Assembly (NCBI RefSeq): GCF_018977255.1
Contig: NW_024704742.1
Coordinates: forward strand, 26,724,001-26,788,000
Length of the DNA: 64,000 bases
Direction of reading: 5' to 3'
DNA from: Callorhinchus milii
Lineage: Eukaryota
The notes below the pieces were generated by a model. It was not told the origin of the DNA, ran no database searches, and saw only the letters and a program-made list of their open reading frames with translations. Shown here one piece after another: positions 1-64,000 of this stretch. Position numbers and translations under genes: made by a program. How positions within the stretch are numbered: the stretch's first letter is position 1; every line of letters starts with the position of its first letter.

Positions 1-166
1 CCGCCTCGTGGCTTTGTGTTATGCTAGTGGTTATAGAGATGCAAAGCCTGATCTCTTCACATGAGGAAAATATAAATTAAATTTGTTCCTCTCTGTTTTG
101 TTTCTCGGAAAGACAAATAATAAACCCAGAAAGGCTCTCTTTTTCTCTCTTTCTCTCTTTCTAGAC

Positions 167-344
167 CAGTGGGTGCCAATCTGTGACACTTGCCCCTAAC
201 GCCGAACATTTGCAAGAATCTAGGTAAGTCAAGGATCAGTCAGTAGTGTGTTTCCAGTTATTCCTTGATTTATGCCATAAATCAAGAAATATTCAATCAA
301 TAACGTTTATTTTGTTGGCCGACCATAAAGGTTGGCTACCACCG
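167..344. mobile_element. Short non-autonomous hAT/Charlie-like DNA transposon (MITE)
   Basis: Flanked by 8-bp near-identical direct repeats ttctagac (159-166) and ctctagac (345-352), matching the NTCTAGAN hAT-Charlie target. Imperfect TIRs cagtgggtgccaat / gttggctaccaccg. Confidence 0.5.
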
Positions 345-352
345 CTCTAGAC

Positions 353-946
353 CATGTGTTTTCAAACGGTAGGGCTGCCCTGCTGAAGGGTGGGTGCGAT
401 GAGGATACCGGGAGCGTGGGGACCTGACTGGTTAAGATTTTTTTTTATTTCACGCTTTTCGGCTACCGCTCACCGTGCTGCTTCCTACCTCCCGCTCTGA
501 CCTTCTTCCCGTCGAGGCAGCACAGAGAGTGACAGGAAGAGCGTCGGAGTGGGAGATAAGTATATCTTTATGTAATGCAATGGTAAGTGTATTTTTATTA
601 TATTTTTTATTATTAAATATTAATGCTTTTTATGGTAAATATATGTGTTGTGAAAAATGAAGGCCAAATGCCAGGGAGAGTTATATGAAATGCACTAAGT
701 GCTAAGCCTGGGGTTCACCAACAAGTGTTTATCAAGTGTTCTTTTATTCAGTTGTAGAGTAATGGTGCTGTGCTATTTATGTTGCTTTCTGTCTTAAGCA
801 AATATGTTATATTACCAAGAAAATAAAATCCTCTTTTTCTATGCAAACATACTGTTTCTTAGAAAGAGATTCATGGGATATGATGGGACAAGAATGGGAC
901 ATGAATCTCTGGAGGGGGTGCAGTAAAAACAGTTTGGGAATCTGTG
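353..946. mobile_element. Second degenerate hAT/Charlie-like element abutting the first
   Basis: Flanked by ctctagac (345-352) and ctccagac (947-954). Degenerate TIRs catgtgttttcaaac / gtttgggaatctgtg. Confidence 0.35.
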
Positions 947-1459
947 CTCCAGACCCAAAATTGCCTTTCCTCTCCCTACGCTTATAAAACCTTTATAGGA
1001 GGAAACCTTTTCAGCGTCAGTATCAGTGGGTGACAGATATGTTGTCACTTGTGGTGGTACCAAGTGATCTGGGACACTAGCCTGCATGAGGGGCAAGTTA
1101 TATAAATTTAAATTGTTGTTCTACTTGGACTGCCTTGTCCTCTGCTGTACATTTCATTGCAGAGAGCGAGTAACAATCTATAACCACAGAAACAAATGTG
1201 CAACTATTCAAATGGGTGCTGTCACTTCTTGCAACAGTCTTGCCTGAAGGTGTAAATGAGCTGCATCACGCTATGTTGTCCACTATGGTAAACTTGATGT
1301 GACTTATAGATGTGTGATTTTCAGACTCTTATCTATCACATTTTTTTTCACAGTGGGTCTTAAATAGAAGCTGTTTTTTTTGCAGAGTCCATATATGTGG
1401 TAAGTGGGTTAGGTGAATATAATAATCCTTGCATTTGATATAACGCCTTATCGCATATT

Positions 1460-1851
1460 GTGGAGTCCTGTAGCTCAGTGGTTAGAGCACTCACCCCGCA
1501 AGCGAGCGACCTGGGTTTGATTCCCGGCAGAGTGAAATGTTGGGCAAGTTTCCTTACTCCACACGCCTCTGTTTACGTGTGGAGTAAGGAAACTTGCCCA
1601 GCAGTAAGTAGGAACCCGGTTGTTAGTCGATTGGCGGATCGCTTGTCAGGGGGAATAATTCCTTCAAAAAAAATAATAATTTGGTCATTCAATCCACGAC
1701 TACTTGTGGGATACTGCTGTGCGCAACTGGCTGCCACGTTTTGCGCACAAAATATACAGACAATTCACTTTGCACTATATTCTGTGAAGTGTACTTTGAG
1801 ATGTCTAGAAGATGTGATAAGGCGTTATATCAAGTGCAAGGATTATTATTA
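1460..1851 (+). mobile_element. tRNA-derived SINE, long variant, with an internal inverted duplication
   Basis: Head ggagtcctgtagctcagtggttagagcac (A box) plus B-box-like gggtttgattccc. Body shared with many copies in the window; (att)n tail. Confidence 0.9.
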
Positions 1852-2682
1852 TTTGAAATGTCTCAAAATGCTTCACATAATATATTGTAAAGTGAATTGA
1901 CTATTTATATCTTATGGGTGAAACACAGCAGTTACAGAAGTGGATTGAGTGACCAAATTATTATTATTTAAAAAAAAATTTTAAAGGTATTATTAGTCCC
2001 GGAAAAGTGATCTGGCAATCGACCAACAACTGGGTTCCTACTTACTGCTAGTAAGCAGAGGCGTTAAGAAACTTGCCTAACCTTTTGCCCTGCCCAGGAA
2101 TGGAACTCAAGTCCTCTCGCTTGTAAGGCGAATTCTATAACCAATATGCTACGGGGAATCCACAAAATATGAATTAATTTTGTATAGGAACTGCCAAGCC
2201 AACAGGGGAGAATCATCCAATTAGTCTGGGTTGGATTCAAATTCTGATCTTACAGGGGAAAGGTCTCCAATGTGCCACTCATTCACTAGATGTGGGGCTT
2301 GAACCCATAATCTTCTGCCTTGGAGGTAAGTGTGCTACCAAAATGCCAACTCTTGCATTCGATCACAATCCTCCCAAATACTTCTAAGTATTTTGTTGTT
2401 AAAGACATTTAAATTTGTGCCACAATTCATAAACCAGTTTCTTGGTTTCAGTAATAATCATATCCTTGCACTTAATATAGTGCTACATTGGGTGGACATT
2501 TCAAAACGCTTCATAGTAAAGAATAGTGACTTGCGTATTTTTTAAACAAACGCAGCAGCTAATAATGCACACAGCCATGTCCTAAAACAGCCATCCAGGA
2601 ATGATCAATTTTATCTGGGGGATTATTGGCCTTGACATCAGGAAAAACTCCCTTCTCTTTTTGAATTGTGCGGTGAAATCTT

Positions 2683-2965
2683 TAATAATAATAATAATCC
2701 TTGCATTTGATATAGCGCTTTTCACGTCGAGAGGACGTCCCAAAGCGCTTCACAGAACACACTGTAAAGTGAATTGACTGTATATTTGTGGGCGAACGCG
2801 GCAGCCAATTGCGCACAGCAATGTCCCACAAACAGTCGTAGATTGAAAATGACCAATTTATTATTGTTTTTTGTTTTGGAGGGATTATTATTAGGCTCTG
2901 TGTGGAGTAAGGAAACTTGCCCAAGGTTTCGTCCTGCCTGGAATTGAACTCAGGTCTCTCACTTG
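2683..2965 (-). mobile_element. tRNA-derived SINE, young short variant, 5'-truncated
   Basis: Near-identical to copies at 24567, 44850, 51861 and 59113; (aat)n on + strand is the 3' tail. Confidence 0.9.
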
Positions 2966-3089
2966 TGTGAAGAGGCAGATGGAATCGAATGTAGATAGAA
3001 CCTTGTTTAATATCTAATCCGAAGGACTGCACCTTCAACAATGTAATAGGAGGGTCAGCCTTGGCTATGTGAGTTGAATTCAGAGCAAT

Positions 3090-3300
3090 ATTTTAGGATG
3101 GATCAAGACAACATAGGTTCAGAGTTGCAAAGGGCACTTCATGACAGATACAAGGAAGCTATTGTTTACCTGGAGGGTACAACAGACTGCTGGAACAGAT
3201 TGTCAGGAGCGGAGAATGAAGCCAGGACACTGGACTTGTTTATAAAAAAAACAGTGTGATACTGTGATGTGAGGGCAGTATGGTGGGCATTCTGGAGGGG
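3090..3300 (+). mobile_element. Old CR1 LINE 3' fragment
   Basis: Degenerate match to the CR1 ORF2 C-terminus (WNRLSG..EARTLDLF). Confidence 0.45.
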
Positions 3301-4847
3301 TAAGATAATGTTAACCGCAAGACTTTCTTCATTTCTAACATATCTTGTGAACGTTCTGTGGTGATGCTTGAACTCGTAGACTTCTGACTCAGAGGCAAAC
3401 ATGCTACCAACTGTGCTCGACTACTGTTTGATTCGCAGATCACCGAATGCACGCACATCAGATTCACCAGTTCCTTTGCTGTATGAAGTATACAGAACAA
3501 TGCCATTTCTTATTATTTCTTCTCACAAATTATCTGGTGTTTAGCAGTAAGCACTTAACTATTTTAATACTTACTTTCAGCATGTCTATACATAATTATT
3601 TCTTTCTATATTGCTATTGACCTTCATTTTTGTTTAGTAAACGATTCTGTTCTTTCGTGATCTTAATCCACTTTGTTTTCATTTTACGATCGGTCTCCTG
3701 CAGTCGAATGTATCTTTTTTCTCCATCTAGGATTTCTTTCTTCTTGCTCTGTAACAATTGTGTCTTTGTTGTGTGCCCCCTCAGATTTGATGATTTATGT
3801 TATACCTTGACAGTACTCCGTTATAAACCAATTACAACCCTGTGTGAGTTATCATGTACAAAGAATTGTAATCATTCTTTAAAATTGAGCATTTATTTTA
3901 ACTATCTTGGTACATCCTTGTGGAACTTTTTAAAGTTATTTATATATATTTTTTAATGATCTAACTATACAGTCAATTCTCTTTAGAGTATATTTTGTGA
4001 AGCGCTTTGAGACATCTCAATGACATGTTAAGGCCCTATATCAAATACAAGGATTATTATTTTTATTATTATTAAAATAAATGGAAGTGTAACAAAATGC
4101 TTACTGTTTTGTTTATTCAACGTAAAAAATCTCCTTCTCCAAAAACTTGCGTAAAGAGCATAAAAGGAAACTTATCTATTGGTCACTGCGATTATATCAT
4201 GAAAGACATTACCTGTTCTTCTCAACAGAGGATAAAGTTCAATGTCTCTTGCAAAATCAATGTATTGCTCTTATGAAGGAGACCAAGAGATTAAAAACAT
4301 CAGGGGGACTAAACCAAGGAGTTGCCACTATTTCTGACGGAATCAACTTTTGTTTGGATAAAGATTTTACAGACAGGTTCTGAGGAAAACAAGGGCATTG
4401 CTGGCAATTGAAAACGGGCTTCCAAATGATATATGAGTGTATGGGTCTAATTAAGCAATGCAGCATTGCATATAGAACAAAATTGACTATTTTGTCCAAG
4501 GTTGTACAAATGTTTATTGTGATAAAATATAATGAGATTGTTAATTATACCAAGGATATTAAAATGTAACAATGATCTTCCTTATGGTAAAATTTAACTT
4601 TTTCTAACATTGTTTGAGGTGAATGCTGCAGTTCTATTACATTAATAATTGTCCTGCATGCCTCTTCTTTCTGATAGAAATAGTTCAGTGGTTCTGCTTC
4701 TGTAGCTTAGGGGGAACATGATAAAGGCTGAGGTAGTTCACGCTGATGTAGATCTAGGTATGGTTCAGTGTTTCTGCTTTTGTTTCTGAAAGGAAAGTGC
4801 GGCTGTGTCTATTTATAAATGATCGGGTTATTTATTTTCCTTGACAG

Positions 4848-5186
4848 AGACCACATTTCGGAATAATATCTCTCAGTCGCCTGCAGAAATCGAGGCAGTT
4901 GAGGGTGATTCTGTGACCATGACATGCTCTTATAAGAGAGACCAGAAGTTTGAAAGCATCAGGGTGGAATGGACCAAAGAGTCACAACTAGTCCTGACGG
5001 GAACCAGTTCAAATCTGAGTTTGAAATCCACAGACAGATTCTCTCAAGTTATCCGGGAAACAGAAGCAATACTGACAATTAAAAACATCCATCTGAATGA
5101 TACGGGACTTTATCTGTGTAATGTTATTGTTGAGTTACCAATACTTCTTAAAGTCAATGGAAATGGAACAAAACTGACTGTGCAAG
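4848..5186 (+). CDS. TMIGD2-like: Gene A Ig V-set (germline VJ-type) exon of a CD28H/TMIGD2-/NKp30-like receptor
   Basis: Acceptor ttccttgacag|, donor CAAG|gtaagc, 339 nt, phase 1-1. Canonical V-set residues: VTMTC, W in IRVEWTK, LTIKNI, DTGLYLC, J-like [17 protein letters not shown] and VE(L/I)P resemble recalled TMIGD2 motifs (ERLRVKWTK, VEIP). Family assignment is by eye. Confidence 0.9.
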
Positions 5187-6071
5187 GTAAGCAGCCTCTT
5201 AAATTATAAAAGTGTATAATTTAGTATTTAAGATTACTCTTAATAATTCTTGCATTTGATATAGAGTGCTGTGACTGTTCTTTGTGGGCAAACCAAATTC
5301 AAAAACAGCCATGAAGTGAAAGACTACCTTTCGGCACCAAAGCAATGGACGGTTCATTCCTCACAGTTCCTGAGTTCCTGACTTCACTGTCTGACAGACA
5401 GAGACACTAGAGACCTGAGGGAGCCATGGGAGTTAATTCCAGGGAGAAAGTTCTCTCCACACTGCACCGCTCAGTAACCAGATCAGAATGGTCGTGATAG
5501 AGCCCTGAGAGAAGCACTCTGGTGGATGGCCTGGGAAACTGTAGGTCCCATGGAGGAAATAGTCATTGAATTTTATGCAACAACTTGCATTTATATAGTG
5601 CCCTTCACGAGAATAGCATCTTGGAGTACTTGATATAGATAAAGGGAGAGCCGATAAATAGCAGTTGCCTTTCGTATCCGAAGATGGCCATTCACCCAGT
5701 CTGAATACCGGGGTGTGGAAATTTGTTGATAGTGTAGAAGCTGCTGCCCACACAGCAATCAGACTATATAGCAAGTAGATAGCAAGCAGTGTAACCTGGT
5801 ATCAAGGAATATCCGAGGAAGACTGGACCACTTGTTAACTGCACTGGCAGACATCATTATCCGCGATCCACCAATCGACTGACAACCGGGTTCCTGCTTG
5901 CTGCTAAATAAACAGAGGCATGTGGTTCACTTGGAAGGAAACTTGCCCCACCCAGGAATCAAGCCCAGGTGCTCAAACTAAACTTTACTGCAGTTCACAG
6001 CTTCTATTGTGTATTTCCTGTCTCTGCCCTTTTCGCCTTAATCGGAAATTAATAAAAGGCCTTTCCTACAG

Positions 6072-6262
6072 CCCACAGACAGATTCGATCAAGCTGTGCG
6101 GAAAACAGAAGCAATACTGACGATTAAAAACATCCATCTCAATCATAAGGGAGTTTATCTGTGTAATGTTAATGTTGAGTTACCAATACTTTTTAAGAGC
6201 AATGGAAATTGAACAAAAACTGACTGTGCAACAAGTTAAACAGCCTTTCAAATTATAAAAGT
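6072..6262 (+). pseudogene. Degenerate copy of the 3' half of the V exon
   Basis: Translates [46 protein letters not shown] (TGA 6210-6212 replaces GGA). The donor GT is lost, and the downstream intron sequence aaattataaaagt is also copied. Confidence 0.9.
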
Positions 6263-6559
6263 TTTAAGATTAGAAAATATGAACTATGTTCAGAACAAGT
6301 TACAATTAGTGTTTGAATCACAACCTGGTGGAAAAATGGCAATTTTTCAGCAATTGTGGATCATCGTAATTCTTAGAAAATATTTAGTTGTGGCACAGTC
6401 GACAAAATCGGTACCATATTTATGAAAATAATCACGTTTTACATAATTAGAAGAGGAATGTGAAACATTTCTTATTCAATTGCAAATGAAGCAAACTTTG
6501 TAAGACAATTGTTGAACTCCCTGAGGTAAATAGATCTCTGAAGCAGGAACTAGTCATCG

Positions 6560-6810
6560 TTGGGCAAGTTTCCTTACTCTACACGCCGGATAATAATCCC
6601 TCAAGAAAAAAAACAAAAATGAATTGGTCACTTCAATCCACGACTGTTTGTGGGACACTGCTGTGCGCAATTGGCTGCCGCGTTTCATCCACAAATATAC
6701 AGTCAATTCACTTTACAGTATATTCTGTGAAGCGCTTTGAGACGTCTAGAAGATGTAGAAAGCGCTACATCAAATGGAAAGATTATTATTCTTTATTATT
6801 ATTATTATTA
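6560..6810 (+). mobile_element. tRNA-SINE 3' part whose (att)n tail ends about 12 nt before the gene A TM acceptor
   Basis: SINE body from ttgggcaagtttcc to gattattatt...attatta. Confidence 0.85.
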
Positions 6811-6822
6811 ACCCTCTGCTAG

Positions 6823-6954
6823 ATTCTTCTAATTATGGAGTAGCCAGGTGGAGAACATTGAATTTGGGATTCATTTTGAGGATGCTTCTGTTTGTGATAT
6901 TCATCATTGCAAATTTCACTTGTTTCTTCCGATTCCGGAATCGATTTAGAAAAG
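6823..6954 (+). CDS. TMIGD2-like: Gene A stalk/transmembrane exon with intramembrane Arg (activating-type)
   Basis: Acceptor ctctgctag|, donor AAAG|gtaaat, 132 nt, phase 1-1, in frame with the V exon: DSSNYGVARWRTLNLGFILRMLLFVIFIIANFTCFF followed by basic stop-transfer RFRNRFRK. Confidence 0.8.
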
Positions 6955-7239
6955 GTAAATGGTTAATTAATTTTGATACATTATTCATATTTAAAATTAT
7001 TTTCAAATTGCTTTTGAGTGTCTCACTCATGACATTTGCATTTCTTTAAAACTATTTTGTAGTCTTTAATGTACATATCTCTACGTAAACCCACTGAGTT
7101 GTGACATTAAATGCCAACTTTAAGTGATCAATAGACTGAGTACGTTCTGACTGTAATGTTCTGCTATAAGCGTAGAGTTTAAAGCAATGTTAATATAGAA
7201 TTAGTTTAACCACAATTACAAAGGAAGAAGCAGGGCAGT

Positions 7240-10200
7240 CTGACCCCGGGCGACCACATCTGCAGAAGATGTCTGCAACTGAGGCAGCTCCAGCTCAGAG
7301 TGGCCAGAGTGGCCGAGCTGGAATTCGTGATACAGACTCTACAGAGTATCAGAGACAGTGAGTGCTTTCTGGATAGCTACATCCTGGAGCCAGTCATTCC
7401 CCTGAGGGAATATACGGTCAACATCATTGGTTATGATCAGGATAAGTCAATGGACAGTCAGGAGGTCAGGGGGACAATGGAAAGAGTGGTAGTAAATCCG
7501 GCATTAACTTTGAGCAATAGATATGAGATCCTTGGAACTTGTATCGACAAGGAAGCCGGTAAGGTGGAAGGAAAAACTACCTCTAATACTGGGGCAAATG
7601 AGAGGATGGTTGTTGTCATTGGGGATGAGACTATTAGGCAGACAGACACAATCATCTGCAACCCCAACCAGAAGACCCGAAGGCTTTGTTGCCTCCCTGG
7701 GGCTGGGGTGAAGGATGTCTCGGCAGGGCTAGAGGATAATTTAAAATACGAAGGCAAGGATCCGTTGGTGGTACTTCACATAGGTACCAATGACATCGGT
7801 AGAGTTGGCCAAGATGACTTGAGAAGGGAATTCAAAGAGCTGGGTTCCAAATTGAAGTCAAGATCATCGAAGGTGGTGATATCAGGACTACTGCCTGTAC
7901 CATATGACAATTGGTACAGGAACAAACGAATTAAGGACTTGAACGCGTAGCTAAAGAGAGGTGCGGAACTCAGGAGTTTCTTTTTATGGGCCATTGGCAC
8001 GAGTATTGGGGGAAAAGAAAGCTCTTTTAGAGAAATGGGCTGCATTTAAATCGGGCTGGGACAAATGTCCCAGTTAAACGAATTAACAGAGCGGTAACTA
8101 GGAATTTAAACTAGTAAAGGGGGGGGAATATATAAGTAATAGAAACCATAAGTTAGCATTGGAAAAAGTAAAGATGTCAGTGCAGAATAGCCTGCCAGAT
8201 AATAGGAATAGGTTAACTAGGGGTAAGAAGCTTGGCAACACAGATAAGGAATCAGAGACTAGAGGAAATGGTAGGAAATTAAAAATGTTATATCTGAATG
8301 CGCGAAGCATTCGGAATAAAACTGATGAATTAAAAGCGCAGATAGACACATGTGGGTACGATCTAGTAGCCATCACTGAAACATGGTTACAAGGAGATCT
8401 AGGGTGGGAGTTAAATATTCCAGGGTTCTCAGTTTACAGGAAAAATAGGCACTGTGGGAAACGAGGTGGGGGGTTGTCCTGTTAATTAGGGATGAAATAA
8501 AAGCAGTGGAGAGGAAGGATCTGAAATCCGATAACCAGGAGGTAGACAATATGGGTTGAAATAAAAAATAAGGGACAGAAAATATTAATGGGGGTGGTTT
8601 ATAGACCCCCATCAGTGATTACAATATAGCACAAGGTATTAATCAAGAAATCAGTGGAGCATGTAGGAAAGGTAAAGCGATAATAGTGGGTGATTTCAAT
8701 CTCCACATAGATTGGGAAAACCAAATCGGCAAAAGTAGATTAGAAGAAGAGTTCATTGAGTGTATGAGAGATAACTTTCTAGAGCAGCATGCCAAGGAAC
8801 CAACTAGGGGACAGGCCATCCTAGACCTTGTTTTGTGCAGTGTAGGTATTAAGACTCTTCAAGGCAGAGTGATCACAATCTGATTGAATTCTGCATTAAG
8901 TTAGAGAGGGATGTAGTTAAATCCGAGGCACGTATTCTGAATTTAAATTAGGCTAATTTTGTAGGTATGAGTAAAGATTTAGGTAAAATAGACTGGAGAA
9001 TCAGATTAAGAGGTAAAAATGTAGACCAACAGTGGCAAATATTTAAGGATGTAGTGCAAAATTCTCAGCGGTCGCATATTCCCTTGCGGAATAAGAGTAC
9101 CACAGGGAAAGCAATTCATCCGTGGCTAACTAGAGCAGTTAGGGAAAGCATCAAATTAAAAGAAAAAGCTTATAAAACTGCCAAGAAAAGCAGCAAATCT
9201 GAAGATTGGGAGAGTTTTAGAAACCAGCAAAAAAAACTAAAAAACTCATTAAGAGCGAGAAAAAGGAGTATGAGGGTAAGCTAGCTAGGAACATTAAGTC
9301 AGATTGTAAAAGTTTTTACAAATACATTAAGAGGAATAGGCTAGTGAGGGTAAATGTAGGTCCACTTCAGTCAGAGACGGGAGAAGTTGTAATGGGGGAT
9401 AAGGACATGGCAGAGTCCCTAAATGGGTACTTTGCATCTGTCTTCACCCTAGAAGACACAACAAGTCTGCCAACAATAGAGATGCACCAAGGGGATAAGG
9501 ACAGGGAGCAACTTAGGGAAATTTTCATTAGTAGAGAATTGGTGCTAGGGAAACTGTTAGCACTAAAAAGTGACAAATCCCCTGGTCCGGATGGCTTGCA
9601 TCCCAGGGTTTTAAAAGAGGTAGCTTATGAGATAGTGGAGGCCTTATGTCTGATCTTCCAAAATTCCTTGGATTCTGGAACAGTCTCCATGGATTGGAAG
9701 ATCGCAAATATCACACCACTATTTTAAAAAGGTGGAAAGGAAAAGATGGGGAACTATAGGCCATTTAGTCTCACATCAGTGACAGGAAAAATTTTAGAAT
9801 CGTTGATTAAGGATGTGGTAGTGCGGTAGTTAGGGGAACACAATATAATTAGGCCAAGTCAACATGGCTTTACAAAAGGGAAGTCATGTTTGACAAATCT
9901 CATAGAATTTTTTGAGGATATTTCGAGTAAACTAGATAAGGGTGAATCAGCGGATGTGGTCTATTTGGACTTCCAGAAGGCATTCGATAAGGTGCCACAT
10001 GAAAGGTTAGTCCAAAAGATAGGGGCCCACGGAATTAGGGGAATATATTAACGTGGATCGGGGAATGGTTAATGGGTAGGAAACAAAGAGTAGGGATAAA
10101 CAGGTCCTTTTCAGATCGGCGGGATGTGACCAGTGGAGTGCCACAAGGATCAGTCCTTGGGCCTCAGCTATTTACCATCTACATCAACGATCTAGATGAG

Positions 10201-11166
10201 GACATCGAAGTTAATATATCTAAATTCGCGGATGACACAAAACTAGGAGGAAGTGTCAACCCAGAGGACGACATTAAAAAAATGCAGCGCAACATAGATA
10301 GGTTAGGTGATTGGGCAGGTAGGTGGCAGATGAAGTATAATGTAGGGAAGTGCAAAGTCATCCACCTAGGTAGCAAAAACAGTAGAGTGGGTTATTTTTT
10401 AGAAGGGGAGAGATTGGAATGTGTTAGTGTCCAGAGGGACTTGGGTGTCCTTGTACACCAATCACAGAAAGTTAGTCTGCAGGTGCAGCAGCAATTAGGA
10501 AGGCTAATGGGATGTTAGCATTCATTATGAAAGGATTAGAGTATAAGAGTAGGGAAGTCTTGCTGCAACTGTATAGGGCCCTGGTGAGACCACACCTGGA
10601 ATACTGTGTGCAGTTTTGGTCTCCTTATTTAAGGAAGGATGTACTTGCCTTGGAGGGGTGCAGCGTAGATTTACTAGGTTAGTACCAGGGATGAAGGGGA
10701 TGAGTTACGAGGATAGGCTGACCAATTTGGGCCTATATTCTCTAGAATATAGAAGAATTAGAGGGGATCTTATAGAAACCTATAAGATCATCAAAGGGCA
10801 TGATAGAGTAGATAGTGGGAGATTGTTTCCCCTGGTTGGAGAAACTAAAACCAGGGGTCACAACCTTAAAATCAGAGGCAGCCCTTTCACACTGAGTTGA
10901 GGAAGAACTTCTTCACTCAAGGGGTGGTAAATGTATGGAACTCACTACCCCAAAGGGCTGTTGACGCTCAGTCCTTGAACATATTCAAGACTGAGATAAA
11001 TTTATTTCTTATTGCAAAAGGGATTAAGGGATATGGGGATAAGGCAGAGTTAGGTTATTAGCTGGAGTTAGATTAGAAGATCAGCCATGATTGAATGGGG
11101 GGCAGGCTCGAAGGGCCGAATGGCCTACTCCTGCTCCTACATGTTATGTTATGTTATGTTATGTTA
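7240..11166 (+). mobile_element. Near-full-length CR1 LINE (ORF1 SGNH-esterase-like; ORF2 APE endonuclease + RT), frameshifted
   Basis: ORF1 VVIGDETIR/CLPGA/LHIGTND. ORF2 [49 protein letters not shown]. 3' tail (atgtt)n at about 11140-11166. Confidence 0.95.
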
Positions 11167-11870
11167 AAGGCTGTAACGTCTGTGTGCTGCTCTACTATTT
11201 TGCTATAAGGATAAGCTTGCACAATGGAATTCAATATGTGTTCCTCCCATCCATATCCAACAGTGCTGAAACAGACAAGGAAACATATTTACAAATTCAG
11301 TGCATCATCAAACATAAGAAGCAATAACTCAATGCAAGAAACTGTGAAGAACAGTAAATTTGTGTTTTATTTGTATAAAATTATAATCTTATAATGCCCT
11401 GGTCAACTGTCCATTGCACTCACCAACAACTGAGATCAAAATATAATTGCAACAGGAAAATGTACAGAATCAGGAGAAAGGTCTAAAAAAAAATCTCACA
11501 ATATTTTGTTTCAGTTTTTCGTTTTTTTTGCCTTGTTTGTTTGAAATTCCTGGATAATGAGGTTGCTTCAGGTGCTTCTACATTTTCACCATCACGGGTG
11601 TTTCACTGAATTTACATGACTATTTCCACTGACGGCAGTGTTAACCAGGTCTTAAAATTAAATTAAAACTTCAATTCAGAGATAGATCATTGCCTGTGAG
11701 CCCTGTAATAGACAAATAACACAAGCAGACCCCAACACACATTCATTGTATTGTACTTGTATATACAGAAAACTTCTGTTGTAGGCATCTTGTGAACAGT
11801 CTCTGACAGACTGGTTAGCCTTAACCATAGGAGCTGGATGTGGTTCCTAAAATGTGTGGTATTTCTGCAG

Positions 11871-11911
11871 GTCAACGATCTTCTTCAGCTGCTGGTCCTA
11901 CATTTTTTTAA
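11871..11911 (+). CDS. Candidate short terminal cytoplasmic exon of gene A (GQRSSSAAGPTFF*)
   Basis: Acceptor atttctgcag|, phase-1 compatible with the TM exon donor at 6954. An alternative acceptor exists at 11263/11264. No homology support. Confidence 0.25.
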
Positions 11912-12069
11912 TATGAAAATGAAGATACAATCTAGTGGTTGACCAATCAGATTTTGTAATTTAGCTTTTTCAATTAAAGAAGGAGCAGACTTGTGCTCTT
12001 AGTCTCATATAAGTTACAGCGTTTTGACATGTGAGGAAATCGCACATGATGCTAAGTATATTCCAAATC

Positions 12070-12420
12070 AGACAGAGTTCCATGAATGCCATCTACACAT
12101 GGAAATTCCCATATCTGAAATGGAATACACACTTTCACTTTGTAGGGAATGCATCCTGCTACCTAAATTCCAGAGAGTATTAGGCACAGGCTCGCAAGAG
12201 CCAAGGCTTTGGGAACCCAGAGTGCACAGTGTTTAACCATGTAGTTTGCCATTGAGAGCATTGGTCTGGCAAGTTTTCTGCTACTTGTATACCTAGACAA
12301 ACCTACCTGTTAGGGATTTGACTTGCTGGGTTAACAGGACCTGAGTGGGAAGAATCCATGATTCAACTGACTGGTCTGCCCCTCCAAGGCTACCAATAAG
12401 CCAGACTGGCTGGTCTGTCA
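12070..12420 (+). repeat. Old unclassified dispersed repeat (other copies about 23740-23930 -, 28620-28800 -, 35230-35630 -, 53000-53125 +, 55150-55210 +, 56570-56990 +)
   Basis: Shared motifs across copies: ccatgcttaagagtat, ggaatgcacactct..cctgcttacctaa, gggttaacaggagctgagtggga..gactggtctg..ccaatgagcca. Confidence 0.65.
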
Positions 12421-13808
12421 CCAACAACAATTTGCATTTATATAATGCCTTTCACGCTGGACAGAAGTAGAAATTGCAGCACCAATCCATCTTGCAATTA
12501 TTGTAGTTAAGAACCCATCCACCCCACCCTCTAAGTGGTTTGATCTGACAGGGTCCCTGTTGCATTGTCCATGTTAACAATCAGAGCACCTTGATGCTGT
12601 TCCTGTGACCTGACATCTCCTCAGTATCTCCTTGATGCCATAGCCAGTATGAGAGTCACTTGTGGAAGACTGGCCACAACACTGCATGTCAGAGCAGTCA
12701 TGTTCTGTGCCCTCACACAACCCTGCGATCCAGAGCAGCTCTTTGCAGACGAAGTGGCCGGAGATGATGAAGCACAAATAGTGCAATCATTTCCTCTTGG
12801 GTTTAACAAAAGTAAAAAAATTGAAGGTTTCTGAATATCTTAAAAAAAAAATTGGTTGGGGGTAAAACTGAAAATCTGTGCTGGAACATGTTGTTGTCTT
12901 TATATGGTGTTTGCTCTGTGATCATGTGTGTTAGCTTGACTGCTTAGAGGTGAGGGCACCACTCAATCGGTAGCACCCTCAACTGTAAGTCAGGTTGTGG
13001 ATTCAACTCCATTTCGGTCCAGACCAACACTTCAATACAGTGCTTAAAATTTATAAGTCTTGGTGATGTGATGGCAGGATTGGATTTCCCATTACAAAGA
13101 CACACGACTAAGGCACAATTAAAGATGATATGGCCCCAGAAGGTCTGTAAATTTACCATCCTTCAGGGAAACTCCCCTTCGTGTGCCTAAGGGGTAAGAG
13201 TTCAAATGCAACGTAACCGGCAAAGCCAAAAAAAAGGAATGTTAAGTATTGGTTTATTTCACCCCCCAAATAAACAGTCAATTTACAGTATATTCTGTGA
13301 AGCGCATTGAGAGCTCTCAACGACATGACAAGGTGCTAAATCAAATGCAACGATTATTACTATTATTTATTTCAGAAAGTTTTGAATTTGCCTACTAGCA
13401 CACAGTCACTACGCTTCACAGTAAAATCTTGTGAGCTGGTTTGTGATGTCTCGACGTAATAAGGTGCTAGAACAAATGGAAAGATTTTTCTTTATTATTA
13501 CAACATTTGTGAGGTCTGTCACAGTGCAATTACTGAATCCGTTTTAAATGTCATTTTCTAACAGAAGCACTGGAAAACATAAACCTCCAGGAGTAAGCTC
13601 TGTGACCACTTATCAGAAGAGGACTTGAAATGAATTTATTGAAACTTTGAAGTGGAAGCAAGCTTGTGTTGCAAACCGCCGTGGCCAACATCTTCCTGTA
13701 GAGACCTTGGTGCCTTCAAGATAAACAGTGCTGTTAATCCTTTCAATCTTCTTATTGTTATTGTGATCTGAATGACTCTGTTACGCTTAGCTCTGTATTT
13801 TTACACTT

Positions 13809-14131
13809 TAATAATAATAATAATAATCCTTGCATTTGATATGGCGCTTTTCACGTCGGGAGGACGTCCCAAAGCGCTTCACAGAACACACTGTAAAGTG
13901 AATTGACTGTATATTTGTGGGTGAACGCGGCAGCCAATTGCGCACAGCAATGTCCACAAACAGTCGTAGATTGAAAATGACCAATTTTTATTATTGTTTT
14001 TGGTTTTGGAGGGATTATTATTAGGCGTGTGGAGTAAGGAAACTTGCCCAAGGTTTCGCCCTGACCTGCCTGGAATTGAACTCGGGTCTCTCACTTGCAA
14101 AGCGAGTGGTCTAACCACTGAGCTACAGGAC
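13809..14131 (-). mobile_element. tRNA-derived SINE, young short variant
   Basis: Full head-to-tail match to the window's SINE family. Confidence 0.9.
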
Positions 14132-14859
14132 ATTTGGAGGTTTTTGAAGGCAGGGGGAAAGGAAGCAGGCTTTCTATTTCTGATCTGACTAAAATAGAAA
14201 TGGAGTTAATCTATTCTCATGTCCTAGGACACAATGAGCATCTGAACTGACAATTAGCAGCCGGTTTGTGTTTAAGCTGAATAGGGACGTTAATTAATGT
14301 AGGCCCTTTGCTTTGTTGTCCACCTTCAAATTCAGCACCCGTTCTAATATTTATATGGTCTTAAACTGACAGTTTCCGTTTTACAAATTGCATTATCTAT
14401 GGTGAAATTTACAGCTGATGAATCAATATTCCCAAATCACCAATGGCCACAAAGGGACCTGATAGCAAAATATTGGATGCTACATTCAGGAAGTTTTAAA
14501 CTGACACTGCAATTTGCAGGTTTAAGTTTAAATTTAAGTTTATACCAGAGGAGCACAAGAAAACATTCCCAATTCTCGAATTTTTTTTTCAGGTCTTTTT
14601 TTTCCACCATTTAATCAAGCGCTCTAAGACACTGCCCTGTGTGAGAACGGTTATATAAGTGCAAGCTGCTGTTGCTGTTGTAATCTATTCCACACAGTTT
14701 TCAACCTAGAGGTTTGATATTCCAATCAGCGTGACTGCTGTCGAGGCAACTGCTTGGAGATGTATCCAGTCCCTTGGGTGACTCGAATCAGCACCTCCAC
14801 AGATAATACAGCCAAGATGGGGAACTTCCTGTTTTGGGCAACTATAAGGAACCTTCTAC

Positions 14860-15182
14860 TGGAGTCCTGTGGCTCAGTGGTTAGAGCACTCGCTTTGCAA
14901 ATGAGAGACCTGAGTTCAATTCCAGGCAGGACGAAACTATGGGCAAGTTTCCTTACTCCACACGCCTAATAATAATCCCTCCAAAAAACAAAAAACAATA
15001 ATAAATTGGTCATTTTCAATCTACGACTGTTTGTGGGACATTGCTGTGCGCAATTGGCTGCTGCGTTCGCCCACAAATATACAGTCAATTCACTTTACAG
15101 TGTGTTCTGTGAAGCGCTTTGGGACGTCCTCCCGACGTGAAAAGCGCTATGTCAAATGCAAGGATTATTATTATTATTATTA
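14860..15182 (+). mobile_element. tRNA-derived SINE, young short variant
   Basis: A box tggctcagtgg, B box gttcaattcc, anticodon-like ttgca, (att)n tail. Confidence 0.9.
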
Positions 15183-16464
15183 CTGGTCTGTTAGTATATC
15201 CTCTGCTCTGCTGCCTTATACCTAATCCTTTGTTCACTCCAAATATTGAACATAAATCCTGTACAAAACTGTGTTGGTAATAGCCAGAATAAAACAATGG
15301 ATTCCCCATCCAAGCTACTGACTCTTGCTATTCACACAATGTAATTGCGATTGTTTTGCCCTCATCAGTGTTTCTGAGCAAAACGTGAATGAAGTAAATG
15401 AAAATGTGAAGAATTACTCTGAGGTTTTATTGAGTTTGTCTAATATTTACTAAAATGGCTCCTGAAAAGCAGGCCAATCATAAAAAAAAGTGTTCTCAAC
15501 AGAAAGCTTGTTTTGGTCAAAGAGTATTCACTTACATCTGTGCCCTTTACTTGATTCCAAAGCTGAATGACTGGAACTGGTTACCAGGAAAGCGTGATTG
15601 TGGCCAGGACGTCTGCGTATTTTAAAAAAAAGTTCATTGCTGCGGTGTGGGAGGATGGCAAGAGAGCAGATAAAATTGGTCATTCACTTTGTGGCTGTTT
15701 GTGGAAAATTGCTGTGCACAAATTAGTGTTTGCCTACACAACCACATGGTAACTGCAAGTTGCAGTAAAATCCTGGGAGGCACTTTGAATGTCTCAACAA
15801 CGTGCTAAGGTACTATATCAAATGCAAATACAAGGATTATTATCAGGTGCTTAGGATGTGGAAAACATCAGAGTCAAGCCTGATTCTGTTTACAACATCC
15901 CAAGAGAGGTTTGGATGAAGAAGGCCAAAGCTTGGCTCATTTATTTTCATCCTTCCTTTAACCTCACCCCACCATTCCCCCATTTAAAAAAAAACAGCCT
16001 CAAGTTTTTTTTTAAGGAATCCAGTGTCCTAACCACAATCACCCTTCATGGTAACCAGTTGTTAATTATCTCTGGGTAATTAATGTCCCCCTGATGTGAA
16101 AGGAGCTAAATAAATATAAATTGTATTGTACAATAAAGAAGTTTGCAATCCTAAACTGGTGCTGCCTCATTAACAGGCTGCTGGCGCTCAATTAACAATT
16201 AGGGCTGGAACTTCGAACAACCCTGATTGGAGTCCAGCCCTTCTTAGCGACATTGGTTGAGCCTTTTGTTTTTTAAAACAAATTTTAAAAAAACACTCCT
16301 TTACACGTAAGTAGAGTGTCTGTAATAATAATAATACTTGTATTTGATATAGAGCCATATCACGTCTTTGAGATGTTTCAAAGCATCTATATCCATAAAA
16401 AGTCACAGGGTTTATCCCGGCCTGTCACAGGAAGACAATTGATGAAATCCTACCACTTAGCACT

Positions 16465-16612
16465 CAACAACAACAACAACAACAACAAGATTCCATATAT
16501 AGAGCGCCTTTCATGTCGGGAGGACGTTCCAAGGCGCTGGACAGTTGGGTCAGGACCCGAGCAGGGGGGAAATGGTCAAGGTGAGGGGAGGGAAGGGAGG
16601 AGGGGGTAGAGA
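16465..16612 (-). mobile_element. L2 LINE 3' end
   Basis: Nearly identical to the L2 3' end at 32225-32370; (caa)n on + strand is the (ttg)n tail. Confidence 0.85.
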
Positions 16613-17899
16613 ATTACTCGTGAAGCTGTGGTATGCCGGGCACTGTCGCCTGCATTGCCCTAACACAATGTGCCCTGGGCCAGTTTAACACAACGGAGTA
16701 CATTCTGTGAATGATTCAGACCCAGTTGTAATCGTTAAGTTGGCAATGTCCACAATGCAAATGGCCATGCAAATAGCAAATAACCGGCATCTGCACCAAA
16801 CGGTTGACTTTAAAGATACATTCAATGAAAATGTCCATTTTGACAACGTTCAGGTACATCAACAACAAAAGCTGTCTTTTACGGAGTAGCCTTCATGTAG
16901 ATGGTTGGGTATATAGTGTACGTGTATCGGTTTGTGTTTGCGAGGTTTCCGGGCATGTGTTTGGGTAAAAATGTGCGCATACGGTGCACATCGGGGCGCC
17001 ATCCGAAAGCGGCAAGTGGGCCTTATCAGGGTGTGTGTGGGCGCACACATGGATGTAGTGCACACAGGGGAGATTCCCAACTGCCTTAAAGGAGCGTCCC
17101 CCAAAAAATGTGTGCACAACCTGCGTGCTGTTAACCTGTCCACACTCCCCACTAAGAGGGCAGGGGTGGGGAGGGGTGTACAAGACCCCATTTGTAACTG
17201 TGCCCTGCAAAGGGTGGCAGAACCCCGAGGCAGGGAAGCCTTGATCCCTTCACCAACGTGGAGGAATAAACAGAGGCCACCCCACCACAAGGGGCCGGGT
17301 CTGTTGTGCTCTGTAACTGGATAATAACATGTTGTGTCTTCTTTTTCTGTAACGGGTTTGATACTGTTTGAGACAAGAGTAAATATACATCAACAAATAA
17401 ATATATATTTTGTGAAAAAAAACTTAATGTAGATAATGTCTCAGAGCACCGGGTTACAAAAGGGTTATTTTCTCAAAATGAAGAGTCAAGAACATGATTT
17501 TGTTTCAAGATGCCATTAGTTCACAAACACAATTAGGATTTATCTTGGATTTCATTGAGAAGGGTTTTGGAAAACAGTTGTTTTTTTCTCTCTGTAGTAC
17601 ATTCATTTGAATGTACTACAGAGAGAAAAAAATAACTGTTTTGTGTTCCCAGTGTGTGTTCCCAGTGGTTTATAAAGAATATCGAATTTGATTCTGTAAT
17701 CAAAGCTTGAGGTAAAGCTTTGTTTATCAGGAATAACCCAGTTGTCCAAACATAAGTTTGGAACGTATAAATCAGACACACAGCCATCAATACTAGCTCA
17801 TTAACTACACCTAGCCATCAAAGTATAGAAGGCAGTTTATATTTTCTAGAAATTTGTTGAAAAACACATCTTGTTAAAGGTATATGACTTTAAAACAAG

Positions 17900-17960
17900 G
17901 ACAGATAGCAATCAGATGTGGTTTTACATACGTAGGCGGAAACTGTGAAGCAATGTGACT
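17900..17960 (+). promoter_or_regulatory. Putative proximal promoter of gene B (GATA, E-box, RUNX and ETS-like motifs)
   Basis: agatag 17903-17908, cagatg 17913-17918, tgtggtt 17917-17923 and cggaaa 17937-17942, about 70-110 nt upstream of the ATG. Motif match only. Confidence 0.4.
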
Positions 17961-18014
17961 TACTGCCTTATCAATACATTGTGTGCAGATACAGCAGACT
18001 CGCATACTGCCAAC

Positions 18015-18090
18015 ATGCAGTTGAATCCCTATTATTTAATGTTCATACTGATGCTCCATCACATACATCTTCTAATCCCAATTGCTGCAG
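18015..18090 (+). CDS. TMIGD2-like: Gene B exon 1: signal peptide [25 protein letters not shown]
   Basis: gccaacATG Kozak-like context, hydrophobic core ending in AA, phase-1 donor GCAG|gtaaaa 304 nt before the V exon. Confidence 0.8.
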
Positions 18091-21000
18091 GTAAAATACA
18101 AGCATTGTTTCTTCTGAAGTTATTTTGTCCAAAGTTGTACAGATGTTTATAGTGATAAGATATAATGAGGCTGTTAATTGAACCAAGGATATTGAAATGT
18201 AATCATTATTTCCCTTATGATCAAATTGAACTTTTTAAACATTGTTTGAGGTGAACCTTGAGTTTCTATTACATTAATAATTGTCATTCTTGTCTCTTCT
18301 TCCTGATATAGTTCAGTGTTTCTGTTTTTGTTTCTGAAGGGAAAGTGAGGCTGTATCTATTTACAATGATTGGGTTATTTCTTTTCCTTGACAGAGACCA
18401 CATTTCGGAATAATATCTCTCAGTCGCCTGCAGAAATCGAGGCAGTTGAGGGTGATTCTGTGACCATGACATGCTCTTATAAGAGAGACCAGAAGTTTGA
18501 AAGCATCAGGGTGGAATGGACCAAAGAGTCACAACTAGTCCTGACGGGAACCAGTTCAAATCTGAGTTTGAAATCCACAGACAGATTCTCCCAAGTTATC
18601 CGGGAATCAGGAGCAATACTGACAATTAAAAACATAAATCTGAATGATACGGGACTTTATCTGTGTAATGTTATTGTTGAGATACCAATACTTCTTAAAG
18701 TCAATGGAAATGGAACAAAACTGACTGTGCAAGGTAAGCAGCCTCTTAAATTATAAAAGTGTACAATTTAGTATTTAAGATTGCTCTTAATAATTCTTGC
18801 ATTTGATATAGAGTGCTGTAACTGTATTTTGTGGGTGAACCAATTTCAAAAACAGCCATGAAGTGAAAGATTAATTTTATTTTGGGGTTTGTTGGTCAGG
18901 ACTTCGGTAGAAACTCTCTTCTCTTTTTAAATTACGCCATGGAATCCTTGATATCCGCCTCAAAAGACAGTTGGGACTTTGGTTTACTATCTCATCGGAA
19001 GGATAATAGCTGATTGTTTGCCGGTGGGATACTTGTTCAGCCAGGCATTATAAAAAGGATGGCCTTTTTGAATGGCACGGTTTGGGGGGAACGTGATAAA
19101 GGTTGAAATAGAAATCACTTTTAAACAAAATGTCTCTTTCTAAATAATGACAAACTATTTGGGAATTTACAGTATAGTAGAGAATTCCAGCAATTTGCAA
19201 CAGTATGATTTTAAATTGTGATTTGTGCACAGTATCATGCAGTTTGAATTTACAGTATAATTCAATTTGTGGAATGAGTGATATGCTGGAAACCAAATGA
19301 CTATTTCATGTGCATGAATTGAAGCAACAAACTAAATTTGGCATTTCTTTTGGAGAATAATAAAATTAATCCTTGCCTTTAATATAGCGCCTTTCATGTC
19401 AGGAGAATATCCCAAAGCAAAGTGTAAAGTGACCGTGTAATTTGGTGGCTAACTCAGCCGCCAATTTGCACACAGCATTGTCTCACAAAGAGCCGCAAAG
19501 TGAATGACCAATTTTATTTGGGGGATTGACACCAAGACACCAGTTGAAACACCCTTCATTTTTCATATAGTGCCAAGGGAATTTTAACACTCACCTGAGT
19601 AAGTAATTGGAACCTCTGTTCCAACATCTCATTCAAAAAGCAAGACTTCTAATAATGCTCCACCAGTGGATCGGAGTGTCAGCCAATAGCAGGATTTTAA
19701 AGTCCCGACATGGGCCTAAACCCAAACTTTCTGACTCAGAGACAAAAGTACTATCAACTGAACGAGGCCCTCTAATTTTTCCCTCATTTTCCAATTGTCC
19801 TCAACCTCTTTGAGGCTCTGGCCTTTTGTAAGCAGAAGACCAGTCATTCATCTTATTCTCAGTCCCCTGTTCCTAGTCCCCGTTGTTGTTGTTTTCAAGT
19901 CATATTAAATATGAGAACTGTGAAGAGACTTTCCTTCCAGTTTGCTCTCCTTACCTGTGGGAGTTTTGAGGCTTCTATTTGTTACCTACTCATACTGTTA
20001 CGGCTACCATTAGTATTCCAGTGGTGTGGAGAAATCAAACATGTGGCCCATCACTCAGTGACATGACAGAGCTCTGAGGCAGGGTGCTCCTATCGTCTAC
20101 ATCTATTTTGTGTTATGGATAGATGTTCCCTGCTCCGTCTAAGGAACATCAAGCACATGTTTTTTTAATTGATGCAGAAAGACAGGAAATGAAGCTCTTT
20201 GAGTCATCCTCCTGACGTGAAAGATGCTATACTAAATGTTCCATTTTAGATAAATGTGACAAATGCCATCTTTTTTTGCTCGTGTTTTTTTCCCAAACTT
20301 TAAGATACATCTTAAAATGTATGCAATTGCACAGATACAATAGGCCAAGTACCCTCCTTCTGTGCTGAAATATAGTCAATCCACTTTACAATAGCGCTTT
20401 GAAATATCTCAACGACACGAAAAAGCTCTATATCAAATGCAAGGATTATCATTATTGTCTCCATGTGTGTGTCTGGGAGTACTTGAAGCCAATGAAGTCC
20501 TGTAGCTCAGTGGTTAGAGCACTCGGCTCGCAAGCGAGAGACCCGGGTTTGATTCCCGGCAGGGCAAAACCTTGGGCAAGTTTCCTTACTCGACACGCCT
20601 GACAATAATCCCTCAAGAAAAAAAACAATAATAAAATTGGTCACTTCAATCCATGACTGTTTGTGGAACACTCCTGTGTGCAATTGGCTGCTGTGTTTCG
20701 CCCACAAATTTACAGTTTATTCTGTGAAGTGCTTTGAGACATCTAGAAGACGTGAAAAGCACTATATCAAATGCAAGGATTATATTATTATATTATATTA
20801 TATTATTATAATTACAATTCAGTTATATGTCTGCGTGAGAAATTTGATTCCGACTCCACAAAACTTCTCTGAGTGAGCGCTAGGGGTGCAATTTTTGGGG
20901 ATCTGTCCTTCGGACAAGAAATTAAACTGAGGACCTCTATGCCTGTTCAGGTGGACGTTGAAGATTTCATGGCACTATTCAAAAAGATAAGAGTTTATAC

Positions 21001-24000
21001 TGGTGTCCGGGCCAACAATCCTCCAAATAAATTTTGCAGCATTTCTCCCAGCGCTGCTTTGGATTTATCAACCCGAGCTCAAAATCCTGATCTACCCACA
21101 GCATCCCGACTCAGAGGCGAGAATTGTACAAACTGAGCTATAGTAATGGGAAGGTGCTGGTCTGTGTATTATAATAATAATAATAATCATAATAATAGAA
21201 TCGTAAAATCGTAAAATCATAAAATCGTACAGCACAAAAAGAGGTCATTCTGCCCATCGAGTCTGTGCCGGCTCTTTGAATAGAGCAATGTAATGTCAAT
21301 CCCACTCCCCTGCCCTTTCCCCATAGCCCTGCAAACCCGTCCTCCTCAAATACCCGTCCACTGCGTTTTTGAAAGTAGTTATCGAATCAGCCTCCACCAC
21401 CCTTTCAGGCAATGCGTTCCAGATTCGAACAACTCACTGCGTGAAAACATTTCTTCTCACCTCCCCTCTGCTTCTTTTAGAAACTATTTTGAATCTGTGA
21501 CCTCGAGTTACCGACACACCCACCAGTGGGAACAGGTTTTCCCTTTCTAACCTATCAAATCCCCTCATGATTTTGAAGACCTCTATTAGGTCTCCTCGTA
21601 ACCTTCTCTGCTCCAATGAGAATAATCCCGGCCCCTCTAGCCTTTCCTCATAATCAAGGTCTCTAGCAAGTAGATAGCAAGCAGTGTAACCTGGTGTCAA
21701 GGAATATCTGAGAAGAGTGGACCACTTGCTAACCGCATTGCCAGACGCCATTACCCGCGATCCACCAATCGATTGACAAGTGCGTTTCCACTTACTGCTA
21801 AGCAAACAGAGCCATGTGGTTTACTTAGAAGGAAACGTGCCCCACTCAGGAATCGAACCCAGGTCCTCAAAGTTGCATTTGATATATTGCTTCATCCTGT
21901 CTGGTTAGTGCAGTTCATTGCAATTAACTGCAATTCAGAGCTTCTATTCTTGTGTATTTCCTGTCTCTGCCCTTTCCGCGTTACTTTATCAGAACTTAAT
22001 AAAAGGGCATTCTTACATGCCAAGCAAGGCAATATAAACTTAAACAAAGTAGGTAAAACCTTTTCCTCCAGTTCTACGTAACCCGAGAGAAGCACAGAAA
22101 TTGCATTCAAATAAACCGTTAACTGTTGATTACCTTTGCTTTCTCGGAAGTTAAACAGCGATTATATTACATTATTTTCACATATTTTTTAAATAATGTT
22201 TCTCATAGTCTGAAATAACATGGAATGATGGTGGCAATTTTAATTAATACTTGCATTTGATATAACGCTGTTCATGTCTGGAGGATATCTCAAAGCGCTT
22301 CACATCATTTACTGTAAAGTGTAGGTAAATGTGGCAGCCAATTTGAAGGTAAATGTGGCAGCCAATTTGCACACACCAATGCACCACAAACAGCCATGGA
22401 GTGAATGACCAATTTCTATCTGTAGGATTGTTGTCCGGGGCACTGGGAGAAACTTCCTTCCCTTTAAGAGAAGTGCCATGAGATCTTTAACATCCTCCTG
22501 AACAGGCAGACGGGATCTCAGTTTAATGTCTCATCCGAAGCACGGTATTTACAATAATTGCATTGGAGTGTCAGCATTTACGTTCAAAATCCCAATATGG
22601 GGCTTATTTAAATGCAATGTTTGTGCTTCTCTCGGGTTATGTAGAACTGGAGGAAAATGTTTTACCTACTTTGTTTAAATTTATGTGAGCCAGTCTTCTG
22701 GCTAAGAGGCGAGGGTGCTACAAACTGAGCCAGGCTGAAACCTAACTGCGTTGTAATTAGGAACAGTCTTGAATTGTAAATGTTACCTCTCTAGTGGAAT
22801 GCCTGGTTCTGACCCATTTCATTTTCATAATTGGAAGTAACTCTTGTGAGATGTGTTTAGGATTTATGGTACATATTTTTTTGTCTATCTGCCTAAATTT
22901 TCAATTGTATCCTTTGCTGTTGTGAACTACTATTCAGTAAAGAAATTGGTCCATTTAATTCCTCACGCTTCTGAGTCAGAATGTTGTGGATTCAAGCAGC
23001 TTGTGAAGTGCTCCTTTGTCAGAGGTGTCATCCTTTGGATGAGATGTTGAACTGATGTCCCGCCTACCTGTTCAGGTGGACGTTAAAGCTCCCATGACAC
23101 AATTCAAAAAGAGAAGGGGGTTTCTCCTAGTGTCCTGACCAACAATCCAACAGATAAAATTGATAATGTGGGATATTACTGTGCGCAAACAAGCTTCCGT
23201 GCTCACGTAAAAAACAAGTCACTATACCTTGCAAAAAATCCTGTGAAGAACTTGGAGGACTACAGTGACATGATAAGGCGCTATATCAAATGCAAGGGAT
23301 ATTATTAAACATTGTGTTTACTTTCCAGTAATGTCTAAGAATTTTCAACTTGCAATTTTTGTAAGAAAAATACAGTAGCACTAAAGCATATTTAATGAAT
23401 CTTTGGCTGTTTATGTTCTCTTAATGAAATATTTTTTATTTCTTTTCAATTTTCCATAGAACGCAAAGAAAAAAACTGGTCTTTAGTGGGATGTGTGGTT
23501 TTGGTGGTGGTGATACCAATCATCGCAGTTTTATACTATAAGAGAAGATGGAAAAAACATCCAGAAACACAAGGTGTGTAACTGAACAATATTTTCAAAC
23601 AAAAGATGTGTTCGATAGGACTTGGAGGGGCAGATCGGTCATTGGGGGCAGAGATTCTTTGCATTTCTTCATCTTAACTCTGGAAGCCCCAATGAGTAGG
23701 GTGATGCTAAATGGACAAGCAATCACTCTTGGGTGGCCAAATCTTGGCCAGCCTTCACCAGCCTGCACTTAGTACTCTTTGGAATTACGTTAGCAGGTTG
23801 TGTCCCTCCAGCAAGAGTGTGCAAGCACAGGGAAATATCCATACGTTAATGGAAAACATATGTGGAACTCTCAGTCTAATTTAGATACTCTTAAACGTGG
23901 TGACGGGTTCCACATGAATTTCAGACTGAATAACTACTGCAATTGCTGTACAAAGAGTTTCATTTACACACAGGTTTGTGTCACAGACATTTGCCCCAGC

Positions 24001-27000
24001 ACAAATCTGAGCCTTTAAATTTCGCCTCTCCCCGTTTGCACAAAAACAGGGGGAGGGGGATTTGTGGTATCAAAACAACTATCAACTCTGTATCAATAGC
24101 ACTTTAATGCTGTTCATTCCACAATCTTATGGCCCTTTGTGTAAAGATTTTTTTTTCTCTGGTCTTCCCTTTCACCAGCTTAGCTCTAGTTTTAATAAGT
24201 AGCAATTAACACACCATTTAATAGTATGAAGCACAGCTGCAGATGCTTGTTGAGTGCAAACTATGACCTCTGGAGAATTTGGGCCTGTCTACAAAACTGA
24301 GAGCCAGGAGCAGTCAGACTGATGATAATTCAGTGTGAAAATCTTGCATTTAAACCCATTGCTTTCTTTTCTTCTCTTTAAGTGGTGAGTGATGCTGTGA
24401 ACAAAATAAACTGTGAAGAAAACCGTGCGGAAGAAAGAAATCCGGAGAGCTTGTCTTCAAGAGGCTCATCTCAGTGGGTAAGTAACAGTGTTGTCTATTA
24501 ATAGCACAGTTCATCTCTGTGGAACCACTCTAAGTAGAGATGCAACACACCTACATCACATGACCATTAATAATAATAATAATCCTTGCATTTGATATAG
24601 CGCGTTTCACGTCGGGAGGACGTCCCAAAGCGCTTCACAGAATATACTGTAAAGTGAATTGACTGTATATTTGTGGGCGAACGCGGCAGCCAATTGCGCA
24701 CAGCAATGTCCCACAAACAGTCGTAGATTGTAAATGACCAATTTATTATTGTTTTTGGTTTTTTGGAGGGATTATTATTAGGCGTGTGGAGTAAGGAAAC
24801 TTGCCTAAGGTTTCGCCCTCTGCCTGGAATTGAACTCAGGTCTCTCGCTTGCAAAGCGAGTGCTCTAACCACTGAGCTACAGGACTCCATTGCACATTCA
24901 ATACGCATTGTTGGAAAAATAGTGTTGAATATGTTTTATCTGATGAGAAAACTGAAGTATTATAAACATGAGAAAAGGTCTTTCAGTGAGTTTGAACCAG
25001 TAATTCAATCTCAGGGTTCTTGTGAACTACAGGGTTTGGGGAAAGGACAGGTAAATGGGACTGAAAAGGGATTGCTCTTAAAAGAGCTGGCACAGACACG
25101 ATGGACCAAATGGCTCCTTCTTTGCTATAAAGGTCTTTGATTCTAAACATACATTCGGTGTTAGATCTTTGTTCTTGTGGTTTATAACCTCATAAGAATT
25201 ACACCAACAAAATTATATTTGTATAGCGCCTTTCACATCGGGAGGAAGTCCCAAGGTGCTGGACAGACAGAGTTACAGACCTGAGCTTAGGGTCTGGGTG
25301 GGGGAGGGCAGTGGGGGGAAACAGGGAGATCAAAAGCATGGTCAAAGAGGAGGGTCTTGAGGTGGGTCTTGAAGGTGGCGAGGGAGGAGGCGAGATGGAG
25401 GGACGACAGGATGGAGTTCCAGAGGGTGGGTGCAGAGTGGGGGAACGCCCGCCGCCAATAGTGGGCCGAGTAAGACGGGTGATGTGAAGCAGGCTGGAGC
25501 CCGCTGAGCGGAAGGAGCAAACAGGGTAGTACGGGGTTAAGAAGTCGGAGAGGTAGTGGGGAACAAGACCATGGAGGGCTTTGAAGGTGAGGACCAGGAT
25601 CTTGAACTGTATCCTCTGTGTGATGGGAAGCCAGTGGAGTTGGGCAAGGATGGGGATGATAGGATCGCGGAACCTAGTGCGGGAGAGGACACGGGGTGAA
25701 AAATTCTGGATGGTTTACAGCCTGTGGAGGAAGGAGTTAGGGAGGCCGACAAGCAGTGAGTTTGCAAAGTCGAGCCTCGATGTAAGGTGTATATGAGGGT
25801 TTCGGTGGCCTACGGTGTGAGACAGTGTCGGAGCCGGGCAACAGTAATTGCCGCTACCATAACTCATTTTTAACTAATTCTTATCAACGTGACATTTGAC
25901 AACATTTTACTCTGATACGATTGTCCTGTGATATTACAATGGAGTGGGAACTTTTTTTTGCACTGAGTAAAGTTTCAATCATGTACCTTGTGGGAGGGTC
26001 TTGATCTATTGCAAGTGTAAAATGAGTCAGTCTGTTGGGACACGCACATCCGTGTTCTAATACGCCTCCGTGTTGTCTCGGCATTCTTACACCATTTTCT
26101 TTACTCTTTACACCATTTTCACCATAAGACTGACAAGATTTATATTAGGGAGAGGTTATGCTGCCAGACTATAAATTACAGAGATTTGGATGGAGTAATG
26201 GTCTTCTGCTGTCTGATATTGTTACTGTCTGTTTGTATTCTTGCCACTATATCAATTTATCACAGATATCCACCACCTTTGGGAGGTCAATATTTTAATA
26301 TATATTTCTAAATTTTTCTCATTTTAACCTAACTAGGATCAATATTCCCTTGTGACGTTTACAACGTATTATTATTAGAGTTTTCTATTATCAGCACACA
26401 GTGGGGTCTAATTTGTGTGATTCGTGAAAGGATTTGAAAATATCTAATGCTGCTCGTTCCTGTCTGTGACTCGATGCTGATCCTCACCAGGAGTCCCGTT
26501 TGGCTACAGTCTGACTTTTGAGCAGAGTGGGTCAACATGAGACACATCTGGGTATCTACAGGATTCACTACTTACAAAGTATTGTACAATCCATTGGGCA
26601 AGACTACAAAGAGGAACTTTTTTTTATTGCAGTGACATGGATATAAAAATGTAATAACAGAATGTCTTTATCTGAGCCCTTTCTAAGCTTTAAACTTATT
26701 CTCACATTTTGTAGTGCTATTTATTATAAATGCACCCAGCTAATGCATTGAAAAGGCACCTCTCATGAGTAGCTGAGCTCTCTTCCTCAAAAGTGTGTAA
26801 AAAAACAGAATTGATTGGCCTGTTAGTGGACTCTAGGAGTCATGTTTGCAGCAAGCAGAATATCTTGTCCTGAGTGCCTTAGCTCCAATCTCAGAAGCTT
26901 ACTCTTTTATGTTCCAGTGTGATTTTTCCATTTCTCAAACAAATTATTCTTGTGGCTTTTCTAAGTGTGAGTGATACCTTAGTACCAATTAGTATAATTT

Positions 27001-28234
27001 TATAATAATAATGATACTCATAATACTTGCATTTGATATGGGTCAGTTCATGCAAAAAGTTTGGTTGTTAGGATCTGGGATGATGTGGCCCAAACTAAGA
27101 GCCAAATTTAAGCTATGAGAGAGGAAAATTTCATCTCATCACTGTTCTATGATAATAATAATAATAATAATCCTTGCATTTGATATAGCGCTTTTCACGT
27201 CGGGAGGACGTCCCAAAGCGCCTCACAGAACACACTGTAAAGTGAATTGACTGTATATTTGTGGGCGAACGCAGCAGCCAATTGCGCACAGCAATGTCCC
27301 ACAAACAGTCGTAGATTGAAAATGACCAATTTTTATTATTATTTTTGGAGGGATTATTATTAGGCGTGTGATGTGATTTTACAGAGTCATGTAAACATGC
27401 AAAAATTTACAGAATCTTTTTACATCAAGACTGTGTCCTAACACATTGCATCGTCCTGAGACCCTATGTTTAATGTACCTAAAACAATGAACAATGTAGA
27501 GTCCTGTAGCTCAGTGGTTAGAGCGCTCCCCTCACAAGCGAGCGATCTGGGTTTGATTCCCGGCAGGGCGAAACGTTGGGCAAGTTTCCTCAAACCACAC
27601 ACCTCTGTTTACCTAGCAGTAAGTAGGAATCCAATTGGTGGATTGCTTTTCTGGGGGTAATAATTCTTTCAAAAAAATAATAAATTGGTCACTCAATCCA
27701 CGACTGTTTGTGGGACACCGCCAGGTGGAATTGGCTGCCAAGTTTTGCCCACAAAATATACAGTCGATTCACTTTACAGTATATTCTGTGAAGTGCTTTG
27801 AGATGTCTCAAAGACGTGATAAGGGGCTACATCAAATGCAAGGATCATTATTATAATGCAAGATTTTCTACGTGTTACAAAAAGCATCATTGTCGTTTGC
27901 ACTGTGCAGGTCTCATGGAACATGATGCTAAACATATCAGCAGCATCAGTTTAGAAAAGACTCGATCTTCCAAAAGTTTGTAAACAACAAATCAATTTGG
28001 GTAAAATTCCCTTCCAGGGATGATGAGTGAAGCAAGTCCAGCCTAAGGTGCTTCATAATTGTAACCTAACTATTAAATTGGGAAAAGAATATTGTGCTTC
28101 TAACTTCATTATTATCACACTGAAGTCTATACAACTAACACGTAACATCCTGGATTTTTCAGATGGCCTCAACACTGTATGAATCCATTGATTATTTTGC
28201 TGTCAAGGAAGATGAAAACAAGGAATCTAATTGA
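18015..28234 (+). CDS. TMIGD2-like: Gene B: complete 5-exon, 231-aa type I receptor (leader, V, TM, two cytoplasmic exons) of CD28H/TMIGD2-like type with ITSM/ITIM-like tail
   Basis: join(18015..18090,18395..18733,23460..23573,24383..24477,28163..28234) = 696 nt open frame. All introns GT-AG, phases 1,1,1,0. Confidence 0.85.
18395..18733 (+). CDS. TMIGD2-like: Gene B exon 2: Ig V-set (VJ-type) domain
   Basis: 339 nt, phase 1-1. Differs from 4848-5186 at 6 nt / 4 aa. Four N-glycosylation sequons (NIS, NLS, NDT, NGT). Confidence 0.93.
20493..20815 (+). mobile_element. tRNA-derived SINE
   Basis: Head gtcctgtagctcagtggttagagc, shared body, AT-rich tail. Confidence 0.85.
21195..21665 (-). mobile_element. 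CR1 LINE 3' fragment
   Basis: Minus-strand [36 protein letters not shown]; 8-bp repeat tail aatcgtaa on + strand. Confidence 0.9.
22247..22740 (-). mobile_element. DeuSINE-like (SacSINE1-type) SINE interrupted by an inverted duplication
   Basis: Reverse complement of tcagcctggctcagtt..ggatgagacattaaac..cctgttcagg..catggcac; shared SINE tail. Confidence 0.7.
22960..23306 (+). mobile_element. DeuSINE-like SINE
   Basis: ctgagtcagaatgttgtgg..ggatgagatgttgaac..cctgttcaggtggacgttaaag..gtgtcctgacc; shared tail. Confidence 0.7.
23460..23573 (+). CDS. TMIGD2-like: Gene B exon 3: uncharged transmembrane segment
   Basis: Acceptor tttccatag|, donor CAAG|gtgtgt. [38 protein letters not shown]; 114 nt, phase 1-1. 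Confidence 0.88.
24383..24477 (+). CDS. TMIGD2-like: Gene B exon 4: cytoplasmic
   Basis: Long pyrimidine tract ..ctctttaag|, donor TGG|gtaagt. [32 protein letters not shown]; phase 1-0. Confidence 0.85.
24567..24888 (-). mobile_element. tRNA-derived SINE, young short variant, full length
   Basis: Full family match. Confidence 0.92.
25205..25845 (-). mobile_element. L2 LINE 3' fragment
   Basis: Minus-strand [29 protein letters not shown]; homologous to the 3' part of the L2 at 36140-38745. Confidence 0.85.
27152..27855. mobile_element. Two tRNA-SINEs in opposite orientation (27152-27370 -, 27497-27855 +)
   Basis: Family match of both copies. Confidence 0.85.
28163..28234 (+). CDS. TMIGD2-like: Gene B exon 5: terminal cytoplasmic exon [23 protein letters not shown]
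   Basis: Acceptor gatttttcag|, phase 0. Contains TxYxxI (TLYESI) and IxYxxV (IDYFAV); TGA at 28232-28234. Confidence 0.8.
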   Translation: MASTLYESIDYFAVKEDENKESN

Positions 28235-28378
28235 AGAGCCTGGAACAGCTGGTTTTCTTCACCTGGGGCTTTGTGTAAGAAGAAAAGGACTTTTCAAAAA
28301 AAAAAACAGCAGAAACAATTTGTGTTTTCATGTTTTTCATACAATTTCAGAAAGACTTATCTGTTGGCATTAAGTGAT

Positions 28379-28384
28379 AATAAA
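28379..28384 (+). terminator. Candidate polyadenylation signal of gene B
   Basis: AATAAA 145 nt after the stop, followed by GT-rich sequence; a second AATAAA at 28737-28742. Confidence 0.5.
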
Positions 28385-30050
28385 GTGTATTGTTTCTGGA
28401 AGCGTGGTCAAGGCCATGTGATGGAGTTGTGCACTAAAGAGGGAAATTTTGCCTTTTATATTATTAAAAGTGATTGGTTGGTGGTGCTGTGTGCTGCAGC
28501 TTCAGAGTTCAATGTCAAAGTGCCAACAGGTAGGACGATCTTAGTCAGACAAACAGCAGGAAGTTTACCAGTACTCTCCAGCTGCATGTTATCAGTTGGT
28601 TAAACTCCCCGCAGTAACAAAACGCAATGTGGAGTTCCCAAGTCTTCACTCTTGCCGACCTGTGCCTAAACCCTCTGGGATTAGATAAACAGTGCACCCC
28701 ACTGAGGGGGGGAGAATGTGCACTACATATTGCACCAATAAAAACGTACATAAGTGGAACTCTCCGTGTTTGGTTTACAGGCTTTGAAGCATCGTGATGG
28801 TTTTCCTCTTGTGTCAGACACTCACAAAACAATATGTGCTCCACTGTGAGTTCCCCGTGTCAGCATTGTCATGCAGGGAAGCAGCGAGTGAATGCTGACT
28901 GGCAATCTCCCCACAAGGGAGATCACTAAGAATAGTGTAGTGGAGTAACATCTTGCATCCTGCAGGTTTTTTTTGTTCAATACATTTGCTTCATCCCCAG
29001 ATTAAAAACTTCATATAGAATTGTCCATTTTTACAGCACAGGCAACAGGTTATATCAACCTGCATGAGGTATATCCATGCATGAGCCATCTAGTCTAACC
29101 CCAGTCTCCTGCTTGCTTCCAATAATCTTTAATATTCCCTTTTCAAAAGTTTTGAGCTTGGCTTTTTTTTTAATGTTCTTTTGATGTATTTTAATGTATA
29201 GTTGATATGGGAGGCACATTGACATGGTGTGTTGGAGCACCAGTTGATCAGCAAAGTTACATCCCTGCCTGTGGAGTGCCTGTTCTCAGCTGCTCTGCTT
29301 TGGGGGGAGCTCTCAGCAGAGACAAGAACCTGTTGCAGAGGAGGAAAAATCATTGAGAAACCATCCACTGGAAACACTGAGGTGTTTCCCTCAGGAAGCG
29401 ACAGACAGAGAAACCCATTATTCTGGATTATGCTGAAAAACCTCTACAGGACTCCAGTTGCAGGGCTTTAGTTTGCTGCTCTCCCATCCAGAAAATCCAT
29501 GGGGCAGGAAAATACAATTTTTTTTAGCAAAAATAGTGGCATGGATACAAAAATGTAATAAAACTACTTCTTGATCTGAGCTCTTTCTAAGCCTTGAACT
29601 TATTTTCAAGTTTAGTGGTGCTATTTAGTATAAATCTAATGTATTAAAAAAGGCACATCTTATGACTAGTTTTCTGTTTGGTAGAAACATACCAAGCTAA
29701 TGCGTTAAAAATGCAATCACACTTATACCATGAGTAGCCGAGCTCTCTTGCTGAAAATTATTGAACATTGTTTTTAGTTTTAAATATAGTGGAAGCTGCT
29801 ATGGCTGGATGCCAGTTAACTCCAGACGTTGGCGAAATTGGATAAAATGCCCCACTTTAAGCAGTTTCCAATGTATCAGAATTTTATCAGACTGTTAGTG
29901 ACCTCTGCGACCATGTTTGCAGCAAGCAGAATATCTTGCTTGAAGTGCCTTAGCTCCAATCTCAGAAGCTCACTCTTTTATATTCCATTGTGATATTTCC
30001 ATTTCTCAAACAAACCATTCTCAAGCTTCGACCACAAAATATACAGTTAG

Positions 30051-30345
30051 AATAATAATAATAATAATCCTTGCATTTGATATAGCGCTTTTCACGTCGG
30101 GAGGACGTCCCAAAGCGCTTCACAGAACACACTGTAAAGTGAATTGACTGTATATTTGTGGGCAAACGCGGCAGCCAATTGCGCACAGCAATGTCCCACA
30201 AACAGTCATAGATTGAAAATGACCAATTTTTATTATTGTTTTGGTTTTGGAGGGATTATTATTAGGCTCTGTGTGGAGTAAGGAAACTTGCCCAAGGTTT
30301 CGCCCTGCCTGGAATTGAACTCGGGTCTCTCACTTGCAAAGCGAG
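30051..30345 (-). mobile_element. tRNA-derived SINE, young short variant
   Basis: Family match. Confidence 0.9.
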
Positions 30346-31088
30346 TTAATTCACTTTACAGTATATTCTATGAAGTGCTTTATGATGTCTCAATGACATG
30401 ACAAAGCACTACATCAAATGTAAGGATTATTATTATAAGATATCAATCCTGTACTAGGGGTGTGAAATATGCAATATTGAATTATTACTGCTGATTTCAC
30501 TCGTGGTAATGTTCTAGTCATCTTATTTCAGATGGTCTCAGTTGCTGACTCTGCTCCAAACACTGCTACAAAATTGCCTGGGAATGTTTACACCATAGCT
30601 CCTGACCCGTTTGGCAATTTTTTTTAATATATGCAAGAATTATTTTGATTTCCATCAGGATCAATTACGCATTGATTGGCATCATGTTAGTATGAATGAA
30701 TGGCTGAGTGAATAACATTACACTGGAATAACAATAAGATGGAATGTCTTTGTGAAGTACCATAGGTTAATGATTTATTTGTATTCAATCAGCCAACAGA
30801 CTAGTTCGGTAATTCCTCGCAGGCAGCAGTGTCGGTTATAAGTGTCATTACTTGACATTTAAAACAAAGATATGCTCAAGAAAAAACTCAACTGAAAGAT
30901 AGAAAAGGGATGTTAAGCTCCATTGTGATTGTAACATTTGTAACTGTTAACTTGACAGAGATGGATTTGCTTGTTAAATATTTTAAATAAAATAATAACA
31001 TTTAATTGTTACATTTGATATTGTGCTGAGTGTGTGTATGTGTGTATATATATATACACAGATATAGGGAGGACATCTGGAAGTGTTT

Positions 31089-31430
31089 ATAATAATAATC
31101 CTTGCATTTGGTATAGCGCCTTATTACGCCATTGAGAATATATTGTAAAGTGGATTGACCATGTATTTTGTGGGCGAAAAGCGGGAGCCAATTGGACACA
31201 GCAATGTCCAACAAACAGTCGTGGATTGAGTGACCAAATAATATTTTTTTGGAGGGATTATTACCCCCGGAAAGCGATCTGCCAATCGACCAACAACCAG
31301 GTTCCTACTTAATGGTAGGTAAACAGGTGTGTGGAATAAGGAAACTTGGCTAACGTTTCTCCCTGCCCGGGAATCAAATATGGGTCCTCTTGCTGGCGAG
31401 GTGAGTGCACTAACCATTGTGCTACGGGAC
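31089..31430 (-). mobile_element. tRNA-derived SINE, long variant
   Basis: Family match including the internal gttgttggtcgattggc segment. Confidence 0.85.
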
Positions 31431-32224
31431 ACCACAGAGCAGTAATATCACAACACAAACCATTAACGTTGCATTCCTCTGTTTTTAAAAACACAGGTTG
31501 GTGCCCACTTCCAATGATTTTGTTTCACAGGATATACTGTAAAGTGATTGCGTTTTGTGGGCAAATGTTTCCTTCAAACATGGTTAGTTCGCTTAAGATG
31601 ACATTCAAAGATAAAGAGATATGGGTTGTAAAATGTCACACTGAAATGGGTTATTCTTTTGAGGATGAGGTATATTTCTGCGAAAATACATGATGGGAAT
31701 CATCATCACTTCCAAAAAAACGATGGAGAACCATAAAAGGAACAATCTGTTTCCTGAACTAAAGGTTATTGGTGAAAAAGTGATCAGGAGTGAAGATCAC
31801 ATGTTTAATCTCGGTTTCAATCCAGAACCACCTCACAGCTCTCATTTGTAACTTGTCATACCAAGAGGAAGATATAATGCTTTTTGAACACGTACTAGAC
31901 CAAACCATTAGCTATGCAGTGCAAATAAAACACCCTGATATCTTCAGACTGTGAGAATCCTAAAGGAACGGAAACAGAGCAGTAATGTCACAGTACTATT
32001 AAGATTGCATCTTCTTTTTAAAAAAAGCAGGTTTGTGCATCATGTATCACATTGGAAGGTAAAGCCCACTTCTAAGCTAATTACTTTGTGAATTGGTTGG
32101 TTGGTTCCAATCTTGCAATGAAATATGTGCACGTTTCCAAATGTTGGCATTGATTTTTATGCATTCTTCATATAACATTTCAATGAAAACAATTAAGTGC
32201 AATGTTCTTGTTAAAGAGCTGCTA

Positions 32225-34430
32225 CAACAACAACAAGATTCCATTTATAGAGCGCCTTTCACGTCGGGAGGACGTCCCAAGCCGCTGGACAGTTGGGTCA
32301 GGACCCGAGCAGGGGGGAAATGGTCAGGGTGAGGGGAGGGAAGGGAGGGAGCGAGGAGGGGGTAGAGAGTCGAGAGGGGAGCTGAAGGCAAGGTCAAAGA
32401 GAAAGGTCTTGAGACCAGCCTTGAAGGAGGAAAGGGAGGAGGCGGCGAAGGCACTGGGGGATGGAGTTCCAGAGCCTAGGGGCTGAGAGGCTGAAGGCCC
32501 GGCCACCGATGGTAGGGCGGTTGGGGCGGGGGATGTGGAGCAGACCGGAGCCAGAGGAACGGAGGGTACAGGCAGGAAGGTAGGGGGATAGTAGCACGTT
32601 GAGCTGAAGAAAGTTGTCTCTCGTCCAGGATTCGATGTCGGACAGGCAGCTGTCAGGACATCGGTGGTCATGGAGTTGAGGGTAGAGGAGGAAAGGTAGA
32701 GTTGGGTGTCATCCGCATACATGTGGAAGTTAACCCCATGTCTGCGGATGATGTCACCAAGGGGGAGCATGTAGAGGATGAAGAGGAGGGGACCGAGGAC
32801 AGAGCCTTGAGGGACACCGCACGAGACAGTGCGGGGGGTGGAGGAAAAACCATTCGTGGAAACAAAGTGAAGACGGTGGAAGAGGTACGACCTAAACCAC
32901 TCAAGGACAGGGCCTTGAAGGTTGAGGTGGGAGGACAAGCGGTGGAGGAGGATAGCATGGTCGACCGTATCGAATGCTGCTGATAGGACGAGGAGGCAGA
33001 GGGAGCCCTGGTCACAGATGGTTAGGATGTCATTGGTGACCTTGACCAGGGCAGTTTCTGTGCTATGGGCAGCACGGAAACCCGACTGAAGGGGTTCGAA
33101 TAATGAATGGGTGGAGAGGAAAGAGCGCAGCTGGGAGGCGACAACTCGTTCCAGGACCTTGGACAGGAAGGGGAGGTTGGAGATGGGCCGGTAGCTTGAT
33201 AGCTGCGACGCATCAAGGGAGGGTTTTTTCAAGGTGGGAGTGATGGTGGCAGTTTTTAGGGGAATGGGAACAGAGCCAGAGGAGAGGGACAGGTTGATGA
33301 TGTCTGTGAGAAGTGGGGCAAGGAGGTGGAGCTGGGAGATAAGGAGTGGAGTGGGGATGGGGTCAAGGGAGCAGGTGGTGGGTTTCAGGGATAGGATGAG
33401 TTTGGTGACAGAGGGTGGGGAAACGGGTACGAAAGTGTGTAGGGGAGGATGGGTAGGAGTCAGAGTGTGGGAGGGAGGGGGTGGGTGGATGTTGGAGGGG
33501 AAGTGACCGCGGAGCGAATTCCCTTGATTTTGGATTCAAGGAAATCCAGCATCTCCTCGCAGTGAAGGTTGGAGGAGATGACCTTTGCGGGGTGGCGGGG
33601 AGGACGGAGGAGTTGGGATGTGGTAGAAAACAATAGCCTGGGGTTGTTCTTCGCCTACAGGATTATCCTGAAGTAGAAGGACGATTTGGCCGAGGCTAGA
33701 GTGGAGCGGTAGATTTTGAGGAGGTCCAGCCAGATTCGTCGGTGGACCGTTAGGCCAGATTTGACGCAGGTGCGTTCAGCGGCCCGCACCTGGCTCTTCA
33801 GTGAGCGGAGGTGGGTGGTGAACCGGGGGAGGAGCGAGAGTAGGAGACAGTACGGGAGGTGATGGGGGCAAGAGTGTCAAGTGTGGAGGAGAGGGTGTTG
33901 TGGAGGAGGGTGAGAGCAGAAGAGGGGTCAGTGAAGGTTGAAGGCCAGAGGGAGAGGAGTTCAGAGGACTCCAAGGCAGCGGTTAGGGATTGTGGGGGTA
34001 ACTTCTTCCAGGGACGGTAGAAGATGGTGGTGGGTCTGGTGGAGGTGGGGAGGGGGGTGGAGGTGGTGAAGGAGATGAAGTGGTGGTCGGAGACGGCCTT
34101 GTCGGTGATAGTGACATCCGAGACACTGAGGCCCTGGGTGATCACCAAGTTGAGTGGGTGGCCGTGACTGTGAGTGGGGGTGTTGACGTGGAGGGAGAGG
34201 TTGAGCGAGGAGAGCAGGGAAGAGAAATCTGAGGAGATTGAGCAGGAGGGGGTGAAGTGCAGGTTAAAGTCGCCCAGGATGATGAGGCGATCAGAGCAGA
34301 GGCAGAGAGATGTAAGAAGTGTCGAAATATCAGAGATGAAGGTGGGAGAGGTTTTAGGGGGCCGGTAGAGGAGGAGGATTTTGAGCGAGAGGAAGGAGGG
34401 GTGGGAGAGGGTGAGGTGCTCAAAAGAGCT
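32225..34430 (-). mobile_element. L2 LINE (ORF2 endonuclease/RT, internally deleted)
   Basis: [57 protein letters not shown]; (ttg)n tail. Confidence 0.95.
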
Positions 34431-35649
34431 TGCTAGCTTGTGTGTTAGCCTGGCACAGTGGTAGCAATCTGGCCTCTGAGTCAGAAGTTTGTGGGTTCCA
34501 GCCACACGTCGGGATTTGGAATCGCACAGTCTAATGTGACACTCCAATGCCGGCGGGGGGTGGGTGTTGCATTGACATAGATGTCATCATTCCGATGAGG
34601 TGTTAAACCAAGTCTGTTTCACCGGGGCTACTGATGTATGTGGCTAAACTGGCAGGAGTGAATGTGAAGGTTAATCGTTTTGAAGAACCACCACAACCCA
34701 CATGCAAGTCCGTACAGGAAGTGGAACTAGAAAGTGCAGCTCAACTGAAAGCTGTTAATGATGTAAACAGATGACTTATTGGGCAAATCAATTGGAAAAT
34801 AATGTGGTTTCTGCCAAATTATTTGTGTCCCTTTGAGTCGAGAAATAGAAACATATTGTTCCAAGCTGTCATAAATCGGACAATAATAAGCAATATGTGA
34901 CGAACAGAATGATCACTTTGAGCTGTGTTCCTACATCATGAAGGAAATGTGTGGTTATCTTTGCTGGGGTCTTGCTGCTTGCTTACGGATGTTTGGTTTG
35001 CCCTGACGCTGAGGTACAGTGGAACTGGACAACAACAGCTCGAGCAAATTGCAATTGCAGAATGACATTTCTGTAAACGAAAGTCTCAAAGTGTTCACAA
35101 GTGAGAGCATTGGACATTGAGCAAGGAGTACGAGAAATGGAAAGGGGATCAAAGACATAGGTGAAGAGATGGGTCTTTAAAAGCAGTGGGTTCTAAAGGG
35201 CAAGTAGTCCGGTTCATGAGCCAGGCGGGTCTGCAGTACTCCAGGGCATTACCGATGACAGCACCTGGCTCATTGGCAGGACTTGGAATGCCAGACCAGT
35301 CACCGAGGGCAGGGAGTCATCCCACTCAGCTCTTGTGAACCCTGTAGCAAGATATGTGATTTTAGTTGGTTAGGTTCCAGCCATACTCCAACACACACTC
35401 TGCCAGTCTACACCTAATACTTTCCAGATTTAGGTAAGCAGGATGTATCCCTCCAGGAAGAGAGTGCGCATTCCATTCCTCTAGCCCGAGCCTATTATTC
35501 CCACATCATTGGCGATATTCGCAATGTTTGAAGTGGTGGAATTTCCATGTGTTGATGTGATGCATGGAATACTCAGTTTGGTTTGGATACTCTTAAGCAT
35601 GGTGATAGGTTTCCACATGTGTCAGACACTTGACTGACCAAAAAAGAAA

Positions 35650-36110
35650 GAGGGCAGAAACAACAACAACAAAAAAATTACATTTCACATCGAGAGGACA
35701 TCCCAAGGTGCTGGACAGACAGAGTTACAGACCCGAGCTGATGGTCGGGGTGGGGGAGGGCAGGGCGGGAAGCAGGGAACAGCTGACAACTTGGGTCTTT
35801 GATGGTGGAGTAGAGGGAGTGAGCCAAAAGTAGTAAATGGAGGCAGAAGAGGTGAGTGTGTGGGCTGGGTCATGGCATAAGTGATTAATAGGAAGGAACC
35901 AAGAATAGAGTGGAGTTATGACTATCTTAGTGTGGGAGGAGATGTAGTGATGAAGACAGGGCAAGTAGGAGTGGAACCACGAATGAATGTCCCAGGAGAG
36001 TGGCCCACAGATGAGGTGATGGAAGAGAATAGAGAGATTAGCAGCATCAAAGGCAGCAGCAGGGCTAAGATTTGAGGGGTTGCTGAGACCCCTCTATCCC
36101 TAGCAAATGT
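35650..36110 (-). mobile_element. Degenerate L2 fragments
   Basis: L2-type 3' tail at 35660-35770 and RT-like purine-rich + strand. Confidence 0.6.
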
Positions 36111-36139
36111 CTGCCTATGATTCCCACATCAGTGGGTAA

Positions 36140-38745
36140 AATTTTGAACACCTTACCCTCTGCCATCCCTCCCACCTCTCTCTAAAAATCCTCCTAATTT
36201 ACTGCCCCCCAAAATCCTCCCCCACCTTTATCTCTGATATCTCCACCCTCCTAGCTTCCCTCTGCCTCTGCTCTGACCGCCTCATCATCCGAGGTGACTT
36301 CACCTCCTCCTGCTCTACCTCCTCAGACTTCTCCTCTGTCAACCTCTCCCTCCACATCCACTCTGCTACCCACACCCATGGTCACCCGCTCGACCTGGTG
36401 ATCACCCGGGGCCTCAGCGTCTCAGATGTCACCATCACTGACACACTGACAAGGTCATCTCTTACCACCATTTCATCTCCCTCAACTCCTATATCCCTCT
36501 CCCCACTGCCTCCAAACCTACCGCCCATGGGAGAAGATCTCCCCGCAATCCCTCTCCGCTACCTTGGAGTCCTCTGAAGTCCTCCCTCTGGCTCACTTCT
36601 CGCACCGAACCACTCACTGCACTTACTCTTCTCCACAACATCCTCTCCACCACACTCGACGACCTTGCCCCCCTCACCTCCCGAACTGCCTCCTATTCCC
36701 GATTCTCACCCTGGTTCACCAGCCACCTCTGCTCGCTTAAGGGCCAGGCGGGCTGCCGAACGCACTTGGCTCAAATCCAGCCTGATGATCCACCGTCATA
36801 TCTGGCTGGACCTCATCAAGACCTTCCGCTCTCGCCTCAGCCAAATCGTCCTTCCATTCCAGGTTAATCCTGGAGCCGAAAGGCAACCCCAGGCTCCTGT
36901 TCTTCACCACCAACTGGCTCCTCCACCCTCCCCGCCACGCCTCGCAGATTCTTTCCTCTGACTCTCACTGCGAGAAAATGCTGGACTTCCTCAAGTCCAA
37001 GATCGAGGGAATCAGCTCAGCTGCCACTGCCCTCCTAATTTCCACCCCCTCCCTACCCCACACCCACACTCCGACAATTACCCATCCCTCCTTTCATACC
37101 TTTGTACCTGTCAACCCTTCCTCTGTCTTCACCACCATATCTTCCATGAAGCTCACCACCTGCTCCCTGGACCCCATCCCCACCCCTCTCCTAAATCCCA
37201 GCTGCACCTCCTTCCTTGTCCCACTACTCACCGACATCATCAACCTCTCCCTGTCATCTGGCACTGTTCCTTCCCCCCTTAAAACAGCCATTATCACCCC
37301 CATCTTGAAGAAACCTTCCCTTGACCCATCACAGCTATCCAGCTATCGGCCCATCTCAAACCTTCCTTTACTATCCAAGGTTCTTGAGAGAGCTGTTGCC
37401 TCCCAGCTTTGCTCTTTCCTCTCCTCCCACTCCTTCCATGAACCCCTCCAATCTGGTTTTCCATGCCCAGCACAGAAACTACTCTGGTCAAGGTCACAAA
37501 CTGCATCCTGACCATATGCGACCAGGGCTCCCTCTGTTTCCTCATCCTCCTCGACCTCTCCGCTACCTTTTACACCGTGGACCATTCAATCCTCCTCCAC
37601 CACCTCTCCTCCCACCTCAACCTTCAAGGTTCTGTCCTTGACTGGTTCAGGTCCTACCCTTCACACCGCCTCAACTTTGTTGCGGCAAACGGCTTCTCCT
37701 CCAGCCCCCACACTGTCTCGTACGGTGTTTCTCAGAGCTCTGTCCTCCTCTTCACCCTCTACATGCTCCCCCTTGGTGACATCATCCGCAGACATGGGAT
37801 AAATTTCCACACGTATGAGGATGACACCCACTCTATCTCTCTGCCTCCACCCTCAACTCCAGGACTACTGGCGCCCTGACAGACTGCCTGTCCGACATCA
37901 AGTCCTGGATGAGGGACAACTTTCTCCAACTCAACATCAGCAACACTGAGGCCCTCCTGATTGCCTCGCGCCAGCGCCTCTGCATCTCAGGCACTGGCAG
38001 CATCAGCCTCCACGGCTGCACACTCAACCTCACTAAGCCCTGTCAGGGACCTGGGTCTCTTGTTCGACCCTGAACTGTCCTTTCTCCCCCACATCCGCAC
38101 CATGACCGGCACTGCCTACCACCACCTCCGCAACATTGCTAGACTACACCACTGCCTTACCCCTCAGGCTGCCAAAACCCTTATCCATGCATTCGTCACA
38201 TCAAGGCTCGATTACAGAAATTCCCTTCTCATCGGCCTTCCCAACTCTTCCCTTCACAAGCTGCAGATCATCCAAAATTCTGCAGCTCATGTACTCTCGC
38301 ACACCAGGCTCCTTAACTCCGTCACTCCCACCCTCGCCCGTCTCCACTGTCTCTCTATCCCGCAGAGGATCGAGTTCAAGATCCTCATCCTCATTTTCAA
38401 GGCCATCCATGGCCTTGCCCCCCCCACCAACTGCCCACTCCCTCCGTTCAGTGGGCTCCGGTCTGCTCCATGTCTCCTACCCGACCCACCCTATCATCGG
38501 TGGCCGGGCTTTCAGCCTCTCTGCCCCCACACTCTGGAACTCAAGCCCACGGTCCCTTTGCCTCGCTTCCTCCCTTGCCTCCTTTAAGGCCAGTCTCAAG
38601 ACCCTTCTCTTCGATCGTGCCTCTCTGCCTTCCCTCACCCCTACACCACCCCTCCCCCATGCTCGGGCCCCAACATCTGACTGTTCAGCGCTTTGGGACG
38701 TCCTCCTGACATGGAAGGCGCTCTATAAATGTAATTTTGTTGTTG
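36140..38745 (+). mobile_element. L2 LINE (ORF2, frameshifted)
   Basis: [58 protein letters not shown]; tail ttgttgttg. Confidence 0.95.
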
Positions 38746-38824
38746 TGGGTAAAACTTATGATGTTTCAAGTGGTGGATTTGATACTAATCAAAGACACAA
38801 AATGATACTTATCAATGATTTGTG

Positions 38825-39222
38825 TCTCAGCCTGACGCAGTGATAGCACTTTCGCCTCAGCGGCAGAAGGTTGTGGGTTCAACCCCGGGACGTGGAATCA
38901 CATAGTCTAAGCTGACACTCCAATACAGTGCTGGGGGGTGTTGCATGGTCAAAGGTGCTGTCCGTGGATGTTAAAGATTCCATGGCACTATTTGAAAATA
39001 CAAGAGAGTTTCTCCTGGTGTCTTGGCCAACAATCCCCCAAATAAAATTAAACACTCCTTGGCTGTTTGTGGGACACTGCTGTGCGCAAATGGCTGTTGT
39101 ATTTTGCCCACACAATACACAGTTAATCCACTTTACGGTAAAATCCTGTGAAGTGGTTTGAAACATCTCAACAACGTGATTAGGCACTATATTAAATGCG
39201 AGGATTATTTTATTTATTATTA
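38825..39222 (+). mobile_element. DeuSINE-like SINE
   Basis: tRNA-like head, ctgacactccaatacagtgctg, aaagattccatggcactattt..ggtgtcttggccaac, shared tail. Confidence 0.75.
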
Positions 39223-41159
39223 CACTCAACTACCTGAGGTGTGTGAAGTGGTTATTATGCGCAAGTACTCTCCTGTATTGCATATTTCCTCCAATGCTAC
39301 TGGTCATATTGTGCAGGAGTAGAGCAGGAAAGAGACCAAAATGACAGCACCACCACACACAGCAGAATGTGCAAGGGGCAAATAAAAATCGTATATCAGG
39401 CAGACTGCACCCCCATACAGCCTCAACAATTTCCACCCGTCCCCCCGAGTGTCAACCCGGCGCCTCCTTGCCCAGTACAGCCCAATGGTTCATTAATTCT
39501 GGTCACAATCTTTGCACCATGACTGGCTTTGCAATCGCTGCAGAGCCAGATCCACCTTTTGCAAGAACTACAAGCCAGGTGCTCCTGCAGGACTAAACTA
39601 CGTGGAGTTCTCGCTGCTGGTGATAAAAGGGTGCACCTCCTACTGTGGCTGAGTGCAACCCCCACCCCCTGCGCCCCCACCCCCCGCCCTGATCATGTCA
39701 TTGAGAAGTCTGAAAGCGTTTCACAGAATATGTTGTAAAATGGATTGACTGTGTATTTTGTGAGCATACGTTCAACCTCTGGGGAATACCAAGCAGTCTG
39801 CAGTCCTATTTGCATAACTCAGGCCCTCTCCTTCATCACCCTCAGCTTTACTTTACCTTTATTGCATTGACCCACTTTCCCGTTTGAATCTGGATTGTTG
39901 CTGATAAGGTTAGATCTAAATTTGGTCCCCTGCATCCTTGTGTAATTGGTGCATTTAGCATTCTATCTGTCTGTTACACACTGCTGGGGCTAGTAGGAGA
40001 ATACAAGAATGAGGAAATAAATCAGCTCGTCCAGTTCTATTTATAGAGAATGCTGATTAGATTCAAGCTATCTGTGCCAGCACATAGCAGTAAAAGTGAT
40101 GGATTTACAGCACTCCATGAGTGTTCTGTCGCTGGCAAACAATGAGCGAACAAGACAGTAAAAATGCTTTGTGCCCTCAGCAAGATTAGGTTTGCAGACC
40201 ACCTGCTCGTTCATTGTTTTTGATCAGAATAAAAAGTACTGACGTCACTTAATGAACAATTTTGGGTTTGCTGTATGGATGACGAGCAGGAACTGTCAAA
40301 TACCAGGGGAGAAATACACACAAGATCCACTTTAAAAGCATGACTGCATTGATCAGTGTTTTGGGGACAGGCTATTTAAAGACCAGAAGGCTTGAAACTC
40401 CCTATCGTTTCAGCCATTTTGGCGTAGTATTTAATATTGTGAAACAATTCTGAAATTAGTCTTAATTTGAAAGCTGGTTTTGAATAATAATTGGCTTCCA
40501 AATACTATACCTTTTGCTAGAACTATCAGGGCTATCGGGGTCCCGATAGGGTTAGGGTTAGCCCGTAACATAAAATTATGTGTTGACTTTCAGGCTTTAG
40601 ACTATCAGACCATTTAGTCTGCCCCACCAATTTTCCACAAGGTTCCTTCAATAATTTCCTAACAAAAAAAACATACATTCACACCACTGTACAGTGAAAA
40701 GCTTTGAGATGTCTCAAAGACTGATAAGGCGCTATATCAAATGCAAGGATTATTATTATTATGAATGTGGCAACACTGATTTTTTTTAAACTGGAGTTTC
40801 TTTGTTCATTCCTTCACTTTCTGCCACACTTCTGTAGTAAAGCTTAGCTGAGTCACATCTATGAATTTGCCCTGTCAGTTTGATTTTTTGTGAAGTGGAG
40901 TGATTGTGTATTGATAAACGAACCCTGCCGTCCAATTGTGCACACCAATAGCCCACAAAGAGTCAAAAAAGAAATGTCCAATTTTATTTGGTCAGTACAC
41001 GAGGAGAAACTCCCTTCCTTTTTTCAAGTTGTGCCAAACAGGCAGATTGGACCTCAATTGAACATCTCATCCAAGAATGCAAAACACTTGCACCACTGCA
41101 CTGGAGTGTTATCTTAGACGATGTGAGTTCAAGTCCTGGCAAGGGATTTAATCTCACAA

Positions 41160-41275
41160 GCTTAACGTAACATAACATGACATGTAGGAGCAGGAGTAGG
41201 CCATTCAGCCCTTCGAGCCTGCCCCGCCATTCAATCATGGCTGATCTTCTAATCTAACTCCAACTAATACCATAA
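41160..41275 (-). mobile_element. CR1 3' tail (same family as 7240-11166)
   Basis: Reverse complement of 11060-11166. Confidence 0.85.
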
Positions 41276-41439
41276 CCTTCTGATTTAGAGGTGAGAGTGC
41301 TACCAACAGGAGGCTATGGGAAAATAAGCCACACTTGTTTGCAATACAAGGCCCCATTCTCTCCTGTTTTAAGCCCCCATGACACTATATGCATAAAGCA
41401 TGCTATACAAATGCAAGTTGTTGTTGTTGAATAGCTGTC

Positions 41440-42695
41440 TTGAATTATTAGCTTGCAACTGATTTTTATGCTGCCATTCATTAAGGTATTTCAGTCTTTC
41501 TAATCTGAACTGTATTCTCTGTGTGATGGGAGCCAGTGGAGTCAGGCAAGGATGGGAGTGACCGGGTCATGGAGCCTGGTTCAGGAGAGGACACAGGCTG
41601 CAGAGTTCTAGATGATCAGCAGTCTATGGAGGGAGGTGTTGGAGAGGTTGACAATCAAGTAGTTTGCATAGTCAAGCCTCGATGTAATGAAAGCATGTAA
41701 TAATAATAATAATTCTTGCATTTGATATAGCGCTTTTCACGTCGGGAGGATGTCCCAAAGTGCTTCACAGAATATACTGTAAAGTGAATTGACTGTATAT
41801 TGGTGGGCGAACGCGGCAGCCAATTGCGCACAGCAATGTCCCACAAACAGTCGTAGATTGAAAATGACCAATTTATTATTGTTTTTGGTTTTGGAGGGAT
41901 TAATTAATGTATGAGGGTTTCGGCGGCCTGCAGTGTGAGACAATGGCGGAGCCGGGTGATATTGCGGAGGTGGGAGAAGGCAGAGCGGGTCATGGCACAG
42001 ATTGTTGGGTAGAAAGGATAGTTGTGTGTCAAACAATACGCCAATGGTCTGGACTGGCTTAGTAAGGTGGAGTGTTCAACCATGGATGGTGATGCTGTCA
42101 GCACTGACGGGAGCCAATCAGGAGGGTCTCGGTCTTGTTGACGTTCAACTAAAGAAAGTTAATTCTTACCCAGAACTTGACGTCTGACTGACATTCTGTC
42201 AGGACAGCAATGGTCCTGGAGTCAAGGGTGGAGGCATAGAGGTACTGTTGGGTGTCATCCCCACACATGTGGAAGTTAACCCCATGTCTGCAGATGATAT
42301 CCACCAAGAGGGAGCATATAGATATTGAAGAGGAGGAAACCAAGGACAGAGCCCTGAGGAACACCACATGAGATGGTGCGGGGGCTAGAGGAGAAACCGT
42401 TTGTGGAAATGCTGGATGACGATAGGGTGGTCGATGGTGTCAGAGGCAGAGGGAGCCCTGGTCGCAGATGGACGGCATGTCATTTCTCACTTTGATCAGG
42501 GTTGTTGCTGTGCTGTGGGCGGCACAAAAACCCGATTGTAGGGGTTCGTGAAGAGAGTGGCAGGAGAGGAGGAGAGGAAGGAGCGAAGCTGAGAAGCAAC
42601 AACTCGTTCCAGAACCTTGGAGAGTAAAGGCAGGTAGGAAATGAGGCGGTAGCTTGAGATAGTGATGGGGTCCAGGGAGGGTTTTTTAAGGAACA
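41440..42695 (-). mobile_element. Degenerate L2 fragments with a young SINE inserted at about 41697-41905
   Basis: [29 protein letters not shown]. The SINE splits the L2 sequence with atgta on both sides. Confidence 0.85.
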
Positions 42696-44298
42696 CTGTA
42701 TAAATGCAATTTGTTGTTTTTCACTATTCTAACTTTTTTACACAAACTTTAAAACTATCACTTACCTTTCATCTCTCTTGTTCCCTTGTTCCTACATCTG
42801 TTTTAGAAGTGTGATGACTTCAGTTCTTCCTCTGGTATAAATCAGTTTCTAGATTGCAAACTGACAGGGGAAATTCATAGGTGTGACTCAGCCAAGCTTT
42901 ACTACAGAAGTGTGGCAGAAAGTGAAGCAATGAACAAAGAAACTCAATTTTAAAAAAATTCAGTGTTGCCACATTCATAATAATAATAAACCTTGCATTT
43001 GATATAACGCCTTATCACGTCTTTGAGACATCACAAAGCTTTTCACTGTACAGTGGTGTGAATGTATGTTTTTCTTGTTAGGAAATTATTGAAGGAACCT
43101 TGTGGGAAATTGGTGGGGCAGACTAACTGGACTGATACACTATAAGCCTGAAAGTCACCAAGTAATTCTGTGTTACTCTCCTACTGGAATCAAAGGGTTG
43201 TAGTGTTTATGTAATCAACCCTGTTTTACTGTCTTTTAATTGACATGAACTTTGTGGCTTTACTGTGTTCACTTCTAATGTACCTGATGTCTAATGTGCT
43301 GTATTCGGGGGCTCTCATTTTATTTTATTACAGGCTAGGACCAAGGGGGCACTGGGCTGCACACATCTCAGTACTCTTCCTCTCTTGAGTGACATCCTCC
43401 TTCCATGTTGTGCCAAGACCAATGCCTCCCACACACGTCCAATTATTTTTCTACCATGGAAATCCAAACGGCAAACACTGTATTACTGTATTGTGCTAAT
43501 TGCCTGGGCCCAATGATTCACGCAGTCGGAATGAGTCACAAGCCCTGTGCAGCTTTGTAGAGCTTAAATTCCATAAATAAACTCCTGCCTGCACAATATA
43601 ATTATACAAGTGCAATAAAATATGGACTGTCATCCCTAAAACTGTGATATAATTATACATGCTGAGCTGGGAAAAATAAATCAAAAAAGATTCCAACGCA
43701 TACACTGGATTTGGACACCTTTTTACATCTCCTTAAATCCGTGCTAATTTTGCAGCATCATAAGTGCACGTCAGTGGAGCCAATATTGTCCCCTAATTAG
43801 AGGTACCTAATTGAATTTGTCACAGTTTACAAGCTCTTGTTTATGTGAGGGCAATTAGGTGATTTTGAACTGGGAGTTCAATCCAATTTGAGCTGTTAAT
43901 TTGCGCGTGGGTTTATCAAGCCCTGACCCTCAACTCCAAGTGAGCTCCTTGCCCATACACTACCTTGTAGAATTTGGGGGCCCTCTGCTGGCCCAGGCAG
44001 CAATACACACAATGTAATTGCCATTTTTATTGAAAAGGTATGGAGGGAGAAAGGAAATAGGAACGTAGAAACAGGAGTAGGCCATTCAGCCCTCGAGCCT
44101 TTTCCACCATTCTATTAGATCATGGCTGATCTGTACCTCAACTCTGATTACCTTCCTTTGCCCCATGAAGACGCCTCGTATTTCAAAATGTTTCAAAGCC
44201 AATTAAGTTCTTGTTAGAGGAGTAATTGTTGATAATAATAGCTCCACACAAAAATTAAAGTTTTTAATTAAGCATTTTTAATACACTATCTACAATGT

Positions 44299-44750
44299 GT
44301 CAGCCTGGCTCAATCGGTAGCACTCTTGCCTCTTAAGTCAGAAGGTTGTGGGTTGCCAGGACTTGCAATTCAAATAGTCTAAGCCAACACTCCAATGCAG
44401 TGCTGGGGGTGTGCTGCATTGTTGGAGGTGCCATCCTTTGGATGAGACATTAAAAAAAACAAGGCCATGTCTGCCTATTCAGTTGGATGTTGAAGACCCC
44501 ATGGAAATATTAAAAATGAGAAGGGAGTTTCTCCCGGTGTCCTAGCCAACAATCCCCCAATTTAAAAATTGGTCACTATCTTCATGGCTATTTGTGGGAA
44601 AGACATGACTGTGTGTAAATTGGATGCCATGTTCACCCACGAAACATATAGTCATTCCACTTTGCCACTTTACAGATTATTCTGTGAAGTGTTTTGAGAC
44701 GTCCTCCTGATGTGAAAGATCCTATACCAAATGTAAGGATTATTATTATA
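44299..44750 (+). mobile_element. DeuSINE-like SINE, full length
   Basis: gtcagcctggctcaatcggtagcac head, Deu-like ggatgagacattaaa..gtctgcctattcag..cccatgg..ggtgtcctagcc, (att)n tail. Confidence 0.8.
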
Positions 44751-44849
44751 GTGGTTATGCACCACATTTTGGGGGGGCAAAATTGGTCCTTTGAGAAAAA
44801 ATACAGAAAACGCTTCCTTGATAAGAAAAAGTTGATATCAAATGCCTGA

Positions 44850-45180
44850 AATAATAATAATAATAATAATAATAATCCTTGCATTTGATATAGCGCTTTT
44901 CACGTCGGAAGGACGTCCCAAAGCGCTTCACAGAACACACTGTAAAGTGAATTGACTGTATATTTGTGGGCAAACGCGGCAGCTAATTGCGCACAGCAAT
45001 GTCCCACAAACAGTCGTAGATTGAAAATGACCAATTTATTATTGTTTTGTTTTGGAGGGATTATTATTAGGCTCTGTGTGGAGTAAGGAAACTTGCCCAA
45101 GGTTTCGCCCTCTGCCTGGAATTGAACTCAGGTCTTTCGTTTGCAAAGCGAATGCTCTAACCACTGAGCTACAGGACTCC
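44850..45180 (-). mobile_element. tRNA-derived SINE, young short variant
   Basis: Full family match. Confidence 0.92.
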
Positions 45181-48100
45181 ACATGATTTTTATTTGAAAT
45201 ACTTAGTTTTACACTGTCTTCCCAAAGCGTTCTTTCGTTCTTTCATTGTGAGAATCTAGCAGTCGAAGAGGTGCACACTGCCATTCTAATGCTGAATGGT
45301 GGAATAGGTGGTGTGCTTAGAGGAGAGGAAAGCCACCATCATCACCAAGATACTGGTTAGGGGGGCAAGCAAACTGTCGCCATCCACCCAGCAGCTACCC
45401 TCACTCCGAGCCTGGGGGGGCCGAAAACAGCCGAGATGGGCCATGGTTCAGATAATACCTATATGAGAGGGCGTGTATATGCCTTTTTGCATTGTTTTAT
45501 GCTTTTTGCTTCTGGTGCCCCCCATAAATCAGTGCCCCTATTTTCCATGAAAATCCCAAGCCCTTTCGGGGAGTCAGTCCAACACTGCTCCTGCACTCAC
45601 TTGGGAAACCAATAAGAAGTGGGTATTGTATTGATTGATGAGATTAATCAGTCTAACAAATCAGTATAACAGGGTGGTTGCTAGGATAAGGCCAGCTAAT
45701 TCTTCTGCAAGTGTCAGAAAAAAATTGAGGTAAAACAGGCTTGACCTTCAGTTAGACAATCAGAGCTTAAGCACTTTAAGTGCTGGGCTTAATTTCCCTT
45801 TTAAGCTCTTCACTGCATCCACGTTGTAACTGCACCTGCCGATGTGATGCTTGGTCAAAGAAGGTTGACCTGGAAGATGTACACCTTTTCTGTAAGGTTG
45901 GGAAGAAATATGTTGTACAATTGACATGTTATTGAAGAAATATGTCATACAATTGACATGTTATTTGTCAGGAAGGAAATGCCATGTTGATTATAATATT
46001 GTGATTAATAGTGTTGTGGTAAGGCTATTGTACACGTGATTCTTTTTGGTCAATACCCAGCTTGATTCGAGTTACTTGCAGAATAGTAGAGTTCCCTAAA
46101 TAATAATATAATAGTTCTTGAATTTGTCACAACTCCTTATCACATGATTGTGACATCTCAAAGCGGATCACAGGATTTTACTGTGAAGTGACTGGTATAC
46201 ATATAGTGTATGCCTTAATTGGAAAAATTAATGCGGGATTTGATATTCAGCAGGCTTTGCATGCCTGTTTTCCCATGAAAGCATTCTTTTCCTTTGGTCA
46301 GCGGGTGTCTGCATGTGTCAGACACCCGACTAACCGCAAAACATTAATGCTTTATGCTGATCTTTAGCAAAGTGTCAGCAGCAGGACTCTGTTTCTGCAA
46401 TGCCACAACTGTCTCGCTAATGTGAAATCTCCACACACTGCCTTTGCTTTGAACTCGCAAAATCCCTGCAAATAAAATGCATTTTTACAAACCTCTAAAA
46501 TCATGTCGCACAGAACCTAATAAATCTGAACCTGTAATCACCAGAATCAAATAGCACAAAGCAGCACACACTACTTTGCTGTCAACTTGTTACTTTCAGT
46601 AAATGAGAGCTTGCATATTTATAGCATCTCATCACATTGAAACATGCTTTATACAGCATTGTTAGATTGTGGCCCAGTTGTTCATGGGTTCGAGGCCATT
46701 CGAGGGCAAGTCTACTGTGGACCAACGTACTGGAAACACAGTGCACCCTAGTTTTGGTGCTAACTAGCTGGCTTCTGGGTCAAGCTACTGTTACTTCCTG
46801 TGAGCTATGCAACCTCACAATGTTCAGGAAACATCACTGGCATCATTTCTTGCATATAGCCGCAGAGTAAATTAACTGCCACTTTCACCCACAAAATACA
46901 ATCATGCCATTTTACAGCGAGTATATCATGTGAAGTGCTTTGAAACAATGTGATAAGGAGCTACATCAAGTGCAAGGATTATTATTATTATAGTGTGTGT
47001 GTGTGTGTGCAACATGCAGGAAATTAGATCAATGATATTTCTGGTGCACCGGACCTGACAATCTGACCACCCAGGAGTTGGCTATTTTTCACCCTTTGTT
47101 ATAATGCAGCGTCTGAGATATTGGATCCAGATGACTGCATTATAATGGGGTCACTCAGTAGTAATTAGTGTGAAATGTAAGCAGACATAGCAGATCTGGA
47201 GGATTATTAGCTAGGACACTAGGAGAAACTTCCCTTTTCAAATTATGTTATTGGATCTTTAATACCCACCTGAAGAACAGACATAAAAAATAACGAACCT
47301 TGCATTTATACGTGATACAACTTCTTTCCAGTAACATGAAGATGTGTAATGAGTTGTCCAAATACATGTAACATGCTGTATTTAGCAAAAGCCTATGTAG
47401 AGTGACACCAATATTTCTGATCTTATTGACTGTCACACTGTAGCAGTGAGAGATGACGAATTGTAGCTTTGGCTACATTCCGAACCCTCAGTGCCGAAGA
47501 AAACCTTGAAGTTAATAGATTTGTTTCTCCCAGTCCACTCACTGAATGCTCAAGGGTGTGCAGGATAATAGTTATAATAATAACCAGCCTTACATTTGAT
47601 CTAGTGCCTTATCACATTGCCAAAACGTCTCAAAGCTCTTCACGCAATTTTATTGTGAAGTGCAGTGACTGTTTTCAACAAGTGCTCTGGGACACTACCC
47701 TGTGTGAAAGGTGCTATACAAATGCAAGTTGTTGTCGTTGTTTTTGCTGTTTAGACTACTCCAGCAGCCAATTTACACAAAGCAATGTCCTACAAACAGC
47801 CATGAAGCAAATTGTCAAATTTATCCAGAGGATTGTTAGCCAGAACATTGAGAGGGACTCCCTTCTCTTTTTGAATAGCATCAAGGGATCTTTAACAAGC
47901 ACACTGAACAGACAGATAGGACCTTGGTTTAATGTATGATCCAAATTAGATCAAGTATACAGTTGATTTGGTCCTGTGGAACCTGAGACTTGGACCAGCT
48001 CAGTTTTGCCACCAGCAGAGAATAAATAGTATTGCAGCTTTTTATTTATAAAGTTGCTATTAAATGAGCAAAATCCATCAAAAAGATAATTTTAATATTT

Positions 48101-48189
48101 AGTTTATTGTTATTTCCTCTCTCTCATTCATTTTCTCTTCTGAGCTGATCTCCTGAAGGAATTTGACTCTTTTTCCTTATCCTAGAATA

Positions 48190-48565
48190 TAATAGTAATA
48201 ATAATCCTAGCATTTGTTAAAGTGCCTTATCATGTCTTTGAGATGTCTCAAAGCAGTTCACAGACTATACTGTAAAGTGAATTGACTGTATATTTTGTGG
48301 GCGAAACCCAGCAGCTAATTGAGCACAGCAGCGTCCCACAAACAGTCGTGAATTGAGTGACCAAATTTTTATTATGTTTTTATTTTTTAAAGGGATTATT
48401 ACCCCCAGAAAAGTGATCCACCAATCGACTAACAACCAGATTCCTATTTACTGCTAAGGTAAACAGACGTGTGGAGCAAGGAAACTTGCCCAACATTTCG
48501 CCCTGCTGGGAATCGAACTCGGGTCTCTCGCTTGCAAGGCGAATGCTCTAATCAATAAGCTACAG
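48190..48565 (-). mobile_element. tRNA-derived SINE, long variant
   Basis: Family match. Confidence 0.85.
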
Positions 48566-49867
48566 TGGGTATGGTGCCATGGGGGTCAGTCACTCTTCAT
48601 TAGATTTTTAATGTGTGTAACTCTTTGTTACATTCTTCCCTCTTTACCTTCCCTGTTCACTATTCATATTTCCCAATTGAGAAAACTGTTCCCTGACTTT
48701 GTTAATGCCACTAACTGAGAAGCTACCAGGAAGTGCATAGAATGGTAATAGGCATTTTTGCTGTCCTTTCACGAGCAAAATACAATCTCCCACAGCTGGC
48801 CTGGGTAACATTGGATGCTTGTCACATGATGAACCACATGAGTGGACTTGTATGTTCCTATTCCACATGACACTGCTCTGTAACACCAATACATCATTTC
48901 ACTGTCAAAATATATTGGAATTGAAAATACAACATTTGCAAACTGGAAGTTGCTGTGTGAAATTTTTGGTTTTGAAATTGTAATTACCAAATTTGATTTG
49001 AAAACAAACCAACTATCACATCGATTGGTAAAGGTTTCACTTTCCAAACTTTTACCTGGACTTTCTCGGCTTTATCTCGGTTGAGAAACAGACTGAAAGT
49101 GAAACCCAGCCGTGAGTGTACATCGGAAACATTGGTGAATTTCACATTTTCAACCACAACGTTTATTTCAATAAATCTTTTTTTCCTTTACACTGTAACC
49201 TATTCCAATTAATGGTTGTGAGAAGCATGGACCGTGGTCATTCTTGTGACTAATGTCAACACTTCGACAAACTACGGTGTACAGTTCTGCTCAATGCATA
49301 AGGGGGCTGCCCTTTAAATAGAGGCAGTTCAGGGGATGATCTATGCTATGTGCAACAATTAGAAAGCTAGGGCTCTTCAGAAAAACTGGAGGCCTGTTAA
49401 AGAAATGAGCATCCTCCCCCATCTATCGACCTTCACCAAGGACAACATGCTTTCAGCCTCCTGCCAATGCAATTCAGAAACTAGCAACTAGGAGGTGTAC
49501 AAGAATGACCTAGATTTCACTTTATGATGTTCCCTTCCTCACAGCAGCTAGTCTCAGTACATTGGGTCTCACAAGATCACAAGAGAGGATTGGATGAAGA
49601 AAGCCCTTTGGCTTGCTCCATCTCATCCTTCCGTCCTCCCATTACAGCATCAAGCTGTGGTTTTAATTTAGTCCAGCTTCCCAGCCTCAACCACTCTTCC
49701 TGGTTTCAGGCATTAATTATCCTCTGTGAACAAAAATAACTTCCTGATGTCTGTCCGGAAATTTGCAAACCTAATTTGAGTCCTCTTGTTCTATGCATCT
49801 GAAGCTGTTGTTTCTACACAGGCACACTACAATTCCAGAATTCTGCACTGTTAAACCAGGTGGCATT

Positions 49868-50805
49868 TTATGCCACATAAAAGACTTGTAAGAAAAATAG
49901 AAGCTCATGGTATAAAAGGGACAGTGGCAGCATGGATCCAGAACTGGCTGGGAGACAGAAAGCAGAGAGTTGTGGTGAAAGGTTGCTTTTCTGACTGGAG
50001 GGAAGTGTGCAGTGGCATCCCCCAGGGATCGGTATTGGGACTACTGCTCTTCTTATTATACATAAATGATCTGGACTTGGGTATAGCAAGTACCATTTCC
50101 AAGTTTGCAGACGACACAAAGTTAGTAAACAGTGAGAAGGATAGTAGCCAACTGCAGGAAGACATAGACAGAATGGTAAAATGGGCAGACACATGGCAGA
50201 TGAATTTCAATGTGGAGAAATGCGAGGTAATGCATTTTGGAAGAAAGAATGAGGGGAGGCAACATAGGCTGGTAATAAAATCTTAAGGGGGGTGAAGGAA
50301 CAGAGAGACCTGGGGGTTCAGGTAAATTAATCCTTGAAGGTGGCAGGACAGGTAGATAAAGCTGTAAAAAGGGCATATGGGATACTAGGCTTTATAAATA
50401 GGGTATAGGGTCAGGAGGTTATGATTAACCTATATAAAACACTGTTAGGCCTCAGTTAGAATTCTGTGCCCAGTTCTGGGCACTACACTATAGGAAGGAT
50501 GTTAAGGCATTGGTAAGGGTGCAGAGGAGATTTACGAGGATGGTACCAGGAATGAGGGACCTTGATTATGAGGAAAGGCACGAGAGGCCGGGATTGTTCT
50601 CATTGGAGCAGAGAAGGTTACGAGGAGACCTAATAGAGGTCTTCAAAATCATGAGGGGATTTGATAGGTTAGAAAGGGAAAACCTGTTTCCACTGGTGGG
50701 TGTGTCGGTGATTCGAGGTCACAGATTCAAAATAGTCTCTAAAAGAAGCAGAGGGGAGGTGAGAAGAAATGTTTTTGTGCTGTACAATCCTATGATTCTA
50801 TGATC
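49868..50805 (+). mobile_element. CR1 LINE RT/3' fragment
   Basis: [42 protein letters not shown]; close to the 21195-21665 copy. Confidence 0.92.
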
Positions 50806-51860
50806 CTCAGGAATAGTAAATATTTCCCCATTTTTAACATCATGTTTCTCCTAGTGGGCTAAGTGTGACATATAATTCTTCTTCCCTGCCAGAGCAATGG
50901 CTTTAGGTTTCAGCTTAGCTCAAGTGGTAGTACTTTTATCTCTGAGTGAGAAGGTTATGGGTTCAATCCCCATATCGGGACATTGAACTACTGAAAACTG
51001 CCATTTTAATATATCCCCGGAGGAACTCTGCATTATTGGAGGTGCTATAGTTTGGATGAGATGTTAAATGATGTTCCATCCATTTGTTTAGATGGATGCT
51101 AAGATCTCCAGGTGCTATTCTAAAAGAGAAGGAAGTTTCTCTGGTGTCCTGGCCAATAGTCTCCCAGAATAAAATTGGTGATTCACTTTGTAACTGTTTG
51201 TGAGACATTGCTGCATGTAAATCTGCTGCCAGGTTTACCTACAAAATACAAAGTCACTGCAACTTTCAGTAAAAATTAATGAAACAGCTTCCTGATACGA
51301 AAGGCACTATATCAAATGTGAAGATTATTATTGTTATTCACCCCTTTTTCAGAAACCACTGCCTACTTCCCCAATATGAGCTGTTTATTTTTTCCTGTCA
51401 CTCAGCCCATGGGCTTCTCTCAGCGTCATTTACCAATTTAGTGTCAAATTATGAAAATTATGAGCAGTTCCGCTGGGCACCTGTGCCTATCAGGAACTAG
51501 GTCGACCCTGTTCAGACTTGTTTCATATAGGACGTACACAGCTACCAGTGACTTTAACCCTATAACTCTGGATTGGATTCAAATCTAGAAAAGTAAAGTC
51601 AATCAAGAATAAACATAGGAGACCATTTGACTCTTTGTACCTGTGCCATGTTAACTCTTTCACTGGAGCACACACTTCTAATATATTTCCCTGACAGTCT
51701 CCTGATTCATTTTAATATTAAAAATTATGACAAACATTGTACTTATTTCATTTCACTTGGTTGAGACAACGCACAAGGTTTTTAATGTGTCCTCCCAGCG
51801 TAAAATAAAATAAATAAATGCAATGTGTTCATTTGCAGAAAATAAACTGTGCAAGAACAC

Positions 51861-52188
51861 ATAATAATAATAATAATAATAATCCTTGCATTTAATATAG
51901 CGCTTTTCACGTCGGGAGGACGTCCCAAAGCGCTTCACAGAACACACTGTAAAGTGAATTGACTGTATATTTGTGGGCGAACGCGGCAGCCAATTGCGCA
52001 CAGCAATGTCCCACAAACAGTCGTAGATTGAAAATGACCAATTTAATTCTTGTTTTTAGTTTTGGAGGGATTATTATTAGGCGTGTGGAGTAAGGAAACT
52101 TGCCCAAGGTTTCGCCCTCTGCCTGGAATTGAACTCAGGTCTCTCACTTGCAAAGCGAGTGCTCTAACCACTGAGCTACAGGACTCCA
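51861..52188 (-). mobile_element. tRNA-derived SINE, young short variant
   Basis: Full family match. Confidence 0.92.
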
Positions 52189-52589
52189 CATAGTCTGTGG
52201 TAGATCATTTACAGTAAAATTCTATGAAACAGCTTTCTGATCATTTCAATCCACGTGTCCAGTTTTGTTTTTGAGGATGGTTATGTTGTTTTACAATCTC
52301 AGCTGTTGGTTGAACAAAAACTAGGGCAAGTTTTTGCTCTCTGAAAGTGCTAGTATAAATCACAACAGATTTGGCACAGTGGCATTTGTCACATGAGTAT
52401 TCTGTGCTGTATGTCTGTAAGTTGTTTATCTGTACATGAGGGTATGTGATACTGCTCCATATTAATTAATTACTACTTCAATTAAGCATGATGATTGAAT
52501 ATAAAGCATGTTGTACTCACTGAAAAGCACTACCTCACTGAACATTACATTTTACAATACAAACCTGGGGAGACATCTCAATTATGTGA

Positions 52590-52715
52590 TAAGCCTCCAA
52601 ATCAAATGCAAGGATTATTTATATAAAGGGGTAAGCCTCCAAATCAAATGCAAGGATTATTTATATAAGGGGGTAAGCCTCCAAATCAAATGCAAGGATT
52701 ATTTATATAAGGGGG
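52590..52715 (+). repeat. 42-bp tandem repeat x3 derived from a SINE 3' end
   Basis: taagcctccaaatcaaatgcaaggattatttatataa(a/g)gggg repeated three times. Confidence 0.9.
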
Positions 52716-53579
52716 TTGCGCTGATTAACATCAGCCCAAGTAGTGATGCAATTCAAACTTGTATATTTCCCATCTATGATGTTCAACAGGAAGCTCGCAG
52801 GGAGTTCCTGGTACTTGCCATCCCTAGTGAGGGCTCAAACCTATGCTCGTTGGATGTCAAATGACTAGCTAGTGATTATCCTCCTTGGGGGAGAGACAGT
52901 GGGGTATCTTTGGAGCCTAATTGCACCTTTTAAAAAAAACATGTTGGTGTATTGGAGTCTAACCATCTTAAAACCGCATAGCTTGCTATTGATATTGTTG
53001 TTTGGCAGCTTTCCCACTAGGATTACCCTACCCCTTAAGGCTTTGGCTTGCAGGGTTAACAGGAGCTGAATGGAATGATTCTCTGACCCCAGTGACTGCT
53101 CTACCCTTCCAGGTCCTGCCAAATCTAGCTCAGAATTTTACTGATAAAATTCACTTCACATTCACAGTACTCACAAGTGAGACTGCTTCAGACAGTCTTC
53201 TACCCCGCAGACAGAAGTATACAAAACAAAATTACTTCAAACTAAAAGTGCTGCCTTCTAAGAAATGACCTTATACAGCAAAATAAACTTTCACTTTCAA
53301 AACAAAATGAGCAACTAATTTGCTAACCGATGCTGGGCGCTGACCATTAAGTGTATGATAAATGAGGAGAACCTACTCTATGTCAAGATTTACTTTATCT
53401 TAGCATTTCAGAGCATTCATAATTTGTCAAATCGTCGAATTCAATCTTAACTTGAAGCCTGGTTTCTGCAGTTAAATTGTCTTAAAAATAAGAATTTATT
53501 AAATGCTGCACACTCAAAATGCTAGGAAAGTAGTATGAATTGTAACTCAATAACACAAGCGCTCACCTAATCAGCCTAT

Positions 53580-54005
53580 GTGTCACATGGCTCGGTTGGT
53601 AGCACTCTCATCTCTGAGTCAGAAGATTGTGGATTCCAAGCCCCATTTAACAACGTTGAGCTCATAGTCTAGGCTGATACTCCAATACAGTGTTGAGGGA
53701 ATATTGCATTGTTGGAGGTGCCGTCCTTTGGAGAAGATGTCAAATTCAAGTCTTGTCTGCCTATTCAGATGGATGTTCAAGATATCATAGATTTAAAAGA
53801 GAGAAGGCAGTTTCTCCTGGTGTCCTAACGAACAATCCTCCAAATAAAATTGATCATTCACTTCAATGCTGCTCTTGGGACGTTGCTATGTGCAAATTGC
53901 CGCATTTGTCAACAAATACACTGTCGCCACATTTTACAGAAAATCCTGTGAAGCGATTTGAGATGCCCTAACATAAAAGCTTCCATATTAAATGCAACAA
54001 TTATT
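53580..54005 (+). mobile_element. DeuSINE-like SINE
   Basis: Same architecture as 44299-44750. Confidence 0.75.
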
Positions 54006-55566
54006 ATCATTTATCATTTCAATTCATTGTCTGTATCGCATCAACATCAAGTTCATTCATCAACTATGAAAAATTAGTTATGTTGATCAGGGTACTTAAT
54101 GTATTTCAAAATAATATTCCCCTCTATTACTTAGCAGTGCCTATGAGTTATCTATTTCCCAGCCCCATCTATTTCTTTTTTAATATCTTTCTTCCAGATC
54201 TATATATATATTGTCTTTTAATTCTGTGTCACAACAGCATGATATATAGTTCTGAAGAAACAATGCTATCAAGTACTAATTATTAACTCAAATAACAAAT
54301 CCTTTGTGTGTTTAAATTTTCTGGGAATTTAATGAAACCTTAGGTAAAATGTACCTAAAATAACCATCAGCACAGATGCCAGGGATGTCTCTGCGGTGAC
54401 TCTTAGGCATTAAATCTTGTCTAACCGGCAAGATTTGGCAACCTCCACTATAATTATACTGGTATTTCAGAACGACTCATGTGATATGAATTCTTTAAAT
54501 GTTTAAACAATACAATGAAAGAATTCCACAAACAGGGTGTTATTGCAAGTAATTGTCTGCTTATAAATAGGGAATTTACTTGTTGGTGTAAAATAGTCAC
54601 AAGTCTACTTTGGTGTCTCCTGCATGATTAAACTGCGTTAATCAAAACTGAAACCCAAGATAATAATAATCCTTGCATTTGATATTGCGTCTTATCACAT
54701 CTTCGAGACATCTGAAAGCGCTTCACAGAATAAGATGAGGAGATTCAAGACGAGGAGAGGCACAATGTAAAGGAGCTTGGCTGCACCATACATGAACTGA
54801 GTTCACAATCTGTGTTGTCAAATAGAGGTGCTGAGGAGAAACCAATTTTGTTCCCCAATTGGGGTTGGGGGCGTCTGGCAGCAGATCTCCTCTCCCATTA
54901 CCATCTTGGTGGGAAATTATTTCTAGAACAGGGCGACCTAAAGAGGAGAGGAGGTGAAAGGAAAAATATATCAACTAACTAATCGTAATTGGCAAATCCT
55001 TCAAACAGAAGGTAAAAACTGAATTAGCCTAATAAGAGAATTATACCATAGATTCTTCAATAGAAATTATGCTATTAGTGTTATTATTGAATATCCAAAT
55101 AACTTGTCAAAGGCTGTGAGAGATTTTTTGGGGCAGACCAGGTGTCTGACTCTTGCAGAAACCCATCGCCATGCTTAAGAGTATTAAAACCAAACTGAGA
55201 TTTCCATGCATCCCACCTACATCTGGAGTAATATCGTTGTTGCCCACACACACATATATGTATTTAGAATGAATGTATCTCTTAATATTGGACCACAACA
55301 AGGATTCAGTTTTGAAAACAATTGTGATCTCATGAAGCCATTCTAAGATCCTCTTTTCAAACAAAAGCTTGCAAGTGTGTGATTTTTCCAAAATAAAAGA
55401 CCAGAGGTCAAATCCAATATTTCCAAAATGTTTGTGATCTTCTGGTAAAATAGTGCAGTTATGAGTATATTTGCCACTCAAAACAGTCACTCCACTTTAT
55501 ATATCCTATGAAGCACTTTGACAACCTCCCAGTGTGAAAAGCACAATTCAAATATAAGGATTATTG

Positions 55567-55982
55567 TGTCAGCTTGGCTCAGTTGGTAGCACTTACCTTT
55601 GAGTCAGAAGGTTGGTGGTTCAAGCCCCACATCGGGACTTGGAATCACATAGTCTAAGATAACACTCTAATGTAGTGCTGGGGAGAGTTGCATTGCTGTC
55701 CTTCGGATGAGACGTTAAACTGAAGTCCTGTCTGCCTGTTCGGGTTCAAGAGACCATGACTCTATTCGAAAAGAGAAGCGAGTTTCTTGTGGTGTCCTGG
55801 CCAACATTCCCTCCAAATAAAATTGGTCACTCACTCCATGGCTGTTTTGCGGGACATCGCTGGGCACAAATTGGCTGCTGCATTCACACACAAATGACAC
55901 TGTCATTCACTTTACAGTATATTCTGTGAAGCGCTTTGAGATGTCCCCCGGTGTGGAAGACACAATACCAAATGTAAGGAAT
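55567..55982 (+). mobile_element. DeuSINE-like SINE
   Basis: Same architecture as 44299-44750. Confidence 0.8.
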
Positions 55983-56217
55983 ATTTCTTAAATCGCATTT
56001 ATCAAAACTGAAACAGTTTTACTGCAGTCACATCGGTGTAAAGAAGGACTTCTACTTAGGTTTAGATTTCAGCATCTCACAGTTAGGAGCTTCAAGGGCT
56101 CTAAAGAAAAAACAGGAAAATTGCTAAAAAAAAGACAGGTAAGAACACATTTCCAGACATTACATGGCAAAGAGCATGATATGAGTGTAATTATCTAATT
56201 ATTTGCTTTATTGTAGC

Positions 56218-57860
56218 AAAGGACTGAGCTGTGTTTATAAAGTGTCCGTAACTAAAACAAAGCTATGTCCTTGACTCAAAACCTGGAGCTGGAAATCTCT
56301 GAGCCAAAGACTGAGTAAAAATGAGATACATATTATAGTACTAAACACACAGTGAGAAACATGTAGCAAACCCAAAGCTCCAGATATGTGAATATTGGCA
56401 GTACTGAAATTATATATTTTTTAACAATTATAATTCAGTTATCATATACAATTTGCATTTTATGTACATCTCAAAACACATAACAGCTTAAGTGTTTAGT
56501 GACTCTATTTGTAGGCAACTAATTTGTTCACAGCGATATTCCATAAACAACCATGACGCTTTTTTTTGGTCAGTCCGGTGTCTGGCCCATCACCATGCTT
56601 AACAGTATCCGAAGACTGTGAGTTCCACATATGAATGTCCCCAACACATTGAAATGTTGCTACGTCAGCAATGGAATGCACATTCTCTCTCTGGAGAGGC
56701 ACACCCTGCTTACCTAATTCCGGAGAATATTCAGTGCAGGTTGAAAAGAGTCAAAGCTTCGAGACCCCGTAGTGTGTTGAGGTAAGAAGCTAAGAAGCTA
56801 AAATCACATACGTTTGCCATCCAGAGATTTAGCAAGTTAACTGGTTTTTTTTTCCAGGTCGGAACACCTTACCCATTAATGCTTTGCCTTGAGGGGCTAA
56901 CAGCAGCTGAGTGGGAAGAATGCTTCTAGAGATAGGTCTGCTTCTCTAGGTCCTACCGATGAGCCAAGCTGTCTGGTCTGTCATCTGTAGTACCCTGGTG
57001 TACTGTGGACTTAGCTGACTCAGGAACTACACTACCAGGACCACCACAGAGGATTTATTCAATTCCAACATGCCATTGCCAACCACTTTATCTCAGCCAA
57101 CTCAGCTAGAGGGATCCATGAAGTGAATTTATTTGGAGATGCAGAAACTTTCAAAGCAGGACCTTAGTTTAACATATCATCTGAAGGACAGCACCACCAA
57201 TAATAAAGCACTACCCCATTGCTGGGCTGCAGTGTGAGCCGAGCTTTTGAATTAAAAGTTCCAACCGGGTAGAGGGGATTGGAACCCATAATCTTCTGAA
57301 CCAGAAGCAAAAGTGCAACTGACTGAGCCAAGCTGACACCATTTGAGTGTGTGTGTGTGTGGGGGGGGGGGGCGATGGGGCACAAACTTTTTTATATATT
57401 TTAAATATATAAATATTTTTAGAAATCTGTGTGGTAGAAAAAAACAACTATGCTGGCAGTGCAGCACTGTAATACAGTTGGAAGCTACAATAGTTGTGGA
57501 AAATGTTATAACCCACAAAAATGTATCTGTCTGCAGCATATCTGGAAAATCAACAAATATACGGAGGAAGCCCGGGATGTTGTGCTCTGACACTACTGAC
57601 ACCTCAGGATGGGTTAACAGTAACACTAACAACACTTTATTTTGCTCTTACCCTTATGAGGAGTGTTTATTAGGTGACAATATTCACAGATCTGGAGCTT
57701 TTAATTTGCTACATGTTTCTCACTGTGTGTTTATTACTATAATATGTATCTATTTTTTACTCATTCTTTGACTCAGAGATTTCCAGCCCCAGTATTTGTG
57801 TCAAGGACATAAAGTTTTGTTTTACTTACAGATACTTTATAAACACAGTTCAGTCCTTTT
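56218..57860. repeat. Inverted duplication of about 180 bp (56218-56398 vs 57678-57860)
   Basis: Reverse-complement alignment, e.g. ggactgagctgtgtttataaagt vs actttataaacacagttcagtcc. Confidence 0.8.
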
Positions 57861-59112
57861 AACAGATTCAACAATTAGTCTTGTTTATACTTTGTAAAAA
57901 TGAACTTTTTTCTCTTCTAAACTAAATTTACAGCCTTCCTCCCACCTTCCACCATTGAGTTGCATCATGGAATGAAGTGTGGTCAATCTTCAAGAATAGA
58001 AAGTACAGAGTACAGAGGTTCTGTTCTTTTGTTTATTGCTAAATTGTTCTGCGACAATAAGGTACAATATAGCAATATTGGTACTTCAGCTGAAATGATT
58101 CATTTTTACAAAAAACAGTTTGAAATATTTGTAAGGCTTATTAAGAACACTTGTGAGAAGACCCTCACTCAATACAACAAAGCCCTGTAGTAAATTTATA
58201 AAAGTTGATTCTTTTCCATCTCATGGTTCCTATAACTCTCAATATTTTTTGCGACTGCATGGGAAACAAAGTGAAGATGCTGGGAAAAAGATAAGAGTGA
58301 AACCTGGAAAGGACAGGATCACAGAGATGGTGAAGAAGTATGGAATGGTTGATGAAAGCAACCGTAGGATTGCAGCAGGTATTTGTTTGGGAGAACCAGT
58401 TAGTAGTGCTGCTTTTTTATGAGAGGTCCAAGGTTTTACTGATGTGAATTCTGATCATAGTTGTAAAGAGACTAAGCTTCCGTTCACTAAACTGGAAGAG
58501 AAGGAAGTGTCTACATTCTTAGCCTGGCCACTCGCATGCACTTTCTGTTAATTTGAGTGGCTGACGTTGACTCAAATCATCATTATATTTCAGTTTTCAT
58601 TTTTTTAAATGAACTTGTTGACTCAGAAATTTTGTGAGACTTTGCGTGGTCCGAGCTCCCGAGACAATCAAGCTCACACAGACAAGTGAACATTAACTTT
58701 TCAACCTTTACCAAGGAATGTGAATAATACAGGAAGGTATAATTGCTGATCCGAAGAACAGAATGTACAGCTGCAAGAGTTTTATTGGTAGTAGTTTCTT
58801 AATAGTTTCTTCATTCTTTTCCTCAGGCTAGTTTGTGCCCCATTTTTATACATGTGAATACACAAGTTTTTCGTAACCTTTAAGACCATCTGGTTTATCT
58901 CACAGATACAATTTTCTTGTTTTTACTCCCAACCTAACAATGACCATTTCATTTGAACATTCTGCAAGGCCACCCAATTATTACACACAGACACCACTTC
59001 TTTGTCTTACTTCTCACATAGTGCAGGCCACCTGTTGCACATTTCTTTATTCACATAACTATACCAGACAGAGCAAGGAGATTAGATAAATAAAAGGCAG
59101 ACACTATTCATT

Positions 59113-59815
59113 TAATAATAATAATCCTTGCATTTGATATAGCGCTTTTCACGTCGGGAGGACGTCCCAAAGCGCTTCACAGAACACACTGTAAAGTGAA
59201 TTGACTGTATATTTGTGGGCGAACGCGGCAGCCAATTGTGCACAGCAATGTCCCACAAACAGTCGTAGATTGAAAAAGACCAATTTTTATTATTGTTTTG
59301 GGTTTTGGAGGGATTATTATTAGGCGTGTGGAGTAAGGAAACTTGCCCAAGGTTTCGCCCTCTGCCTGGAATTGAACTCAGTTCTCTAACTTGCAAAGCG
59401 AGTGCTCTAACCACTGAGCTACAGGACTCCACTGAGCTACAGGACTCCACAGGTAAACTCCACAGGTTTCTAGCAGGTAAACAAGTACAGCAGTGAAATC
59501 CTGTAGCTCAGTGGTTAGAACACTCGCTTTGCAAGCGAGAGATCTGAGTTCAATTCCAGGCAGAGGGCAAAACCTTGGGCAAGTTTCCTTACTCCACACA
59601 GAGCCTAATAATAATCCCTCCAAAAATAAAACAATAATAAATTGGTCATTTTCAATCTACGACTGTTTGTGAAACATTGCTGTGCGCAATTGGCTGCCCC
59701 GTTCGCCACAAATATACAGTCAATTCACTTTACAGTGTGTTCTGTGAAGCGCTTTGGGACGTCTAGAAGATGTGAAAAGCGCTATATCAAATGCAAGGAT
59801 TATTATTATTATTAT
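59113..59815. mobile_element. Head-to-head pair of young tRNA-SINEs (59113-59448 -, 59497-59815 +)
   Basis: Both are full family matches, about 50 nt apart; the left copy has an 18-nt head duplication. Confidence 0.92.
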
Positions 59816-61054
59816 AACCATCAGCAAAACTTCACTTAGATGTACAGCAGTAAAATAATGCCGAGTTATAGTTGGCAAGCTACTGTAACATTTTTCTCCT
59901 CACCCTTCCTGTGTTCTTACTTCAACCAAGAGGGTATGCCTAGGCTACACAGTATTCCACAACCTTTAATGCTGTTTCATATCATCTCACAGGGTAAAGG
60001 GTCACAGGAAGCACACCTTGTACATAGTAATGGTAACTAGCACAAGAAACTTCCCCTCTGCTCTTCAGATAGCCCACCACACACTCCACTCTGAGATATT
60101 TTCCCAATGCGAAAAGCACTATGTCAAACATATGGATTATTATATTATGATTATTATTATTATTAAATTGCCCATCGAAGATAACAGAGTTCAAATAGAA
60201 ATAAAACTGAGATTCAATCTTTGATTCAAAACAAAATATGGAATCCTACCTGTAATCCAATATGTTTATTATGAATGTAATTTAAATAAACTGATAATGC
60301 CACAGAAGAATTTTAGATATCGAGCAAAGTAACAAACAAACCGATCATTTGATCCAAAATTGACTGACTCTCATACTTTCATCCATTTTTCCCTGTACAA
60401 AATAAATTTGTGTATTCTCTCCAGAATTTTGGAAACCGAGTATCTGGATATAACACTTGTAATTGAGAAAACATATTCGTGTTGAAAGCTTAAGGAGGAA
60501 TTTGAACTATTTCCTCATCAACGTCTCAAGAATTGGCAAATGCCCAACTGCCCACAGAGTAGTTTGTTAAACCTCAAGTCAGGCAGATACTATCACATTT
60601 AATTTTGTTTACTTTTCTCATTTTCAATTCCTAGTTGGGCTGACTGAATGGTTTGCTTGAATGATCACTTCACAGGGCATTGAGAGTCAATGATGTCATC
60701 TGGGACTGAAGTCACATGCGGGGTAGAATGGGTTAGGGAAGGAGATTCCTTCCCTCAAGGACATTATTCAACCAGTTAATTGTTTCACAATAATTCCCCA
60801 AATTTTGATCACTAATGTTTTTCTTGAATCTAAAGCTCACACAAATATTGTTTTGGTATAATATAATAGCAGAATCCTGCAAAAGTGAGGATTTAATATA
60901 AGTGCAGATGATGTCTGAATTTGTAGCACTCCAGCCTCTTGATCAGCAAGTGGTGGGTTCAAAGCCTCAAATTCGGACTTGAACTTATCATTTTGGTTGA
61001 CATTCCAGTGTAATACTGGAGGAGTGCTGAACTGTCAGAGATAAGACAGTTCGA

Positions 61055-61395
61055 ATCCCATAGTGTAGTGGTTAGTGAACTCGCCTCACAAGCAACAGGA
61101 CTCGGGTTCGATTATTGGGCAGGGCAAAGCCTTAGGCAAATTTCCTTACTCCACATGCCTCTGTTTACCTAGCAGTAGTTAGGGAACCCAGTTGTTAGTA
61201 AATTGGCGAATCACTTCCAGAGGGTAATAATCCCCCAAAAATGTGGTCACTCAAAATAATTGTCGTGGCTGCTGCGTTTAACCCACAAAATATACAGTCA
61301 GTCCATTTTACAATATGTGCTGTGAAGTGCTTTGAGACATCTTAATGACATGATGTGCTGTTTAAAATGCAAGGATTGTTATTATTATTATTATC
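61055..61395 (+). mobile_element. tRNA-derived SINE, long variant, inserted in a DeuSINE-like element
   Basis: Family match; DeuSINE-like sequence on both sides (about 60925-61040 and 61397-61530). Confidence 0.75.
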
Positions 61396-62389
61396 GCCCT
61401 TCGGATGAGACATTAAATTTCTGCCTGTTCTTCAAGTAGATGTTTAAAGATACCAAGATACTAGAAATTTCTCTTGGGGTTCCTGCCAAAAAATCTGCCA
61501 GATTAATTGGCTGTCTGTGGGATCTTGCTGTGCTTTCACTGGCTAATTACAAAACAGTCGAGAGAATTGTCAGTAAATATTGTGAAGTGTGTAACATGAT
61601 AAAATGCTATAAAAGCCAAAGTTCTTTTTTCTCTGTAAATGTGAACCCCTTTGCTGGAAGCAAAGAAAGATCTGGAGCGATTACATTTAGAGTAAGTAAT
61701 TATTGTTACTGATTTGCCATACAACAATGTTGTCCTGTCTTTAATCAGATAATTCACCACTTACCTTCCAAAACATAAGGCCATTCGAATTTATGTGAAT
61801 TGTTTCTTCACTCAACCCATTTATCGGCCTTTCTAAACAAACTAAAATAATAAGGAAATAAAGAGACACACCTTCAGTACTTTCAGCACAAAATACTCCC
61901 CCCCACCCCCTCATCTGAATACAGTACTGTTGTTTAAATATAATCTCTGGGAAAATGCAAACTTGACAGAGAATAACTTTGATTTCATAATGTTCCTCCC
62001 ATTAAACCCTCCTATATCATGTCTTTGCAGGCATGATAACTTAAGTGGTAGTGACAAGTTAAGATAGGGTCACATTATCAGGAGTTGTGTCAGGGACCAT
62101 GATGGATGTCTTTTACAAATGGGCTAAAATATTGATTTTTGGTACATTACCATTTCTGTAGCCATAGAATCATAGAAGTTATAGCATAGGAAGAGATCCA
62201 TTCAGCCTAAACTAGTGCTAGCTCATCTACTGTAGCTACTTTAATCCTAATTCCTTGCTCAGTCCATGTACATCAGTAAAATTATCTGAGAGGATGTTTC
62301 TGAACATTAAAGGCTGAAACAGCACAATTGCTGAAACAATACATGTCAAAAGATTGTACCTGAGAGAGCTGACAGATGGCCTTGTGGAT

Positions 62390-63065
62390 AAAGGCAATGC
62401 CCGGAGGAATACTAGGCCACAATGTTGCCAGTTTGAATCCTGCCTTCAGCCCTTCTCCCCCCACCTTTTGGAACACCATCCAACAATCTCCTTGCCTCGT
62501 TCCCTCCTTCAAGGCCCGTCCCAAGAACTTCCTCTTCGACCGCACCCTCCTACCCCCACCCTCCCTGCCCTCCACCTCTCCGAATCTCAATCCCCAGCTC
62601 GGGTCTAATTCCTTGACTGTTCATCGCCTAGGGACGTCCTCCTGACTTGAAAATACAAATTAGTTTGTTGTTGTTGCTCTGTCAAGTTCCATGGGGTCCT
62701 GTAGCCCAGTGGTTAGAGCACTCGCCTCACAAATGAGAACCTGGGTTCCATTCTTGCCAGAGAGAAACATTGGGCAAGTTCCCTTACTCCACAAGTCTCT
62801 GTTTACCGAGCGGTAAGTAGGAACCTGGTTGTTAGTTGATTGGAGGATTGCTTTTCCGTGGGTAATAATTACTTCCAAAAAAAAATAATAAATTGGTCAT
62901 TCAATCCAGGACTATTTGTGGGACACTGCTGTGAGCAATTGGCTGCCACGTTTTGCCCACAAAATATACGGTCAATTGATTTTACAATATATTCTGTGAA
63001 GCACTTTGAGACGTCTTGAAGACATGATAAGGCGCTGTATCAAATGCAAGGATTAATATTATTAA
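62390..63065 (+). mobile_element. L2 3' end (62390-62675) followed by a long-variant tRNA-SINE (62693-63065)
   Basis: AFSPSPPTFWNTI..FKARPKNFLFD with (ttg)n tail; SINE head ggggtcctgtagcccagtgg. Confidence 0.8.
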
Positions 63066-64000
63066 ATTAGTTAATCTCAACCAAGGCAGCATTTGGAACT
63101 CTACAATTGACCTCAATGCTGAGAAAGGGGGGTTTAGCTGTCGATTTCACCCCCCCCCCCCCCCCCACTCCCCCCATGATCACAACTATGTTGCCCGAAA
63201 CAGAACATTAGGTGAGGATAGAATCATGCTCAGCTGTGATACCTCATCGTCCAATTCCCCCCTCCCCCCACTTGGCCAGTTTTAAAAGCTTGGCAAGACC
63301 CACACTTGGACGAGAGCCTATGAAGAACAAAAATAAAGAATCAGGAGGGCATTGGAGAAGCAAATGGTGATTTTTAAAAAGTGACAGTATCTTGATAAAT
63401 GTTAACTTGGCTTCAAGCACTCCAAGATGCTACCCCCACATGAAAGGTGTTATACAGATGCAAGTTGTTGTTGTTGTCTTGCTTGCACTGTGCGAGGCCA
63501 AATCACTTTGGTCCAAGAGATTACCAGCACTTGTGGTTAAAGCATATGCTTAAAGAGGGTAATGATACTCTGCCATTTGCTTGGAATAGACACACACTCA
63601 AATATTATTTAACTTGGGTAATGCTAACCATTATTTGGGATTCAATATAGATAACTAATCTTTTGTGGAAGATATTTTCCCAACAATATTTAGTTTTCTT
63701 TTTGTGGGTTTAAATTTACTAACTTTTCTGCCTCCTGGAGAAACTAGGCTCGTTCAGGGCTGAAACATGAAATGTTTTTTTCTCTCTCTAGAGTTAATTA
63801 AATTTGTGACTAATGTATTCCTCTGTACCCAGACACACAATATTGTGAAACAAAAGTAAATGTTATTTGATTCCAAGGAAAGACATGGTTTTGTTTATAA
63901 CAATGGTTCAACAAATGGGATTATTGCTTTGCTTTTTGTTTCAAATCAAATCAACATAAAAGCACAAACACAAATTATCTTCTGAATCTTGATATCTTTC

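Follow-up and report, generated by a model that had tools for sequence, protein, structure and literature searches.

Gene B and its assignment to CD28HL1

The window analysed here, meaning the whole 64,000-nucleotide stretch at C1:26,724,001-26,788,000 of Callorhinchus milii (elephant shark), carries two intact V exons of nearly identical sequence that lie about 13 kb apart, the copy of gene A upstream of gene B, and that are followed by different exons encoding membrane segments (Table 1). The first-pass annotation of this DNA had described these V exons as 339 nt long and 6 nt and 4 aa apart, with one Arg in the hydrophobic stretch of gene A and an uncharged membrane segment followed by a tail of roughly 65 aa in gene B; BLASTN and site comparison reproduced the former, and the latter is read directly from the sequence, with a tail of ~64 aa.

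Table 1. Positions within the window of the exons, relics and repeats discussed in the text.
Feature	Positions	Strand	Evidence
Candidate leader (signal-peptide) exon of gene A	3483..3546	+	phase-1 leader scan, direct reading, X1 contig
psiV1, old degenerate V-exon relic with stop codons	4257..4451	+	tblastn of P0001: 30% over 69 aa, three stops
V_A, intact V exon of gene A, phase 1-1, ELP replacing the family EIP	4848..5186	+	BLASTN, Pfam, X1 contig record 4
psiV2, dead 3' half of a V exon, in-frame TGA, donor destroyed	6066..6231	+	BLASTN, tblastn
SINE copy, stopping 14 nt short of the Arg-bearing membrane exon's acceptor	6560..6809	.	self-BLAST, 84-87% to >10 other copies in the window
TM_A, candidate membrane exon of gene A, AG acceptor, GT donor, phase 1-1	6823..6954	+	sequence reading, TM-exon scan
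Decayed LINE (esterase-like, endonuclease and reverse-transcriptase pieces), directly 3' of TM_A	7210..11100	+	Pfam
Low-depth X1 contig cover between genes A and B	14115..16120	+	X1 records 6-8, poly(A) signal list
Leader exon of gene B (CD28HL1)	18015..18090	+	tblastn of P0001 residues 1-25, 100%; donor CAG/GTAAAA
V_B, V exon of gene B, GNGTKLTV	18395..18733	+	BLASTN, Pfam, P0001 match, contigs
TM_B, membrane exon of gene B, uncharged segment and stop-transfer	23460..23573	+	tblastn of P0001, TM-exon scan
Cytoplasmic exon of gene B, ending SSRGSSQW	24383..24477	+	tblastn of P0001
Last coding exon of gene B, family motif and stop codon	28163..28234	+	tblastn of P0001

The exon chain of gene B reproduces, residue for residue, a 231-aa database protein, P0001 (NP_001279065.1/AFK11429.1), and each exon of the proposed chain 18733-23460-24383-28163 finds its match in this protein, the last three encoding the uncharged membrane segment and the tail. 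Quiniou et al. 2024 (Front Immunol 15:1501934; PMC11599192) give NP_001279065, with the same CDR3 string, as the elephant-shark CD28HL1 (CD28H-like 1) in their Supplementary S4 and S3-C, and the 'Cami-NP_001279065-LOC103181322' rows of the latter match P0001. Gene B is elephant-shark CD28HL1 and is already in print, so that its first-pass placement in a CD28H-like family stands and can be narrowed. It is also expressed: among contigs of four sequencing runs, X1-X4, which are presumed to be RNA (none of the listed data sets that contain 4700-7000 is recorded as such), X2 record 15 and X4 record 32 cover V_B with no differences and both continue into other exons.

The sequence features that define the group are present in gene B, which shares with published CD28HL1 the CDR3-region motif YxC[E/K/Q/N]xxxEIP, of the general form YxC[polar]xxxEIP, the following GxG (here GNG) and a Y-E-S-[F/I] tail. 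The tail YESI, which follows SSRGSSQW, conforms to the Y[E/D]SF-type motif of CD28HL1, and the table of PMC11599192 gives the elephant-shark tyrosine motif as 'YKRR', the C-terminal YESI being missing there. The catshark orthologue P0163 likewise has YESI, other long-tailed shark forms have Y[E/Q]SF, and the C-terminal motif SSRGSxQW with YES[F/I]DYFA is present from sharks to birds. TLYESI and IDYFAV had been taken for a private ITSM and ITIM of this gene, a view that gives way to that of a family-wide motif, to which PMC11599192 assigns no role. IDYFAV does fit (I/V/L/S)xYxx(L/V/I) and TLYESI does fit TxYxx(V/I), the consensus patterns for the respective motifs, from which most CD28HL1 orthologues differ in having F at -2 and F at +3.

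The neighbourhood is consistent with this assignment at the level of domains: GH38 mannosidase exons lie ~22 kb upstream of the window (C1:26,700,365-26,702,661) and a RabGAP-TBC exon ~141 kb downstream (C1:26,929,229), and the published synteny markers of CD28HL1 are man2b, kiaa0232 and tbc1d14 (PMC11599192). CD28HL1 is the closest paralogue group of CD28H according to the same paper, and CD28H/TMIGD2 and gene B both have a single V domain, the EIP loop motif and GNG; whereas CD28H has a YxN[V/I/M/T] tail and fsd1/stap2 synteny, P0001 contains no YxN, and by its tail gene B would not be CD28H/TMIGD2 proper. CD28H itself is represented in the elephant shark by another gene, LOC103183582, whose CDR3 string is carried by P0147. 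An AlphaFold model (pLDDT 88) predicts a V-type beta sandwich. The matches listed from Foldseek on this model and from a PDB sequence search are TCR V domains (V-alpha), CTLA-4, PD-1 and the V domains of antibodies or nanobodies; such matches are generic and carry no discrimination within the family.

The V exon, leader and candidate membrane exon of gene A

BLASTN against the window aligned V_A and V_B at 98.23% identity over 339 nt (E 1e-169). The six differences, at positions 5044, 5060, 5064, 5089, 5090 and 5135, are synonymous in two cases and in the other four exchange T/S, E/G, H/N and L/I; both exons are open, in phase 1-1, and encode a V-set Ig domain (PF07686, E 1e-15). These are the only close V copies in the 991-Mb assembly, where the next V match is 39% identical. 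The similarity between the two loci forms a block of ~840 bp (4488-5326 against 18121-18873) that ends on both sides and in which identity falls to 84-85% in the upstream flank. Because this block begins ~30 nt past the leader exon of gene B, gene A needs a leader of its own. Beyond it, psiV2 is a partial third V copy, 88.7% identical to V_A at 6073-6231 by BLASTN against the window, with the A-type letter at 6 of the 6 sites at which A and B differ. The LINE starts 256 nt downstream of TM_A, shows matches to PF13472, PF14529 and PF00078 on the open reading frames 7210-7947, 8605-8880 and 10039-10515, and is represented by high-depth contigs in all four runs.

A candidate leader for gene A was predicted by a phase-1 scan before comparison with the read contigs. 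An ATG lies at 3483 and another, in frame, further upstream at 3447, and the candidate exon encodes a hydrophobic core and has a phase-1 donor (CA/GTAAGC); its coding part is single-copy in the genome and bears no similarity to the leader of gene B, and tblastn and a similarity search found nothing like the latter upstream of V_A. Record 2 of X1 (556 nt) aligns with 3021-3546 up to the very border of the GT donor, with 30 further letters unaligned, and this RNA-type contig of a single run shows transcription of the leader and correct splicing at its donor. The same run supplied record 4 (340 nt, depth 43), which spans exactly 4848-5186 plus one letter and shows an expressed, exon-bounded V with A-type letters. 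All RNA-type signal of gene A comes from X1; among the contigs listed, X2-X4 have no cover at 3312-3480 or 5044-5064, gaps to which no weight attaches. The contig joints listed include none at 3546 to 4848, 5186 to 6823 or onward from 6954, and a collection of 5.8 billion sequences contains no protein in which V_A is joined to TM_A, so that the 5186-6823 junction of the first-pass annotation finds no counterpart among these joints and proteins. Further downstream, the X1 cover between the genes stops 6 nt past an AATAAA at 16109-16114 and may represent the 3' end of gene A.

Gene A is without sound annotation. The only database model that contains V_A, P0003 (UniProt A0A4W3GES5), uses other, implausible exons: it joins 5186 to 5803, an acceptor with a poor pyrimidine tract, and meets a stop 10 codons later. 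Its first exon is not a signal peptide, its V domain is cut and its last exon is short and out of family, the first two of which make it a weak model. No exon of gene A carries the Y[E/D]SF-type motif of CD28HL1.

The candidate membrane exon TM_A encodes a hydrophobic stretch of ~24 aa that includes GFILRMLLFVIFII, with one Arg in its N-terminal third, followed by basic RFRNRFRK. Its phase and its AG and GT borders are those that the V exon requires, and it is single-copy, a search of the animal's own genome returning no second copy. Self-BLAST of the window and tblastn detected no similarity between the membrane exons of A and B (6823-6954 and 23460-23573), in agreement with their earlier description as non-homologous. 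When both strands of the window (128 kb) were scanned for segments resembling membrane exons, four loci passed: TM_A, TM_B and two SINE-derived segments. For the phase-1 end of TM_A there is no convincing following exon, the phase-1 acceptors in the X1-covered stretches giving short unsupported peptides. No homology of TM_A emerged from the own-genome search or from three further approaches: nine charged-TM tails, used as tblastn queries on the window, matched TM_A with a non-significant E of 0.49 at best, Smith-Waterman scores against 1000 shuffles reached z 6.0 (P0116) and 4.7 (P0130) with uncharged controls up to 4.5, and an HMM of six bony-fish Arg anchors scored TM_A at -2.3, outside the top matches, among 1652 open reading frames of the window. 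TM_A resembles the bony-fish Arg anchors no more closely than some uncharged controls do. The great white Lys-bearing tail also matched 3681-3794 (E 0.039, without composition statistics), a possible relic that we put down to chance.

Exchange between V_A and V_B, and charged-anchor forms in other fishes

The difference between the V exons (6/339 nt, 1.8%) is significantly smaller than that between their near flanks (17/228, 7.5%; Fisher p = 0.0017), the far upstream flank diverging by 15-16% and psiV2 having drifted by ~11-13%. Since psiV2 shares all of the A-type letters, these letters are old. Record 4 of X1 carries the letters of gene B at 5044, 5060 and 5064 and those of gene A at 5089, 5090 and 5135, and the switch falls between 5064 and 5089, a distance of 25 nt that is below the 31-letter words of the run index. 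If the contigs were built with words of equal length, as we assume, this distance makes the recombinant A/B V a real molecule, and on that assumption sequence exchange between A and B, that is gene conversion, is shown. Record 4 may instead represent an allelic form of gene B. As far as the sequence can tell, the two genes present the combination by which paired receptors are recognised, namely linked genes with near-identical ectodomains matched by conversion.

Forms resembling the proposed gene A occur in other fishes. Great white shark XP_041040922 (P0017; isoforms P0151 and P0152) and sawshark P0018 combine a CD28HL1-type V with a membrane segment containing a single basic residue and a tail of ~15 aa directly after it, the design proposed for gene A. 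Their basic residue is Lys (AALKI, QN.PAE.K) in contrast to the Arg of TM_A, their leader is common with the long form whereas that of gene A is private, and their membrane segments and tails show no significant similarity to TM_A, the shuffle p values of 0.02 and 0.12 falling inside the spread of the controls. Their V domains are nearly identical to that of the long-tailed gene in the respective species, at 89% in great white, and the V of P0017 groups with its long-tailed counterpart in that shark and apart from the basking shark orthologue (support 99/94). Six bony-fish proteins likewise carry a CD28HL1-type V on LRSLPF-type Arg anchors with short tails, and stickleback and sterlet sequences in the alignment of PMC11599192 also have LRSLPF-type Arg anchors. 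The same architecture recurs across two orders of sharks and among bony fishes, which makes the earlier proposal that the system evolved independently in this cartilaginous fish doubtful. In comparison with the present locus, PMC11599192 has one elephant-shark gene, NP_001279065 only, with gene A absent, and its main text does not use the words 'charged', 'lysine', 'arginine', 'activating', 'paired' or 'pseudogene'. The pairing of CD28HL1 with a charged-anchor twin, here and in other fishes, seems to be undescribed, and a partner gene with a charged membrane segment is plausible for the elephant shark on these sequence grounds.

A putative activating-type partner of CD28HL1

Our preferred reading, which is plausible and to which we give a probability of about one half, is that gene A is an activating-type partner of CD28HL1. 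Gene B would be a type I membrane co-receptor with a single V domain that signals through its conserved C-terminal tyrosine motif, YES[F/I]DYFA. Gene A would be a mosaic of an unrelated leader of its own, a matched V exon, two V relics and a private Arg-anchor exon with a short basic tail, in which the near-identity of V_A to V_B may be kept by inter-locus gene conversion, by purifying selection or by both. Its product would most likely be a surface receptor that sees the ligand of CD28HL1 and, in place of a tyrosine tail, would use its membrane Arg to engage an ITAM adaptor with an Asp, of the CD3-zeta/FcR-gamma or DAP12 kind. We infer four of these steps, namely the junction of V_A to TM_A, the last exon of gene A, the coupling to an adaptor and the sign of the gene B signal. 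An adaptor of the required kind appears to be available, as the genome contains one zeta-family exon (PF11628, TCR zeta-zeta TM) at C4:11,453,717-11,453,800 with 60 bits.

The likeness to NKp30 (NCR3), which has one V-type domain and a membrane Arg that couples to CD3-zeta/FcR-gamma, applies to gene A only and as a functional analogy. To this extent the first-pass description of the receptors as NKp30-like can be kept; NKp30 chains are absent from the 60 PDB sequence matches and the ~45 Foldseek rows listed, which are dominated by antibodies and TCRs. The classical paired receptors (KIR, LILR/PIR, PILR, Siglec-5/14 and CEACAM1/3) are encoded by neighbouring genes with near-identical ectodomains, kept so by conversion, and differing membrane and tail modules. 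Genes A and B share with them the neighbouring position, the near-identical ectodomain and the different anchor modules, and differ in lineage, the Ig-like ectodomains of the classical systems being of lineages other than the CD28 family. We know of no CD28-family member described as a paired receptor, and the papers found on CD28H together with paired receptors concern, by their titles, other systems.

A competing account, clearly less probable but a serious one, holds that gene A is a transcribed, non-functional remnant, with a V exon recently copied or converted into a decaying locus and an Arg-bearing membrane segment that is an unspliced chance frame. The locus is indeed full of dead V pieces (psiV1 and psiV2) and of SINE and LINE sequence, TM_A is used by no annotated protein, has no homologue and leads to no terminal exon that we could find, and the Ensembl-type model P0003 ends in its short exon outside the family. 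The scan of the window returned 179 open frames of at least 75 aa, which makes open frames as such common here. Pfam, run on 126 of the 179 (overlapping and repeat-tail frames and the two V exons being omitted), matched 8 of the 126: seven contain domains of transposable-element type (RVT_1, Exo_endo_phos_2, GDSL-like), and the eighth has a weak Homer-binding match below cut-off. However, V_A is intact over 113 codons and 4-fold less divergent than its near flanks, the private leader is phase-compatible and its canonical donor is in use in the X1 contig, and sister species retain working genes of the same design. The membrane-exon filter also speaks against a chance frame: only two non-genic segments per 128 kb pass it, both SINE tails, which puts the chance of such an exon arising by accident in the correct orientation and no more than 1.7 kb from V_A at ~0.03, a rough figure for a filter set post hoc.

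It is rather unlikely that V_A is instead an alternative V exon, read from the A leader through V_A into the membrane segment and tail of gene B, or part of a secreted or decoy form. Such a fork would fit the end of the X1 V contig one letter past the exon if the branches shared their first letter, and TM_A and TM_B both begin with A, as the intron and the 5803 exon both begin with G; P0003, with its early stop after 5803, would be a form of the secreted kind. Against this arrangement, a poly(A) signal lies between gene A and the leader of gene B, as does the point at ~16120 where X1 cover ends, splicing would need to remove 18 kb of DNA rich in LINEs and SINEs, and the 5803 exon depends on that poor acceptor and on a weak model. 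An assembly or haplotype artefact as the source of the V duplication, which the exon identity of 98.2% might suggest, can be dismissed: the similarity is confined to ~840 bp, decays upstream and then stops, the flanks differ in their exons and repeats, letters of both the A type and the B type appear in independent runs, and psiV2 attests the age of the A-type letters.

If gene A is the activating-type partner that we favour, its significance lies first in the CD28 family itself. CD28, CTLA-4, ICOS, PD-1 and CD28H are co-receptors that signal through their own tails, so that a twin coupled to an adaptor through a charged membrane segment would be new for this family and would bear on the relation of NKp30-type receptors to it. 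A binding domain kept matched between twins is the mark of paired receptors, whose evolution is driven by conflict over a ligand. A broader and more tentative proposal, which we consider possible rather than probable, is that of an old paired system of jawed fishes in which CD28HL1 is shadowed by an Arg- or Lys-anchored twin whose V is re-matched by repeated conversion; possible cases are genes A and B of the elephant shark, XP_041040922 with XP_041051211 in the great white shark, and a stickleback pair tabulated in PMC11599192. Were this proposal true, the CD28 family would join the NKp30, KIR and LILR-type families as a source of activating/inhibitory pairs, and an arms race over a B7-like or pathogen ligand would be suggested. 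CD28HL1 has been lost in eutherian mammals, and the practical yield is modest pending a transcript of gene A. Genes A and B would offer two natural variants of one binding domain, four residues apart and followed by different signalling modules, as a handle on the function of CD28HL1.

A candidate twin of CD28HL1 and the identity of gene B

Gene A is probably a transcribed, unannotated upstream twin of gene B, the latter being CD28HL1. The reading that we favor, at a probability of about 0.5, is that this twin is live and adaptor-coupled: its ligand specificity would match or nearly match that of CD28HL1, it would lack a tyrosine tail, and it would signal through its membrane arginine to an aspartate-bearing ITAM adaptor. 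The window is AT-rich vertebrate DNA containing no N, and a BLASTN search of it with the gene A V exon (V_A, 4848-5186) recovered the gene B V exon (V_B) at 333 of 339 bases together with a third, partial copy at 6073-6231. The six differences comprise two synonymous changes and the replacements T/S, E/G, H/N and L/I, exactly as the first-pass annotation had described for two 339-nt exons six nucleotides and four residues apart. Both exons are open, keep phase 1-1 and encode V-set Ig domains (Pfam PF07686, E about 1e-15), and they are the sole close copies in the 991-Mb assembly, the next best V exon being 39% identical.

The V_B translation is 100% identical to a 231-aa Callorhinchus milii protein, P0001 (NP_001279065.1 / AFK11429.1, 'uncharacterized LOC103181322 precursor'), which aligns to the window exon by exon in tblastn and thus bears out every exon of the gene B model first proposed from the sequence. 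Contigs from two runs of two studies (X2 record 15, 1029 nt; X4 record 32, 1553 nt) carry V_B without difference and continue past it outside the aligned stretch, as expected of mRNA. Gene B is already published as CD28HL1 in Quiniou et al. 2024 (Front Immunol 15:1501934; PMC11599192), where this family is recognized by the loop motif YxC[polar]xxxEIP, a 'highly conserved Y[E/D]SF' tail motif and synteny with man2b, kiaa0232 and tbc1d14, and where NP_001279065, carrying gene B's loop string, is given as elephant-shark CD28HL1 (S4/S3). Consistent with this synteny, at the domain level only, GH38 mannosidase exons lie about 22 kb before the start of the window and a RabGAP-TBC exon about 141 kb past its end. 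Table S4 of that source lists a juxtamembrane 'YKRR' as the tyrosine motif of elephant-shark CD28HL1, although the protein ends with the family YESI-DYF motif.

Exhaustive HMMER searching with P0001 as query yielded 616 representatives at E<=0.001, of which 150 were listed, and a word-indexed search with the great white shark protein P0017 added nine further shark sequences. Among the matches listed, long-tailed proteins end in …SS.GS.QW…(L/V/I)YES(F/I/V/L/C)DYF(A/E)…, a motif spread over sharks, bichir, gar, teleosts, frogs, crocodilians and birds. Because the same C-terminus recurs from sharks to birds, TLYESI and IDYFAV form the conserved end of the family rather than a novelty of the elephant shark. 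Both tail tyrosines of elephant-shark gene B happen to fit the ITSM and ITIM consensus; most shark orthologues have an F at the end of the first motif and an F at position -2 of the second. According to the authors of PMC11599192 the signal of the tail motif is unknown, so we only infer, at near even odds, that gene B inhibits.

Features of the two genes and repeats, in window coordinates
Feature	Position	Description
Gene A candidate leader	3483-3546	donor CA/GTAAGC, in frame with V_A
psiV1	4257-4451	dead V piece, about 30% protein identity, stops
psiV2	6066-6231	dead 3' half of V exon, TGA, ruined donor
Gene A candidate TM exon (TM_A)	6823-6954	AG acceptor, GT donor, phase 1-1 kept
Gene B leader	18015-18090	tblastn of P0001
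Gene B V exon (V_B)	18395-18733	tblastn of P0001
Gene B TM exon (TM_B)	23460-23573	tblastn of P0001
Gene B cytoplasmic exon	24383-24477	tblastn of P0001
Gene B last coding exon	28163-28234	tblastn of P0001
SINE-like family	2683-2965, 13812-14097, 14898-15179, 24567-24851	young, 280-320 bp
SINE-like family, further copies	27156-27365, 30053-30336, 41688-41902, 44861-45138	
SINE-like family, further copies	51868-52150, 59113-59393, 59532-59814	
LINE pair	32598-34425, 36142-37935	inverted; reverse transcriptase and endonuclease ORFs, 76% identical

Gene A: probable transcription, candidate exons and probable sequence exchange with gene B

No sequence like the leader of gene B occurs upstream of V_A within the window. 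The candidate leader came out of a search for hydrophobic phase-1 exons that open with ATG, before any contig was aligned, and contigs of four runs (X1-X4, presumed to be of RNA) were afterwards aligned to window positions 1-20000. X1 record 2 (556 nt, depth 6.7) fits 3021-3546 and its fit ends exactly at 3546, leaving 30 letters unaligned, one fewer than the 31-letter index word; under the strand convention as we read it, this overhang lies on the 3546 side. If the contigs were built with words of 31 letters, a 30-letter overhang indicates a word-graph contig entering sequence common with another transcript. At the other end, 3021, no AG precedes the fit. X1 record 4 (340 nt, depth 43) covers exactly 4848-5186 plus one letter and is thus bounded on either side by a V exon border, as is expected of spliced RNA. 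Together, the end of record 2 at the donor and the exon-bounded record 4 provide fair evidence that the candidate leader is spliced, and they make V_A its likeliest target, a junction that we consider probable. Just upstream of the leader, 3380-3422 is the edge of a repeat present at no fewer than nine other genomic places, so a transposon origin is possible for the promoter or 5' UTR of gene A.

TM_A encodes about 24 hydrophobic residues with one arginine in the first third, followed by RFRNRFRK, and is single-copy in the genome; TM-exon-like segments on both strands came to four loci, namely TM_A, TM_B and two SINE tails. The arginine-bearing exon of the first-pass annotation is an open, single-copy candidate with the right phases; none of the joints listed for X1-X4 links 5186 to 6823. 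The single extra letter on the V contig would be explained by a fork between TM_A and TM_B, both beginning with A, and equally well by one between the intron and an exon at 5803, both beginning with G; it therefore does not decide between them. Use of TM_A in mRNA stands at roughly an even chance. X1 contigs also cover 14115-14570 and 15191-16120, ending beside an AATAAA at 16109; as a conjecture, they may mark the gene A 3' end.

The leading alternative, a transcribed dead copy, is in our estimate less likely than a live twin. Weighing against TM_A as an exon, no credible exon was found after it, although it ends in phase 1, and no protein with V_A and the TM_A exon appeared in the database search. 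Of the models found, V_A occurs in P0003 alone, which begins with a non-signal exon, has its V domain cut and ends in 11 odd residues. Against a dead copy, V_A is open and its candidate leader has the contig evidence for splicing. An alternative or soluble V form is less probable still.

The intact V_A is flanked by two V-exon relics, psiV1 and psiV2. The latter is about 11-13% diverged from V_A, yet it has the A-type letter at 6/6 sites at which A and B differ, one of which changes the family-wide EIP to ELP. This retention in a drifted relic marks the A-type letters as long-standing in the A lineage, the remaining exon having stayed, or been made, B-like, and the sharing of all six letters points to repeated V-exon duplication or replacement at locus A. 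Similarity between the loci is limited to 4488-5326 versus 18121-18873 and begins about 30 nt past the gene B leader donor; there are 6 differences in the 339 nt of the V exon as against 17 in 228 nt of adjoining intron (Fisher p = 0.0017), and the flank further upstream is 15-16% different. Since a neutral V_A would diverge like its flanks, its likeness to V_B argues, on sequence comparison, for selection and/or repeated gene conversion, both of which are usual in paired receptors.

X1 record 4 has the B letter at 5044, 5060 and 5064 and the A letter at 5089, 5090 and 5135. Because 5064 and 5089 are only 25 nt apart, single words of 31 letters, the length used in the run index and assumed for the contigs, cover both, and on that assumption the mosaic molecule is real. 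Two origins would account for it, conversion of an A allele by B across 21 nt or more and conversion of a B allele by A; with either, loci A and B exchange sequence, and record 4 is a recombinant, expressed V haplotype implying ongoing A/B gene conversion in the population. Near-identical though they are, two V copies set in flanks this different are hardly credible as an artefact.

Charged-anchor relatives in other fishes and the proposed signalling of the pair

Among the matches listed with P0001, a CD28HL1-type V sits on a different anchor in at least two sharks. The charged-anchor form of the great white shark (XP_041040922, P0017, 190 aa; its other isoforms are P0151 and P0152, and NCBI names them all 'CTLA-4-like') and the second such shark protein, Japanese sawshark P0018, both carry a lysine within the TM segment, followed by a short tail (about 15 residues) that closes with QN.PAE.K; the anchors are clearly alike by eye, and the species belong to different orders. 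These proteins represent a charged-anchor partner gene common to two shark orders. Between the V domain of P0017 and that of P0002, the long-tailed gene of the same species, identity is 89%. A V-domain tree was built from 23 rows: the two window exons, 10 chondrichthyan sequences (all full-length CD28HL1-type matches listed, the partial P0169 and P0170 left out), 6 long-tailed bony-fish or tetrapod sequences, 4 CD28H and 1 CD28HL2. In it P0017 groups with P0002, with the basking shark orthologue outside (99/94); V_A and V_B pair in the same way (99/100).

At least six bony-fish proteins, from a tilapia relative, a wrasse, zebrafish, a sturgeon, a characiform and a clingfish, bear an EIP/DIP-type V on arginine anchors that follow the pattern …(Y/F)x(L/F/I)R(S/C)(L/I)(P/V)(F/L/I)…. 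In the supplement of PMC11599192 such anchors occur in the S3-C alignment (stickleback XP_040035616, sterlet XP_058863796), and S4 holds a stickleback pair with loop strings one residue apart, in which one member is given 'YVLR' and the other 'YESF' as tyrosine motif. The S4 entries 'YVLR' (stickleback) and 'YLTR' (sterlet) are part of, or beside, arginine-bearing TM segments and not signalling motifs. The main text of PMC11599192 lacks the words 'charged', 'lysine', 'arginine', 'activating', 'paired' and 'pseudogene', and no description of the charged-anchor CD28HL1 design was found in the literature searched, which lay outside subscription journals.

Gene A fits this charged-anchor design, which recurs in CD28HL1-type proteins across fishes. 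Profile, shuffle and tblastn tests of homology between TM_A and the fish anchors were negative or no better than controls; gene A would accordingly work like the charged-anchor partners, the claim that it is the same gene being unsupported, and its resemblance to their anchors (…FILRxLxF…) may reflect common function rather than descent. The genome contains one zeta-family TM exon. Adaptor coupling of gene A is a tentative proposal, somewhat short of even odds, and truly opposite signals in A and B are doubtful. The observation first made is thus confirmed, and the paired-receptor interpretation offered with it is supported in part: the twin with a charged-anchor design survives as a candidate, its partner is the known CD28HL1, and the partner's tail motif is a family trait.

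Repeats in and around the two genes

The SINE-like family has at least 11 copies at 93-97% identity, with several older ones, and dominates depth in all four runs. One SINE ends 14 nt before the TM_A acceptor, and a LINE begins 256 nt past the TM_A donor. The inverted LINE pair forms a G+C-rich, strongly skewed block at 32-38 kb. In the LINE 3' of TM_A, an ORF at 7210-7947 weakly resembles GDSL lipases/esterases, with an E of 5.6e-5 that does not reach Pfam's cut-off; some LINE ORF1s bear an esterase domain, and this ORF is similar.
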